A stretch of DNA of 64,000 bases from Bugula neritina (taxonomy: Eukaryota > Animalia > Bryozoa), in NCBI GenBank assembly GCA_964035545.1, contig OZ037770.1, positions 9,120,973 to 9,184,972 of the forward strand. Reading direction: 5' to 3'. The position numbers were made by a program, and so were the translations under genes. The number at the start of each line of letters is the position of its first letter. Within the stretch, counting starts at the first letter, position 1. Positions 1 through 64,000 of the stretch are shown one piece after another. The notes under the pieces were generated by a model. It had not been told where the DNA came from, made no database searches, and saw only the letters and a program-made list of their open reading frames with translations.

Positions 1-366
1 GCATTCGCTTCAACTAACTTTATCCAGCTTCAAGATTATGTAAAGTTTTAGTTCTTAAATGAAAATGACTTTATTAACGACCATACTTCTAGTTTGTTAT
101 GATTATATTATTAATATATAAATATAATTATTTTTAATTTGTGAAACTGAATCAGAATCAGAATGACACCCTCACACTCACAGTTATGGCATTGGTGGAG
201 ATATAGAAAATTGAACTAATTTGAGTTTTGTTCGAGTTTCCAGTCCACCACAAAGAAACCACGTTACACGAAGAATCTTCAACTTGGATCCTGCTCTTCA
301 GAGAGGAACTGTGAGCCCAAGGACAGCTACAGTTTCATTTTGCACTCCGCAGTCAAACTCAAAGTA

Positions 367-445
367 GGACTTTGCCCAGATTAGAGCAACGCCTCTTTCG
401 GAAATGACGTCAAAATATGAATGCTAGCATCGTCAGGGTTACCCC
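367..445. promoter_or_regulatory. Candidate regulatory cluster upstream of an off-window TRIM copy (kB-like and CRE motifs)
   Basis: GGACTTTGCC at 367, TGACGTCA 405-412 preceded by CGGAAA, GGGTTACCCC 436-445. Region is paralogous to ~58090-58940 upstream of G4, which keeps GGGTTACCCC at 58533-58542. Confidence 0.35.
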
Positions 446-555
446 CTCTTGTTTTCATAAAATTTTACTAAAGTTAGAAGTGACAGTTGCTTGCACTGAA
501 CTGAAATTATAGTTCAATGGTTGCTTGGGTGACGATTCTAGCTGCACATCACAAA

Positions 556-1308
556 CACCGGCTTTCCATGTACCGATCTCAGATCGATCTCAGGGAGATC
601 GATCCATGGAAAGACGTCAAAGATCGATCTCAGTCGTTCTGAGCTGGTCGGTCTGTGGAGCTCGAACTCAGATCGATCTCAAGGCAATAAGACCATGGAA
701 AGACGAAAGATCGATCCGAGAAGTAGAAAAATGACTGCGCGCTACAATGTCGTCTGCTAATGAAAATGATAACTTATTGATAATTACTAAGCAAAGTATT
801 AAATAATTATGATAGCTACTTTTTCAGATGCCAAAACTTTGACTTTCACTACAATGATTAAGAAAACTCAATTATATGCAGTAGAAGGTAAAAAGAAATG
901 GGAGAATTTAAATTGAATTTAAATGACTATTAAAACTTAGTTTCATTAGCTAGTTTCTTTGTAATTTTAAGCCTAACAGTCCTGTAAGTTTATTAATAAT
1001 CTACAAGACAGCCATTAATTTTATATAAGCTGTCAAGCTAAAAAATTAAAATTAAATATTTTAAATTGGCCAAATTACCATACACTGAAAGCTTTGCTGC
1101 GTATAGTTTATAGCTGGGGTTGAATTTTAGACTAAGACCATCTTGTTTTCAACAGTAGTAGCTTTAATCACTCAAATAGGTGAACAAATTATACTTTTAA
1201 AGTATCCTTCACTTAAGAGTAGGCAACTTCGCGAGATCGATCTGACACTCTCATGGAAAAACGATCGATCTGAGCACAATTCTCAGATCGGTACATGGAA
1301 AGCCCGTG
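556..1308. mobile_element. Non-autonomous TIR DNA transposon (MITE family A), copy 1
   Basis: TIRs CACCGGCTTTCCATGTACCGATCT / AGATCGGTACATGGAAAGCCCGTG, many internal AGATCGATCT palindromes. Absent from the paralogous site near 58615 (catcac-aat-gacatg), implying a 3-bp AAT target (left copy reads AAA). Confidence 0.85.
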
Positions 1309-1630
1309 AATGACATGTCGCTATGGTTATAGTGTGACGTGACCAAGCTACACAACATTACGAAGTCTGTCTTTCATAATAATTATATCACAGTCAGCTA
1401 GAGGCTGTCCCATCTCTGTATCCACAACTCAAAAACAAGTTTTTTGAACTCAAATTGCATTTCAATTATAGCAACGAGCTGATAGTTTAGAATAACCATA
1501 TATAAAGCTATTGATTGTTTAGTCAACACATTTGTGCTGATCTATGAAACATGTATGCTGTTCTAAAGCCTAACAATTAAATTCACTCAATATAATACAG
1601 CCGAAACTTGTAAGTATGGCTGGAATATAT

Positions 1631-1909
1631 TGTAGTAATTCGTGCAATTACTGTGCGTGGGTTCCTAGCTTGTAATTATAGTCTATTTATCCACATCAAT
1701 AAAGTATTTAAGTAAGATTCCACAAGGTTTATTTACTACTAAGTATATTGAAAGATACAAAAAGTACGCAGATTAGAAAAACTACATCTTTACTTGTTTA
1801 GTATGCTCTCTCTATTCTACTGCTACTACTACTCGCTGAGGGTTATCACATGACGCACTCTGATTGGCTAAAGGGGCTTGGGGGACGCGCGTATTACGTA
1901 CTCACTACA
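1631..1909 (-). repeat. E1 3' LTR (279 bp)
   Basis: Direct repeat of 8957-9233 (one substitution and a 2-bp indel seen); TGTAGT...ACTACA termini. Confidence 0.97.
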
Positions 1910-2269
1910 CCGCCCCCCCCCCCCCAGAAAGCCCTACTTTCTGATAACACAGATACAGTTAATACTAAGACATAAAACGTTACAAAAACTATAGAACTGA
2001 GAGAGCGTATGGCACACCAAAGAAAGAACATGACTATGTACAGTAATAAAAAAAGGTATATAAAAAAAATATATAACAATAAAACACACGATGACACTGA
2101 TGGGAGGCACTTGTAAGTGAATAGTCCATAGAGTTAGAGATGCATACTTGTAGGTTACCATAAGATTGTCACACTGAGGAATTGTTTGTTAGCACCGGGC
2201 ATGAGAGGGGTTCGAGATGGGGCACCACCTGCGGTACCATCACGGGTAGGGAGTTTGGGGATGTCGTCT

Positions 2270-3358
2270 TCAAGCGCTTCCTTTCATTCGGGCTACAGAG
2301 GCAGAGAGGGCCCGGAGTTCAGACGCGGCGGCAGAGATTCTCGGTGTCAGTCTTTGCACTTCTTTCTCTAGTTCTCGTATCCGCTCTTCTGCTTCTCCTA
2401 GGTTCTGGGCGGGGGCAGAGTGCCGGTTGGGAGACGAAGATGGCCAGCGCCGTTTACGAGAAGGCCTTGGGGAGACGGGGGGAGAGGGACGCCATCGCTG
2501 TGGTACTTCGATGCGTCGTAGCACGACTCTGGGTATGGAGTCGGGGCGGGGCACTGTGCGTGCGGGGGGTGATGGGCGGGGTACGTGTGGTCTCCTATAT
2601 CCGGGTGGTTTAGGGCAGGGTCCTTGCGTGATGGTCCTGGGTGCGGGGAATTCCTGACGCAGCCGTTCGTAGCGAGCTGGGTCTGATATGAACGGTCGGA
2701 TGAGATCAAGGAATTGTGGAAAGGAGGGTTCGTCGACTTCGAAAAGGTGTCCAACGTGGCATCCCATAGTTCGCTGGTGACGGAGGATGTAGTCCCTGTG
2801 GTAACTATATTCACCACAGGGACAAAAGTTGGTGAAATAATGTTGGGGAACGTGAACTCGAAGTCTTCGTGGGGTGGTGAAATGAACCTGGCATAAACGG
2901 CAGGTGGTGCATTGGTCGTCTCCCTTATGTTCTCGTATAAGTGCTTCTGTGTCTGGGGTAACCCAGCATGACTGGTGTAAGAGTGCCTCCAGAAGTGTAG
3001 TGGGAACGGGTTCCTCGTTCCAAGCCATTTCCAATGACGGCATGTCACAGGGAAGAGGAGAGAGAGCGGTATCTAAAAGAGCAGAATTACTGTTAGATCG
3101 AGTGTGATCTTTACACCATAATTCTGATGACAACCGACTGTTACTAGTCTGGGAGTCATACATCTTTTTAGATAGCACTTGAGGGACTGAGTCGTGTCGT
3201 GTAGACTGACAGAGAGACATAGTGTCAAGCTCCAGATCTAGTAGATCGTCGGCCATCGTTATGTTCTCGTCGCCTTTCACGTAGGACTCAGTCCCCAGTA
3301 GTTGTGATTCAATCAAGGCGATTGAATCAGAACTGACTGATGGTAGACTTGTTTCCAT
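2270..3358 (-). CDS. E1 ORF3: 362-aa zinc-finger / PxVxL / coiled-coil accessory protein (intact)
   Basis: CRLC-x12-H-x3-H (C2H2) then CPC-x12-H-x5-C; PRVVLRRI; RPSRKRR; heptad coil LGEAEERIRELEKEVQRL; homologous ORFs in E2 and E3. Confidence 0.85.
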   Translation of the reverse strand: METSLPSVSSDSIALIESQLLGTESYVKGDENITMADDLLDLELDTMSLCQSTRHDSVPQVLSKKMYDSQTSNSRLSSELWCKDHTRSNSNSALLDTALSPLPCDMPSLEMAWNEEPVPTTLLEALLHQSCWVTPDTEALIREHKGDDQCTTCRLCQVHFTTPRRLRVHVPQHYFTNFCPCGEYSYHRDYILRHQRTMGCHVGHLFEVDEPSFPQFLDLIRPFISDPARYERLRQEFPAPRTITQGPCPKPPGYRRPHVPRPSPPARTVPRPDSIPRVVLRRIEVPQRWRPSPPVSPRPSRKRRWPSSSPNRHSAPAQNLGEAEERIRELEKEVQRLTPRISAAASELRALSASVARMKGSA

Positions 3359-3423
3359 GAGTGGAAATGTTAGCTCAGAGCAAGCTTACCTGAGAACCCG
3401 GTATTTGTAATCATACTCAGCGT

Positions 3424-6400
3424 TCAAGCTTGGATGTCCGTGGATTGAGTTTGAATGCGTCTGCCCTTGACAACGTCAGCGTAGGAAAAGACTGGGCAGC
3501 GTGGTTGTTGCGCGCGACTGGAACTATTTGCCCCGGGTGTAGTAGTTTTGTTTACTACTCCGCCTTCGCAAAAGTTGAGATTTCCGTGGTGTTCACAACT
3601 CCCACGCTTTGCTGCCAGTCCTTCCGTACGGCGCCCAGCTGGACTTTCGTAACTGCCGTTTGTAACACGGTCACATACGAAGTCTTTCAGGTATGCTGGG
3701 GGTTGTCTAGTACGCTGTCCCCGTCCCAGGGGAGGTGACGTATCAGCTGGAGATGGGGTTGTAGTTGCTGGTTGGGGCGGTGTGCTCACTGGTGGGCTAT
3801 TTTGCTCTACCTGTGGCGTTTCTAGCCCGCCGTTGATGATGGTGTTTCCCTCTCCGCTGTTGTCTCCGGATGGAGCCCCTCCCACGGGGGGGGTTTTGCA
3901 CTTCCGGACGCGGACGCGGACGCGGATCCGGAAGTGGTGGGGGTAGACTTGGTACTGGGGGCGGTGGGCGCACTTCCGTTGGTAGGAGTGGCGTTTCCTG
4001 CCTCACCAAGTCCTCCTCCCGCGGCACAACCACTTCGTATTCTGGTCCATGCCGTTGCCGCCCGCGCGTTGCTGTCTGCCTCCTGGGCTTCAACAACGGG
4101 GGGGCTGCTCCTGCTGCTCCTGGGCTAGCCCAATACGGTTTCAAGCGAGCTTCATTCTGGACAGAGACCTGTCCAGATCGCTCCAACTTGTCTGTATGAT
4201 TGGGCATTGCCTCAACTACAACGTAGGGTCCCACAAACTTAGGCTGGAGCTTAGCCGCTTGTCCTCGACGCCTACGGTAGTTGATCATCCACACCCAGTC
4301 CCCAGTTTGATAGAGGGGTGGTTCCTGAGAGTCCTCCTGCCGTACCTGCCACTGCTTTGCTTGCAGTATTTCGTGTGCGGCACTCAGGTCCTCTATCAAT
4401 TTACTGGCATACTCGTGGATAGTATAGTCCTGCTCTGGGATGTGGTATGTGAGGTGGTCAGGCACTCGCGTCTCCCGACCGAGTATCAGGAGGTTAGGGG
4501 TTTCCCCCGTACTGGTGTGTGGTGTAATACGGTAGGCCCGCATTACTTGCGGTAGTACCGTATCCCATTCCTCCTGACCCCGGCCGAGGAGCAGACTGCG
4601 CAGTGCATCGCCCAACATGCGGTTGTTGCGTTCCACCACCCCATTGCCCTGAGGATGGTACGGGTTGGTCCTGCTTTGGTTTACTCCCCAGAGGCGGCAG
4701 AGGTCGCTCAACAGTTGGGACTGGAATTGAGCCCCCTGATCCGAATGTATCTGTTCGGGTAGTCCGAGATAGCAGAATACATTTTGGTCCAGCACCCTGG
4801 CCACCGTGGGGGCGGACGCATCTGGAATAGCCAGGGCGTCCGCCCACCGTGTAAAGTGGTCGGTTAATACTAGGATCCAACTGTGTCCTCTGGGGGTGAC
4901 GGGCATGGGTCCGACTAGGTCGATAGCTACCACCTGCCATGGCCTCCCAGCATATAGCCTACGCCGTCCCGCTTCGCCAGGGAGACGGCCATGCTTGCTG
5001 GCCTGGCAGATTTCGCATTGTTTGACTTTACGCCGTACCTCACGCTCCATGCCGGGCCAGTACCACCGGAGCTGTAACTTGAAGAGCACCCTGCTTACCC
5101 CGGCGTGGGCCTGTTTGTGGGTGTCCCATACTAACTCCCAGCGTATGGCGGCTGGGCAGATCACCCGCTTTCTTCCGTACTGGCTGTTGTGGGCGGCCAC
5201 TGTGATGGTCAGCAGACCATCTGGCCCGATCCGCAGCGAGTCCCAACGTTGACAGTACGACCGTAACTCGGTGCATCCCTGCCGCAGCTGTTCTTCACTG
5301 GGTCGTCGCCCCTCCTTTTTGGCGCGATATACGTCGGCTACTACTCCGGGGAGGTTCTCCTGGAGTCTTCGTAGCTCCCTGACGTTATCAGCCAAGACAG
5401 GATTGGCACGGAGGCGTTGGATAGCCTCCGGGGGCGTAGTGGCCTTCCGTAGGAGTTGACCCTGGTCCCAGTCATACTCCGTTTCAGAGTGGTTCAATGC
5501 TCTCAACTCGGATTTTGGGGGACCTCCATCCCTCTTCTCGATGTTGAGACACTGCTTGCACCCCTCGTCCGGTCGCCGGCTCAGTCCATCAGCATTGCCG
5601 TGTTTCTTACCGGGCCGGTGCTCGATCCGGTAAGAGAACTCGGCCAGGACCTCGAGCCATCGGGCGACTTGGCTGGACGGTTCTGCTCTCTTGCATAACC
5701 AAATCAAGGAGGCGTGGTCGGTCCGCAAGCGGAACTTCCTGCCGTATAGATAAGGTCTGAAATGCTTCACCGACTTGATTACTGCCAGCAGTTCCTTTCG
5801 GGTAGTGCAGTAATCTCGTTCAGTGGGTGAGAGAGACTTACTGTAATAGGCCACGACCACTTCGCGGCCCTCCTGCACCTGGGACAGCACAGCGCCGACA
5901 TTTTGGTCACTGGCGTCGGTATCGAGAATGTACTCCAGGGCAGGGTCTGGATAGGCTAGGATAAGGGCCTCCAGCAGGCGGCCCTTGAGGCAGTCGAACG
6001 CTCTCTGTTCGACGGGAGTCCACTGCCAGGTCACCCCCTTTGCGGTGAGCCGGTTTAATGGCTGCGCTACCCCCGCAAAGTCTGGTATGTATTGCCTGTA
6101 ATACCCTACCAGCCCCAGGAAAGCCCGTAGTCCGGTCAAATCCTGAGGGGTTACCCAATCTTTTATAGCTTGTACCTTTTCGGGATCCGTCGCCACACCG
6201 TGACGGCCGACGACGTGTCCCAGGTACTTCACCTCTGGCTGCAAGAGAGCGCACTTGGAGGGTTTGAGCTTTAGATTGGCACCTCGGAGTCGATCGAAGA
6301 CCTCCCGCAGACGGATGACGTGTGTCTGAAAGTCTGGGGAGATCACGATGACGTCGTCGAGGTATACCAGCAGTGTCTTCCAGTGGATTCCACTGAGGAC

Positions 6401-8894
6401 CTGTTCCATGAGCCGCTGGAACGTGGCGGGGGCAGAAGTCAGTCCAAAGGGGAGGACTTTCCACTTCCATAAGCCGTCCCGCGTGATGAACGCCGCCTTC
6501 TCCTGGGCGTCCGGGCTGAGGGGGACCTGCCAATAGCCGCTCAACAAGTCTAGCGTACTGAAGTACTTGCTGCCGGCTAAGGCGTCCAGAGATTCGTCGA
6601 TCCTGGGTAAGGGGTAGGCGTCCTGTATGGTCACGCTATTGAGCTTGCGATAATCCACACACAACCGCCAACTGCCGTCTTTCTTTCGGACCAGGACGAC
6701 CAGCGAGCTCCACGCACTATGTGCTGGCTCGATGAGGCCGCGGTCCAAAAGATCCCGGACTTGTTGGCTGACCTCCTTTTCCTTCTCGGGTCCCAGCCTC
6801 CTAGTGGGCTGTCGAATAGGGGTAGTCCCTGCAGCTAGCGATATCTCATGACGGACGGCCGTGGTCAGGCCGACGTCATGGTCCCCGCTGCTGAACACGT
6901 CGCTATAATCACGTAGCAACTGAGCCATGGCCTGGCGTTCCACGTTGCTCGTGCAGCCGTCACACGCTGCCTGGTATAGCTCTTTGACATGTGGTGGGAT
7001 GGTCCCCCGCCTAACTGACAGGCTCTGTTGGGGACCTTCCGTCGCAGCTCCCAGCGACGACCCTATATCCTCCTCCTGAACGGAGTGGAAGCGACCCAGC
7101 ATGGATCCTGACGGCAATTGTACCGCTTCGGAGAAGGGGTTGACACACTGCACCAAGATCTCTCCTCAGTCAGTCAGCCGGTTAAGACTGCTGGCGAGTT
7201 GGATTCTTGTGTGTGCACCTTCGACAACCCCTAACCCCGAGAGTTGGCTATTGTTCACTCTGCAGTGAACGGTAGCCCGGGAGCGGCCGGGTATAGTACA
7301 GTTCCGTACTACCTGCACACCTCCCGCTAGGGGACGACCGAACTTGTCGACACAGGCGAGCTCCCTGCCGTTCATTAGCATGGCTGACTTGCTAAAGTCA
7401 ATATGGCACCCGTGTCTCTTCAAGAACGGCATCCCCAGTATGGCATCTTCTTCAAGTTGGCTGATGACGAAGGTTTCCTGAATGACCTGGTCGCAGACGC
7501 GCCCAGTCAGTTCTATGATACCGTAGAAAGGAATCCGTGACCCGTCAGCTAGGGTGCCCGGTTCCCCGGTATAGGGAGCTAAGGCTCCCCTCTCCCTAGG
7601 GGGGAGGGTGTCAAAGACCCGACGGCTGAGGAGATTAGTGGTACACCCGGAGTCTAACAGAAAGGTGACAGCTTTGCCAGCCACCTTTCTTGGCAAGAAG
7701 TAGCTGCCTCCGTGAGGTTGTACCCGTACTCCCCCAGCATGCTCGGTCTCGGCCGAACGGGGCTGTGCCCGTTTGTTCCGCGGTTTGCGGGGCCGGTGAG
7801 AGTTTCCTTGCGGGGGGGGGGGTGTTTTGATCCCCCCCGATGCCCTGAGGGGCCTCGCTGGTCTGCTCCATTACTGGTAACGGACCGAAGCGGTTGGTAA
7901 GAGGCAGAGAGAAGGGGTCTCGTGGTCGACCCGATTGGCTGGTTCGGCGGGGTGTTTGCCACTGATGGGGGGCGTGCCGCTGGGCCCGTACAGGCTCCTG
8001 GCGACACCCACCCCGTTTTCCTCTCGGTTTGGGTCCGCGGAGCTCTGGAGGTCTCCGGGGAGGTTGAGGTTTCTGCTGCCGTTTGAATCGTGGGCCGCTT
8101 GAGCGGCGGTGTCCCTGGATGCCGCATTCCCAGCGTTGCATAGTGGGTCTGGGGGGTTTTGTGGCTGGTCTCTTATATTTCCTGGAGTGGTTGTATGTTA
8201 TGGTCGCCACCAATTGTCCCAGTTTAGTCATCAAGCGGTCCATCTCCATCTCTATAGGGGGGTTAGTGGTAGCGGCAGCTAGGCGGACCGGGTGGTCTGG
8301 CTCCCTAGGGGTCCGTGGGGTAGTCTCCTCCGTCTTGTAGAGTTGCTCGGCCCCAGCGTAGGCCTTGTTTTCTTGGATTGCGGCCTCGATTGTGGTTACT
8401 CCCTTGGCTTGTAACTGGTGGTGGAAGTCCAAAGAGTTGAGGGACTGTACAAAAGCTTCGAATGTATAGTGCCGTCTGTGTGTTTCTGGCAGATCGCTCT
8501 ACGCGGTCCGTGCCAGTCTCTGCACCAGAGTGGCGTGATCAGGAAGCGGTGTACATGTCTTGCGGAGCAGTCCCTGCAGCCTGGACTCGGCGACGGCAAC
8601 GGGTATGCCAAAACGGGCCCGTAGTGTAGCAATGATCCCATTTACGCTAGATTTCCACCCGTACGGCTTGGCTTCTTCCATCAGTGCCATTCGCAGTTTC
8701 GCAAGAGTTACTCTTGGCGGCCATCTTGTAATGGCTGCAACTTCATGGAACTCTTGAATGAACTGTTCAACATCTTCAAGGCCCGTGAATACGGGAACCT
8801 CTAATGTATTCCTATATGCCTCCTCTCCAGCTCTGAAAGGGCCTATGATAATATTTCGCTCACATTCTTCCATTGAAGTTACACTTTCGTCCAT
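3424..8894 (-). pseudogene. E1 gag-pol, disrupted
   Basis: gag from ATG 8894 with in-frame TAG at 8499-8501; frameshift near the G run ~7812-7822; TGA at 7166-7168 where E2/E3 have CGA; RT-RH-IN ORF 3797-7156; frameshift near the G run ~3890; degenerate knuckle WECGIQGH. Confidence 0.9.
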
Positions 8895-8937
8895 GATGTT
8901 CTAATACTTTCTCATTGTCTTTATACAGTAGCTAGTG

Positions 8938-8955
8938 ATCCCACCGCTGCCACCA
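8938..8955 (-). other. Primer-binding site, tRNA-Leu type
   Basis: TGGTGGCAGCGGTGGGAT, 1 nt from the 5' LTR; complementary to the metazoan tRNA-Leu 3' end ...AUCCCACCGCUGCCACCA (recalled); identical to the E3 PBS at 27999-28016. Confidence 0.85.
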
Positions 8956-8956
8956 C

Positions 8957-9233
8957 TGTAGTAATTCGTGCAATTACTGTGCGTGGGTTCCTAGCTTGTA
9001 ATTATAGTCTATTTATCCACATCAATAAAGTATTTAAGTAAGATTCCACAAGGTTTATTTACTACTAAGTATATTGAAAGATACAAAAAGTACGCAGATT
9101 AGAAAAACTACATCTTTACTTGTTTAGTACGCTCTCTCTACTACTGCTACTACTACTCGCTGAGGGTTATCACATGACGCACTCTGATTGGCTAAAGGGG
9201 CTTGGGGGACGCGCGTATTACGTACTCACTACA
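8957..9233 (-). repeat. E1 5' LTR (277 bp)
   Basis: Direct repeat of 1631-1909, adjacent to the PBS. Confidence 0.97.
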
Positions 9234-10712
9234 ATATACAGGTAACAGATGTAAGTAACTTATACAGGTAGCTTATGCAGGTAACTTATTATGCATATTA
9301 GTGGCAAGTTACTACCTCTGTTTACTATAATGTAATGCAGTCCCAGATGTGTACTATTTCTCAGTGAATATCACAGTTTTATTTTTTGATATAATAAAAC
9401 CACTTTATTCTGAAATCAGTTTTTGATTTTGGATCATCTCATTCATATCTTTGAACCTGGCTGAACATGTTTAAATAGTATTGTTTCACACAGCTTTTAG
9501 TTATCTAATGTTAAAGCAATTATTTTTATTTAATAACTTTCTTACAGCAACAAGTAAAAACAGTGCTAGGCTTGCTTCTCCAATAACCCAACATAGGCAA
9601 GAACATACACTCTTCACCAACATTGTAATAATAGCTTTCTTTTAATTTATTATAAACATTGCACTGAACATGAATAAAACTGTATTGCAAACTTGCTGAT
9701 AGCGAGAAGTCAAGGTAAGCCAACTTCTCTAATAACTCAAGTAAGAATCTACAACTCTGCATCTATAACAGGCTGCTACATTGCTAATGTTATACTCTAT
9801 ACATAATAGAAATTCTGTAACCTACTTTACTGCAATAAGACATGGTGATGTGTTCATATAGTGAAATATTTACTCAGTAGCAGCTGCAATCACTTTGATT
9901 TATTCACTCTTTATAGGATATATTGGAATAATTATTCACGTTGAATATTATTCTAGGACAGCCAATCAAATGATAAGATAATCACACAGTATCAAACAGG
10001 TTATAGACTACATTATGTAAAACATTAGCTTGTCATACAAATATAGGGAATTTAAAGTAGCATAAATGATACACTAGAATGAATGTCGGAGTAGTGAATG
10101 GTACACATTGTGACATAATAGAATTGCAGTCTGTAGTAAATGTTGACATAAATACATTGATCTCTACATAACCATTTAATACAAATAGGTCATTGGGACA
10201 TTAGGTAAAATATAAGCTCGATATACAAATATGGTAACTTAAAATCAGCATAAGCTATGAAGTGAAAATAATGTAGCAGTATTGAATAATATTAAACATT
10301 AAAGGATAAGCATTGGGATATAATAGCGTTTCAGTTTGTAGGCTGTGTGAAAATAAGTTATTACTTGAAATTATCTATGTTTAGGTGTGTATGTTAGTTA
10401 CTGGCATGTAATACAGCCTCCCACACCTTGAATAACTAAATAAGTGAGTTACTGGGACGTCACACAGCCTGCCACACTGTATCATAGCTCCATGTTGAAG
10501 AACTCAGTCTGCAGAGTCAAAGTTGAGAATCATCTAGAAATAACAGACACAGTGTATATGTAGAAGTTGTACATCTCAGACATATCACCACAAATATGTA
10601 CATTAGTAGAAAACACAGAGTTGAGCACCAGATGTATTCAAACAGAGTCTAGTGTGATAAACAATATAATAAATGTACCACAAGATGGAATAATATCCTG
10701 TCACACACCTGT

Positions 10713-13700
10713 TTAGTTTAGCTGGTAAAACAGAACTTTCTTCTCACTGTATCTAGGTACAATCAGAGTGTCTTTATACACATGGAGATCAAACACAAAA
10801 CTCTTAGCTCTATCAGTTGGATCTTCTACTTTGGACAGTTGTGTACCTGTAACAGGAAATGATGTATCAGTGTGTCATCACTAGTACATAGCATAGTATA
10901 TTTTATAGTGTGAGACTGTGAGAAATACTAATATATTGATAACAGTAGTTAACTAACTAATGTAAAACTAACCTGTCTCCACATCCAGTATCCAGATGGT
11001 GGTTTTACTGCTGTAGTTAGTCACAAGAATATATTTACTTCTATAGCAGGTCACACCTTCTGGTTCAGATACATCCTTGCATGTCCAGATGACTTTCTCT
11101 GTTGTCAAGTCTAATTTAAATACTTGAGAGGAACCACAGTCAGAAACTACTACACAATGTCTGTCTGCTGCACATATTGCTATAGCACTATCACTGAGTA
11201 GAGGGCAGGAGACATGTTTAATTACCTTCCCAGTAAGAGAGTAGATTGTCAGTCTTTTACTGTGTCTATCAGGGACCACAACCTGGTCATCAACAATAGC
11301 AAGATTATTTGCACCACTACTATTATCATGGTGAGACCAGCTGGTCACCTGTTTCCCAGTAAGATCATACACATGTATTTTCCAATTAGCACTTAAGATG
11401 CCGATACGCTGTAGAGCATACAGCTTATCTCTATGTACTGTGACTCCAGTTACAAAGGAAGTAAGAGAAGTAAATGACTTTGAAACACTGAAACTCTCAT
11501 CTATTCTGCCTATCCCTGCACCACTCAGCCCTACATAAGTGTTACTCCCATATTTACAGACAGAATAACAGTAACTAGAAACATCAACAGACTGTACAAG
11601 TTTGAGAGATTTAGAAAGAGTAGAAGTTGTCACTCCTTGATCTAAACTAATAATCATGTCTGCTGCAGGAACCAGGTCTACTTCTATGTCTCTCTTCTCT
11701 TCTACAATATACATGTGAATATGTGTGTATGTGTGTATACTTATATATAAGTGAGTATGTATATATAATATGTATGTCATATAAAAGTGAGTATGTGTAT
11801 ATATTCTATTAATAGAAACTCTGAGTAAACCTACACACATGACTATTTCAACAAATATTCAAAATTTTCAACCAGTAGTTTCACACGTATGAAGGTCACT
11901 TTTCAGATAATATACTGAATAATAATGTTCTTATATTACATTATATAATGCAGATACATGATTATTATAAATTGCATGCAAGTGATTATCACAAATTTTA
12001 ACCAACACCAGTAATATAAAAGTGTGTCTACATTAGAACATCATAAGCAATCTAGAGTCTAGCACACTAACCTAACTAACAATATTACATTACATCACTA
12101 TAATAGAGACATTACCAAACTTAATGCTTCTAATAAAACCCACAACAGTAGTGAAAGTAATCTACAGTCCAGTATACTAACCTTTGACCTTTAGAGACAT
12201 GACATCACATAGCTCTAGTTTAGGTATCTCAACAGATATCAGTCTCTGTATTCTCTCTTTAATCTCTGCAAATCCTTCAACCAGATCCACCTGTAACATG
12301 TGACTACATATGAACAGTTGCTAAAGATCTACTTCATATCTGTCTTCTGCTTATAATATATATTACTGGGAGTACGTTTCGCTCATTTGTATAATAAATA
12401 ATTTGTATAACATGCGCTATACACTATTATAAAATGTATGAGGCAGGCTATTTTAATACACCATACACACCTGCACCATATAATAAGCATTATATAGCAA
12501 TAGGTGAAGACAACTCCACTCAAAAAGAAATTTAAGCCTTGTGTTTAATTGCAAAATTTACACAAGGAAATGTCAAAATTACCAGTTGCATTATACATGA
12601 AGCACAAATTTAAGGTGACAAACAGATACTAATATAAACTATAAATAGCACTTTATTTAAGTTTGCTTCAAGTCTGGTTTAAAACTCTACAACTTCACGT
12701 GAGATGACGAATTAGTATATTATCATGACATCATAACTATACAGCTATGACATCATAACTATACAGCTATGGTGTCATAGCTTTTAGATTGTTTACAGTG
12801 TACTGTTACTATACGGCTATAACAGAAGTCATCAACCAAAGCTGGTCTATAGAAAATGAATAAAAACAACAGCTTTTATCTATTATATTGTAGTTTTTAC
12901 TTTCTCTTTTGAGAAGGGCTAAAGCGTTTGGCTTAGTAAACACAAAGTCATGGGTTCAAACCCCAGTAAATACCATTGGTGATGTCAGGAAGAGTATCCA
13001 ATCAAAATTGCTCATATGTCACATATGAATACGTCTTTAGCTTTAAAAAACCCCTTCGTTCTGAGTTTCTTACAGGGATAGTGAGAATAAACTCATGTTT
13101 AAGAGAGCTATAATAAAAAATAAACTATGATCAGAGATAAACTACTAAAATAGCTATTCTCCGAAACCCATGAAAATACAATAGGAATATATTTATTAGA
13201 CAGACGATGAACACTGCTCACCTGATGGTTTTGTTTAAGTTGAGCTTCTATTTTCAATCTACTGTTACTCAGTTGAGACAAAACAGTTCCAACTTCTCTT
13301 TCCATGTATCTGTTCAGTTCCTCTTTAGTCTTCCTTCTACTAGCTAAAAATTCCTTCTCCAGTTTCTCATACTTAAGTCTCACTTCAGTCAACTACATCA
13401 TACATTGTATCAGCACATTGTAGAAAATGGACAATACATAAGAGAAAGTGTTTCAGAGTTGATTGTGAAAGAAAACAACATTGTAAAAAAAAAGTGTTTT
13501 AATTTACTCTGAATAGTAGCTAGTCACATAGCTGTTACTCTTAAGTATTAGTATTGCAATGTTTTACTAACACCTGACTACAGAATGTAGATTACAGAGT
13601 AACACAAAGTATTTTCTATAAACACACAACCTGTTCATCACGCTGTGTATGAAGAATATTCAGCAATTCCTCCGTCTCATTATCAAAGTCTGACACAGTT

Positions 13701-16025
13701 TTAGAAAGGTGTTTGAAGAAAGTAGACATCTTGTCTTCAGTGGTGAGAAGATCATCTATATTGATAAGCTCTTTGATTAGGTCATCTAGATTAACCATGT
13801 CATGTTTAGAGTCTAAAATGGAAATGAGAATATATGCAAATTAGTACACATTTTACTAACCTGATAGCACTACAGTTATATAACCTCACAGTAGTTAGAC
13901 AGTCAAGTTAGCCTAGTGCCACACTGTGCGTATTTTCGCATGCAAAAATTGAAACCACAAGTAGCCAAGGTGTCCACTGTAGCGTCAGTCATGCGTGATA
14001 AATAAAGCTTTCATTTTTAAATCACACTCGCTTTCAATAAAACGCAATTTACTGGAATGTAGCACTAATATAAAGAAATTGGGCTCGCTGAATAACTACC
14101 AGCCAATTAGGTGACGACGACAGAGACGATTCGCACTTGCGTTGAGAATGCTGAGCGACAAGTGCGAATGTTTTCTCAACACGTACAGTGGACACCTTTG
14201 CTACTTGTGATTTAAATTTTCGCATGCGAAAATACGCACAGTGTGGCCCTAAGCTAACCAGTACTACATAACCAAAGGGTAGTGAGAAACTGAAATATCA
14301 CCACATGCTATGACTACTAGATAAACAACATCTCCTGTCACTTTAAAAATCTTTTTAAAATTAGAAAACACACTTGAAATCTATTAACTAGTTAATTTAA
14401 GGCAAAACCCTTTTGTAAATTAGTATTAATAAAATCAGATTAAATGCCAAGTTACGACAAAAATTTCACAATAAACTCAAACGAGCAGTTATATTATGTA
14501 TCTGTAAAGGGGGTCGCGTAAGGGTTATGCAGTCAACATTTAAAACTATACTGATTACAGTAAAAACGCAATGAGTTACAGCAAAGAAAAGTTTCAGACA
14601 AGCTGTACAGGTTATGGGAAGATAGTACTTAAAGTAATAATAAGACATGTAGCTTCATAGCTCTTCTATTCAAACTCTAGTGTTTATCTATTTTTATCTA
14701 ATCCTAGATTTACTAAAGAAGCCATAAAAAGTTATGAAACTCACATGAGATATAGTCGCCAACCCGCCCCCCCCACCCTTGTGTGAACACCTGATAAAAA
14801 AGGTCATAGAATTCACATTACTCTATAGTCCCCATTATTGTGAGGCAACAAATGAAATATGTAGGTTACTCAAGTGTGAGAGCCCTTATAAACTAGATGC
14901 TTAAAGTAGGCGAAGTTTTGTTTTTGATTCCTGACATCATGACCCTTGACCTTATCTGGAATTCAAACTAATACCAGTGCTCTAACCACTATAGCTGTGC
15001 CCACACTGGAGAGGATATATTAATTATTAGATATACTAAGGTTTATCAAATAGTTTTCAGTGGAACTTTCTTACCTCCAACACACAAGTTGCCTGAAGAG
15101 ACACACTTCAAACAGAACAGCTGTACACAGACTTTACATCCGTGTATGTAGGGATATGCTGTGTGTTTGGGACAAACTTTTCTTTCCAGTCTCTTGGCTT
15201 GTATTCTGTAGTCAGTGATGGTCATCTTCTGGTGGTCATCACTGGTGTCATCATGTGACTGAATATAACAGAATATACATTTACTGAGAAATATAACTCA
15301 ACTATTCATATAGTGGAAAAGAAACAAAACTTAAAAACACATGATGTAAACATTTACAAATATTTATAGGAAAAGCACAACTCCCACCAACAACTAGTCT
15401 ATAAATAAATATATGTATAATCTGCATAAGACCAGATAAAACAGATAAAGGTGAAATATGAATTCCTAATGGCGTCTTACAAATCAACATTCAAGTATAC
15501 AATATGTAATCAGAGGCTGAGTTAGAGTATGCAGTGTTGAATATCAACTGAAGAAGTATTTAATGAAAGTATCACCTCATCATGTTTTCTGCAGAGGAGT
15601 TTACGGCACACAGTACAGTATATAACTGCTGGTACTTTTTTCAGTCCCTTTTTAGTGCACACGTCACATGATACGGAGTTGTCTACTACATCAGCAGATG
15701 GAAGATTCTCCACTCTCACATCGAACACTTCCCTGTGACACGACACAGAATTATTTAGTAGTAATTGAAACTATATATAACAGAATGCAATAAATTACAT
15801 AAAACAAATTATGTAAATCATGAACTCTTTACCAACAGTAGATCTAAGCTCTGCCTATACAAAACTAACTTACCTACACCAGGGACACCTAATCATGTCA
15901 TTCACATCAACATTACGAGTAAGACATAGTAAACAGTGTACATGACCACATGGTAGACACTTGGGATTCTCTAAACCTTCTTTCAGTAAACAGAATCCAC
16001 ACTCAACTTCTTCTGCTGCAGCCAT
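10713..16025 (-). CDS. TRIM (RING-Bbox-Bbox-coiled coil) protein with NHL-like beta-propeller, copy G1, ~605 aa
   Basis: Phase-consistent GT-AG exons 16025-15874 (RING C3HC4), 15732-15576 (B-box 1), 15258-15075 (B-box 2), 13812-13631, 13392-13222, 12290-12182 (coiled coil), 11701-10973, 10846-10713 (propeller repeats such as LAIVDDQVVVPD, VVVSD..SSQVFKLD); no stops seen. Confidence 0.9.
12915..13090 (+). mobile_element. Degenerate tRNA-derived SINE
   Basis: Box B-like GGTTCAAACC, core GTCAGGAAGAGTATCC; similar to 41109-41302. Confidence 0.55.
13911..14254. mobile_element. PIF/Harbinger (Tourist-like) MITE family B, copy 1
   Basis: ~33-bp TIR GCCTAG(T/G)GCCACACTGTGCGTATTTTCGCATGC; TTA/TAA flanks; empty site in the G4 intron near 55650. 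Confidence 0.85.
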
Positions 16026-16984
16026 TTCACTCAACTCTATATTATAAAATAGGAAAACATATTATAAAGTGTATTCATATTCCATGCAGTTCACTGTAAG
16101 GAGAGAATTTAGTAGTTTATGTTTGTGTCTCTTCACACTCACAACTTAATATCTTCTAACATTGTAGAATGTGACTCAACTATAAAATCGCTGTGTAGAT
16201 GTCATGTATTTAAAGCACTCTCTGACACTTGAAAATGATATTTCTAAGAATAAACACTAGCTGTATAATAGACTATATATTGTAATACCATGATGTAAAT
16301 GCACACTTGCATACTGCAGTACCTGCAGATATTAGTCCATAGCAATTACATAACAAATCAATTAGTAACAAGAAGAATTTTCTTAATAATTATTCTAACA
16401 ATTGCGACTTGTAGCCAAATAAATTATGAAGTTTCTTGAACTAGGTTTTCCTTGCAATTCGCTTAATATTCCAAAAAAATGATGCATTTTATTGCCATTC
16501 AATATAATGCAGGGAAAGTGAAATTATTGTATTGTAAATAGTTATAAATATATGTGGTTTCTAACACTTCTGTTACTGCATCTACTTCTACAGCAGAGGC
16601 CCTGTAAGTTTAATAAGTTTTTTTGAGCATTTTATTAAATTACAAAACATATGCTTTACTAATACTTTAACTTGTATCATTTGATCAATTAAACTTTAAC
16701 ACCATTATGATTATGACTATGATTATCATCATCATGAGAACTTAAAGTACAAACTTAATAAGAAAATGATTATGAGGCTGAGAAACTCAGAAATAGTAAC
16801 TAACTCACAGGTATCTTGCTGATGAGAAATTTATCATAATCATTTTGATTGTCATTATCAAAACAGTGTGGCAGTGACTGTGACAGCAAGACTAAGCATA
16901 GTACTCTGAGTGAGTGTCAGTGTGACTGTCACCCACTATCAGTATCACTATAAGTCAAGGGAGTGAGACTGAGTGAAACAGTGT

Positions 16985-17065
16985 CAGTATGACTATGAGT
17001 ATCAGTATGACTATGACTATGAGTATCACTATCAGTATGAGTATGAGTATGAGTATGAGTGTCAG
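16985..17065. repeat. (AGTATG)n-like degenerate microsatellite in the TRIM 5' region
   Basis: Tandem AGTATG/ACTATG hexamers; paralogous runs near 38480-38530 and 48150-48175. Confidence 0.7.
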
Positions 17066-17305
17066 TGTCACTATCAGCATAACAATTCGAAACTAGAGAT
17101 CATAGAATTACAAAAAGTTGACTTTAAAATTGAAATTTGAAAACAATGATCACCACTTTCAAGTTTGCCAACACTGGCTGTTGGTAAACAATTAATGGGG
17201 CAAACTTCGCCTCGTCAAGGAAGACCTATGGAACTACTAATAGTTCCTGTTAGTGATAGATCTCTCTGCGCAGACGCGGGATTAAATTCCACTTACCCTG
17301 GACTC

Positions 17306-17316
17306 GGGGAATTCCC
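17306..17316. promoter_or_regulatory. NF-kB consensus site upstream of G1
   Basis: GGGGAATTCCC fits GGGRNNYYCC; retained at 38786-38796 and as GGGAATTCC at 48481-48489. Confidence 0.45.
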
Positions 17317-18234
17317 TAATCACGCGTGCAGTAAATTCAAAATAATAACACTATTTATAAACGTTGCAGCGGCATTTACCCATCTGGTGGGCCTCATTCA
17401 GAGTTATCTTTCCAAACAAAACCTGGGAGCAACTAATACAATGTTCCGCTGTATCTAAATGACCCCTTTCTCACGAATTTCTATAGGTCACGAGAACAGC
17501 TTGGACCCCGTTTTGTGGCTGATGTATGTGTGTATAGGAACCAAATCACCAATTTCAACTGATCCGTGAGTTGAATCTGGCATTCTAATATGACAGGAGT
17601 TGACGTTTTAGACCTGTCGCCTAGTGAGTTACAGAGGGAGCCCTGTATATTGTTATGATTTTTAGATTTAGGGTCGATGTGCAACCAAGAGAGTCTATTT
17701 ATCACTAGAGAAACTTCACCGAGATAAGTCGAGTAGATATCGTTATATTTTAATACAAGAATACATAATAAAATCTAATATACAACAGTAAAAATACACA
17801 CGTCTATTTAATTTACAGCACTATCTTCAACTGAGCTAGTAGCGCGAAGCTGCTACTATTACTCATAAGCAGCTTAGCTAATTGGCTAGTATATCGTTCC
17901 GGGTCAATACCCAACCCTGCGTATTGTGCTGCTGGTAGCTCCACGAGCCACCACACTGCCCCCTCCAGCAGAAAGCCCTCTTTCTGATAAAAATATAATT
18001 CACATAAAAAAAACTTATACATCAGTGGGCAGAGAGAGAATGATACAAAAGTATATACAAGAGCCAACTGATTAGAGATACAGGTATATATAAAAAAAAT
18101 ATATGCACAATGAATGATACACGTATGTAAAAGAAAATCCTATTTACATGTAGAGTACGTGCCACCGAAACGGGGGGGGAATGCCACAGAGAGGTAGGGG
18201 GGAAAAGTGGTATGGAATTGGAGATGGACTCAGG

Positions 18235-19307
18235 TTAGTCGTGGGCCGCCCGCCTCATGCGTTTAATAGATTCCTGTAGATACTTGAGCTCACTGGATGC
18301 AGCATGCACGCGCGGTGCCAGTCTATACACTTCTTGCTCCAGGTCACGGGCCCTAGCTTCTACTTCACGTAAGTTGCGGGCCAGAGGGGATGAACGAGAG
18401 AAGGTCTGCTGTCTGTGTCGTTTCCGTTCTGAAGATGGAGGTGGGGGAGGGAGTGTATACGCATTTGTGTCTACCCTCTGTAGTACGACACGGGGAAGTG
18501 TTGCGGTTGACGTATAGGACTGGGAGGTGGGGAGTTAGTTGATTTTGTAGGCTTATCCATGGTTTCAGAGATGATGGGTCGAGGGGAGGGAAAGCCTTGC
18601 TCCAGGCGAGACAGCCGAGCTGAGTCAGTGATGAGGGGTCTGATGGCGTTAAGGAATGCGGGATATGATGCTTGGTCTACTTCATAGACGTGTCCTTGAA
18701 AACACTGCATAGTGCGTTGGTGACGCAGTAGATAATCACGATTGTAACTATATTCTCCGCAGGGGCAGAACGTTCTGATGTAATGCTGCGGCAAGTGGAC
18801 TCTCAGCCTACGATGGGTTGTAAACCGCTGCTGACATAGGCGGCATTCGCGGTTACTGTCACCTCCTCTATGAGTCTTAATCTCTTTCTCTGTGGCAGGG
18901 GTAATCCAGTTGGAGGTTGCTTCCAACTGGGGTGGCAGTTGTCCGGTTGTGGAAGTTGGTGGGGCCGGCTCTGGGTCCCATGCCATCTCTAGAGAAGGCA
19001 TGCCCGGAGAGACGGGCGCGAGTGTGTCTACAAAAGTAGAATTATTGTTAGATCGCGGTGGATCTTTACAACATAATTCTAGTGACGGTCGACTGTTACT
19101 AGCCTGAGAGTCACAACTTTTAGAATGCACTCGAAGAACCAGTGAATCATGTGTGGACTGACCAAGAACAGTGTCTAGCTCCAGGTCTAACAGACCGTCG
19201 GCCATTACAGTGTCTTCATCGTCCTTCACGTGAAACGTGGTTCCCAGTAATTCTGATTCAATCTGTTGAATTAGTTCAGAATTTACTGGCATCGAGCCCG
19301 TTTCCAT
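18235..19307 (-). pseudogene. E2 ORF3 (zinc-finger protein) with 1-nt frameshift near 18500
   Basis: ORF 19307-18471 holds both fingers; the shifted frame continues PRVVLQRVD...NLREVEARARDLEQEVYRLAPRVHAASSELKYL...AAHD to TAA 18235-18237. Confidence 0.85.
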
Positions 19308-19324
19308 GGATAGGAATACAAGAC

Positions 19325-22300
19325 TTATACTGGCTTACCTGTGAACTCGGTATTAATGTCCATACTCAACGTTCTTGGTAAGATTGGAGCTGGTTGTGAT
19401 ATACGTCTGCCTCTGGCGATGTCAGCATAGGAAAAGGCTGAGCATCGTTTCTGAGGCACGAGGTCGGAACTATTTGCTTTACGCGCATTAATTCCTCCCA
19501 CTATTCCGCCCTCGCAAAAGTTGATATTTGCGTGGGGTTCACAACTCCAACATTTTATCGTACGGTTTTCCCCTAGACTTTCATGCGTGCCGCTTCTAAT
19601 GCAGTCACATACGAAGTCTTTTAAATATGGTGAGGTTTCCTCGTACGCTGTCCCCGTTCTAGGGGGGGTGACACGCTCGCCGGTTCGTTAGTAGGGGCCT
19701 CTAATGGCGTCTCTACTTCACCGTTAGCGGTCACCTCTTCTTGTTCTCCGGATGGAGCCCCTCCCTCCGTGGGGGTTTGCACTTCCGGAACCGGCTCGGT
19801 TTCTGGAAGTGATGGAATTAGACTTGGCGGTGGCGGACACGCTTCCGTTGGCAAAAGCTGCCGCTCCTCTCTCACCAAGTTTTCTTCCCGCGGTATGACC
19901 ACTTCGTATTCAGGTCCATGCCGCCGTCGCCCGCGTGTTGTTGTCTGCCTCCTGGGCTCCAACAACGGGGGGGGGCTTCTCCCACCGCGTCGGGGCTAGC
20001 CCAATACGGTTTCAAGCGAGACTCATTCTGGATAGACACCTGTCCTGAGCGCTCAATCTTTTACGTATGATTGGGCATAGCCTCGACGATCACGTAGGGT
20101 CCTACGAACTTAGGCTTTAGTTTGTCAGCCTGTCCGCGACGCCTACGGTAATTGACCATCCACACCTTATCTCCCGTTTGGTAGAGAGGTGGTTCATCGG
20201 AATCTTCGTGCCGCACCTTCCACTGCTGTTCGCGCAGTATACCGTGTGCGGCCTTCATCCGTTCCACTAGTTCACTGGCATACTCGTGAACCGAGTTGTC
20301 TTGCTCTGGAACGTGGTAGGTAAGATGGTCAGGGACACGAGTCTCTCTCCCGAGCATCAAGAGGTTTGGGGTCTCACCAGTACTGGTGTGTGGGGTGCTA
20401 CGGTATGCACGCATGACTTGCGGCAACACCGTGTCCCATTCCTCTTGGCCTCGTCCGAGGAGGAGACTCCGGAGCGCATCACCTAGCATCCGGTTGTTGC
20501 GCTCCACCACCCCGTTACCTTGAGGGTGGTAGGGGGTGGTCCGGCTCTGATTTACTCCCCAGAGGTGGCAAAGGTCGCTCATCAGTTGAGACTGGAATTG
20601 AGCGCCTTGATCAGAGTGTATCTGTTCGGGGAGACCAAAATAACAGAATACATGTTGGTCTGGTGCCCTGGCCACTGTTGGGGCTGATGCATCTGGGATA
20701 GCCAGAGCATCTGCCCACCTAGTAAAGTGGTCGGTTAGTACTAAGATCCAACTATTGCCTCTGGGGGTCAGGGGCATGGGTCCGACCAGGTCTACAGCGA
20801 CTACTTGCCAGGGCTTTCCAGCATATAGCCTCCGCCGTCCTGCTTCACCAGGGGGGCGGCTATGCTTACTGGCCTGGCAGATCTCGCACTGTTTGACTCT
20901 GAGTCGGACATCACGCTCCATTTGTGGCCAATGCCACTGGAGTCGTAATTTGGATATCACTCTCTTGACCCCTGCGTGGGCCTGTTTGTGAGTATCCCAA
21001 ATCAACTCACGGCGGATGGCCGTGGGGCAGACTACCCTCTTCCTTTCCGGGTGTCTGCCGCTGGCGGCTAGAGAGATGGTTAGTAACCCATCCGGCCCGA
21101 TCCGCAGCGAGTCCCAACGCTGACAGTATAGCCGGAACTCGGCGCATCCCTGTCTTATGCGTTCCTCGCTGAATCGTCGCCCTTCTTTTTTGGCCCGATA
21201 TATGTCTGCCACTACTCCAGGTAGCTCTTCCTGGAGCTTTTTCAGCTCTCGGACATTATCGGCCAGTACAGGGTTGGCGCGGAGGTTTTGTACAACCTCC
21301 GGGGACTCGTCAACCTCCTGTCTGAGTTGACCCTGGTCCCAGTCAAACGGTGCTCCATGGCGAGCCAGCGTCTCTAACTCACATCGCGGGGGACCTCCAT
21401 CCCTCCTCTCGATGTTGAGACACTGTTTGCAACCTCCATCAGGTCGGCGGCTCAACCCGTCCGCATTGCTGTGCCTCCTGCCCGGTCGATGTTCGATCCG
21501 GTATGAGAATTCAGCTAGGATTTCGAGCCACCGGGCGACTTGACTGGAGGGCTCTGCTCTCTTGCACAACCAGATCAGCGAGGCAGCCGGAACTTCCTGC
21601 CGTATAAGTATGGTCTGAAGTGCTTCACTGACTTGATTACTGCCAGCAGCTCCTTGCAGGTAGTGCAGTAATTTCGTTCAGCGGGTGAGAGAGACTTGCT
21701 GTAGTAGGCTACTACTACCTCTCGGCCTTCCTGCACTTGAGACAACACAGCGCCAACATTTTGGTCACTGGCGTCCGTGTCGAGGATGTACTCTAGAGTG
21801 GGGTCTGGGTAGGCCAAGAAGGGCGCCGTTAGTAGGCAGCCCTTGAGGCGGTCGAACGCTCCTTGTTCGACTGGGGTCCACTGCCACGTCACTCCCTTTG
21901 CGGTGAGCCGGTTTAACTGCTGGGCTATGCCCGCAAAGTCTGGTATGTATTGCCTGTAATACCCTACCAGCCCCAAGAAAGCCCGGAGTCCGGTCAAGTC
22001 TTGGAGGGTGACCCAGTCTTCTATCGCCCGTACCTTTTCGGGATCCGTTGCCACGCCGTTTCGACCGACAACGTGCCCCAGGTACTTGACCTCCGGCTGC
22101 AATAGAGCGCACTTGGAAGGTTTGAGCTTAAGACCGGCACCTCAGGGTCTCTCGAAAACCTCCTGCAGACGACTGATATGTGTCTCGAAGTCTGGGGAGA
22201 TCACGATGACATCATCGAGGTAGACCAGCAGTGTCTTCCAATGGAGCCCGCTAAGGACTTGTTCCATCAGCCTCTGGAAGGTGGCTGGGGCGGAGGTTAA

Positions 22301-24098
22301 CCCGAAGGGCAGCACCTTCCACTTCCACAACCCGTCCCGTGTGATAAACGCCGCTTTCTCCTGGGCGTCGGGACTCAGAGGGACTTGCCAATAGCCACTC
22401 AGCAAGTCTAATGTACTGAAGTACTTGCTGCCGGCTAGGGCGTCCAAGGACTCGTCAATACGAGGTAGATGGTAGGCGTCCTGTATGGTTACGTTTTTGA
22501 GTTTACAATAATCCACACAGAACCGCCAACTGCCGTCTTTCTTCCGGACCAGTACGACCGGTGAGCTCCACGCACTATGGGCGGGCTCTATCAGTCCCCG
22601 GTCCAGAAGATCCCGTACTTGTCGGCTAACCTCCTTCTCTTTCTCCGGCCCCAGCCTGCGTGTGGGTTGCCGGACAGGGACTGTCCCTGCAGTCAGCGGT
22701 ATTTCGTGTCTGACAACTCCAGTCAGCCCCACGTCATGATCTCCGCTGCTGAACACATCACCGTAGTCGCGTAGCAATTTCGCCATCGCTTGGCGTTCCT
22801 TGTTACTCGTGCAGCCACCACAGGCTGTTTCATACAACTCCCGGAGATGTGTTGGAACTGCCCCTTGCCCCTGAGTAGGGTGTCGAGGGGGTGTCTCCGT
22901 CGCGTCACCCAGCGACGGGCCAACGTCCTCTTCCTGAACGGAGTGGAACCGGCCCAGCATTGACCCAACTGGGAGCTCAATGGGCTCGGTAAGCGGGTTG
23001 ACACACTGCACTAAGACCTCCCCTCGCTCAGTTAGTCGGTTTAAACTACTAGCGAGTTGGATCTTTTCGTGCGCGCCTTCAACGACCCCGAGCCTGGCCA
23101 TCCGGTTGCTGTTCACTCGGCAGTGGATAGTAGCCCTGGAGCGTCCGGGCACGGTGCAGTTTCGAACTACCTGAACACCGCCCACCAGAAGACGCCCAAA
23201 CTTATCCACACAGGCGAGTTCTCGCCCGCCCATCAGCACCACCGACTTGCTGAAGTCTATTCGGCACTGGTGTTGCTTCAAGAAGGGCATTCCGAGGATA
23301 GCATCTTCCTCCAGTTGGCTTATGACAAAAGTCTCCTGTACAGCCTGGTCTCGGACACGCCCTGGGAGCTCGATAATACCGTAGAAGGGAATACATGACC
23401 CGTCTGCTAGGGTGTCATGTTCCCCTGTATACGGTCGTACTCTATCCCTGTCCCGGCGGGGCAGTGCCTCAAAGACTCTACGACTGAGAAGGTTGGTAGT
23501 ACAACCGGAGTCGAGCAGGAAAGTGACGGCGTTGCCGGCCACCTTTCCGGGTAGGAAATAGCTCTCTCCATGTGGTTGTACTTTCACTCCCCCCCCGCAT
23601 GTGCTGTCCTAGATTGGTAGGACGGCGGGGGTTTCACCCGTGGTTTACGGGGTTTCCGGCGGCGAGGTTGGTGCCGGCGGGGTTTGGGGCTTTCCACTGG
23701 GCCTTCCGGCTCCATTTCAGTGGCGGGCTCCTCTTCCCGAGGTAACCGGTGGAACCGGTTGGCGAGTGGCAGGGAGAAGGTACTTGGCCGTTGTACGGTC
23801 CTGCTAGTCCTGCGTGGTACCTGCCACTCGGGGGTAGTGTTCCGTCGTGTCCGTACGGAGGGACGACGGCGTGTCCCACCAGACTCCTTCAGTTGCGGCC
23901 CGCGGGGAGGGAGAGCGTCCGCGGGCCGTGACAGTTTAACGCCCCCTGGTATTGGGGTCGTCCTTTCTGTCCCTGGTCTTGACCGACACTACTCCAGCCC
24001 TGCCCCACAGGTGTTGGGGGCACCCGCAGGGCCTGACCGGGGCCAGCACCGGCCAGAATGGTTACCAGTTGTCCCAGCATCTCTACCATACGGTCCAC
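19325..24098 (-). pseudogene. E2 gag (3' part)-pol, disrupted
   Basis: PR-RT ORF 23587-22142 ends at CGA>TGA; 13-nt deletion near 21580; TAC>TAA at 20061; further indels in the IN tail. Confidence 0.9.
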
Positions 24099-24750
24099 TT
24101 ATATATGTTCCTTGAATGGTGACTCTTCTGTTATACTGTTTATAAGTGTGAACCACTTTTTAAACTTTAAAGCATTCTATAGATTAATTATTCCATAATT
24201 ATTGAGGGGAGTAATATTAAATAGAATATGGATGGATATATGGAAATGGGTGTGAAATTTAGTCATTCAATATATATGCATATAAGCTATAAGCTTGTGG
24301 TCAAACTAGTGTAGATGTAGTATTATATTGTGATCTGGCTTCTAGATATGCAGTTTAAAGGCCAACAGACTACGCTGTGTATGTTACCATGCCACTTTAT
24401 CTTCATAAGTATACTCATTTTTTCAACCTTGGAACACAAATATTTTTGTGACGAAAAGAGTATTGATCTATTATAACTTCCTGCATTCAAATAAAGTTCA
24501 ACTCTTTAAAATACAAATGAAACAGAGAACAGAAAACAATATAGCAGAAAGTGCATCAGCACTAAGATGTGCTGTCAGAAAGACCATGAGTTCAAATACA
24601 GGGTGTTGTCTCCCCCACAGAGGATGTCTGAGTTATTTATATCCAGCATCATTATAAAGTCCTGTTAGTTGTATTTAGTGACATACCAGTCTGAATTCTT
24701 ATCACAATGTGATTATTCGGTTTACAGGAAACAGTTGTGTATACTTGGTA

Positions 24751-24800
24751 GGGAGAAGCTGTGGCCTAGGGGTTAGAGCGATTGCCTAGTATGCATGGAG
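24751..24800 (+). mobile_element. Truncated SINE head (tRNA-like box A)
   Basis: GGGAGAAGCTGTGGCCTAGGGGTTAGAGCG matches the 41109 copy; flanked by duplicated TATACTTGGTA; absent at paralogous sites near 40040 and 50495. Confidence 0.55.
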
Positions 24801-25740
24801 TGTATATACTTGGTAACTGTTACACTGTGTAGTTACTACAAATTCTACAGAATGTGAAACACTGTCTGAGAATGTAATAATGCAACCAGTTTACAAACTC
24901 GAATACTAAACCAGTAAACTTGAACATAACCCCAAGCAAGCAAGGGTCTCCAAGAATTTTTCTATAACTGGCTGTTACATTGGCAATGTTTTACTCTATA
25001 ATACAGAATAGAAATTCTGTAACCTATTTTACTGGGGTAAGACATAGTGATGGTGTTTATAGTGAAATATTATTTTGCCATTAGTAACTGTAATCACTTT
25101 AAAATATTCACTGCTTATAGAATACATTGGAATAATTAATCGCAATATGGCTATTATTTTACCACAGCCAATCAAATGATCATGACATTATATTGCCACC
25201 CAAGGATTTCAAACTGTCACTCAAACCAACATTATTACAAAATCACCATTAAACTGGACCTGAGGTGTGAGAATTACCCAAATTATCATAAGGAGAAGTC
25301 AGGTGCAACAATTCACAGATGCTACTAATATATCAGTGGAGATCCTGCTACACTAACAGGTTTCGTGTACCCTCACAATATCTGACTGATATTCATGTAA
25401 CATTGTTGCTATTGGAAACCAGGTACACAGGAAGTAATACTATCATAACTTTTACTGGTTCTAGACTCTACCATTTGGTTTACAAGGAGTTATTAGTTAG
25501 CCAACACAGAGCTATTGTGATTTAAATTGGACGGATTTACAGTATTATGGTTTGGCATCACTTTTATAGCTTTGCTACCTGAAGTTGGACACCTCTAGTA
25601 TAAATCATAACCAGTGAACTAAAAGTTTTAGTTCATTGATCATAACTATGTAGTAAATTTTGCACTATGGTTGAAGCTAATAAATTTTGGCTAAGTGCAG
25701 CACAAAGTTCTAGGTCACTGAGCCCAAACTCCAAAGTCTA

Positions 25741-26393
25741 TCCCCTCATTCACACTTTGCCAAATCGCAGGCCGCAACGTAAAATATCAGCCATTTTTAC
25801 AAATGTCTGAGCTTCCTGTACGGCAATGCGGTACATTGTCAGATCAAGCACTGCATGATTCAAACCAGTTGCGGCGGGCTCCTATTCTACAGGAAGACAT
25901 ACACATTAATTCATTGGATATAAATGTCCAATGAGGTGCCATAAATCATACCCAATAGCGCACTTAGCCTAGGGCCACACGGCGCGTATTTTCGCATGCG
26001 AAAATTGAAATCACAAGTAGCAAAGGTGTCCACTGTGCGCGTTGAGAAAACCTTCGCACTTATCGCTCTGCATTTTCAACGCAAGTGCGAATCGTCTCCG
26101 TCGCCGTCACCTAATTGGCTGGTAGTTATTCAGCGAGCCCAATTTCTTTATTTAGTGCTATATTCCAGTAAATTGCGTTTTATTGAATGCGAGTGCGATT
26201 TAAAAATGAAAGCTTTATTTATCACGCATCACTGACGCTACAGTGGACACCTTTGCTACTTGTGATTTTATTTTTCGCATGCGAAAATACGCACAGTGTG
26301 GCCCTAGGCTTAGAGAACTTCAGCTCGGGCACATTAACAATGGCTGACATTTTACGTTACGGCCTACTATACGGCAAAGTGTGAATGACAGGT
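25741..26393. mobile_element. TIR element family C (hosts a nested family B MITE)
   Basis: Long imperfect TIRs TCATTCACACTTTGCC...GGCAAAGTGTGAATGA with TA flanks; uninterrupted paralog at ~51417-51723. Ends approximate. Confidence 0.65.
25967..26309. mobile_element. PIF/Harbinger MITE family B, copy 2 (inverted relative to copy 1)
   Basis: GCCTAGGGCCACAC TIRs, exact TTA TSD, empty site near 51640 (cac-tta-gag). Confidence 0.9.
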
Positions 26394-28030
26394 ATACTCA
26401 AACATGAAAAATGCTCAGCTAATGCACTCAATGACCCCAAACTTTCTGTTGCATAAATCCATTTCCGAACTAGGATGCCCTGGTGTGTAACTTTTCAAAA
26501 ACTTTCTGTAATATACACTCAACAATTACATGGCTTTGTGTTGTTGCACAGGAACGTACAATTTTAAGCAAATCTTTAGCCCACAAACAGAGGCAACTTA
26601 TTTCGTATAATAGTTATATTATATAACCCTTTAGCCTGCATATAAAGGCAATTAAGAACAGAGCCAAATAGAGGCAATTTATTTTTCATAATATTTACAG
26701 AAAATAAAGATCAATTTCAAACATACAATCTAGCAGGAAATATGGAACTAGTTCATGTGTAGAGACAAATAAAGTGATAAATCATGTTTTGTGGTTATCT
26801 GTCAAAATACATAACTTTATAACAGCTCACTGTGTAAACTATCAGTATATATAACTATATTATGTAAAATATTAGCTTGTCACACAAAAGCAGTAAATTG
26901 AGATTAGCATCAACAATATAGTAAAATGAATGTTGCAGTAATGGTTGATATTTGATGGTAAATTATAGTAAACATTGTGATGTACTAGAATATCGGTATG
27001 TAGTAAATGTAGACTTAGAGTTACCATATAATCACATTGATCTCTATACGACCTTCAATATAAATCAGGTTAGATATATAAAAAGTTACAGGCTAATACC
27101 TTAAAGTCATGCAGGTTGTGAAATAGGGTTGGTACAAGTGAAAATAAATTGGCGCTTGGAATTATTTAAGTTTAGGTGTAAATGTTAGTTACTGTGACGT
27201 CATACGTCTTTCCACCCCATGCATAGCTGAATAAGTGAGTTACTGGGACGTCACACAGCCTGCCACACTGTATCATAGCTCCATGTTGAAGAACTCAGTC
27301 TACAGAGTCAACTTTGAGAATCATCTAGAAATAACAGACACAGTGTATATGTAGAAGTTGTACATCTTAGACATATCACCACAAATATGTACATTAGTAG
27401 AAAACACAGAGTTGAGCACCAGATGTATTCAAACAGAGTCTAGTGTGATAAACAATATAATAAATGTACCACAAGATGGAATAATATCCTGTCACACACC
27501 TGTTTAGTTTAGCTGGTAAAACAGAACTTTCTTCTCATCCCATCTAGGTACAATCAGAGTGTCTTTATACACATGAAGATCACACACACTACTCACAGTT
27601 CTATCAGTTGGATCTTCTACTTTGGACAGTTGTGTACCTGTAACAGGAAATTATGTATTAGTGTGTCATCACTAGTACATAGCATAGTATATTGTGGTGG
27701 CTCGTGGAGCTACCAGCAACACAATACGCGAGGTTGCGTATTGACCCGGAACAATGTATTAGCCAATTAGCTAAGCTGTTTGATAAGTAATAGTAGCCGC
27801 TTCGCGCTACTAGCTCAGTTGAGGATAGTGCTGTAAAATTAAATAGACGTGCGTATCATTACTGTTGTACATTGGAGTTTATTATGTATTCTTGTATTAA
27901 ATATAACGATATCTACTCGACTTAACCGGTGAAGTTTCTCTAGTGATAAATAGACTCTCTTGGTGGCACATCAACCCTAAATCTGAAAACTATAACAGTG
28001 GTGGCAGCGGTGGGATAGTGTATATCAAAG

Positions 28031-28897
28031 ATGGAGACTGAAAATGCTAGAATGCAACCACCCCCAGTAGAAGGTGAGCGTAGAAATGCTGTTAATCCTG
28101 TGAATCGTGAAGGAGAAGAAGCTTATAGACATTGCTTGAAAGCTCCCACCTTTACTGGGTCGGAAGATGTCGAACAATTTATACAAGAATTCAGAGAAGT
28201 AATGGAAGTTGCTCAATGGCCGCATAGAGTAGCCCTCATTCAATTGCGGAGAGCGGTGACGGAGCAAGCCAAGCCGTACGGAGTGGGAACGGACGTAGAC
28301 GGCATACTGGCTGCGCTGCGGGCCCGTTTTGGCACCTCCGTCATAGACGCTAGGACCAAGCTGGAGAGATTGTGCCGCACCCCGCGGACCTCGCTGCAAG
28401 AACATGCCGCGACGGTGAAGAAGCTGGCGCAGATTGCATATAGCGACCTGCCAGCACAACACCAAGAGCGTTACACCTATGACGCCTTTGACCAGTCCCT
28501 AAACGACCTGGGCCTAGACCATCACCTACGAGCTAAAGGGATAACCAGAATAGAGGATGCCCTGAAGGCTGGAGAAGCTTACCTGTTGGCTACCCAAATG
28601 CATCGAGCACAAAGGAACCCACCAGTAGTTGGAGTCAGCGCTGCCAGGGCTACGACAGGCTCCGAAGCCCTCCCGCTGGAAGCCGAAGTGGACCGTATGG
28701 TAGAGATGCTGGGACAACTGGTAACCATTCTGGCCGGTGCTGGCCCCGGTCAGGCCTTGCGGATGCCCCCAACACCTGTGGGGCAGGGCTGGAGTAGCGC
28801 TGATCAGGACCAGGGACAGAAAGGACGACCCCAATACCAGGAGGCGTTAAACTGTCACGGCCCGCGGACACTCTCCCTCCCCGCGGGCCGCAACTAA
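28031..28897 (+). CDS. gag: E3 Gag (288 aa, no recognisable CCHC knuckle)
   Basis: Starts just after the PBS; PTFTGSEDVEQFIQEF capsid-like motif homologous to E1 gag. Confidence 0.85.
   Translation: METENARMQPPPVEGERRNAVNPVNREGEEAYRHCLKAPTFTGSEDVEQFIQEFREVMEVAQWPHRVALIQLRRAVTEQAKPYGVGTDVDGILAALRARFGTSVIDARTKLERLCRTPRTSLQEHAATVKKLAQIAYSDLPAQHQERYTYDAFDQSLNDLGLDHHLRAKGITRIEDALKAGEAYLLATQMHRAQRNPPVVGVSAARATTGSEALPLEAEVDRMVEMLGQLVTILAGAGPGQALRMPPTPVGQGWSSADQDQGQKGRPQYQEALNCHGPRTLSLPAGRN
28846..28890 (+). other. Candidate -1 programmed ribosomal frameshift signal
   Basis: G_TTA_AAC in gag phase, 5-nt spacer, 10-bp stem CGGCCCGCGG/CCGCGGGCCG; the -1 frame is open into PR; same signal in E2 near 23896-23941. 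Confidence 0.75.
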
Positions 28898-31800
28898 AGG
28901 AGTATGGTGGAACACGCCGTCGTCTGTCCGTACGGACACGGCGGAACATTCTACCCGAGTGGCAGGTACCACGCAGGACTAGTAGGCCCGCACAACGGCC
29001 CAGTACCTTTTCCCTGCCACTCGCTAACCGGTTTCACCGGTTACCTCGGGAGGAGGAGCCCGCCACTGAAATGGAGCCAGAAGGCCCAGTGGAGAGGCCC
29101 AAACCCCGCCGGCACCAACCTCGCCGCCGGAAGCCCCGTAAACCACGGGTGAAACCCCCGCCGTCCTGTCAAACCAGGACAGCACATGCGGGGGGGGTGA
29201 AAGTACAACCACATGGAGAGAGCTATTTCCTACCCGGAAAGGTGGCCGGCAACGCCGTCACTTTCCTGCTCGACTCCGGTTGTACTACTAACCTTCTCAG
29301 CCGTAGAGTCTTTGAGGCACTGCCACGCCGGGACAGGGATAGAGTACGACCATATACTGGAGAACATGGCACCCTGGCAGACGGGTCATGTATCCCCTTT
29401 TATGGTATTATCGAGCTCCCTGGGCGTGTCCGAGATCAGGCTGTACAGGAGACCTTTATCATAGGTCAACAGGAGGAAGATGCTATCCTCGGAATGCCCT
29501 TCTTGAAGCAACACCAGTGCCGAATAGATTTTAGTAAGTCGGTGGTGCTGATGGGCGGGCGAGAACTCGCCTGTGTGGATAAGTTTGGGCGTCCTCTGAT
29601 GGGCGGTGTTCAGGTAGTTCGAAACTGCACCGTACCCGGACGCTCCAGAGCTACTATCCACTGCCGAGTGAACAGCAACCGGATAGCCAGGCTCGGGGTC
29701 GTTGAAAGCGCGCACGAAAAGATCCAACTCGCCAGTAGTTTAAACCGACTAACTGAGCGAGGGGAGGTCTTAGTGCAGTGCGTCAACCCCTTTACCGAGC
29801 CCATTGAGCTCCCAGCTGGGTCAATGCTGGGCCGGTTCCATTCCGTCCAGGAAGAGGACGTGAGCCCGTCGCTGGGTGACGCGACGGAGGCACCCCCCCG
29901 ACACCCTATTCAGGGACGAGGGGCAGTCCCGACACATCTCCGGGAGTTATACGAAACAGCCAGTGGCGGCTGCGCGAGTAACAGAGAACGCCAAGCTATG
30001 GCCAAGTTACTACGCGACTACGGTGATGTGTTCAGCAGCGGAGAGAATGACGTGGGACTGACTGGAATTGTCAGACACGAAATACCGCTGACTGCAGGGA
30101 CAGTCCCTGTCCGGCAGCCCACGCGCAGGCTGGGGCCGGAGAAAGAGAAGGAGGTTAGCCGACAAGTACGGGATCTTCTGGACCGGGGACTGATAGAGCC
30201 CGCCCATAGTGCGTGGAGCTCGCCAGTCGTACTGGTCCGGAAGAAAGACGGCAGTTGGCGGTTCTGTGTGGACTACCGCAAACTCAATAGCGTAACCATA
30301 CAGGACGCCTACCCTCTACCTCGTATTGACGAGTCATTGGACGCCCTAGCCGGCAGCAAGTACTTCAGTACGTTAGACTTGCTAAGCGGCTATTGGCAGG
30401 TTCCTCTGAGTCCCGACGCCCAAGAGAAAGCGGCGTTTATCACACGGGACGGTTTGTTGGTAGTGGAAGGTGCTGCCCTTCGGGTTAACCTCCGCCCCAG
30501 CCACCTTCCAGAGGCTGATGGAACAAGTCCTTAGCGGACTCCATTGGAAGACACTGCTGGTCTACCTCGATGATGTCATCGTAATCTCTCCAGACTTCGA
30601 GACACATGTCAGTCGTCTGCAGGAGGTTTTCGAGAGACTCCGAGGTGCCGGTCTTAAGCTCAAACCTTCCAAGTGCGCTCTGTTGCAGCCGGAGGTCAAG
30701 TACCTGGGGCACGTTGTCGGTCGAAACGGCGTGGCAACGGATCCCGAAAAGGTACGGGCAGTAGAAGACTGGGTCACCCCTCAAGACTTGACCGGACTCC
30801 GGGCTTTCTTGGGGCTGGTAGGGTATTACAGGCAATACATACCAGACTTTGCGGACATAGCCCAGCCGTTAAACCGGCTTACCGCAAAGGGGGTGACGTG
30901 GCAGTGGACTCCAGTCGAACAAGAAGCGTTCGACCGCCTCAAGGGCTGCCTCCTAACGGCGCCCATCTTGGCCTACCCAGACCCCACTCTGGAGTACATC
31001 CTAGACACGGACGCCAGTGACCAGAATGTTGGCGCTGTGCTGTCACAAGTGCAGGAAGGCCGAGAGGTAGTAGTAGCCTACTACAGCAAGTCTCTCTCCC
31101 CCGCTGAACGAAATTACTGCACTACCCGCAAGGAGCTGCTGGCAGTAATCAAGTCAGTGAAGCACTTCAGACCATACCTATATGGCAGGAAGTTCCGGCT
31201 GCGTACGGATCATGCCTCGCTGATCTGGTTGTGCAGGAGAGCAGAACCCTCTAGTCAGGTCGCCCGGTGGCTCGAAATCCTAGCTGAATTCTCGTACCGG
31301 ATCGAACACCGACCGGGCAAGAGACACAGCAATGCGGATGGGTTGAGTCGCCGACCTGACGGAGGTTGCAAACAGTGTCTCAACATCGAGAGGAGGGATG
31401 GAGGTCTCCCACGATGCGAGTTGGAGACGCTGGCTCATCACGGAGCACCGTTTGACTGGGATCAAGGTCAACTCAGGCAAAGAGTAGATGAGTCCCCGGA
31501 GGATGTACAAAACCTCCGCGCCAACCCTGTACTGGCCGGTAAGGTTCGAGAGCTGAAGAAGCTCCAAGAAGAGCTGCCTGGAGTCGTGGCAGACATCTAC
31601 CGGGCCAAAAGGGAAGGGCGACGACCCAGCGAGGAACGCATACGACAGGGATGCGCCGAGTTCCGGCTATACTGTCAGCGTTGGGACTCGCTGCGGATCG
31701 GGCAGGATGGGTTGCTAACCATCTCTCTAGCTGCCAGCGGCAGACACCCGGAAAGGAAGAGGGTAGTCTGCCCCACAGCCATCCGCCGTGAGTTGATTTG

Positions 31801-33472
31801 GGATACTCACAAGCAGGCCCACGCAGGGGTCAAGCGAGTGATATCCAAATTACGACTCTGGTGGTATTGGCCGCAGACGGAGCGTGACGTCCGGCTCAGA
31901 GTCAAACAGTGTGAGATCTGCCAGGCCAGTAAGCATAGCCGCCCCCCTGGTGAAGCAGGACGGCGGAGGCTATATGCTGGTAGGCCCTGGCAAGTAGTCG
32001 CTGTAGACATGGTCGGACCCATGCCCCTGACCCCCAGAGGCAATAATTGGATCCTAGTACTAACCGACCACTTTACTAGGTGGGCGGATGCTCTGGCTAT
32101 CCCAGATGCATCAGCCCCAACAGTGGCCAGGGCACTAGACCAACATGTATTCTGTTATTTTGGGCTTCCCGAACAGATACACTCTGATCAAGGCGCTCAA
32201 TTCCAGTCTCAACTGATGAGCGACCTTTGCCACCTCTGGGGAGTAAATCAGAGCAGGACCACCCCCTACCACCCTCAAGGTAACGGGGTGGTGGAGCGCA
32301 ACAACCGGATGCTAGGTGATGCGCTCCGGAGTCTCCTCCTTGGACGAGGTCAAGAGGAATGGGATACGGTGTTGCCGCAAGTCATGCGTGCATACCGTAG
32401 CACCCCACACACCAGTACTGGTGAGACCCCAAACCTCTTGATGCTCGGGAGAGAGACTCGTGTCCCTGACCATCTCACCTATCACGTTCCAGAGCAGGAT
32501 AACTCAGTCCATGAGTACGCCAGTGAACTAGTGGAACGGATGAAGGCCGCACACGAGATACTGCGTCAACAGCAGTGGAAGGTGCGGCACGAAGATTCCG
32601 ATGAACCACCCCTCTATCAAAGAGGAGATAAGGTGTGGATGGTCAATTACCGTAGGCGCCGCGGACAGGCTGATAAGCTGAAGCCTAAGTTCGTAGGCCC
32701 CTACGTGGTCGTCGAGGCTATGCCCAATCATACGTACAAGATTGAGCGCTCAGGACAGGTGTCTATCCAGAATGAGTCTCGCTTGAAACCGTATTGGGCT
32801 AGCCCTGACGGAGTGGGAGAAGCCCCCCCGTTGTTAGAGCCCAGGAGGCAGACAACGACGCGCGGGCGACGGCGGCATGGACCTGAATACGAAGTGGTCA
32901 TACCGCGGGAGGAAAACTTGGTGAGAGAGGAGCGGCAGCTTTTGTCAACAGAAGCGTGTCCGCCACCGCCAAGTCTAATTCCATCACTTCCAGAAACCGA
33001 GCCGGTTCCGGAAGTGCAAACCCCCACGGAGGGAGGGGCTCCATCCGGAGAACAAGAAGAGGTGACCATTAACGGTGAAGTAGAGACGCCATTAGAGGCC
33101 CCTACTAACGAGCCGGCAAGCGTGTCACCCCCCCTAGAAAGGGGACAGCGTACGAGGAAGCCCCCACCGTATTTGAAAGACTTCATATGTGACTGCATTA
33201 GAAGCGGCGCACATGAAAGTCTAGGGGAAAACCGTACGATGAAATGTTGGAGTTGTGAACCCCACGCAAATATCAACTTTTGCGAGGGCGGAATAGTGGG
33301 AGGAATTAATGCGCGTAAAGCAAATAGTTCCGACCTCGTGCCTCAGAAACGATGCTCAGCCTTTTCTTATGCTGACATCGCCAAAGGCAGACGTATCTCA
33401 CAACCAGCTCCAACCTTACCAAGAACGTTGAGTATGGACATTCATACCGAGTTCCCAGGTAAGCCAGTATAA
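28846..33472 (+). pseudogene. pol: E3 pol (PR-RT-RH-IN) with a frameshift/stop in RT near 30460
   Basis: ORFs 29071-30534 and 30470-33472; GLWKWK is coded as ggtttgttggtagtggaag (extra T plus TAG); catalytic motifs otherwise intact. Confidence 0.9.
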
Positions 33473-33489
33473 GTCTTGTATTCCTATTC

Positions 33490-34392
33490 ATGGAAACGGG
33501 CTCGATGCCAGTAAATTCTGAACTAATTCAGCAGATTGAATCAGAATTACTGGGAACCACGTTTCATGTGAATGACGATGAAGACACTGTAATGGCCGAC
33601 GGTCTGTTAGACCTGGAGCTAGACACTGTTCTTGGTCAGTCCACACATGATTCATCAGTTCCTCGAGTGCATTCCAAAAGCTGTGACTCTCAGGCTAGCA
33701 ACGGTCGACAGTCACTAGAATTATGTTGTAAAGATCCACTGCGATCTAACAATAATTCTACTTTTGTAGACACACTCGCGCCCGTCTCTACGGACATGCC
33801 TTCTCTAGAGATGGCATGGGACCCAGAGCCGGCCCCAACAACTCCTACCACCAGGCAACTGCCACCCCAGTTGGAAGCAACCTCCAACTGGATTACCCCT
33901 GCCACAGAGAGAGAAATCAGGACCCATCAAGGAGGTGAGAGTAATCGTGAATGCAACCTCTGCCAGCAGCGATTCACAACCCACCGCAGACTAAAGGTGC
34001 ACTTGCCGCAGCACTACATCACCACTTTCTGCCCTTGCGGAGAATATAGCTATAATCGTGATTACCTACTGCGGCACCAACGTACTATGCAGTGCTATCA
34101 AGGACATGTCTATGAAGTAGACGAATCATCATATCCTGCCTTTCTCAACGCCATCAAACCACTCATCACTGACTCAGCTCGGCTATCTCGCCTGGAGCAA
34201 GGCTTCCCTTCCCCGCGACCCATCATCTCTGGAGCCGCTGATAAACCTACACAGTCTGCTAACTCTCCACCTCACGGTCCTATACGCATGCCGCATACCT
34301 TTCCTCGTGTCGTACTACAGAGAGTAGACACAAATGCGTATACACTCCCTACTACTCATTCCCCTACCTCTCTGTGGCATTCCCTACCGTAA
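33490..34392 (+). CDS. E3 ORF3 zinc-finger protein, C-terminal coiled coil deleted
   Basis: CNLC-x12-H-x3-H, CPC-x12-H-x5-C, PRVVLQRVD; relative to E2, sequence after NAYTLP jumps to the 3' UTR. Confidence 0.8.
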   Translation: METGSMPVNSELIQQIESELLGTTFHVNDDEDTVMADGLLDLELDTVLGQSTHDSSVPRVHSKSCDSQASNGRQSLELCCKDPLRSNNNSTFVDTLAPVSTDMPSLEMAWDPEPAPTTPTTRQLPPQLEATSNWITPATEREIRTHQGGESNRECNLCQQRFTTHRRLKVHLPQHYITTFCPCGEYSYNRDYLLRHQRTMQCYQGHVYEVDESSYPAFLNAIKPLITDSARLSRLEQGFPSPRPIISGAADKPTQSANSPPHGPIRMPHTFPRVVLQRVDTNAYTLPTTHSPTSLWHSLP

Positions 34393-35694
34393 TGGTGGCA
34401 CATACTCTATATGTAGATAGGACCTTCTCTTGCTTATTACTTAGTGCACGATATATATACCTGTATATTTTTTACCAGTTGTTGTTTTTTTTTTATATAC
34501 TTTTATGCTGTTCTCTTACCCCCCAACGAAGTATACGTTTTTTTTGTGAATCTTATTTTATCAGAAAGTGGGCTTTCTGCTGGAGGGGGCAGTGTGGTGG
34601 CTCGTGGAGCTACCAGCAACACAATACGCGAGGTTGCGTATTGACCCGGAACAATGTATTAGCCAATTAGCTAAGCTGTTTGATAAGTAATAGTAGCCGC
34701 TTCGCGCTACTAGCTCAGTTGAGGATAGTGCTGTAAATTAAATAGACGTGCGTATCATTACTGTTGTACATTGGAGTTTATTATGTATTCTTGTATTAAA
34801 TATACCGATATCTACTCGACTTAACCGGTGAAGTTTCTCTAGTGATAAATAGACTCTCTTGGTGGCACATCAACCCTAAATCTGAAAACTATAACAATAT
34901 TTTATAGTGTGAGACTGTGAGAAATACTAATATATTGGTAACAGTAGTTAACTAACCAATGTAACACTAACCTGTCTCCGCATCCAGTATCCAGATGGTA
35001 GTTTTACTGCTGCGGTTAGTCACAAGAATATATTTACTTCTATAACAGGTCACACCTTGTGGTTTAGATACATCCTTGCATGTCCAGATGACTTTCTCTG
35101 TTGTCAAGTCTAATTTAAATACTTGAGAGGAACCTCTGTCAGAAACTACTACACAATGTCTGTCTGCAGCACATATTGCTACAGCACTATCCCCGAGTAG
35201 ACGGCAGGAGACATGTTTAATTACCTTCCCAGTAAGAGAGTAGTTTAATGTTAGCTTATTATGTGATAGGAGCAGCAAGAGAATGTTTTTGTAGTTTGTC
35301 ACATAGATCTAGACTGATTTATTATTGAACTTCATAAGTGTACATAAACATAGCAAATCATATATCCTGTTGCTGACCTGACACGACTCTTGCAACAGGG
35401 TTAAAATAACAGCACAGATGACAAAACAGGTTTCTTGTTCTGATTCACTAATTACTACAACATTACATCCTTTATGTATTTCAAAGAAAAGATACTATGT
35501 ATATGTAAAACTGATTACAATAATTTAACTGTTTACACTATGTAGCAACAAAATATAACATAAAATCTTCTGTGCCTCTGCTCTACTATGTATTAATAAC
35601 TTTATAAATCTGCTAACTAATAATAAATGCAGGCACACAAATAAGATCTGGGAACACCTAGAGGGGTAGCCTTTTCATTAAACTTCAATTTTAG

Positions 35695-36540
35695 TTAGCC
35701 AGTTTGCGTGCCCAGTGCGTGAACTACATAATCACCGTATCTATCTGGTGGTTTACGGAGAGGTGGGTCAGGTTTAGCAACTGACATACAATCAATGCAT
35801 TGCCTACAATGTAATTCAGCTTGTTTATCAATTTCTGGCCACCATACCTTGGACCCCAATCTCTGTTTAGCTTTCACCATACCCTGATGACCTTCATGTG
35901 CTAATTGGATCAAGTGGTTGCGGAAACACACTGGCACAACAACTTTATCATTTCTTAGCACTACGTTTTGCACCTCACTAAGTTCACCTGACACTGCCTT
36001 ATAGCCTATGCTACAACTGCTGAAGTCATTATCCTGTATTGCGTTACCCAACTGCTGAATTTCGGCGCACTGCTTAGACTTAGCTACAACATCACCCCAA
36101 CTAAGTGCTATTGGCAAAGACTCTTTGGCAACTGACTCCACAACACTATCACCTACAACGGTATCTATTAATGGCACATAATCTAACCTAGTTGCCATTC
36201 TTGACAATGGGTCAGCATCATTTTCCACCAAACTATCTAATTTAACTTCATTCTGTGAACCTACTGACTGCGCTACTGGCTGAGTATTTTCATCAATGTG
36301 AAACTTGGCGGTGTACCCCCTAAGTTTTCCCAGGCCTTGAAAAACTTCTGGAAAACTGTTCGTAACTTCTTTTGGTGCCTCAGGTAAAACACTGCACACA
36401 ACATTATCACTACATGATATCAGAGAAAGACTGGTGGCAGTTTTAAAACTGAGCAAACACTTTGCCACACCGTTAAACACATAAAATTCAGCCTTCGCAT
36501 GCTTGCTGTTACAATAAACATCTGCACAAAACTTGCCCAA
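35695..36540 (-). pseudogene. E4 pol remnant lacking RT/RNase H and integrase core
   Basis: FPEVFQGLGKL..QPVAQ jumps to ADPLSR; HEGHQG..WWP..CIDC (IN zinc domain) jumps to the RKPPDRYGDY tail. Confidence 0.8.
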
Positions 36541-36559
36541 AATATCTAGTTGCTTTACA

Positions 36560-37543
36560 CTACCATAGGCAATCTAAACCGTGTTGGTCTACACTTTCAA
36601 GAGTTATCTGGCCTGTTTGCTTTAACTTGTTGTATGTTTCAATATCTATGATATTTGTACAAGCACCAGTGTCTATAATAAATTGTACGGTCTCACCCAT
36701 TATAGAGAGCTTGCATTTTGGTATCTGCGTACTAATTCGTTGTACCGTGAACAAGTAGCTGGAATCATCTTTCCATACTGTGTGTGCTTCAGAGGGGTTT
36801 TCAACAGTGTTCACATTTTCTTTAAATGATTTTTCTTTACAAAATCGTGAGCCAGCATAATGTCCTTTCTTCTTACAATCGTTGCAGCTCCGGCTGATAG
36901 CTGGGCATTCTTTACTGTAGCTCATATGTCCAAACTTGCTACAGCGAAAACACTTCTGATTTGGCTTGACTTTTGATCGAGCATGTGAGACAGCTCCAAC
37001 TGTCTCCGGTTGATCATTATTAGAAAACTTGTCAATGTTCTCATGAACTTCCACCTGAAGAGCTACCTTTATAACTTCCTTCAAGTCATTCTGTTGCTCT
37101 GTGGCCATAGCAGCAACACGATCTCGAACAGCTTTGCTATTTACACCAATGCGGAACTGTTCAAGCAGGTTTTCATCTAACATAGTACCAAACTCACATG
37201 TTCTAGCCTGCGTCCGTAAACGAACCACATAATCGGTTACACTCTCGCTATCTGTCCTCCTCACCCCACGAAACTTGGCCCTCTCAACCATCTTGTTGGT
37301 AGCCGTACCAAAGTGAGACTCTAACAATGTCACCAAGTCATTGTAATTCTTCTCCTTTGGCTTCTGTGGAGATGTGAGACTTGACAAGGTCTCATATTGA
37401 GCTTCTGAGAGTCCCATGATAAGAACATGCTTTTTCTTGCCTTCGGCGGTGCCGTGAAACTCAAAGTAACTTTCTAACCTTTCCACATAAGTCTCAATTT
37501 TACCACCAAATACTGGCACACTGCTACCACTACCAGTAGCCAT
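36560..37543 (-). CDS. gag: E4 Gag with two CCHC-type knuckles plus protease N-terminus
   Basis: YVERLESYFE, CFRCSKFGH..CP, CNDCKKKGH..C, FIIDTGA; frameshift near 36580. Confidence 0.8.
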   Translation of the reverse strand: MATGSGSSVPVFGGKIETYVERLESYFEFHGTAEGKKKHVLIMGLSEAQYETLSSLTSPQKPKEKNYNDLVTLLESHFGTATNKMVERAKFRGVRRTDSESVTDYVVRLRTQARTCEFGTMLDENLLEQFRIGVNSKAVRDRVAAMATEQQNDLKEVIKVALQVEVHENIDKFSNNDQPETVGAVSHARSKVKPNQKCFRCSKFGHMSYSKECPAISRSCNDCKKKGHYAGSRFCKEKSFKENVNTVENPSEAHTVWKDDSSYLFTVQRISTQIPKCKLSIMGETVQFIIDTGACTNIIDIETYNKLKQTGQITLESVDQHGLDCLW

Positions 37544-38785
37544 TTTGATACTACGAACCTTGTCTAGAAACTACAATCCCCTTCCGAAAGAGCATCAAAT
37601 AAACCTCCTCTATTATCCTCGTCGCCAATTTTAATGTTAGTGTATTATATGATAGGAGCAGCAAGGGAATGTCTTTGTAGTTTGTCACATAGATCTAGAC
37701 AGATTTATTATTGAACTTCATTAGTGTACATAAACATAGCAAATCATATATCCTGTTGCTGACCTGACACGACTCTTGCAACAGGGTTAAAATAACAGCA
37801 CAGATGACAAAACAGGTTTCTTGTTCTGATTCACTAATTACTACAACATTACATCAGTAACAAGAGGAATTTTCTTAATAATTATTCTAAGAATTGCGAC
37901 TTGTGACCAAAAAACTTATGAAGGTTCTTGAACTAGGTTTTCCTTGCAATTCACTTAATATTTCAAAAAATGATGCATTTTTTTGACATTCAATATAATG
38001 CAGAAAAAATGGAATCATTGTATTGTAAATAGTTATAAACATATGTAGTTTTTAACACTTCTGTTACTGCATCTACCCCTACAGTCTACAGTAGAGGCCT
38101 GTAAGTTAAATAAGTTCTTATGAGCAGTTTTATTAAATTACAAAACAGATGCTTTACTGATACTTTCATTTGTATCATTTGATGAATTAAACTTAAACAC
38201 CATTATGATTATGACTATGATTATCATCATTATGAGAACTTAAAGTACAAACTTAATAAGAAAATGATCATGCGACTGAGAAACTCGGAAATAGTAACTA
38301 ACTCACAGGTATCTTGCTGATGAGAAATTTATCATAATCATTTTGATTATCATTATCAAAACAGTGTGGCAGTGACTGTGACAGCAAGACTAAGCATAGT
38401 ACTCTGAGTGAGTGTCAGTGTGACTGTCACTAACTATCACTGTAAGTCAAATGAGTGCGACTGAGTGAAACAGTGTCAGTATGAGTATGAGTATGACTAT
38501 GAGTATCACTATCAGTATGAGTATGAGTGTCAGTGTCACTATCAGCATAACAATCCGAAACTAGAGATCATAGAATTACAAAAAGTTGACTTTTAAATTG
38601 ACATTTGAAAACAATGAACACCACTTTCAAGTTTGCTAACACTTACAGTTATTGCTGTTGGTAAACAATTAATGGGGCAAACTTCGCCTCGTCAAGGAAG
38701 ACCTAGATGGAACTACTAATAGTTCCTGTTAGTGATAGACCTCTCTGCGCAGACGCGGGAGTAAAATAAAACTTACCCTGGACTC

Positions 38786-38796
38786 GGGGAATTCCC
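38786..38796. promoter_or_regulatory. NF-kB consensus site in the orphaned G2 5' region
   Basis: GGGGAATTCCC, paralogous to 17306. Confidence 0.4.
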
Positions 38797-40447
38797 TAAT
38801 AACGCGTGCAGTAAATTCAAAATAATAACACTATTGATGAGCGTTGCAGCGGCATTTACCCATCTGGTGAGCCTCCTTCAGAGTTATCTTTCCAAATAAA
38901 ACCTCCGCGCAACTAAATACAATGTTCCGCTGTATCTGAATGACTCCCTTCTCACGAATTTCTATAAGACACAGCTTGGACCCCATTTTGTGGCTGATGT
39001 ATGTGTGTATAGGCAACAAATCACCAATTTTAACTGATCCGTGAGTCGAATCTGGCATTCTAATATGACACGAATTGACGTTTTAGACCTGTCGCTTAGT
39101 GAGTTACAGAGGGAGCCCTGTATATTATGTGCTGAAAGCTTCATGCCATTAAATAGTTGGTCCATCAATTTATGAATCTCACTTTTATGCTTTACAGTAG
39201 ATATTTGTGTGACAATCCTTAAAACAAAAGAAGCTCTCACCATGTTGGCATTTTTGGGTTTAAGTGCACTTTCTGATGTCCACGCAACAGTTTTTGAAAT
39301 GAAAAGCTCTCAACATGTTGGCAACCAGATCTGAGTGCAGTTTCTGTTTGTACTAGCAGTGAAGCAGCTATGACCTTACTAACCAATACAGACTACAACT
39401 ATTTCTTATATAGTGACTCTTCTGTTATACTGTTTATAAGTGTGAACCACAGTACAAACTTTAAAGCATTTTATAGATGAATTATTCCACAGTTATTGGG
39501 GAGAGTAATATTAAATAGAATATGGATGAATATGGAAATGGGTGTGAAATTTAGTCATTCAATATATATGCATATAAGCTATAAGCTTGTGGTCAAACTA
39601 GTGTAGAAGTAGTATTATAATATTGTGATCTGGCTTCTAGATCTGCAGTTTAAAGGTCAACAAACTACGCTGTGTATGTTACCATACCACTTTATCTTCG
39701 TAAGTGTACTCAAATTTTCAAAACGTGAAACACAAATATTTTTGTGAAGAAAATAGTATTGATCTATTATAACTCTGCATTCAAAATAAACTTCAACTCT
39801 TGGAGATACAAATGAAACAGAGAACAATATAGCAGAAAGTGCATCAGCACTAAGATGTGCTGTCAGAAAGACCATGAGTTCATAATACAGGGTGTTGTCT
39901 CCCCCACAGATGTCTGAGTTATTTATATCCAGCATCAATATAAAATTAGTCCTGTTATTTGTATTTAGTGATATACCAGACTGACTTCTTATCACAATGT
40001 GATTATTCCATTTACAGGAAACAGTTGTGAATACTTGGTAACAGTTACACTGTGTAGTTACGTCAAACTCTAAAGCATGTGAAATACTCTCTGAAAATGT
40101 AATAAACCATGCAGTTAACAAGTTAGAAATAGTATTATTCTATATTTACAAAAAAGTTAGAGCTCTACAAGAGTTATGTTACCATGTTAATATGGTGAAA
40201 CAAAGAAGCTATTTATGCACCAAGTGCTGCCAAAACAAACATGGTTATGTAATGAAGGGTATTACCCTCTACCAGAGTATGTATTGTTTATATTATTTTG
40301 AGAATAATATTGGTAGTTGTAGTTAATTTCAGTCTAAACTATGAGTTGTGAACACTTCATGACAGGCTGTAACAAAGTAGGTGCAGCTTCTTCTAACTTT
40401 TCCTTCAATTTTCACAGCTTGAGGAGTTGTCTGACAATGCAATAAAA

Positions 40448-40740
40448 CAGGGGTGTGGTTAAACTGTAGTCCATGGCTCAAATGCGGACCGCTTGTCTAT
40501 TTAAACTGGCCGGCTTCTCTGTTTGGACCGGCCCAGTTGTGTATTTGAACTGGCCGACTTCTCTATTGGGACTGGCTGGTTGAGCTTACTTTCAAGCTGT
40601 GGCCCGTGGGTCAAATGTGACCCACTTGCTCATTTGGACTGGCCCACTTGTCTATTGATGAATTGGCCCACTTTTGTATTTAAACTGACCCATTTGTCCA
40701 TTTGAAGAAGCCAACTTGTTTATGCTAACTTTGAAGTTTG
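40448..40740. repeat. Degenerate ~16/33-bp tandem repeats, probable hAT-like MITE remnant
   Basis: Starts CAGGGGTG; recurring (A/G)ACTGGCC..CTT.T.TATT units. Confidence 0.4.
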
Positions 40741-41108
40741 TGAAACTCACTGGAGCTGATCAACATGACCTGTGTGCTGTATAATTATTGTAGGTTTCTC
40801 TCAACATAATGTTATTACCAAATCTACAGTCATACATGCAGATATCCTGATAGGCTTTATAAATACTGCATCAACATAATATAATAGTGTTACATCACCT
40901 CTCCATTTAGTAATGTACTTATACAATCTACTATACATGAGCATTTCATTGGCTAGTTACTTCTTGTGGTTGACCTATAAATATGCTGACCTCTCTATTT
41001 TGTTTCATATATTTCTATTACTCTGTATACTGACATATAATGACTAGCATAGAGATATAGCAGAAGTTACAGCATACTATGTGAATATATTATTTTAATG
41101 ATGACTGA

Positions 41109-41302
41109 GGGAGCAGCTGCAGTCTAGACTCTAGAGGTTAGAGCGTTTGCCTAGTAAACACGAGGTTATGGGCTCAAACCCAGACAGAGGCCATTGGTGA
41201 TGTTAGGAAGAGCATCCAGTCATAACTGCTTGTGCCTCATTTAAGTAAGTCTTTAGCCCACTTCAACAAAACCCCTTCCATCAGGGGCCTCTCACAGGGA
41301 TA
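41109..41302 (+). mobile_element. tRNA-derived SINE
   Basis: Box A/B-like GGTTAGAGCG and GGCTCAAACC; core GTTAGGAAGAGCATCC; similar to 12915-13090 and 24751-24800. Confidence 0.6.
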
Positions 41303-42512
41303 TCAACTATGAACTTTTGTGAGCTTTTTCTTTTGAGTGATGGAGTTGCCATGAAAACTAAAATCCTGAGACACTATAATGCTATATATGCACATGGAGA
41401 AATTTGAACAGATGTTTTTCCAAACTCTTAAGCAAGAAAATAACAAATTGAAAGTTTGAAATCCATGGCTATTACGTAAGAGACTGCAATGTTGCAAAAC
41501 TTCACTGGAGAAAAGAGCTACAGAATCTTCTTTGTGCAGAAGCTATGGCAGGTATACAAGTATAATGATCTACTAAAAGCTTTGCTGCCAAAACCAATTA
41601 TACTGTGATCCTAACTTAAGCAGATATTCATAACGAGCTGTTATGTTTCTAGCATCATACTCTGTACATAATAGAAATTCTGTAGTCTGTTTTACTGGTG
41701 TAAGAAATGGTGATTATATTAGAAGAAAACTATTTTGCTAATATTAACTGTAACCACCATAATTTATTCACTGTTTATGGGATATATTGGAATAATTATT
41801 CCCATTGAATATTATTCTAACACAGCCAATCAAATGATAAGATAATCACACAATATCAAACAGGTTATAGAATACATTATATAAAATATTAGTCTGTCAT
41901 ACAAATGCAGTGAATGGAGACTAGCATAAACTACAGAGTAAAATGAATATAGCAGATTAGTGAATGGCACCTGATAGTAAACAATAAACATTGTAATATC
42001 ATAATATTATAGTCTGCAGTAGAAGTAGAAATTGAATTAACATTATAAACACATTGATAAATCTATGACTTTCAATACAAATAAGTTTAGATATATAAAA
42101 ATTGCAGTCTAGCTAATACATTGAAGTCATTCAGGCTGTGTGAAAGAGGCTTGGTAAAAGCGAGAAAAATTGTTACTTGAAGTTAGTTATGTTCAGGTGT
42201 ATAAGTTTGTTACTGAGACATCATATGTTCTCCCACTGTATAAGTGAGCTACTGGGACGTCATGCAGCTTTCCACACAGTATCATAGCTCTGTGTTGAAG
42301 AACTCAGTCTACAGAGTCAACTTTGAGAATCATCTAGAAATAACAGACACAGTGTATATGTAGAAGTTGTACATCTCAGACATATGATCACAAATATGTA
42401 CATTAGTAGAAAACACAGAGTTGAGCACCAGATGTATTCAAACAGAGTCTAGTGTGATAAACAATATAATAAATGTACCACAAGATGGAATAATATCCTG
42501 TCACACACCTGT

Positions 42513-45500
42513 TTAGTCCAGCTGGTAAAACAGAACTTTCTTGCCCCAGTATCTAGGTACAATCAGAGTGTCTTTATACACATGGAGATCAAACACACTA
42601 CTCACAGCTCTATCAGTTGGATCTTCTATTTTGGACAGTTGTGTACCTGTAACAGGAAATGATGTATCAATATGTCATTACTAGTACATAGCATAGCATA
42701 TTTTATAGTGGGAGACTGTGAGAAATACTAATATATTGGTAACAGTAGTTAAATAACCAATGTAAAACTAACCTGTCTTCACATCCAGTATCCAGATGGT
42801 GGTTTTACTGCTGCGTTTAGTCACAAGAATATATTTACTTCTATAGCAGGACACACCTTCTGATTTAGATACATCCTTGCATGTCCAGATGACTTTCTCT
42901 GTTGTCAAGTCTAATTTAAATACTTGAGAGGAATCATAGTCAGAAACTACTACACAATGTCTGTCTGCTGCACATATTGCTGTGTAACTATTACTGAGTA
43001 GAGGGCAAGAGACATGTTTAATTACCTTCCCAGTAAGAGAGTAGATTGTAAGTCTTTTACTGTGTCTATCAGGAACTACAACCTGCTCATCAACAATAGC
43101 AAGTTTGTTTACACCCCAACTATTATCATGATGAGACCAGGTGGTCACCTGTTTCCCAGTAAGATCATACACATGGATCTTCCAATTATTGTTGGTGATA
43201 CACTGTACAGCATACAGCTTATCTCTATGTACTGTGACTCCAGCTACATAGTTAGTAAGAGAAATAAAAGATCTGGAAACACTGAAACTCTCATCTATTC
43301 TGTCTACCCCTGCACTCAGCCCCACATAAGTGTTACTCCCATATTTACAGATAGAATAACACAGACTAGAAACATCAATAGACTGTAAGAGTTTGAGAGA
43401 TTTAGGAAGATCTAAACTAATAAACATGTCTGCTGCAGGAACCAAGTCTATTTCTACATCTCTCTTCTCTTCTACAATATACATGTGAATATGTGTATAT
43501 GTGTGTATACTTATATATAAGTGAGTAGCCTATGTATATATAATATGTATGTCATATAAAAGTGAGTATGTGTATATATTCTATTAATAGAAACTCTGTG
43601 TAAACCTACACACAGGACTATTTCAACAGATACTCAAATTTTCCAATCAGCAGTTTCACATATGAAGGCACTTTTCAGATAATATACTGAATATTGATGT
43701 TCTTATATTACATTATATAATGCAGTAGATACATTCACCGGCTTTCCATGTACCGATCTCAGCGAGATCGATCCATGGAAAGATGTCAAAGATCGATCTC
43801 AGTCGTTCTGAGCTGGTCGGTCTGTAGAGCTCGAACTCAGATCGATCTCAGTGAGATCGATCCATGGAAAGACTCCAGATCGATCTGAGAAGTAGAAAAA
43901 GACTGTTCGCTAAAATGTTGTCTGCTGATAAAAATGACAACTTATTGATAATTACTAAGCAAATTACTTAATAATTACGATAGCCACATTTTCAGATGCC
44001 AAAACTTTGACTTTCAGTACTATGATTAAAAAAACTCAATTATATAAAATTATAGTCCATAGAAATTACAAAAAATTGGAGCATTTAAATTGAATTTAAA
44101 TGACTAGTAAAACTTACTTTCATTAGTTATTTGCTGCGTAATTTCAAGCTTAACAATCCTGTAAGTTTATGAATAATCTGCAAGATAGCTATTAATTTTA
44201 TTTAAGCTGTTGAGCTAAAAAATTAAAAGTGATTATCTTAAATTGGCTATATTACTTTACACTAAAAGCTTTGTTGCGTATTGTTTACAAGCACCATTAA
44301 TTTTTAGACATCAACAATCTTGTTTTTTAACCTCAGCAGCTTTAATCATCCAGATTTGTGAACAAATTATACTATTAAAGTACTCTTCACTTAAGAGGAG
44401 GCAACTCCGTGAGATCGATCTGACACTTCTCATGGAAAAACGATCGATCTGAGAGGTATGCTCAGATCGATCTCAGCGAGATCGATCTGAGATCGGTACA
44501 TGGAAAGCCGGTGATTACCTAACTTAATGCTTCCAATAAAATCTGCAACAGTAGTGCAAGTAATCTACAATCTAGTATACTAACCTTTGACCTTTAGAGA
44601 CATGACATCACACAGCTTTAGTTTATTATACTAACCTTTGACCTTTAGAGACATGAGACCACAAAGCTCTAGTTTAGTATACTAACCTTTGACCTTTAGA
44701 GACATGACAACACACAGCTCTAGTTTAGGTATCTCAACAGATATCAGTCTCTGTATTCTCTCTTTAATCTCTGCAAATCCTTCAACCAGATCCACCTACA
44801 GTATATAAGCATAGCATTAGCCAATGGGACTAAAAAGACAGTCTTTCTAGTTACAACTTCCTATTGTTTTTCTGCATTAGTTCACTTAAAGTTACGAATG
44901 GTAAAAAAGTGTGGTGTGCCTGGCATGAACATATTGCAGCAAACTACCTATTCAAAAACGCTATGGCTAGTATCCTATTTAGAATTATAAAAACTTTGAT
45001 TTAGGCCGACACAACTTTACAAAAATTCTTTTAAATACAATTTTGTAACACATTGGAGTATGCAAGCACACAACTATAGAGCTAATACCGAAATAAATAA
45101 CATTGTGATGGTCAATCTAAGTATTTCATCAGTTTTTTTAACTTAAAGATTCACAAAAACATATCTAAATTTTCTTTAGTTAACAGCTGATGAACACTGC
45201 TCACCTGGTGGTTTTGTTTAAGTTGAGCTTCTATCTTCATTCTACTGTTACTCAGTTGAGACAAAACAGTTCCAACTTCTCTCTCCATGTATCTGTTCAG
45301 TTCCTTTTTAGTCTTCTTTCTACTAGCTAAGAATTCCTTCTCCAGTTTCTCATACTTTAATCTCACTTCAGTCAACTACATCATACATTGTATCAGCACA
45401 TTGTAGAAAGTGGACAATACAAGAGAGAAAGTGTTTCAGAGTTGATTGTAAAAAAATAGTATTTTAATTCACACGGAATAGTAGCTAGTCACCTAACTGT

Positions 45501-47182
45501 TACTCTTAAGTATTAATATTGCAATGTTTTACTAACACCTGACTACAGAATGTAGATTACAGAGTAACACAAAGTATTTCCTATAAACACACAACCTGTT
45601 CATCACGCTGTGTATGAAGAATATTCAGCAATTCCTCCGTCTCATTATCAAAGTCTGACACAGTTTTAGAAAGGTGTTTGAAGAAAGCAGACATCCTGTC
45701 TTCAGTGGTGAGAAGATCATCTATATTGATAAGCTCATTGATTAAGTGATCTAGATTAACCATGTGGTGTGGTGAGTCTAAAATAGAAATGAAAAACCAC
45801 ATTCAACAAGACTATTGCAAAACCATGACAAAAGTTGAAAAAAACAAACTTCAAACAGGCTGTACAAGCGGAAGGCATTTGAATATAAAAACAATTCACT
45901 CTCATTTGATAAAACACTTTTAACTACAAAATGCACAAACTTCACATTCAGCTGCTTCGAGTTATAACTGTTTCACTATTGACCCTTTTCCAACATTCCT
46001 GCTACTCAATTTATAATTTACAGTTGTTTTCTCCTAGTAGAGATCAATGTATAAAACACAAAGCTGGCTATAAATTTCTAATGTTGCTATTCACGAGCAG
46101 CCCTCACAGTGTATTGGGTAGCAGATTGACTTTAGTTGGAGGACTGCAGTTTGATTCCAGGGTCAGCATTCTTATAAGATTTACTGAGGTGGCTCTACAG
46201 TTTATCAGATTTACTGAAATTTAGCAAATAACAAAAGTCTTCTTACCTCCAACACACAAGTTAGTGCAAGATGTGCACTGCACACAGAACAGCTGAACAC
46301 AGACTTTACACCCTTGTATGTAGGGATATGCTGTGTGTTTGGGACAAACTCTTTTCTCTAGTCTCTTGGCTTGTATTCTGTAGTCAGAGATGGCCATCTT
46401 CTGGTGGTCATCATTGGTGTCATCATGTGACTAAATATAACAGAATACATCTTTACTGAGAAATATAACTACACTGCGCATATAGTGGCAAAGAAACCAA
46501 AATTAAAAATACATGATCTAAACATGTAAAAATATGTATAGTAAAGTAACAATTTTCATCAGCACATAAATGTATAATCTGCATAAAAACAGATAAAAAT
46601 GAAACATGATTTTTTAATGTTTTAATACAAATCAACATTCAAGAATACAATATGTAATCAGAGGCTGAGTTAGAGTATGCAGTGTTGAACATCAACTGAA
46701 GAAGTATTTAATGAAAGTATCACCTCATCATGTTTTCTGCAGAAGAGTTTACGGCACACAGTACAGTATATAACTGCTGGTACTTTTTTCAGCCCCTTTT
46801 TAGTGCAGACGTCACATGATACGGAGTTGTCTACTACATCAGCAGATGGAAGATTCTCCACTCTCACATCAAACACTTGATCCCTGTAACAAGACACATA
46901 ATTATTTAATAATAATTGAAACAATATATAACTGAATACAAAAAAATTGTATGACATAAAACATATCATGTAAATCATTAACTCTTTACCAACAGTATGT
47001 CTCAGCTCTGTCTATACAAAACTAACTTACCTACACCAGGGACACCTGATCATGTCATTCACATCAACATTACGAGTAAGACACAGTAAACAGTGTACAT
47101 GACCACATGGTAGACACTTGGGATTCTCTAAACCTTCTTTTAGTAAACAGAATCCACACTCAACTTCTTCTGCTGCAGCCAT
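42513..47182 (-). CDS. TRIM-NHL-like protein copy G3, ~596 aa
   Basis: Exons 47182-47031, 46883-46724, 46430-46247, 45777-45596, 45375-45205, 44795-44687, 43471-42773, 42646-42513; phases match G1. Confidence 0.9.
43736..44513. mobile_element. MITE family A, copy 2 (in a G3 intron)
   Basis: Perfect TIRs CACCGGCTTTCCATGTACCGATCTCAG; ATT TSD; homologous to 556-1308. Confidence 0.9.
44572..44727. repeat. 51-bp tandem repeat (3 copies) duplicating an exon 3' end and splice donor
   Basis: Donors at 44686, 44635, 44584; two copies in G4 (54414, 54363); one in G1 and G5. Confidence 0.85.
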
Positions 47183-48480
47183 TTCACTCAACTCTATATT
47201 AAAAAACAAGAGAACATATTATAAAGTGTATTCAGAGCCCATGTAGTTCACTGTCATGAGAGAATTTAGTAGTTTGTGTTTGTGTATTTTCTGACTCATT
47301 ACTTAATATCTTTTAACATTGTAGAATGTGACTCAACTATAAAACTGCAGTGTAGATATAATGTATTTCAAGCACTCTGTAATAATGAACACTTGCTTTA
47401 TAATAAACTATATAGCGTAATACCATGATGTAAATGCACACTTGCATACTGCAGTACCTGCAGATATTGGTCCAGAGCTATTAAGTAACAAGAGGAGTTT
47501 TCTTCATGAATATTCTAAGAGTTAATATTTATAGCCAATGAATACTTTGAAAGTTCCGAAATTAGGTTTTTCTAGCAAATCACTAAATACCTTAAAACCT
47601 TATGCATCTTGCTGACATTTAATACAAAGTGCAGAAATCAGAATCTTTGTACTGTAAATAATTATAAATATATGTGGTTTCTAATGCTTCTGTTACTACA
47701 TCTATCCCTACAGGCTACAGCAGAGGCCCTGTAAGTTTAATAAGTCTTGTTGAGCAGTTTTATTAAACTACAAAACAAAATATGCTTTAATAATGTTTCA
47801 ATTTTTACTATTTGATAACTCAAACTTCAACATTAGTATGATTATGACTATGATTATCACCCTCATCATCATGAGCACGTAAAGTACAAACTCAACATGA
47901 AGATGATCATGCCATCATAGGACTAAGCAATAGTAACTAATTCCCAAGTAGCGCGCTGATTAGAAATATTATCAATGATAATGACAATGATTATGATAAC
48001 TTATAAATAAATAAATAAGTTATTATAATAACATTCATTGTCATTAGCAAAACGGTGTGGTACAGTGACTGACAGTGACACTAGATCACTTGCTGTCACA
48101 GCAATACCAAGTGTTGTTTTATAAGTCAGTGTCAGCGTGACCGTCACTGACATGACTATGAGTATGAGTATGAGTCAAGTAAGAGAGACTAAGAGTAAGT
48201 GAAACAGTATCAGTATGAATATCAGTATAAGTATAACTACGTGTGACTTAAATTCTCATGAAACTAGAGTCTAGATGATAAAATTATAATAAGTTGACTT
48301 TAAAACTGAAATTTAAAAACAATGAAGATCACTTTCAAGTTTGCTAGCACTTACAGTTATTGCTGCCGGTAAACAATTGGTGAGACAAACGTCACCTTGG
48401 CAACTTGGTAACTAGTAAAAGTTCCTTTTAGACCTTTCTGCGCAGCCGCGAGAGTAAAATAAAACTTCCTCTTGGAATCT

Positions 48481-48489
48481 GGGAATTCC
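48481..48489. promoter_or_regulatory. kB-like site upstream of G3
   Basis: GGGAATTCC at the position paralogous to 17306. Confidence 0.35.
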
Positions 48490-49716
48490 TTAATAACGCG
48501 TGCAGTAAATTCAAAATATTAACACCATTGATAGACGTTGCAGTAGAATTTACGTTTTGGGTGCCTCCTTCAGAGTTATCTTTCCAAACAAAACCTGCGC
48601 GATACAATGTTCCGCTGTATCTTAACGACCCCTTTCTCACGAATATCTGTAGGTCACGAGAAAGGCTTGGGCCTGTTTTGTGGCTGATGTATGTGTGTAT
48701 AGGCATTAAATCACCAATTTTAATGAATCCATGAGTTTAACCTGGCATTCTAAGACATTATGAATTGATGCTTTAGTGTTTAGTGAGATACAGATGGAGC
48801 ACTGTATGTTATAATGTGCTGGAAGCTTCAGCAGTTTGTCCATCATTTTATATTTCTCACTAATTTATGCTGTATAGCAAATGCACTTATTAACCAATAC
48901 AGATTACATCTGCTTTGTATATAGTATTGATTCTTTGTCATAGCATTCACAAGTGTGAAGTAGGTTTCAAATTTTAAAGCATCTAGATGAATTATTCTAC
49001 ATTTATTGGGAAGAAAAATACTAAATAGAATATGGATGAATTTATTGGGAAAAATAATACTAATTAGAATATGGATGAATATAGCAAAAGGTGTGGAGTT
49101 TATATAGTCTTTCAATATATTATATGCATGTAAACTAAAAGCCTGTGTTCTAGCTAGTGCAGACAGTATTTTGTGATCTGGTCTTTAACTTTGCATTTTA
49201 AAAACCAACATTAAACTATGTTACATTAGTTGTCATGCCCTTCATTTGCATAAGTGTACTCAATTTATTAAAACTTGAAACACAAATATTTTTGTTGTGG
49301 AAATGAAATGTGTCTATCATTTATCTGACTATTTAGGTTCAAACATGTATAATAAAACAATTGTCATGATTTATTGAGCTATGATATCTACTGTAATAGA
49401 TAATAATAGTAGTTATTTGAAATGCATGTAATAATATAAACATACATAAACTAGTCACTGTATAATAATATAACTGATCATTGAGCTTCACTGTATCCTG
49501 TTATTCCTTGCATTCAAAATAAAGTCCAACTCTTGGAGATACAAATGAAACAGAAAAGAGATGTCAATATAGCAAAAAGTGTATCAGCATTAAAATGTGT
49601 TGTTCCTTCCCCCCCCCCTCCTACAGAGGATCTCTGTGTTATCTATATCCAACATAATCATTATAAAACTAGTCTTATAAAACATTATGAAACTAGTTAG
49701 TTGTATTTAGTGATAT

Positions 49717-50158
49717 TGTTGTGAATTTATGTATCCACTTGCAAACACTGAGTCTATTTAAGCAAAGCCACTTCACCCGGTTGATAGTTGCTGAGAATTT
49801 ATTCTAGCTACTACTTTATACACAAATAAAATGTACAATCAAGATAAACACATTACATAGTCAAGATTTTAAAACTGAAATTTGAAAACAATGAAGATCG
49901 CTTTCAAGTTTGCTACAGTATACAAGTCCTAGCATAAGCGTTAGCGTGTTCTTTCTGCCTGCTAGTAGCTCAAGTCAGCTTCCACAATAAGTAGATGGCC
50001 CCGCCTACTACTAATTGATACGAGTCTTCTATTGGCTACTACGGTAGCACCATATGCTAATAAGTAGGAGTGATGCAAAATGCACTGTGTTTTCCAAGTT
50101 AAGTATAGAGTTATCCTTTCGATAATTACTGATAATCACACAATATAAAATCACCACA
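49717..50158. mobile_element. Solo LTR of a third Gypsy family
   Basis: TGTTGTGA...TCACCACA termini; ATAT TSD 49713-49716 and 50159-50162; empty paralogs (gtg-atat-accag) near 39970 and 50430; shares GAGTCTATTTA...ACTTCACC with the E2 LTR. Confidence 0.8.
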
Positions 50159-51416
50159 ATATACCAGTGTGCATGACTTCTTATCACAATGTGGTTATTC
50201 TGTTCACAGGAAACAGTTGCGAATACTTGGTAACAGTTACAGTACAAATCTTGGAGATACAAATAAAATAGAAAAGAGATGTCAATATAGCAGAAAGTGC
50301 ATCAGCACTAAGATGTGCTGTCAGAAAGACTATGAGTTCATAATACAGGGTGTTGTCTCCCCCACAGAGGATGTCTGAGTTATTTATATTCAGCATCATT
50401 ATAAAGTCCTGTTAGTTGTATTTAGTGATATACCAGTCTGACTTCTTATCACAATGTGATTATTCCATTAACAGGAAACAGTTGTAAATACTTGGTAACA
50501 GTTACACTGTGTAGTTACTACAAACTCCACAGAATGTGAAATACTGTCTGAGAATGTAATAAAGCAACCAGTTTACAAACTCGAATACTGAACCAATAAA
50601 CTTGAACATAACCCCAGCAAGGGTTTCCAAGCAGTTGGTCCATAACGAACTGCAACATTGCTAATGTTTTACTCTATAATACAGAATAGAAATTCTGTAA
50701 CCTATTTTACTGGGGTAAGACATAGTGATGGTATTTATAGTGAAATATTATTTTGCCATTAGTAGCTGTAATCACTTTAGAATATTCACTGCTTATAGAA
50801 TACATTGGAATAATTATTCGCAATATGGCTATTATTCTAACACAGCCAATCAAATGATTATAACATATTGCCACTCAAGGATTTCAAACTGTCACTCAAA
50901 CCAAAATTATTACAAAATCACCATTAAATTCACCTGAGGTGTGAGAATTACCCAGATCACCATAAGGAGAAGTCAGGTGTAGCAATTCACAGATGCTACT
51001 AATATATCAGTGGAGACTGTGGTACACTAACAGGCTTCATGTACCCTCACAATATCTGACTGATATTCGTGTAACCTTGTTGCTATTGGAAACCAGGTAA
51101 ACAGGAAGTAATACTATATCATATCTTTTACTGGTTCTAGACTCTATCATTTGGTTTACAAGGAGTTATTAGTTAGCCAACACAGAGCTATTGTGATTTA
51201 AATTGGACGGATTTACAGTATTATGGTTTGGCATCACTTTTATAGCTTTGTTACCCGAAGTTGGACACCTCTAGTATAAATCATAACCATTGAACTAAAA
51301 GTTTTAATTCATTGATCATGACTATGTAGTAAATTTTGCACTATGGTTGAAGCTAATAAATGTTGGCTAAGTGCAGCACAAAGTTCTAGGTCACTGAGCC
51401 CAAACTCCAAAATCTA

Positions 51417-51723
51417 TCCCATCATTCACACTTTGCCAAATCGCAGGCCGCAACGTGAAATATTAGCCATTTTTACAAATGTCTGAGCTTCCTGTACGGC
51501 AATGCGGTACATTATCAGATCAAGCACTGCATGATTCAAACCAGTTGCGGCGGGCTCCTATTGTACAGGAAGACATACACATTAATTCATTGGACTTAAA
51601 TGTCCAATGAGGTACCATAGATCTCACCCAATAGCGCACTTAGAGAACTTCAGCTCGGGCACATTAACAATGGCTGACATTTTACGTTGCGGCCTACTAT
51701 ACCGCAAAGTGTGAATGACAGGT
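51417..51723. mobile_element. TIR element family C, uninterrupted copy
   Basis: Same TIRs as 25741-26393 without the nested MITE; ends approximate. Confidence 0.65.
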
Positions 51724-52973
51724 ATACTCAAACATGAAAAATGCTCAGCTAATGTACTCAATGACACCAAACTTTCTGTTGCATAAATCTATTTCCGAAC
51801 TAGGATGCCCTGGTGTGTAACTTTTCAAAAACTTCCTGTAATATACACTCAACAATTACATGGCTTTGTGTTGTTGCACAGGAACGTACAATTTTAAGCA
51901 AATCTTTAGCCCGCAAACAGAGGCAACTTATTTCGTATAATAGTTATATTATATAACCCTTTAGCCTGCATATAAAGGCAATTAAGAATAGAGCCAAATA
52001 GAGGCAATTTATTTTTCATAATATTTACAGAGAATAAAGATCAAATTCAAACATACAATCTAGCAGGAAATATGGAACTAGTTCATGTGTAGAGACAAAT
52101 AAAGTGATAAATCATGTTTTGTGGTTATCTATCAAAAAACATAACAGCTCACTGTGTAAACTCTCAGTATATAAGACTCTGTAGATTTACATTGGTAACC
52201 CTCTAATTAATCTATCAGAATATTGATCGATTATTAGTTATTAGAATATTACTTGATTATTATTGATTTTCCAATGTGTAGTTTATCATATCAGCAATTA
52301 GTTTAAAAGTTTATAAACGACTATATTATGTAAAATATTAGCTTGTCACTCAAAAGCAGTAAATTGAGATTAGCATCAACAATATAGTAAAATGAATGTT
52401 GCAGTAATGGTTGATATTTGATGGTAAATTATAGTAAACCTTGTGATGTACTAGAATATCAGTATGTAGTAAATGTAGACTTAGAGTTACCATATAATCA
52501 CATTGATCTCTATATGACCTTTAATATAAATCAGGTTAGATATATAAAAAGTTACAAGCTAGCTAATACCTTAAAGTCATGCAGGTTGTGAAATAGGGTT
52601 GGTACAAGTGAAAATAAATTGGCGCTTGGAATTATTTAAGTTTAGGTGTAAATGTTAGTTACTGTGACGTCATACGTCTTTCAACCCCATGCATAGCTGA
52701 ATAAGTGAGTTACTGGGATGTCACACAGCCTGCCACACTGTATCATAGCTCCATAATGAAGAACTCAGTCTACAGAGTCAACTTTGAGAATCATCTAGAA
52801 ATAACAGACACAGTGTATATGTAGAAGTTGTACATCTCAGACATATCATCACAAATATGTACATTAGTAGAAAACACAGAGTTGAACACCAGATGTATTC
52901 AAACAGAGTCTAGTGTGATAAACAATATAATAAATGTACCACAAGATAGAATAATATCCTGTCACACACCTGT

Positions 52974-55900
52974 TTAGTTTAGCTGGTAAAACAGAACTTT
53001 CTTCTCATCCCATCTAGGTACAATCAGAGTGTCTTTATACACATGAAGATCACGCACACTACTCACAGCTCTATCAGTTGGATCTTCTACTTTGGACAGT
53101 TGTGTACCTGTAACAGGAAATGATGTATTTGTGTGTCATCACGAGTACATAGCATAGTATATTTTATAGTGTGAGACTGTGAGAAATACTAATATATTGG
53201 TAACAGTAGTTAACTAACCAATGTAAAACTAACCTGTCTCCACATCCAGTATCCAGATGGTGGTTTTACTGCTGCGTTTAGTCACAAGAATATATTTACT
53301 TCTATAGCAGGTCACACCTTGTGGTTGAGATATATCATTGCATGTCCAGATAACTTTCTCTGTTGTCAAGTCTAATTTAAATACTTGAGAGGAACCACAG
53401 TCAGAAACTACTACACAATGTCTGTCTGCTGCACATATTGCTGTATAATTATTACTGAGTAGAGGGCAGGAGACATGTTTAATTACCTCCCCAGTAAGAG
53501 AGTAGATTGTCAGTTTTTTACTGTGTCTATCAGGGACCACAACCTGGTCATCAACAATAGCAAGATTATTTGCACCACCACTGTCATCATGATGAGACCA
53601 GCTGGTCACCTGTTTCCCAGTAAGATCATACACATGTACCTCCCAATTAGCACCCATGATGCTGCTGATACACTCTAGGGTATACAGCTTATTCCTATGT
53701 ACTGTGACTCCAGTTACAAGGTTAGTAATAGAAGCAAATGACTTGGAAACACTGAAACTCTCATCTATGCTGTCTATCCCTGCACCACTATCCAGCCCTA
53801 CATAAGTGTTACTTTCATAGTTACAGACAGACCAACAGAAATTAGAAACATCAACAGACTGCAAGAGTTTGAGAGATATAGGAAGATCTAGACTAATAAT
53901 CATGTCTGCTGCAGGAACCAAGTCTATTTCTACATCTCTCTTCTCTTCTACAATATACATGTGAATATGTGTGTATGTGTGTATACTTATATATAAGTGA
54001 GTATGTATATATAATATGTATGTCATATAAAAGTGAGTATGTGTATAAATTCTATTATTAAAAACTCTGAGTAAACCTACACACAGGGCTATTTCAACAG
54101 ATATTCAAAATTTCCAACCAGTAGTTTCACACATGAAGGCATTTTTCAAATAATATACGGAATATTGATGTTCTCATATAATATTATATAATTCAGATAC
54201 ATGATTATTATACATTTTTATAATGTTATTAGCAATCTAATAGTGTGCGTCTTCATTAGAACAATATTACATTATATTACTATAGTAGATAAATTACCTA
54301 ATTTAATGCTTCCAATAAAATCTGCAACAGTAATGCAAGTAATCTACAGTTTAGTATACTAACCTTTGACCTTTAGAGATATGACATCACACAGTTCTAG
54401 TTTAGTATACTAACCTTTGACCTCTAGAGACATGACATCACACAGCTCCAGTTCAGGTATCTCAACAGATATCAGTCTCTGTATTTTATCTTTAATCTCT
54501 GCAAATCCTCCAACCAGATCCACCTACAGTATATAAGCATAGCATCAGCCAGTGGGACTAAAAAGACAGTCTTTCTAGTTACAACTTCCTATCGTTTTTC
54601 TGCATTAGTTCACTTAAAGTTACAAATGGTAAGAAAGTGTGGTGTGCCTGGCATGAGCATATTGCAGCAAACTACCTATTCAAAAACGCTATGGCTAGTT
54701 TCCTATTTAGAATTAAAAAATACTTCGATTTAGGCCGACACAACTTTACAACAATTCTTTTAAATAAAATTTTGTAACACATTGGAGTTTGCAAGCACAC
54801 AACTATAGAGCTAATACAGAAATGCATAACATTGTGATGGTCAATCTAAGTATTTCATCAGTTTTTTTTTAACTTGAAGATTCACAAAAACATAATCTAA
54901 ATATATTTAGTAGACAGATGGTGAACACTGCTCACCTGGTGATTTTGTTTAAGTTGAGCTTCTATCTTCATTCTACTGTTACTCAGTTGAGACAAAACAG
55001 TTCCAACTTCTCTCTCCATGTATCTGTTCAGTTCCTCGTTAGTCTTCTTTCTACTCGCTAAGAATTCCTTCTCCAGTTTCTCATACTTTAATCTCACTTC
55101 AGTCAACTACATCATACATTGTATCAGCACATCGTAGAAAGTGGACAACACATTAGAGAAAACTTTTCCAGAATTAAGTTAAACAATAGTATGGATCTTT
55201 TTGCATAATATTTCTAAATTCTTAGATCAAAAATAGTGTTTTAAATTACTCTGAATAGTAGCTAGTCATCTAGCTGTTACTCTCAAGTATTAGTATTGCA
55301 ATGTTTTACTAACACCTGACTACAGAATGTAGATTACAGAGTAACACAAAGTATTTTCTATAAACACACAACCTGTTCATCACGCTGTGTATGAAGAATA
55401 TTCAGCAATTTCTCCGTCTCATTATCAAAGTCTGACACAGTTTTAGAAAAATGTTTGAAGAAAGTAGACATCTTGTCTTCAGTGGTGAGAAGATCATCTA
55501 TATTGATAAGCTCTTTGATTAAGTCATCTAGATTAACCATGTCATGTTTAGAGTCTAAAATGGAAATGAGAATATATATGCAAATTAGTACACATTTCAC
55601 TAATCTGATCGCACTACAGTTATATAACCTTACAGTAGTTATACAGTCAAGTAACCAGTACTACATAACCAGAAGGTGGTGAGAAGTTGAAATATCACTA
55701 TACAATATACTATGACTACTAGATGAACAACATCTCCTGTCACCTTAAAAAGGCTTTCTAAAACTAGAAAATATAATAAAATCTATTAGCTAGTTAATTT
55801 AAGGCAAAAAACTTTTGCAAATTAGTAATAATAAAATAAGATTAAATGCCAAGTTACGACAGAAAATTTCACGATCAACTCAAACGAGCAGTTATATTAT

Positions 55901-57543
55901 GTATCTGTAAAGGGGGTCGCGTAAAGGCCTGGCCACACGATCGTGAGACTCACACCAAATCAAATATTTGACACGAAAAATTATCCGTACGAGAAAATTT
56001 GAGGGAATTCAAACGAAATCGTCATCTTTGGGTGTACACAACGATGACGATAGACGAAAAATCACAATCGACGATAAGTACCATTTGATTGGTCAATAGA
56101 ATTTTAGCAACAGTAATTATTTCATTTCTACCACGTTTCACTATTTGACAATTTTCTGCTGTTTGTACCTCGTGCAAGACTCATTCATGGACTATTTATT
56201 ATGTGTTTTGTCCGACAAGTGTGTGGCTGGTCAAAACAAGAGGATAATTCACGAAAATCGTCACCCGATTTCGTGTGATTCTCACGATCGTGAGGCCAGG
56301 CCTTTAGTTTTGTTTTTGATTCTTGACATCATGACCCCTGACCTTATCTGGGATTCAAACTAATACCAGCTAGTGCTCTAATTACTACAGCTGTTCCGAC
56401 ACTGAAGGGGATGTAGTATTTATCAGATATACTTAAGTTTATCAAATAGCGTTCAGTGGAACTTTCTTACCTCCAACACACAAGTTGCCTGAAGAGACAC
56501 ACTGCACACAAAACAGCTGAACACAGACTTTACACCCCAGTGAGTAGGGATATGCTGTGTGTTTGGGACAAACTCTTCTTTCCAGCCTCTTGGCTTGTAT
56601 TCTGTAGTCAGTGATGGTCATCTTCTGGTGATCATCACTAGTTTCATCATGTAACTAAATTTATCAGAAAGAATATTAATGAGAAATTCAACTCAAATAT
56701 GTATAGCGAAAAAGAAACCAAACTTAAAAATACAAAATCTAAACTTGATTTTACTTAATTCTGTGCACACTGGAAATCTTCCATTTTTAGCTATTTTTCA
56801 CAATTTAGCTGCTAATAAACATGGGTTTTTGCCCAAAATTACTGAAAAACACCTAAATAATCAAGGTTCTCTTAAGTTTGCATGATTTTCCATGTTTTTT
56901 CCTACTTATTCAGCTTATTTGGATTGCAGAGTGTTATGAAAAAACCATAACCCTCCAAAATCAAAAGTAGCTGAATGATCTCTCAATATTTTCTTACAAA
57001 TCAACATTCAAATACAACAACATGTAATCAGAGGCTGAGTTAGAGTATGCAGTGTTGAACATCAACTGAAGAAGTATTTAATGAAAGTATCACCTCATCA
57101 TGTTTTCTGCAGAAGAGTTTACGGCACACAGTACAGTATATGACTGCTGGTACTTTTTTCAACCCCTTTTTAGTGCACACGTCACATGATACGGAGTTGT
57201 CTGCTATATCAGCAGATGGAAGATTCTCCACTCTCACGTCAAACACTTCCCTGTCACAAGACATATAATTGTTTAGTAATCATTGAAACTATATATAACA
57301 GAATGCAATAAATTACATAAAAAAAATTATGTAAACCATGAACTCTTTACCAACAGTATGTCTCAGCTCTACCCATACAAAACTAACTTACCTACACCAG
57401 GGACACCTGATCATGTCATTCACATCAACATTACGAGTAAGACACAGTAAACAGTGTACATGACCACATGGTAGACACTTGGGATTCTCTAAACCTTCAT
57501 TTAGTAAACAGAATCCACACTCAACTCCTTCTGCTGCAGCCAT
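52974..57543 (-). CDS. TRIM-NHL-like protein copy G4, ~600 aa
   Basis: Exons 57543-57392, 57250-57094, 56654-56471, 55554-55373, 55106-54936, 54523-54415, 53947-53234, 53107-52974. Confidence 0.9.
55925..56303. mobile_element. PIF/Harbinger-like MITE family D
   Basis: 31-bp TIR AGGCCTGGCCWCACGATCGTGAGAMTCACAC with TAA/TTA flanks; replaces ~390 bp present in the G1 intron. Confidence 0.8.
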
Positions 57544-60355
57544 TTCACTCAACTCTATATTATAAAACAGGAGAACATACTATAAATGGAATTTAGATTC
57601 CATGTAGTGAGAAAATTTAGTAGTTTATGTTTGTTCTCTTTTCACTCACAACAATAGACTAGTTAACATATGATTTGCACCTTAATAAAAGTTCTTACAT
57701 AGTAATGTAAAAAGTGCAAATCCCACTATTTAAAACAAGCATCAATTGATACAACTAGGTACTTCATACTAGTAGATAATGATCAAATACTACTAAGACT
57801 AGTAACAGTAGTTGGTGCTCACACTTAAAAAAATTGTATTTACGCTCATATGGCGAATGATTGTTCATAGCCATGCAACAACAGAATTACCATTGCGATT
57901 GTGATTGCGATCCATCAAATTTAATATGAGCAACAACAAATCATTCAATACGAGCAACAAGCATCATGTACATAAATTTATATATATACCTAATTATTAA
58001 ATATTTCCATTGGCATTACGCCATCACATCTGATTCTGCTGTATTATTTAGGACTGTGGAAAGCATTCAAAATACAGGCAATAACTTCAACTAACAGTAA
58101 CTTTATCTAGCTTCAAGATTATGTAAAATTTCAGTTCTGAAATAAAGATCGTTAACGACCATACTTCTAGTTTTTCTATGATTATATTATAAATATATAA
58201 ATATAATTATTTTTAATTTGTGAAACTGAATCAGAATCAGAATGACACCCTCACACTCAGTTATCACTTATCACTATCAGTTATGGCATTGGTAGAGATT
58301 TAGAAAGTTAAACTAACTTGAGTCTTGTTCGAGTTTCTAATCTACCACAAGGAAACCACGTTACACGAAGAATCTTCAACTTGGATCCTGCTCTTCAGAG
58401 AGGAACTGTGAGCCCAAGGACAGCTACAGTTTCATTTTGCACCTTGCAGTCAGACTCAAAGGAGGACTTTGCCCAGATTAGGGAAACGCCTCTTTCGGAA
58501 ATGACATCAAAATTTGAATGCTATCATCGTCAGGGTTACCCCCTCTTGTTTTCATAAAAATTTTACTAAAGCTAGAGGCGATACTTGCTTGGGTGACGAC
58601 TCTAGCTGCACATCACAATGACATGTCGCTATGGTTATAGTGTGACGTAACCAAGCTACACAACTTTACGAAGTCTGTCTTTCATAATAATTATGTCACA
58701 GTCAGTTAGAGGCTGTCCCATTCCTGTATCCACAACTCAAAAACAAGTTCTGTAAACTTAAATTACATTTCAATTATAGTAATAAGCTCATAATTTAGAA
58801 TAACCATATATAAAGCTATATTGCTTGTTTAGTCAACACTTTTGTGCTGGTCTATGAAGCATGTATGCTGTTCTAAAGCCTAACCACTAAATTCACTCAA
58901 TATAATACAGCTGAAACTTGTAAGTATGGCTGGAATATATACAGATAACAGATGTAGGTAACTTATACAGGTAGCTTATGCAGGTAACTTATGATGCATA
59001 TTAGTAGCAAGTTTCCAGCTGTTTACTAAAATTAATTTAAGTGCAGTCCCAGCTGTGTATTATTTCTCAGTGAATATCGCAGTTTAATTTCTTGCTATAA
59101 TAAAATCATTTAATTCTGAAATCAGCTTTTGGTTTTGGATCATCTCATTCATATCCTTGAACCTGGCTGGATGTGTTCAGAAGTGTTGCATCACACAGCT
59201 CTTAGTCATCTGAGGTTAAAGCAATTATTTTCATAATAATTTTTCCAACAGCAAAAAGTCAAAACAGTGCTAGGCTTGCTTCTCCAATAACCAACAAAAG
59301 CAAGAAAATACATGCTTCACCAACATTGAAATAATAGCTTTCTTTTTTTATATAATATAACATAAACAGTGGACCGAAGCTGAATAAAACTGTAATGCAA
59401 ATTTGCTGACAGCGAGAAGTCAAGGTAAGTCAACTTCTCTAATAACTCAAGTAAGAATCTACAACTCTGCATCTATAACAAGCTGCTACATTGCTAATGT
59501 TATACTCTATACATAATAGAAATTCTGTAACCTAGTTTACTGCAATAAGACATGGTGATGTGTTCATATAGTGAAATATTTTAACACTAGCAGCTGTAAT
59601 GTTTTAATTTATTCACTGTTTATGGGATATATTGGAATAATTATTCACATTGAATATTATTCTGACATAGCCAATCAAATGATAAGATAATCACACAATA
59701 TCAAACAGGCTATAGACTACATTATATAAAATATTGGTCTGTCATACAAATGCAGTGAATGGAGATTAGCATAAACTACAGAGTAAAATGAATGTAGCAG
59801 ATTAGTGAATGGCATCTGACAGTAAACAATAAACATTGTAATATAATATTATAGTCTGCAGTAGAAGTAGAAATTGAATTAACATTATAAACACATTGAT
59901 AGATCTATGACTTTCAATACAAATGAGGTTAGATATATAAAAATTGTAGTCTGGCTAATACATTGAAGTCATTCAGGCTGTGTGAAAGAGGATTGGTAAA
60001 ATATTACTTGAAGTTAGTTATGTTTAGGTGTAAATGTTAGTTACTGAGACGCCATATGTTCTCCCACACCATGTATGGCCGAATAGGTTAGTTACTGGGT
60101 CGTCATGCAGCCTTCCACACTCTATCACAGCTCTGTGTTGAAGAACTCAGTCTACAGAGTCAAATTTGAGAATCATCTAGAAATAACAGACACAGTGTAT
60201 ATGTAGAAGTTGTACATCTCAGACATATCATCACAAATATGTACATTAGTAGAAAACACAAAGTTGAGCACCAGATGTATTCAAACAGAGTCTAGTGTGA
60301 TAAACAATATAATAAATCTACCACAAGATGGAATAATATCCTGTCACACACCTGT

Positions 60356-63300
60356 TTAGTTTAGCTGGTAAAACAGAACTTTCTTCTCATCCCATCTAGG
60401 TACAATCAGAGTGTCTTTATACACATGAAGATCCCAAACAATACTCACAGCTCTATCAGTTGGATCTTCTACTTTGGACAGTTGTGTACCTGTAACAGGA
60501 AATGGTGTATTAGTGTGTCATCACTAATACATAGCATAGTAACTTTATAGTGTGAGACTGTGAGAAATACTAATATATTGGTAACAGTAGTTAACTAACC
60601 AATGTAAAACTAACCTGTCTCCACATCCAGTATCCAGATGGTAGTTTTACTGCTGCAGTTAGTCACAAGAATATATTTACTTCTATTGCAGGTCACACCT
60701 AGTGGTTCAGATACATCCTTGCATGTCCAGATGACTTTCTCTGTTGTCATGTCTAATTTAAATACTTGAGAGGAATCATAGTCAGAAACTACTACACAAT
60801 GTCTGTCTGCTGCACATATTGCGGTATAACTATTACTGAGCTGAGGGCAGGAGACATGTTTAATTACCTTCCCAGTAAGAGAGTAGATTGTCAGTCTTTT
60901 ACTGTGTCTATCAGGAACTATAACCTGATCATCAACAATGGCAAGTTTGTTTACACCATCACTATTATCATGGTGAGACCAGCTGGTCACCTGTTTCCCA
61001 GTAAGATCATACACATGTACTTCCCAATTAGTGCTGCTGATATGCTGTAGAACATAAAGCTTATTCCTATGTACTCTGACTCCATTTACATTGTTAGTAG
61101 TAGAAGTAAATGACTTGGAAACACTGAAACTCTCATCTATTCTGTCTATCCCTGCACCACCATAAAGCCCTACCTAAGTGTTACTCTCATATTTACAGAC
61201 AGACAAACAGTAATCAGAAAAATCAACAGACTGCAAGAGTTTGAGAGATATAGGAAGAGTAGAAGTTGTCACTCCTTGTTCAAACTTGAAAATCATGTCT
61301 GCTGCAGGAACCAAGTCTATTTCTACATCTCTCTTCTCTTCTACAATATATATGTGAATATGTGTGTATGTGTGTATACTTATATATAAGTGAGTATGTA
61401 TATTTAATATGTATGTCATATAAAAGTGAGTATGTGTATATATTCTATTAACAGAAACTCTGAGTAAACCTACACACAGGGCTATTTCAACAGATATTCA
61501 ATTTTCCAACCAGTAGTTTCACACACATAATGAGCACTATCAGATAATATACTGATCAATATTGAGGTTCATATAGTACATTATATAATGCATATAAACG
61601 ATTATTACAAGTTTTTATTAATATCAGTAATATAATTAATGCGGGTATGCACTAGATCAGCCATGCTTAACCTGCGGCCTTTTGACTTTTGGCGGCCTTT
61701 TGAGCTGGTGAATGTGGCCTTTTGGTTTTTTAGTAAAAATAGAAATTTAGCTCAGTTTCAATCCTTCCAGAATTTTGTTTTCACTGATTCCCAAGTTTAC
61801 TATATGAATCATGACTGCTAGCACATATTGAAGTAAACATTTATTCTCTTTAATGGGGTCTGCCAAAAGCAAATTCAGATTAAGGCCAACAGATATCCTT
61901 CACATACCAGCATCGGACATTAATCCATACTGTGTTCTGTTCAATGTACAAGAAATACTCATATTCCTGAACAATTCAAGTTATTCCCCTGGATCTTTTT
62001 TTCATAAAATGAATATGATTTTATGTAAAAATAGCACTGGTGAAAGTGGCATGGTAAAAATAGCACAGCTAATAATGGAACAAATAGAAAGTAGGTAAAA
62101 TGGCAAACTGATGGTAAATCTTCCCAAACCCCCCACCCAAACCCAGGCGCCTAAACCTCAACCCCCAACCTAACCCTCAACCTTAATATTGAAAATGTGT
62201 CATTTTTACCTACTTAGACACTTGTGCCATTATTACCTGTGCCAATATTACCTGTGCCACTTTTACCTGTGTCACTTTTACCGGACACCAATAAATACAC
62301 ATAAGATTTGAAAATAGGCTTTAATTATTAATATATGGAGGATTTTGACAGTGAAAATGACACTGAACTTTCTAGTGGCCTTTTTGGTGGCTCAGGGTTA
62401 TTTTACGGCCTTTTCCCAAACAAAGGTTGAGCACTAGATTCTAGAACAATAGTGCAAGTAATCTATAGTCTAGTTTATCTACCTTTGACCTTTAGAGACA
62501 TGACATCACACAGCTCTAGTTCAGGTATTTCAACAGATATCAGTCTCTGTATTTTATCTTTAATCTCTGCAAATCCTTCAACCAGATCCACCTACAGTAT
62601 ATAAGCATAGCATTAGTCAGTGGGACTAAAAAGACGGTCTTTTTAGTTACAACTTCCTACTGTTTTTCTGCATTAGTTCACTTAAAGTTACGAATGGTAA
62701 AAAAGCGTGGTGTGCCTGGCATGAGCATATTGCAGCAAACTACCTATTCAAAAACGCTATGGCCAGTATCCTATTTAGAATTAAAAAAACTTTGTTTTAG
62801 GCCGACACAACTTTACAACAATTCTTTTAAATACAATTTTGTAACACATTGGAGTTTGCAAGCACACAACTATAGAGCTAATACAGAAATGAATAATCAG
62901 GCATTGTGATTGTCAATCTAAGTATTTCATCAGTTTTTTTTAACTTAAAGATTTACAAAAACATAATCTAAATATATTTAGTAGACAGATGGTGAAAACT
63001 GCTCACCTGGTGGTTTTGTCTAAGTTGAGCTTCTATCTTCATTCTACTGTTACTCAGTTGAGACAAAACAGTTCCAACTTCTCTCTCCATGTATCTGTTC
63101 AGTTCCTCGTTAATCTTCTTTCTAGTAGCTAAGAATTCCTTCTCCAGTTTCTCATACTTTAGTCTCACTTCAGTCAACTACATCATACATTGTATCAGCG
63201 AATTGTAGAGAGTGGACAACATAATGGAGAAAGTGTTTCAGAGTTGATTGTAGAATTTTGATAACATATCAACTCAGAATAGTAGCTAGTCACCTAACTG

Positions 63301-63578
63301 TTACTCTTAAGTATTAGTATTGCAATGTTTTACTAACACCTGACTACAGAATGTAGATTACAGAGTAACACAAAGTATTTTCTACAAACACACAACCTGT
63401 TCATCACGCTGTGTATGAAGAATATTCAGCAATTCCTCCGTCTCATTATCAAAGTCTGACACAGTTTTAGAAAGGTGTTTGAAGAAAGCAGACATCTTGT
63501 CTTCAGTGGTGAGAAGATCATCTTTATTGATAAGCTCTTTGATTAAGTCATCTAGATTAACCATGTGGTGTGGTGAGT
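60356..63578 (-). pseudogene. TRIM copy G5 (5' exons outside window) with premature stop
   Basis: Exons 63578-63397, 63177-63007, 62591-62483, 61340-60615, 60489-60356; TAG at 61176-61174 where paralogs have TAT. Confidence 0.8.
61658..62431. mobile_element. Possible hAT-like non-autonomous element with a nested subterminal-repeat insert
   Basis: CAGCCATGCTTAACCT start, partial right end AGGTTGAG, flanked by CACTAGAT 8-mers; internal TTACCTGTGCCA repeats near 62220-62285; absent from paralogous introns. Confidence 0.4.
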
Positions 63579-64000
63579 CTAAAACGAAAATGAAAGAAAA
63601 TGACTTCATAGGCCTGCAAAACAAAAACGTAGTGAGCAGCTGAAAAATCACTCTCTGCTGTGATATGCTATTGCTAGTGCATAAACAACACATTCATGTT
63701 ACCTACAGCAACATGCAGTTCTCTGTACTTCTTCCTGTTGAATAAAGCAGTCATATATTGTCTTTGAGCAGCCAATAATAAAAACTAAACCCAACTTGGA
63801 TTACTGCAGTTTCACTAAGTTTCAGCAATAAACACTGGAAAATTGAAATGAAATATGGAAAGGCAACTTTCTCACACACTTTACAGATAAGGGGAGCTCT
63901 AGATTACAAATAGTTCCTTCCAATTAGCATTAAACATGATTTATAACAAAAAGAAATGCAACTTCAATACCACAATCCTTTGTGCTGATATCACAAATTA

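Follow-up and report, generated by a model that had tools for sequence, protein, structure and literature searches.

For their transcription, gypsy elements are commonly assumed to rely on transcription factors of the host. Accessory genes are known among them, and have been described in the Tat and fungal chromovirus clades (PMC2774666). The closest described parallel to the gene considered here is CERV of the Caenorhabditis elegans element Cer1, which is encoded by a spliced RNA of five exons that has exons in common with gag, and consists of an H, an M and a G domain, possibly including a C4 finger (PMC10309623). According to the same account, CERV is needed for RNA export, not for transcription, and has no homology outside nematodes (PMC10309623). 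Another precedent comes from bdelloid rotifers, whose LTR retrotransposons carry family-specific non-env ORF3s that are described as GDSL esterase, DEDDy exonuclease, CC and TM types (PMC5408684). Apart from CERV, the RNA-export factor, the non-env ORF3s described in animals are either enzymes or membrane proteins. Do animal retrotransposons also encode their own activators or anti-silencers? The ORF3 presented below opens this long-standing question to a direct test.

Three Ty3/gypsy insertions in a repeated gene array

The window, that is, the whole 64,000-nucleotide stretch of Bugula neritina DNA analysed here, is animal DNA of ~35% GC in which several GC-rich LTR elements accompany a repeated gene array. 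Three of these elements, E1 to E3, are recent, precise Ty3/gypsy insertions. E1 lies on the minus strand at 1631..9233, bounded by a 3' LTR of 279 bp (1631..1909) and a 5' LTR of 277 bp (8957..9233) that are identical at 276 of 277 aligned bases. Next to the 5' LTR is the primer-binding site, which we take to be that of tRNA-Leu; gag and pol (PR-RT-RH-IN-SH3, 3424..7870) are broken by stops and a frameshift. E2 (minus strand, 17651 to approximately 24100) is 5'-truncated and belongs to the same LTR family as E3, which occupies 27693..34896 on the plus strand. The LTRs of E3 (27693-27997 and 34593-34896) agree at 303 of 304 positions, and its pol is split over two frames with a break near 30500. 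Both E1 and E3 have two LTRs (TG...CA), a primer-binding site, a polypurine tract and a target-site duplication. In Pfam domain order, pol reads PR-RT-RH-IN followed by an SH3-like tail, and among solved structures its reverse transcriptase is nearest to Ty3 (Ty3 Gag-Pol E 2.6e-122 vs foamy 2e-36).

All three elements entered a TATAT word and are flanked by a 4-bp ATAT duplication, found at 1627-1630/9234-9237 (E1), 27689-27692/34897-34900 (E3) and at the single intact end of E2 (17647-17650). The corresponding empty sites are seen in paralogous array units at ~58937, 10898 and 39122. These units span 7-17 kb, with exons at 10968-11858, 42768-43529, 53229-54104 and 60610-61173, and all LTR elements of the window lie inside the array. 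Its long exons encode a beta-propeller-like protein (weak PQQ_2 match, E 0.002), presumably NHL-like. A fourth, short LTR element at 35244-37855 (minus strand) represents another lineage and lacks the zinc-finger ORF3; it has 226-bp LTRs that are 97% identical, gag, a CCHC knuckle and protease, and its pol is internally deleted. A repeat of ~740 bp at 556-1290 and 43736-44469, which contains several GATCGATC words and whose ends appear to be inverted, is possibly a small non-autonomous DNA transposon. Directly 5' of the polypurine tract, both element families share an inverted repeat, CAGAAAG ... CTTTCTG, at approximately 1925-1943, 17968-17986 and 34563-34580, which forms a hairpin in the centroid fold of E1.

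An additional open reading frame downstream of pol

Downstream of pol and ahead of the polypurine tract and 3' LTR, E1 carries a sense-oriented ORF3 of 362 aa that is whole (2270..3358, minus strand). Homologues sit in the same place in E2 (approximately 18235 to 19307, minus strand) and E3 (33490..34392, plus strand), as an earlier note on this DNA had claimed for all three elements, and when the window was searched with a profile in all six frames, these three copies of the core were the only ones to be found. The copy in E2 has a frameshift near 18501 that leaves its basic patch and coiled coil in the other frame. In E3, ~210 nt are deleted at 34350 relative to E2, and basic patch and coiled coil are gone. 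The earlier note, which had the coiled coil lost in E3, is right about E3 and overlooks the break in E2.

ORF3 is thus broken in two of three copies and whole in E1 alone, where it is indeed the only intact ORF. As evidence of selection we reject this: the gag-pol region of E1 has at least 4 breaks in ~5.4 kb, and arithmetic from this density gives ~0.8 expected breaks in the 1.09 kb of ORF3 and a chance of ~0.45 that there are none.

In E1-E3, ORF3 lies in the -1 frame behind the pol stop with a short overlap, in which no slippery heptamer is seen. All three elements share a splice-site-like word, CAG/GTAAG, at the pol/ORF3 border (3384..3392 in E1, minus strand), which is a candidate site. 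Early in E3 gag there is also a donor-like AAG/GTGAGC (28071-28079, plus strand). Judged by their sequence, this and the border site could give rise to a subgenomic RNA; in E1, that scan turned up no equivalent of the gag site.

Architecture of the ORF3 protein

In the full-length model of E1 ORF3, residues 19-115 are disordered, the core is ordered and a long helix covers residues 315-361. The predicted disordered N-terminus includes an acidic, Leu-rich segment (residues 29-49; 3212..3274, minus strand), a candidate activation motif, and a second ATG (M35) in strong Kozak context. The core domain (residues 132-243; 2630..2965, minus strand) consists of a helix, a C2H2 finger, a CxC-x12-H-x5-C finger, a strand and two helices. 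After a Pro/Ser-Pro-rich linker follow a basic patch that resembles a nuclear localization signal (NLS) and may act as one (residues 298-305; 2444..2467, minus strand) and a C-terminal coiled-coil-like helix (residues 315-361; 2276..2416, minus strand), which is predicted in E1 and absent from E3. The motifs, both fingers and the loss of the coiled coil in E3 are present as first described. Of the proposal that the protein has neither signal peptide nor transmembrane segment, the latter half is borne out, the top 19-residue Kyte-Doolittle mean of E1 ORF3 being 0.68.

Finger 1 (C153-x2-C156-x12-H169-x3-H173; 2840..2902, minus strand) is a canonical C2H2 finger with profile matches at E 6e-5 to 1e-3, and its ligands are kept in 104/108, 109/109, 106/109 and 103/109 rows of the family alignment. 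Its helix is basic, with R or K at position 2 in 81, at position 3 in 71 and at position 5 in 70 of 94 rows; at position 6, hydrophobic residues prevail (V 44, I 14, L 11 of 94). Finger 2 (C179-x-C181-x12-H194-x5-C200; 2759..2824, minus strand) is of the CxC type, and the type and spacing of its fourth ligand vary in distant relatives. E1 ORF3 has no tandem of canonical fingers that would pass the zf-C2H2 Pfam cut-off.

The core folds confidently in prediction (AlphaFold2, 139 residues; pLDDT 93, pTM 0.83). Residues 31-81 of this model overlay tandem DNA-binding C2H2 pairs (Kaiso, SALL3/4, ZBTB20) at Z 3.2-3.5; the Kaiso overlay (Z 3.5, rmsd 2.9 over 57 residues) is weak. Foldseek against PDB and BFVD gave no match at E 0.001, the likeness to DNA-binding fingers (E 0.46 or worse) being at noise level, and the VIA structure comparison returned no Z of 5 or more. 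That the core is a new fold is neither proven nor excluded by these fold searches; as modelled, it appears to be a new, confidently predicted zinc-finger family. A two-copy complex prediction of residues 119-362 with zinc, in which the alignment was not used, scored 0.03 and speaks neither for nor against pairing.

Selection on the core

Can we tell whether this protein is maintained? Between E2 and E3, the core has a dN/dS of 0.08 (95% bootstrap 0.03-0.16; Nei-Gojobori, 113 codons), far from 1, the value near which the earlier note would have given up its claim. The whole of ORF3 gives 0.19 in the same pair, and pol 0.10-0.13. Values are higher for the N-terminus (0.29, 0.16-0.50; E1 vs E3) and for the coiled coil (0.34, 0.14-0.65; E1 vs the E2 piece), and the E2/E3 intervals for N-terminus (0.39) and linker (0.42) include 1. 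The ORF3s of E1 and E3 are 56% identical over 295 codons. In their fingers synonymous sites are saturated (pS 1.0, pN 0.16), in keeping with the many synonymous changes noticed there before; they are saturated in the whole core as well (pN 0.26), and owing to this saturation a core dN/dS of E1 vs E2/E3 is not computable.

Sequencing variation points the same way: among the contigs of run X1 over the core, 31 of the 40 variants listed (of 42) fall at third codon positions (p 1e-8), although the window may itself derive from run X1, and its variants are then not independent support. The ~110-aa core is under purifying selection. Because of the dN/dS of 0.08 and the excess of third-position variants, ORF3 can be regarded as a selected, element-borne, non-env gene. 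No homology to a viral fusion glycoprotein was found, there being no such Pfam match and no fold match listed, an absence that does not by itself speak against one; the model is that of a small zinc-finger domain.

A domain family of transposons and bryozoan genes

E1 ORF3 has no Pfam match at any cut-off. Sequence searches nevertheless retrieve 73 homologous clusters (at 90% identity) that are 49-91% identical to it, and the core alone finds 162 clusters at 50% identity, of which 150 are listed; 138 of these 150 representatives contain the core. One representative, P0151, with ubiquitin protease repeats, is a false match. A 109-row alignment shows seven constant zinc ligands, each present in 102-109 rows; also conserved are a Trp, a Thr and an Ile on the N-terminal side of the fingers and, on their C-terminal side, a Val-Asp strand. 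The eighth ligand is a Cys at five-residue spacing in 36 rows and varies in the others; all eight are in register in 45 of the 73 close homologues, some of which are fragments. Among the 109 members, a zf-C2H2_4 match at E 0.01 occurs in merely 10, and no chromodomain or PHD match to Pfam was found.

The overall layout is shared too. By our own simple scores, applied to rows with at least 80 flanking residues, an acidic-hydrophobic window occurs upstream of the core in 21/51 rows (4.2 expected by shuffling) vs 2/79 downstream, a basic patch downstream in 50/79 vs upstream in 12/51, and a coiled-coil-like window downstream in 40/79 (1.1 expected), mostly at the very end. The order of acidic/Leu segment, fingers, basic patch and terminal coiled coil is, as read from these sequences, a family trait down to ~30% identity. 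What had been proposed as a selected, element-encoded nuclear regulator holds for the first two attributes, and for the third it is the regulator-like layout that proves to be conserved across the family.

Further afield, a search of the ESM Atlas with the Bugula homologue returned top clusters that are unnamed or generic C2H2. Scans of metagenomes for loci of relatives gave 28 and 203 pattern matches, none of them confirmed, and no such locus was found in GTDB. Among viral contigs nothing was found for the integrase, and a giant-virus-like locus (L001, 22% identity) proved spurious.

Some relatives are joined to pol. By BLASTP, 12 of 242 core-bearing proteins also match pol, one of them (P0113) weakly. 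In the P0229 cluster, a single frame runs from PR-RT-RH-IN through a long spacer into the domain and on to a terminal helix; its Pol is 56% identical to that of E1/E3, and 5 of the 15 members listed (of 34) are 2373 aa long. P0189 joins the C-half of integrase to the domain in frame, and P0179, P0186 and P0217 start with the pol-tail motif. In P0137/P0227 and P0185 protease and domain are in frame with no RT, RH or IN between them; these are possibly non-autonomous elements that keep protease and ORF3 alone. Where integrases are 58-65% identical, the paired domains are 30-42% identical. To judge by these identities, the gap fits co-descent with pol and faster change of the accessory gene. Linkage to pol rests on the window and on the fused proteins, genomic context having been seen for none of the other ~230.

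A second group of relatives is annotated as host genes. When 30 proteins were looked up, the named relatives fell into four clusters, all from cheilostome bryozoans, with two genes belonging to Watersipora subatra and two, which are neighbours, to Bugula neritina. Their uncharacterised products (XP_067940963/4 and XP_067944745 from Watersipora subatra; KAF6040922 and KAF6040923 from Bugula neritina) have the same core domain as ORF3 once or, in two cases, twice; unlike ORF3 they are annotated as host, and they are ~34% identical at best. The closest homologues of ORF3 are many transposon-like copies, the 73 clusters mentioned above, and not host genes captured in a few copies, the outcome that would have spoken against the earlier claim. 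Three of the host-annotated proteins from Bugula and Watersipora (P0270, P0244 and P0182) share, within residues 1-70, a separate short N-terminal motif that is absent from the other proteins collected. When 84 core domains (123 columns) are placed in a tree, the host-annotated rows fall in two groups and so do the transposon-linked ones, an arrangement that the branches do not force; host monophyly is not rejected in an AU test with 35 rows (p 0.139). As the tree does not root the family, the element may have captured the domain from a host or the host may have domesticated it, and this zinc-finger family with host-gene relatives presents a case of one or the other. The in-frame Pol fusions, the bryozoan relatives and CERV as closest described parallel had all been missed in the earlier note.

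What might ORF3 do?

ORF3 is a conserved third gene of a Ty3/gypsy lineage that is probably bryozoan, and its product is predicted to bind nucleic acid in the nucleus. Our preferred reading, held at slightly less than even confidence, is that the element thereby encodes a nuclear protein that activates its own LTR or counters the silencing of that LTR; the data fit both modes alike. The protein would be made from a subgenomic RNA or released from a Pol fusion, and the basic patch would bring it into the nucleus. There, the Arg-rich helix of finger 1 might contact LTR DNA, the coiled coil would pair subunits so that two-finger units gain specificity, and the acidic Leu-rich segment could recruit co-activators. 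ORF3 would act in trans, and because of this proposed trans action E2 and E3 copies can lose it while the family keeps it.

What could it bind? The LTRs of the two element families had been considered unrelated, which does not hold: those of E1 and E3 share three words of at least 9 nt (0.33 expected), and their alignment score of 97 was reached in none of 500 shuffles, the highest of which scored 92. The words shared by the LTRs of both families are colinear and include a CCAAT box; they could be a common target of ORF3.

The 3' part of the elements also has its own history. E2 and E3 are 91-98% identical in pol and the N-terminus of ORF3 and 82-87% identical from where the core begins as far as the 3' LTR (33900-34600 in E3 vs 18900-17950 in E2). 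Synonymous differences amount to 35/78 from the core onward vs 120/665 in pol (p 4e-7), and a recombination breakpoint near 33900 is likely. Their LTRs are identical at 279/303 positions, with mismatches spread along the LTRs. Because identity falls from the core start onward, the core appears to travel with the 3' end that supplies U3. This mosaic fits the exchange of a finger-plus-U3 module, yet one crossover without selection suffices.

Taken further, a lineage of animal Ty3/gypsy elements might be 'complex' in the retroviral style, with its own transcription factor that is built on an undescribed double zinc-finger fold, binds the LTR and activates or de-silences it, alternates between free ORF3 and Pol fusion, and has a domain exchanged with bryozoan host genes. 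This composite picture is speculative, and we would sooner expect parts of it to fail than the whole to stand.

Several observations argue against an activator. For base-reading C2H2 arrays there is a rule on finger helix positions, and the hydrophobic position 6 of finger 1 and the atypical finger 2, as their sequences read, differ from such arrays. The finger 1 helix is near-invariant across families with different LTRs, and this fits a generic nucleic-acid or protein ligand equally well. ORF3 is, moreover, broken in two of the three copies here, and all ligands are in register in only 45/73 close homologues. By analogy, CERV, the nearest parallel and, among gypsy accessory proteins that combine an NLS, a zipper and a Cys finger, the best studied, would point away from transcription to RNA export. 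In-frame Pol fusions, finally, fit a tether more simply. The last two points lead to the two rivals that survive best.

In the first, ORF3 would be a CERV/Rev-like RNA factor whose fingers bind unspliced element RNA and whose coiled coil oligomerises, licensing export or blocking splicing. We consider this unlikely, though several features speak for it. The pol/ORF3 border of E1-E3 has the splice-site-like CAG/GTAAG word, Ser/Thr-Pro sites flank the basic patch, and in CERV itself a leucine zipper, candidate signals for nuclear import and export (NLS and NES), a Cys finger and a phospho-site that is essential have been described (PMC10309623). Residues 35-44 match the class 1a export-signal pattern, which recurs in 31/41 close homologues; the pattern is, however, not enriched there (24.7 expected) nor in distant relatives (9/45 vs 14.6 expected), and Pro replaces its last Leu in 6/29 rows. 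Nor does the 3' UTR fold better than its shuffles (z +1.9 in E1, -1.3 in E2), and the fold predicted for ORF3 is not that of the CERV domains H, M and G as these are described.

The second rival is an integration tether or chromatin reader, a domain that accompanies integrase, either fused or bound to it, and guides the pre-integration complex. Chromodomains steer integration in this way in chromoviruses. The in-frame arrangements with Pol (P0229 cluster), after the integrase C-half (P0189) and after the pol-tail motif (P0179, P0186, P0217) are what a tether would predict, and all three insertions duplicate ATAT within one repeated gene array. On the other hand, a 4-bp ATAT target can come from the integrase alone, as it does in insect errantiviruses, and the ORF3s of E1-E3 are not fused to Pol and lie in the -1 frame behind the pol stop. 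In the fusions, the spacer between pol tail and domain ranges in length from ~87 to 620 aa, and several fusions have retained an acidic segment of their own, as if an independent ORF had fallen into frame; for tethering, this segment is unneeded. Weighing both sides, a tether strikes us as rather improbable.

A negative or decoy role appears still more doubtful, and we would be surprised to see it confirmed. ORF3 would then repress its own family to control copy number, or titrate a host zinc-finger partner with the help of its likeness to a host family. Host-annotated genes of Bugula and Watersipora do carry the same domain, three sharing an N-terminal motif of their own, and a two-finger coiled-coil protein could compete; but the acidic Leu-rich segment, of a kind typical of activators, is kept upstream, and no repression motif was identified. 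That ORF3 is a functionless, captured host exon can hardly be believed: the host-annotated relatives, the two broken copies and an AU test that leaves the direction of transfer either way (p 0.139) would suit a neutral passenger, which is largely refuted by the selection signal, namely a core dN/dS similar to that of pol, the third-position excess in 31 of the 40 variants listed, and ligands kept at 30-42% domain identity where integrases share 58-65%.

Comparison with known systems

Activation or anti-silencing by ORF3 remains the reading we carry into the comparison. ORF3 is real and selected and apparently undescribed; as a kind, non-env ORF3s are already known. The earlier impression that it is not a described gypsy ORF agrees with the literature searched, in which no prior description of ORF3 or its domain was found, Repbase, Dfam, GyDB, supplements and most subscription journals lying outside that scope. 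The main text of a 2026 survey of env-carrying gypsy elements that covers Bryozoa is without 'zinc finger' or 'C2H2' (PMC13524379).

Like ORF3, CERV is a non-env accessory protein of an animal gypsy element; it is nuclear, and candidate NLS, coiled coil or zipper and Cys-based finger are found on both sides. Unlike CERV, ORF3 is a single ORF after pol with a C2H2 and CxC finger pair and an acidic N-terminus, a distinction drawn from the description of CERV, without sequence comparison. The rotifer ORF3s share with ours the position of env downstream of pol in metazoan LTR elements, and they differ in being described as enzymes or membrane proteins (PMC5408684); the words 'zinc' and 'finger' have no occurrence in the main text of that study. 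With the tandem C2H2 pairs of Kaiso, SALL3/4 and ZBTB20, ORF3 has in common a canonical finger 1 and the overlay of the pair. It departs from them by its CxC finger 2, a variable fourth ligand and the lack of a canonical inter-finger linker, and by flanking helices and a strand that are predicted to pack with the fingers into one domain.

Foamy virus Tas (PMC7828637) and VANC of VANDAL DNA transposons (PMC6719617) are described as regulating their own transcription or silencing, as we propose for ORF3. They belong to other element classes, and no sequence or fold link to ORF3 was found (the BFVD search gave no match at E 0.001), which makes the likeness one of analogy only. If our reading is true, ORF3 would be the animal LTR-retrotransposon counterpart of Tas or VANC.

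Follow-up and report, generated by a model that had tools for sequence, protein, structure and literature searches.

In this study we have identified, in the third open reading frame (ORF3) of Ty3/gypsy retrotransposons from Bugula neritina, a short PxVxL-type motif that is a candidate docking site for the host HP1 chromoshadow dimer. Judged by sequence comparison, two clades of ORF3 homologs truly possess the motif, and beyond these clades its presence is uncertain. It is predicted to sit in a disordered linker between a two-finger core and a long helix, as would be the case for a docking motif. Another finding, which is new here, is an in-frame fusion of the ORF3 domain behind integrase in one distant relative. 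The stretch of DNA analysed, hereafter the window, comprises 64,000 nucleotides of contig OZ037770.1, and its features are listed in Table 1.

Three retrotransposons and the ORF3 protein

The window is AT-rich and animal-like in base composition, with about 35% GC, and contains three GC-rich islands. These islands are Ty3/gypsy LTR retrotransposons, which we designate E1, E2 and E3, as shown by their LTRs, target duplication and the order protease, RT, RNase H and integrase; an SH3-like domain follows integrase. E2 and E3 are 93% identical, and E1 is about 75% identical to either of them. The LTR pair of E1 has 276 matches over 279/277 nt and that of E3 has 303 matches over 305/304 nt. Because the LTR pairs are about 99% identical and ATAT flanks each element, the elements are young. 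The gag-pol region of E1 is broken by stops and a frameshift. No Chromo family match was detected in the pol of E1 or E3 at E values up to 0.1.

Several other observations concern the elements and their surroundings. The ATAT flanks (1627-1630/9234-9237 for E1, 27689-27692/34897-34900 for E3, and near 17650 outside the E2 3' LTR) are found in all three elements, which suggests an integrase sequence preference. An 18-nt primer-binding site is identical in E1 (8939-8956, minus strand) and E3 (27998-28015, plus strand) and presumably resembles the complement of the tRNA-Leu 3' end. A paralogous empty site of E1 lies at about 58617-59812, and this may also be the source of a joint skipping E1 in run X1. 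Repeated beta-propeller-like ORFs are located at 10968-11858, 34967-35308, 42768-43529, 53229-54104 and 60610-61497; the four of them that were scanned gave weak PQQ_2 matches below the cut-off, and the duplicated segments are 85-90% alike. These repeats may represent a tandem host gene array or the cargo of another mobile element, and E3 is apparently inserted within one copy. The window also holds a fragment of an unrelated second LTR element (35695-37570, minus strand) with Retrotrans_gag/PNMA gag, a zinc knuckle, the start of a protease and an integrase zinc finger, as well as an element with repeated GATCGATCT words, the two copies of which (556-1290 and 43736-44469) are 83% alike.

ORF3 is intact in E1 only. 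In E2 a frameshift is found just upstream of the motif, which is read in the downstream frame, and E3 lacks about 240 nt after the motif, where its ORF3 ends early. In an AlphaFold2 model of the monomer, built from 95 sequences, the core of ORF3 shows block pLDDT of 93-98, and modelled alone it reaches a mean pLDDT of 94.6. The cysteine and histidine ligands of the core are nearly invariant in 95 sequences, and four ligand pairs are kept. By sequence the core matches tandem C2H2 fingers weakly (best E 2e-5), and the nearest solved structures are also tandem C2H2 fingers, again with weak similarity (Z about 3 over ~50 residues, rmsd 2.5-4; best VIA Z 3.4). Foldseek searches of the pdb and viral sets returned no match at E 0.001, no Pfam family covers the E1 ORF3 core as a whole, and the only ESM Atlas clusters under 0.9 are C2H2 clusters. 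The linker that carries the motif and the RKRR cluster (aa 241-314) is modelled without secondary structure at block pLDDT of 50-74, with the motif segment itself in the 60s.

The ORF3 core is also present in annotated bryozoan proteins from Watersipora subatra and Bugula neritina (P0114/P0244, P0227, P0250 and P0253), the only named homologs among 20 clusters looked up. P0244 and P0253 contain two copies of the core each, and in P0244 the second copy is followed by a full HAC match. Possibly these proteins arose by domestication of the element, or the domain was originally taken from them as host proteins. Three other homologs, P0212, P0226 and P0247, are single ORFs of 833-1208 aa in which a gag-pol-type protease is combined with the ORF3 core; they show no RT or integrase match and are perhaps non-autonomous elements keeping ORF3.

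Table 1. Positions in the window of the three elements, their ORF3 motifs and related features
Feature	Position	Strand	Basis or remark
Element E1, Ty3/gypsy LTR retrotransposon	1631..9233	-	LTRs 1631-1909 and 8957-9233, ATAT target duplication
E1 pol: RT, RNase H, integrase, SH3-like C-terminal domain	3797..7165	-	domain matches
E1 ORF3, intact, 362 aa from its own ATG	2270..3358	-	
E1 ORF3 folded core, aa 121-243, two C2H2-type fingers with flanking helices	2630..2998	-	AlphaFold2
E1 motif PRVVLRRI, aa 276-283 of ORF3, central V = aa 278	2510..2533	-	
E1 RKRR basic cluster, candidate (putative) nuclear localisation signal	2447..2458	-	K302/R303/R304 modal 0.82-0.93
E1 C-terminal long helix, likely coiled coil, aa 315-361	2276..2416	-	AlphaFold2
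E1 predicted 53-nt intron, donor in pol-frame tail to YAG at ORF3 codons 7/8	3337..3389	-	splice-signal match
Element E2, 5'-truncated	17650..24100 (about)	-	93% identical to E3
E2 motif PRVVLQRV, frame downstream of ORF3 frameshift	18472..18495	-	
E2 predicted 53-nt intron	19286..19338	-	splice-signal match
Element E3, both LTRs present	27693..34896	+	ATAT target duplication
E3 motif PRVVLQRV, ORF3 ending early after deletion	34303..34326	+	
E3 predicted 53-nt intron	33459..33511	+	splice-signal match

Conservation of the motif among ORF3 homologs

The original prediction placed the motif in all three copies, and its coordinates proved to be exact. The synonymous codon swaps that it described are also real, since in the comparison of E1 with E3 over aa 275-284, 6 of 10 codons encode the same residue and 4 of these 6 are silently different. 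This rate is similar to that in the zinc-finger core, where 41 of 71 identical residues show silent differences between the same two copies, and the motif is therefore conserved at the protein level, presumably by selection acting on the protein. The motif is indeed present in all three copies, but with E2 and E3 93% identical they provide only two independent observations. Neither is the surrounding linker unalignable, as had been stated; it is variable yet alignable within the close clade.

By itself a PxVxL sequence is easily found. The bare pattern occurs in 18% of shuffles of E1 ORF3, and a stricter pattern, which we take to be of the ELM type, in 3%. Since bare PxVxL is so common in shuffles, the case for the motif rests on its conservation in homologs. 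Two word searches identified 73 and 107 homologs, the closest of which are 49-93% identical over the matched part. In all, 110 proteins were compared, two of them being window copies, and in 50 the alignment spans the motif site. PxVxL is kept in 42 of these 50 close homologs, and of the eight that lack it, two seem to be read in a wrong frame at this site. The modal residue has a frequency of 0.78-0.96 in the motif columns versus 0.28-0.78 at aa 257-267, and V278 and L280 are invariant in a 32-sequence alignment (A1).

More distant relatives were collected by a HMMER scan of 50%-identity representatives, which gave 175 matches, the best 150 of the 175 reaching down to about 27% identity. There were 96 rows with enough of the ORF3 core for analysis, and by core identity they form a close group of 16 rows, a mid or sister group of 25 rows (40-55%) and a far group of 55 rows (<40%). 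The sister clade keeps LxVx[LV]xR, in a T-Q-P-L-R-V-V-L-like context, at the corresponding position, the linker around it being acidic and not otherwise related. In an unbiased test across all 25 sister rows the full published HP1 regex matches 8, versus 2.2 expected, a number reached in 0 of 500 shuffles; this shuffle count is no true probability because the rows are related. No other part of the linker is as well conserved in alignment A4 as the 8-residue segment of the motif (0.81 versus 0.43 and 0.39 on either side), a figure biased by the fact that 13 sister rows were picked after the motif had been seen. In the far group, the full regex is not enriched (7/55 versus 5.2 expected, 121 of 500 shuffles), and PxVxL occurs about as often as expected by chance (4/55 versus 3.9 expected). 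As a planned test, LxVxL was enriched among these far homologs (12/55 versus 3.2, 0 of 500 shuffles), at variable positions; in an open pattern search of the same group it ranked 38 of 62,228, no better than the top patterns from shuffled sequences. Of 91 tree rows with long flanks, 13 have no box near the ORF3 core, and the quick core tree, whose rows are mostly fragments, is too poorly resolved for counting motif gains. No related loci were confirmed among 78 pattern matches in metagenome contigs or 44 in viral contigs. Conservation in a wider alignment is thus borne out for the close and sister clades, but the most distant group is not clearly enriched.

These results bear directly on the possibility of a chance match in a proline/valine-rich linker of closely related copies, which we regard as highly improbable. 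The shuffle frequency of the bare pattern would be compatible with such a match, and so would the relatedness of the close homologs, which are 50-77% identical and not independent. However, the island survives in the sister clade between unrelated acidic flanks, and synonymous changes accumulate within the motif. As regards conservation, chance is largely refuted.

Alternatively, the segment may be conserved for an internal reason, such as packing against the ORF3 core, contact with another ORF3 molecule, or a constraint on the DNA or RNA. All positions of the segment are conserved, including -1, +1, +3 and the upstream S/T, which exceeds the minimal need of a PxVxL, and the AlphaFold2 model is of a monomer only. 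Against an internal role, the segment is modelled with low pLDDT and no secondary structure while the core folds well alone, the length of the linker varies, and the silent sites of the motif vary as they do in the core, so that we consider this explanation quite unlikely.

A second stretch in the flanks was spotted by eye. A recurrent [GS][YF]x-IP[KRL]-like sequence is found in the far homologs P0211, P0212, P0229, P0172, P0205 and P0215; it resembles GY[KR][KR]P of the close clade (aa 253-257) and is possibly a second docking motif.

HP1 and alternative partners

It is well recognized that KAP1/TRIM28 is an HP1 chromoshadow ligand with a PxVxL motif (PMC12526061, PMC7465937, PMC12528215). 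According to one of these sources (PMC12526061), HP1 ligands carry a hydrophobic residue at -2, V or I at 0 and an aliphatic residue at +2, a basic residue at +4 is nearly invariant, +5 is hydrophobic in about 80%, and the motifs form conserved islands within disorder. L at -2 is listed as a binding variant (PMC7465937). The motif columns are readable in 48 of the 50 site-spanning close homologs. Among these 48, V is found at 0 in 45 and L at +2 in all, R occupies +4 in 44 and I or V occupies +5 in 47, and position +1 is V, I or L in 46. The close clade therefore follows the core rules of HP1 ligands at -2, 0, +2, +4 and +5 and as a conserved island in predicted disorder, and in the sister clade P at -2 is replaced by L. 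Thus the ORF3 motif is like known HP1 ligands in having P or L at -2, V at 0, L at +2, R at +4 and a hydrophobic residue at +5, and like KAP1/TRIM28-type ligands in being found in a zinc-finger protein. It differs from them in being encoded by a retrotransposon and, in most close homologs, in having S/T at -4 and only one or two basic residues in -4..+4.

These departures are seen when additional rules are applied. The full 14-position regex, which was derived from Drosophila only, does not match E1 and matches 1 of 48 close homologs; S/T at -4, which this regex excludes, is present in 47 of 48. The proposed number of basic residues in -4..+4 is 3-6 for HP1 ligands (PMC12526061). Three such residues are found in 2 of 48 close homologs and in none of the 13 selected sister rows; E1 has 3. 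The same source also describes that basic residues are often absent from -3 and -4 when P occupies -2 (PMC12526061). Because the extra rules are Drosophila-derived and because of this exception for P at -2, their failure lowers the case for HP1 but does not remove it.

The closest competing idea is that the motif is a docking strand for a BET ET domain or an AF9/ENL-type domain, which would point to active chromatin. MLV integrase binds the BET ET domain through P398-LKIRL, where alternating basic residues meet an acidic strand (bioRxiv 10.1101/2020.09.21.306696). The ORF3 motif shares with the MLV sequence an amphipathic strand, a flexible linker after an SH3 domain and a similar spacing of hydrophobic and basic residues, the sister-clade P-LRVVL being close in spacing to P398-LKIRL. 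The low basic count, which departs from the Drosophila HP1 code, also favours another partner, as do the alternating hydrophobic/basic pattern in 4 of 55 far homologs (1.35 expected, 22 of 500 shuffles) and the LRVRL of P0254, a distant relative described below, which fits the BET-binding LKIRL pattern as well. However, none of the 16 close rows and none of the 25 mid rows shows this alternating pattern of ET ligands; instead, the close and sister clades are hydrophobic at +1, and no residue at this position is basic in the 48 close homologs. LxVxIxL, which we take to be the AF9/ENL pattern, occurs in 0, 0 and 1 rows of the close, mid and far groups. The absence of the alternating pattern, together with the hydrophobic +1 of 46 of 48 close homologs, favours HP1 over ET in the close and sister groups. 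HP1 is somewhat more likely than not to be the partner of the motif, and docking on an ET or AF9/ENL-type domain seems unlikely to us. Two further readings, judged against what we presume to be the SUMO-interacting and PP1 RVxF patterns, were dropped by inspection: the context in the close clade is basic, not acidic, as regards SUMO, and position +2 is L, not F or W, as regards PP1.

Possible link to integrase and function

The original prediction offered three roles for an HP1-binding ORF3, namely a heterochromatin tether, a decoy that relieves silencing, or an autorepressor. Of these, the tether role appears to be partly supported, in that it gains from an integrase fusion and from splice signals. 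The fusion is found in P0254, a single ORF of 1,460 aa in which RNase H, integrase, SH3, a long linker and LRVRLVRM are followed by the ORF3 core. LRVRLVRM is the only full regex match in this protein, and P0254, a distant relative, is the only integrase fusion seen. In P0118, P0158, P0181 and P0207 a pol-tail-like sequence runs in frame into the start of ORF3, an arrangement that decayed copies could mimic. A further search, itself weak, scored 7,976 candidates without returning any longer fused form.

The reading frames of pol and ORF3 differ in all three copies of the window. A match to the donor MAG|GTRAG is located 31 nt upstream of the ORF3 ATG in E1, E2 and E3; no other match occurs in E1 or E2, and E3 has one more, with 0.44-0.53 expected per element. 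The first YAG more than 30 nt past this donor is found at 53 nt, at ORF3 codons 7/8 and in phase, in 3/3 copies. Splicing of this predicted 53-nt intron would carry the pol frame on into ORF3. In the N-termini of homologs, residue 7 is P, S or A and residue 8 is D, A or V in 39 of 39, and this variation is suggestive in that it would fit a fixed C-N-G across the codon boundary; single-base changes could suffice for it. Assembled contigs from three runs, with thin cover over 3290-3440, vary at nine positions, all of them outside the dinucleotides of donor and acceptor. ORF3 residues 1-7, inside the predicted intron, look conserved, in part through the selection of sequences, and thus ORF3 may also be made from its own ATG. 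The 53-nt acceptor could moreover be used with a different donor, and the product would then lack the integrase core.

The latter considerations lead to a further explanation, in which the motif does bind HP1 and ORF3 acts in the nucleus as a free regulator, translated either from its own ATG or from a spliced message. Such a protein would bind the DNA or RNA of the element with its fingers and could be a self-limiting repressor that recruits HP1, an anti-silencing decoy that titrates it, or a factor acting on the element RNA as CERV does. Its own ATG, the conserved N-terminus, the basic cluster and the long helix of ORF3 all speak for a free regulator, as do the frame difference from pol in all three copies and the proteins with protease and core in which integrase is lacking (P0212, P0226, P0247). 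There are also precedents. CERV is a spliced nuclear regulator produced from the 3' ORF of C. elegans Cer1 (PMC10309623), and plant VANC proteins are anti-silencers encoded by transposons (meeting report PMC12859917). Unlike ORF3, however, CERV shares exons with gag and functions in the export of genomic RNA, and it has a cysteine-rich loop of the C4 type as well as a domain resembling G proteins, a comparison made by description only. In addition, a free regulator leaves unexplained the P0254 fusion and the in-frame pol tails, and likewise the strong donor upstream of the ATG together with the in-phase acceptor downstream. We consider that a free regulator is an improbable account of ORF3, with a chance about like that of an ET or AF9/ENL-type partner.

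What we tentatively propose, as a possibility still short of even, is that an integrase-linked tail docks on the HP1 chromoshadow dimer and steers insertion to HP1-coated chromatin. The fingers would hold DNA or nucleosomes, the long helix would oligomerise the ORF3 protein, the predicted 53-nt intron would join the pol tail to ORF3, and the motif would dock on the host HP1 chromoshadow dimer, its putative partner; HP1 docking would then bias new insertions towards silent chromatin. The three insertions in the window share an ATAT target amid repeated propeller-like ORFs, an arrangement that is no demonstration of a heterochromatin preference.

Peptides that target integrase and extra 3' ORFs are already known, as exemplified by Ty5-Sir4, MLV-BET and CERV. 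Ty5 is a Ty1/copia-type element of yeast, and chromoviruses have reportedly been treated, with their chromodomain, by Gao et al. 2008. In Ty5 a hexapeptide of integrase binds Sir4 and targets heterochromatin (PMC7459421). Like the Ty5 hexapeptide, the ORF3 motif is a short retrotransposon peptide that would contact a heterochromatin protein, and in P0254 it is C-terminal to integrase. Unlike the Ty5 peptide, whose partner is Sir4, it is carried by a zinc-finger module in a separate frame and would be joined to integrase only if spliced. Chromoviruses have a chromodomain after integrase (PMC13524379). The elements studied here resemble them as Ty3/gypsy elements with a chromatin-related module after integrase, but the ORF3 module would bind the reader HP1, not a histone mark, and the pol of E1 and E3 lacks a chromodomain match. 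A literature search, with subscription journals mostly outside it, found no transposon-encoded HP1 chromoshadow docking motif, and among work on gypsy third ORFs with zinc fingers or spliced integrase extensions nothing was found on the ORF3 family.

As a wider and doubtful speculation, to which we give slightly less credence than to a free regulator, a widespread and hitherto undescribed animal lineage of Ty3/gypsy elements may have replaced the chromodomain by a zinc-finger module with an HP1-motif mimic, the 53-nt intron switching the integrase tail on or off so that splicing sets the steering to heterochromatin. If HP1 docking by ORF3 is true, an animal retrotransposon plugs directly into a host silencing hub, and its purpose would be either to conceal its new copies within heterochromatin or to adjust how far it is itself silenced.

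What the first reader, a model, noticed from the sequence alone, without database searches (positions are those of the whole stretch)
10713..61340. TRIM array with hypervariable beta-propeller loops: candidate diversified immune receptor family
Seen: RING, B-box, coiled-coil exons, flanking intron ends and ~230 nt of 3' UTR are nearly identical, but the propeller varies at recurring positions: SSYCYS/SSLCYS/SNFCWS/SDYCLS; QRIGILSANW/QCITNNNW/ECISSIMGANW/QHISSTNW (indels); NSSGANN/NSWGVNK/DSGGANN/NSDGVNK; SDCG/SDRG/SDYD; EPEG/KPQG/KSEG/QPQG/EPLG; TNY/TNR/TKR/TNC; VFD/VCD/VRD/VWD; RYSE/RWDE/RYWG. Known: NHL propellers bind ligand on one face, and TRIM5 and fish finTRIM arrays diversify their C-terminal recognition loops. 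Inference: a ligand-binding face under diversifying selection on a constant E3-ligase scaffold, possibly restricting viruses or retroelements.
Basis: partly seen in the sequence, partly recalled or inferred. Interest (0 to 1): 0.72.

Follow-up and report, generated by a model that had tools for sequence, protein, structure and literature searches.

The report
Fast-diversifying TRIM propeller receptor array
This stretch, likely from a bryozoan (a colonial marine animal), holds five side-by-side copies of a predicted ubiquitin-ligase gene, three of them intact, whose predicted binding face changes several times faster than silent DNA, so they likely form a varied set of sensors for foreign molecules inside the cell.

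Summary
Real, with corrections. Five minus-strand copies of an 8-exon gene (RING, two B-boxes, coiled coil, six-bladed NHL-type propeller). A, C and D are open (596-605 aa). E has an in-frame stop. B is a fragment split by LTR retrotransposons. All 15 named relative clusters are from the bryozoan Watersipora. In 21 independent close paralogs, 20 of 21 hypervariable sites lie on the propeller's top face (20/90 against 1/76, p=3e-5). At such independently defined codons the intact copies show omega 3.8-5.1 (p<=5e-5, also with multi-nucleotide changes allowed); the N-terminal part shows about 0.4. Against: free site models (p=7e-6) lose significance for the three intact copies once multi-nucleotide changes are allowed, and the whole top face has omega only 1.3-1.7. 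B-box 2 is as variable as the propeller. The conserved '3' UTR' is mostly an intron. The copies are mosaics, and family members are spliced in RNA. Best reading: a finTRIM/TRIM5-like repertoire of intracellular non-self receptors built on an NHL propeller. Ligand, induction and E3 activity are untested. The scan noted a similar family in sea urchin DNA before (e1-7810530, unchecked).

The parts
10713..16025 (-). Copy A, intact TRIM-propeller gene, 8 coding exons (16025-15874, 15732-15576, 15258-15075, 13812-13631, 13392-13222, 12290-12182, 11701-10973, 10846-10713), 605 aa
   Evidence: GT/AG ends, open frame; exon 7-8 joint seen in family contigs of runs X6 and X13
10973..11701 (-). Copy A exon 7: linker, closing strand and blades 1-5 of the propeller; holds all 21 hypervariable sites scored
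   Evidence: AF2 model pLDDT 91.9; best fold matches are TRIM-NHL domains, Z 20.8-21.3; entropy
10534..10708 (-). Intron in the 3' UTR, 4 nt behind the stop; almost invariant in all five copies (1-4 of 175 differences)
   Evidence: no Rfam match; fold z +0.77
27504..35246 (-). Copy B, pseudogene fragment: exon 7 3' part (35246-34972) and exon 8 (27637-27504); exons 1-6 and the 5' part of exon 7 are absent
27693..34896 (+). LTR retrotransposon (Gypsy-like by domain order) inserted in intron 7 of copy B; LTRs 99.3% alike, 4-base target-site duplication
35244..37855 (-). Shorter LTR element remnant (226-bp direct repeats, 97% alike; gag and integrase zinc-binding matches) at the deletion edge of copy B; no target-site duplication seen
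42513..47182 (-). Copy C, intact, 8 coding exons (47182-47031, 46883-46724, 46430-46247, 45777-45596, 45375-45205, 44795-44687, 43471-42773, 42646-42513), 596 aa
52974..57543 (-). Copy D, intact, 8 coding exons (57543-57392, 57250-57094, 56654-56471, 55554-55373, 55106-54936, 54523-54415, 53947-53234, 53107-52974), 600 aa
60356..63578 (-). Copy E, exons 4-8 (63578-63397, 63177-63007, 62591-62483, 61340-60615, 60489-60356); in-frame stop at 61174-61176 in place of a conserved Tyr; exons 1-3 not in the window; likely pseudogene or null allele (a sequencing error is not excluded)
17651..24107 (-). LTR retrotransposon copy (93% alike to the one in copy B, reading frames interrupted) in the spacer between B and A
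15..493 (.). Homolog of the upstream region of copy D (58098-58591, 88%): a sixth copy likely lies just left of the window (inferred)

Best explanation
The window is part of a large tandem family of TRIM genes, likely bryozoan, in which about 20 codons on the predicted top face of a six-bladed NHL-type propeller change faster than neutral DNA, so each copy likely binds a different foreign target inside the cell and likely marks it with ubiquitin through its constant RING. SHOWN: the architecture, three open copies and two broken ones, clustering of variable sites on one face (by strand topology of a confident model), omega well above 1 at independently defined sites, mosaic ancestry of the copies, and spliced transcripts of family members. 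INFERRED: (i) duplication and loss (birth-and-death) supply the copies; (ii) gene conversion or unequal crossing-over homogenises the framework and some introns and shuffles variable patches, while selection keeps the face diverse; (iii) the Tyr/Asn/Trp-rich face of varying charge binds variable, probably protein, ligands; (iv) as recalled for TRIM5 and TRIM21, the coiled coil dimerises two propellers, clustering on a repetitive target activates the RING, and the target is degraded or signalled; (v) the driver is a pathogen or parasite.
For: Face: 20 of 90 top-face sites against 1 of 76 bottom-face sites are hypervariable in 21 independent paralogs (p=2.6e-5). Among A, C and D, 36 of 90 against 7 of 76 vary (p=5.6e-6). 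Top loops exceed bottom loops in both subclades (p=2e-4 and 7e-6). 'Top' is defined as in Brat (b-c and d-a loops), where it binds the ligand (PMC4015489, passages). Selection: fixed-site model, 17 codons defined on the 21 closest or on the 17 more distant outside sequences, omega 5.1 and 4.9 (p=6e-8, 1e-7), and 4.4 and 3.8 with multi-nucleotide changes (p=6e-6, 5e-5); N-terminal part 0.37-0.44. pN at those codons is 0.31-0.38, against 0.15-0.18 for the most diverged non-coding exon (p=0.06, 0.0015, 0.019). M1a/M2a LRT 23.7 in the propeller against 3.1 in the N-terminal part. Recurrent change: 10-28 parsimony steps per hypervariable site over 42 sequences; face means 8.3 (top) against 2.7 (bottom). 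Composition: Tyr 15.2% against 0.9% in other loops, Trp 2.7% against 0; net charge -4 to +5. Family: 438 representatives at 50% clustering; 38 close exon-7 sequences at 63-83%; 429-1000 contigs laid per run. Mosaic: 25 of 41 neighbouring informative sites share a split, p=4e-4. RING C3HC4 spacing intact and 96-100% identical. Parallels: finTRIM (PMC2657112, passages), fungal HNWD propellers (PMC12222747, passages).
Against: No functional data: ligand, induction, tissue and E3 activity were not tested. With multi-nucleotide changes allowed, the free site-model test is not significant for the three intact copies (LRT 0.5 and 2.5) and weak with copy E added (7.8, p=0.02). The whole a-priori top face has omega 1.68 (p=0.008), or 1.31 (p=0.22) with multi-nucleotide changes. 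Conversion may lower dS and so inflate omega. One of three conservative comparisons is only p=0.06. Only three intact coding sequences were available; DNA of the 38 paralogs could not be fetched. The face assignment comes from DSSP strand order, not from coordinates, and two strand ends plus blade 6 were set by hand. The top face is on average slightly positive (+2.2, range -3 to +8), so RNA is not excluded as ligand. The codon models are my own implementation, not PAML. No run holds more than 0.36 of copy A's words, so expression of these exact copies is not shown.
Confidence: 0.6

Rival explanations
1. The propellers are sequence-specific RNA binders, like Brat and LIN-41, and the array is a repertoire that recognises changing viral or transposon RNAs and represses or degrades them.
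For: Nearest folds are RNA-binding NHL domains (Mei-P26, Brat, TRIM71). Their ligand face is the same top face. Aromatic residues can stack on bases. Mean top charge is +2.2 against -3.3 at the bottom. R464, next to the b-c loop of blade 3, is nearly invariant. TRIM56's NHL-like domain is linked to suppression of influenza RNA synthesis (PMC9634614, passage). LTR elements with 99% identical LTRs lie in the window.
Against: Top-face charge ranges from -3 to +8, and copy D is -1, whereas RNA-binding NHLs are predicted to keep a positive top. 8-14 different residues at the most variable sites, with Tyr/Asn/Trp enrichment, looks more like protein recognition (inference).
Confidence: 0.17
2. The repertoire serves allorecognition between colonies, or an intragenomic conflict (selfish element or poison-antidote), rather than pathogen defence.
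For: Bryozoans are colonial, and allo-incompatibility is cited for them (PMC8195603, passage). Fungal HNWD propellers, with the same pattern of concerted evolution plus a few selected codons, recognise allelic variants of a host protein. No run holds more than 36% of copy A's words, which may mean high polymorphism.
Against: There is no signal peptide or membrane helix in the gene models (read by eye), so there would be no surface recognition. Diversity seen here is between paralogs, and relatives lie on 7 different Watersipora chromosome-scale records, not at one locus. No linkage data.
Confidence: 0.11
3. No positive selection: surface loops are merely unconstrained, and gene conversion has lowered silent divergence, so omega is inflated.
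For: Free site models lose significance with multi-nucleotide changes. Copies are mosaic. One intron is homogenised to 1-2%. Two of five copies are dead.
Against: Bottom loops are equally exposed but conserved (0.37 against 1.05 bits). Conversion cannot tell neutral replacement sites from silent ones. pN at the focal codons is about twice that of the most diverged non-coding region. Omega 3.8-4.4 survives the multi-nucleotide model. Adjacent differences in introns are only modestly in excess (47 against 33.7 expected).
Confidence: 0.08
4. The copies are substrate receptors or translational regulators for different host (developmental) targets that diverged after duplication.
For: Known TRIM-NHL proteins regulate development and mRNA fate (listing).
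Against: Recurrent change at the same codons (10-28 steps), short star-like branches, pseudogenes and lineage-restricted expansion fit an arms race, not stable subfunctionalisation.
Confidence: 0.04

Closest known systems
TRIM-NHL proteins (class VII / subfamily C: TRIM2, TRIM3, TRIM32, TRIM71/LIN-41, TRIM56; Brat, Mei-P26, Thin, NHL-2)
   Same: RING, two B-boxes, coiled coil and a six-bladed propeller. The family profile's best PDB sequence hits are TRIM3, Brat, Thin and TRIM2 NHL domains (E 2e-11 to 4e-10). The six best fold matches of the full-length relative are all TRIM-NHL domains (Z 26.5-29.6, rmsd 2.1-3.1, 237-254 aligned).
   Different: Those are few per genome (three in flies, four in C. 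elegans) and conserved between species (88% human/zebrafish TRIM71). Here there are dozens of lineage-restricted copies with a hypervariable top face. Identity to solved NHL domains is only 10-15%. Pfam NHL matches only 10 of 115 members at E<=0.01. No filamin-length domain lies between coil and propeller.
finTRIM of teleost fish and primate TRIM5alpha
   Same: Clustered expansion, near-identical RING/B-box region, recombination, and positive selection on the ligand-binding loops of the C-terminal domain (PMC2657112, passages).
   Different: Their recognition domain is B30.2/PRY-SPRY, here an NHL-type propeller. finTRIMs are shown to be virus- and poly(I:C)-induced and TRIM5 to restrict retroviruses; neither is tested here. 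It works like them; it is not a member.
Podospora HNWD NLRs (het-d, het-e)
   Same: Beta-propeller sensor with a framework kept alike by concerted evolution and a few codons under diversifying selection on the interaction face (PMC12222747, passages).
   Different: There the WD40 repeats within one gene are homogenised, and the effector is a NACHT/HET cell-death module. Here whole paralogs are homogenised, the blades within a gene are unlike each other, and the effector is a RING.
Mollusc B-box/NHL 'hypothetical protein' clusters, and the sea urchin B-box/Death-propeller family noted by this scan
   Same: ESM Atlas neighbours at 0.92-0.93 are mostly mollusc clusters with partial NHL matches, and clusters at 0.87-0.88 carry B-boxes.
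   Different: Leads only.

Membership tests
TRIM (RBCC) family | N-terminal C3HC4 RING | tested here: met
   C9, C12, C26, H28, C31, C34, C47, C50; Pfam RING families E 2e-4 to 6e-3, below the curated cut-offs
TRIM (RBCC) family | One or two B-boxes after the RING | tested here: met
   Two Cys/His clusters at 73-112 and 132-168; ANCHR-like B-box E 0.0012 in copy C; zf-B_box E 0.001-0.008 in 4 of 8 full-length relatives; all below cut-off
TRIM (RBCC) family | Long coiled-coil hairpin | tested here: met
   Helices 181-237, 240-292 and 295-314 in the model of relative P0151, which aligns with copy A over its full length at 37%; the window protein's own coil was not folded
TRIM (RBCC) family | E3 ubiquitin-ligase activity | not testable with these tools
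   Needs an in vitro assay; RING ligands are intact and an Arg follows the last Cys (the 'linchpin' role is recalled, not from a call)
TRIM-NHL (class VII) | C-terminal six-bladed NHL-type propeller | tested here: met
   Six blades in the P0151 model; five in the exon-7 model; top fold and profile hits are NHL domains of TRIM-NHL proteins
TRIM-NHL (class VII) | Pfam NHL repeat above the curated cut-off | tested here: not met
   Best window score 10.9 bits against a cut-off of 20; 10 of 115 members at E<=0.01; so NHL-like and divergent
TRIM-NHL (class VII) | Positively charged, RNA-binding top surface | tested here: inconclusive
   Residue count only, blades 1-5: net -3 to +8, mean +2.2 over 42 sequences; no electrostatics or binding data
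TRIM-NHL (class VII) | Orthology to TRIM2/3, TRIM32, TRIM56 or TRIM71 | not tested
   No tree with these proteins was built; database names ('TRIM2-like', 'TIF1-beta-like') are automatic
finTRIM / TRIM5-type restriction factors | C-terminal B30.2 (PRY-SPRY) domain | tested here: not met
   The C-terminal domain is a confidently modelled beta-propeller; no SPRY match in Pfam
finTRIM / TRIM5-type restriction factors | Clustered expansion with positive selection on the ligand-binding loops | tested here: met
   caveat
finTRIM / TRIM5-type restriction factors | Induction by virus or dsRNA, or restriction of a virus | not testable with these tools
   Only contigs were available, which cannot give expression levels

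The most novel reading that the evidence does not exclude
Bryozoans, and perhaps molluscs and echinoderms, carry a large germline repertoire of cytosolic 'antibody-like' TRIM E3 ligases. They use an NHL propeller instead of PRY-SPRY as the variable recognition head, and gene conversion shuffles about 25 paratope-like codons on a homogenised framework. This would be an invertebrate counterpart of the TRIM5/finTRIM system, built from a class known as conserved developmental RNA regulators.
Probability: 0.35. Interest if true: 0.82.

Novelty: new variant of a known kind. Interest (0 to 1): 0.6.

Why it matters
TRIM-NHL proteins are known as a handful of conserved RNA regulators, while diversified antiviral TRIMs are known from vertebrates and use a SPRY head. 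A large, positively selected NHL-headed repertoire in a bryozoan would show that the same arms-race design arose on a different recognition fold in invertebrates. It would also give named candidate specificity codons for intracellular non-self recognition in a phylum where my searches found no such work. The family is nearly invisible to annotation, because no domain passes a Pfam cut-off. The variable face could serve as a natural binder scaffold joined to an E3 ligase.

Tried and rejected
No whole genome is held, so copy number in this genome was not counted. The search for longer homologs of exon 7 found none among 1708 candidates (weak evidence). A full-length search with P0151 found only its own cluster. 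A metagenome scan for paralog DNA gave 2 loci from 90 pattern matches, at 29% identity over 55 residues; they were judged unrelated and not used. The conserved 3'-UTR intron as a structured RNA: no Rfam match at gathering level (best E 0.063), and 160 of 200 shuffles fold as well; rejected as unsupported. Free site-model estimates of omega about 40-50 were rejected as inflated, since they vanish under a multi-nucleotide model. The idea that the N-terminal half is younger or converted as a block was rejected, since dS there is as high as in the propeller. Summed contig depth as a copy number was not used (tool caveat). Retrotransposons in the array as targets: no evidence. An Atlas search of the full-length relative did not complete. 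No complex was predicted, since no partner is known. Ten full-text searches listed no paper on an expanded or positively selected TRIM-NHL family in bryozoans. Passages checked in PMC3503706, PMC7783167, PMC8195603 and PMC12373286 do not describe it; PMC7783167 mentions one fast-evolving coral NHL gene. The library lacks most subscription papers, and no supplements were read; gene-family tables in genome papers may list the expansion.


Full report
GENE MODELS. A six-frame scan and self-comparison show repeated minus-strand units about 10 kb apart, interrupted by GC-rich LTR retrotransposons. Copy A has 8 coding exons with GT/AG ends and gives an open 605-aa protein. Its exons find four more units. 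C (596 aa) and D (600 aa) are open. E has exons 4-8 in the window and an in-frame stop at 61174-61176, where the outside sequences nearly all keep Tyr. B keeps only the end of exon 7 and exon 8; an LTR element with a 4-base target-site duplication sits in its intron 7, and a second element marks the edge of a deletion. Window bases 15-493 match the upstream region of D, so the array likely continues to the left.

WHAT THE PROTEIN IS. Cys/His spacing gives a C3HC4 RING and two B-boxes. Pfam matches are all below cut-off. AlphaFold2 of exon 7 with 115 aligned sequences gives five four-stranded blades (pLDDT 91.9). The full-length relative P0151 gives RING/B-box, a long helical hairpin and six blades (pLDDT 88.5). 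The four best VIA matches of the exon-7 model are Mei-P26, Brat, TRIM2 and TRIM71 NHL domains (Z 20.8-21.3, rmsd 2.1-2.8, 200-208 aligned), tied with a nidogen YWTD propeller (Z 20.6). For the whole propeller the six best are all TRIM-NHL domains (Z 26.5-29.6). Foldseek lists Thin and TRIM3 NHL at ranks 2 and 4 among many generic propellers. The family profile hits TRIM3, Brat and Thin first in the PDB sequences.

FAMILY AND LINEAGE. A profile of exon 7 finds 438 representatives at 50% clustering (324 at E<=1e-10). I looked up 20 of the 150 listed. 15 of the 20 clusters carry a name, all Watersipora subatra, on 7 different chromosome-scale records; the near-full-length ones are 29-37% identical to copy A. 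The window is therefore likely from another bryozoan (inference). A near-length search gave 76 hits. I used the 38 with 63-83% identity and at least 91% coverage, and dropped the other 38 (more distant or partial). They may come from several individuals or species. Four public runs each gave 429-1000 contigs on 1.3 kb of copy A, mostly under 99% alike. The exon 7-8 joint stands in X6 and X13, and loose ends match the neighbouring exon in X6, X9 and X13, so family members are transcribed and spliced. No run holds more than 0.36 of copy A's words, so these exact copies are not shown to be expressed.

WHERE THE VARIATION LIES. In the 21 closest outside sequences, 21 of 211 propeller sites have entropy of 1.8 bits or more, while 117 have under 0.3. 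The profile agrees with that of the 17 more distant sequences (rho 0.55) and with the sites variable among A, C and D (p=1.7e-10). Faces were assigned from DSSP strand order, with top = b-c and d-a loops and adjoining strand thirds, following the definition for Brat (PMC4015489, passages). No coordinates were available, and two strand limits and blade 6 were set by hand. 20 of 90 top sites against 1 of 76 bottom sites are hypervariable, and none of 35 middle sites. Top loops average 1.05 bits, bottom loops 0.37. In exon 8, the replacements at 576-580 and 594-596 also fall on top loops. Hypervariable sites need 10-28 changes on a tree built from the other sites, are rich in Tyr (15.2% against 0.9%), Asn and Trp, and range in net charge from -4 to +5.

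SELECTION. Pairwise omega is 0.25-0.34 for RING plus B-boxes and 0.74-1.5 for the propeller, at similar dS. pN is 0.13-0.17 on the top face and 0.03-0.05 in the rest of the propeller. My own GY94 site models on A, C and D give M1a/M2a and M7/M8 LRTs of 23.7 (p=7e-6) in the propeller and 3.1-3.7 (not significant) in the N-terminal half. With indel loops masked the LRT is 17.5. With double and triple changes allowed it falls to 0.5-2.5 for the three intact copies and 7.8 (p=0.02) with E. This result goes against a simple reading. The non-circular test fixes the focal codons from outside sequences (17 codons after masking) and shares the silent rate across the gene. It gives omega 5.1 and 4.9 for the two definitions, and 4.4 and 3.8 with multi-nucleotide changes (p from 6e-8 to 5e-5); the a-priori top face as a whole gives 1.68 (p=0.008) and 1.31 (p=0.22). 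Against the most diverged non-coding exon as yardstick, pN at the focal codons is about twice as high (p=0.06, 0.0015, 0.019 for the three non-independent pairs). I conclude that a small set of top-face codons is under diversifying selection, with omega near 4-5, not 50.

RECOMBINATION AND CORRECTIONS. Informative sites among A, C, D and E fall in blocks of conflicting splits (25 of 41 neighbours agree, p=4e-4; clustered mutations can add to this). D and B share their 3' end (4 of 174 differences in the UTR exon, against 22 of 275 in exon 7). B-box 2 is 81-90% identical, like the propeller, but its silent divergence is raised too (pS 0.15-0.29, pN 0.05-0.11), so it looks older rather than selected. 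The conserved 3' block is a 175-nt intron with 1-4 differences between copies, against 8.9% in introns 1-7 (binomial p<=4e-4). A 160-nt contig with one difference stands at depth 1720 in X1. Recent conversion or an unknown function: unresolved.

MECHANISM. Best reading (0.6): a birth-and-death repertoire of cytosolic receptors. The variable top face binds foreign, probably protein, targets; the coil dimerises; the constant RING ubiquitinates on clustering. The last two steps are recalled from TRIM5/TRIM21 biology and come from no call. Rivals: an RNA-binding repertoire (0.17), allorecognition or genetic conflict (0.11), relaxed constraint with conversion (0.08), host-target subfunctionalisation (0.04).

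COMPARISON AND NOVELTY. By architecture and fold it is a divergent TRIM-NHL-like protein; orthology to the named members was not tested. It evolves like finTRIM/TRIM5 (PMC2657112, passages) but lacks their SPRY domain. It shares the 'homogenised propeller with a few selected codons' pattern of fungal HNWD receptors (PMC12222747, passages). Known human TRIM-NHL members and TRIM56's antiviral link are from PMC9634614 (passages). Marin's survey (PMC3503706, passages) notes only in general that tandem TRIM expansions may answer external aggression. Ten searches listed no description of this family; the other papers were seen only as listings with abstract starts. The scan's own notes hold nothing by sequence or for bryozoans, but one similar sea urchin family. 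ESM Atlas neighbours are mostly mollusc NHL clusters. Verdict: real; new variant of a known kind; interest 0.6.

Noticed in passing
window 1631-9233 (-), 17651-24107 (-), 27693-34896 (+): Three related LTR retrotransposons (75-93% alike). Two have LTRs 98.9-99.3% alike and the same 4-base AT-rich target-site duplication, so they are recent insertions. Their long frames are interrupted. Each carries an extra ORF behind pol (2273-3385, 18474-19334, 33463-34389) with a weak C2H2 zinc-finger match (E 0.017 for the last) and no env-like Pfam match.
   Followed up: partly
window 10534-10708 and its homologs in B, C, D and E: The 3'-UTR intron is 5-10 times more conserved than other introns or the adjoining UTR exon, with no Rfam match or stable fold; unexplained.
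   Followed up: partly
exon 3 of A, C and D (15075-15258, 46247-46430, 56471-56654): B-box 2 is as variable as the propeller at protein level (81-90%), with raised silent divergence; three codons (142, 156, 159) got posteriors 0.85-0.88 in a non-significant test.
   Followed up: partly
window 556-1290 against 43736-44469; 13910-14257 against 25964-26310: Insertions shared between unrelated places (one in intron 6 of copy C, one with long inverted ends in intron 3 of copy A): likely small non-autonomous transposons.
   Followed up: no
exon 7, copy-A residues about 340-347: A 7-residue linker segment is present in A and E and absent in C, D and 2 of 38 outside sequences, a split that conflicts with neighbouring sites and fits conversion.
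   Followed up: no
run X1 contigs laid on intron 7: Some family members in X1 have a different, longer intron 7 (258 other letters) at the same position, so distant paralogs share the exon structure but not the intron sequence.
   Followed up: no
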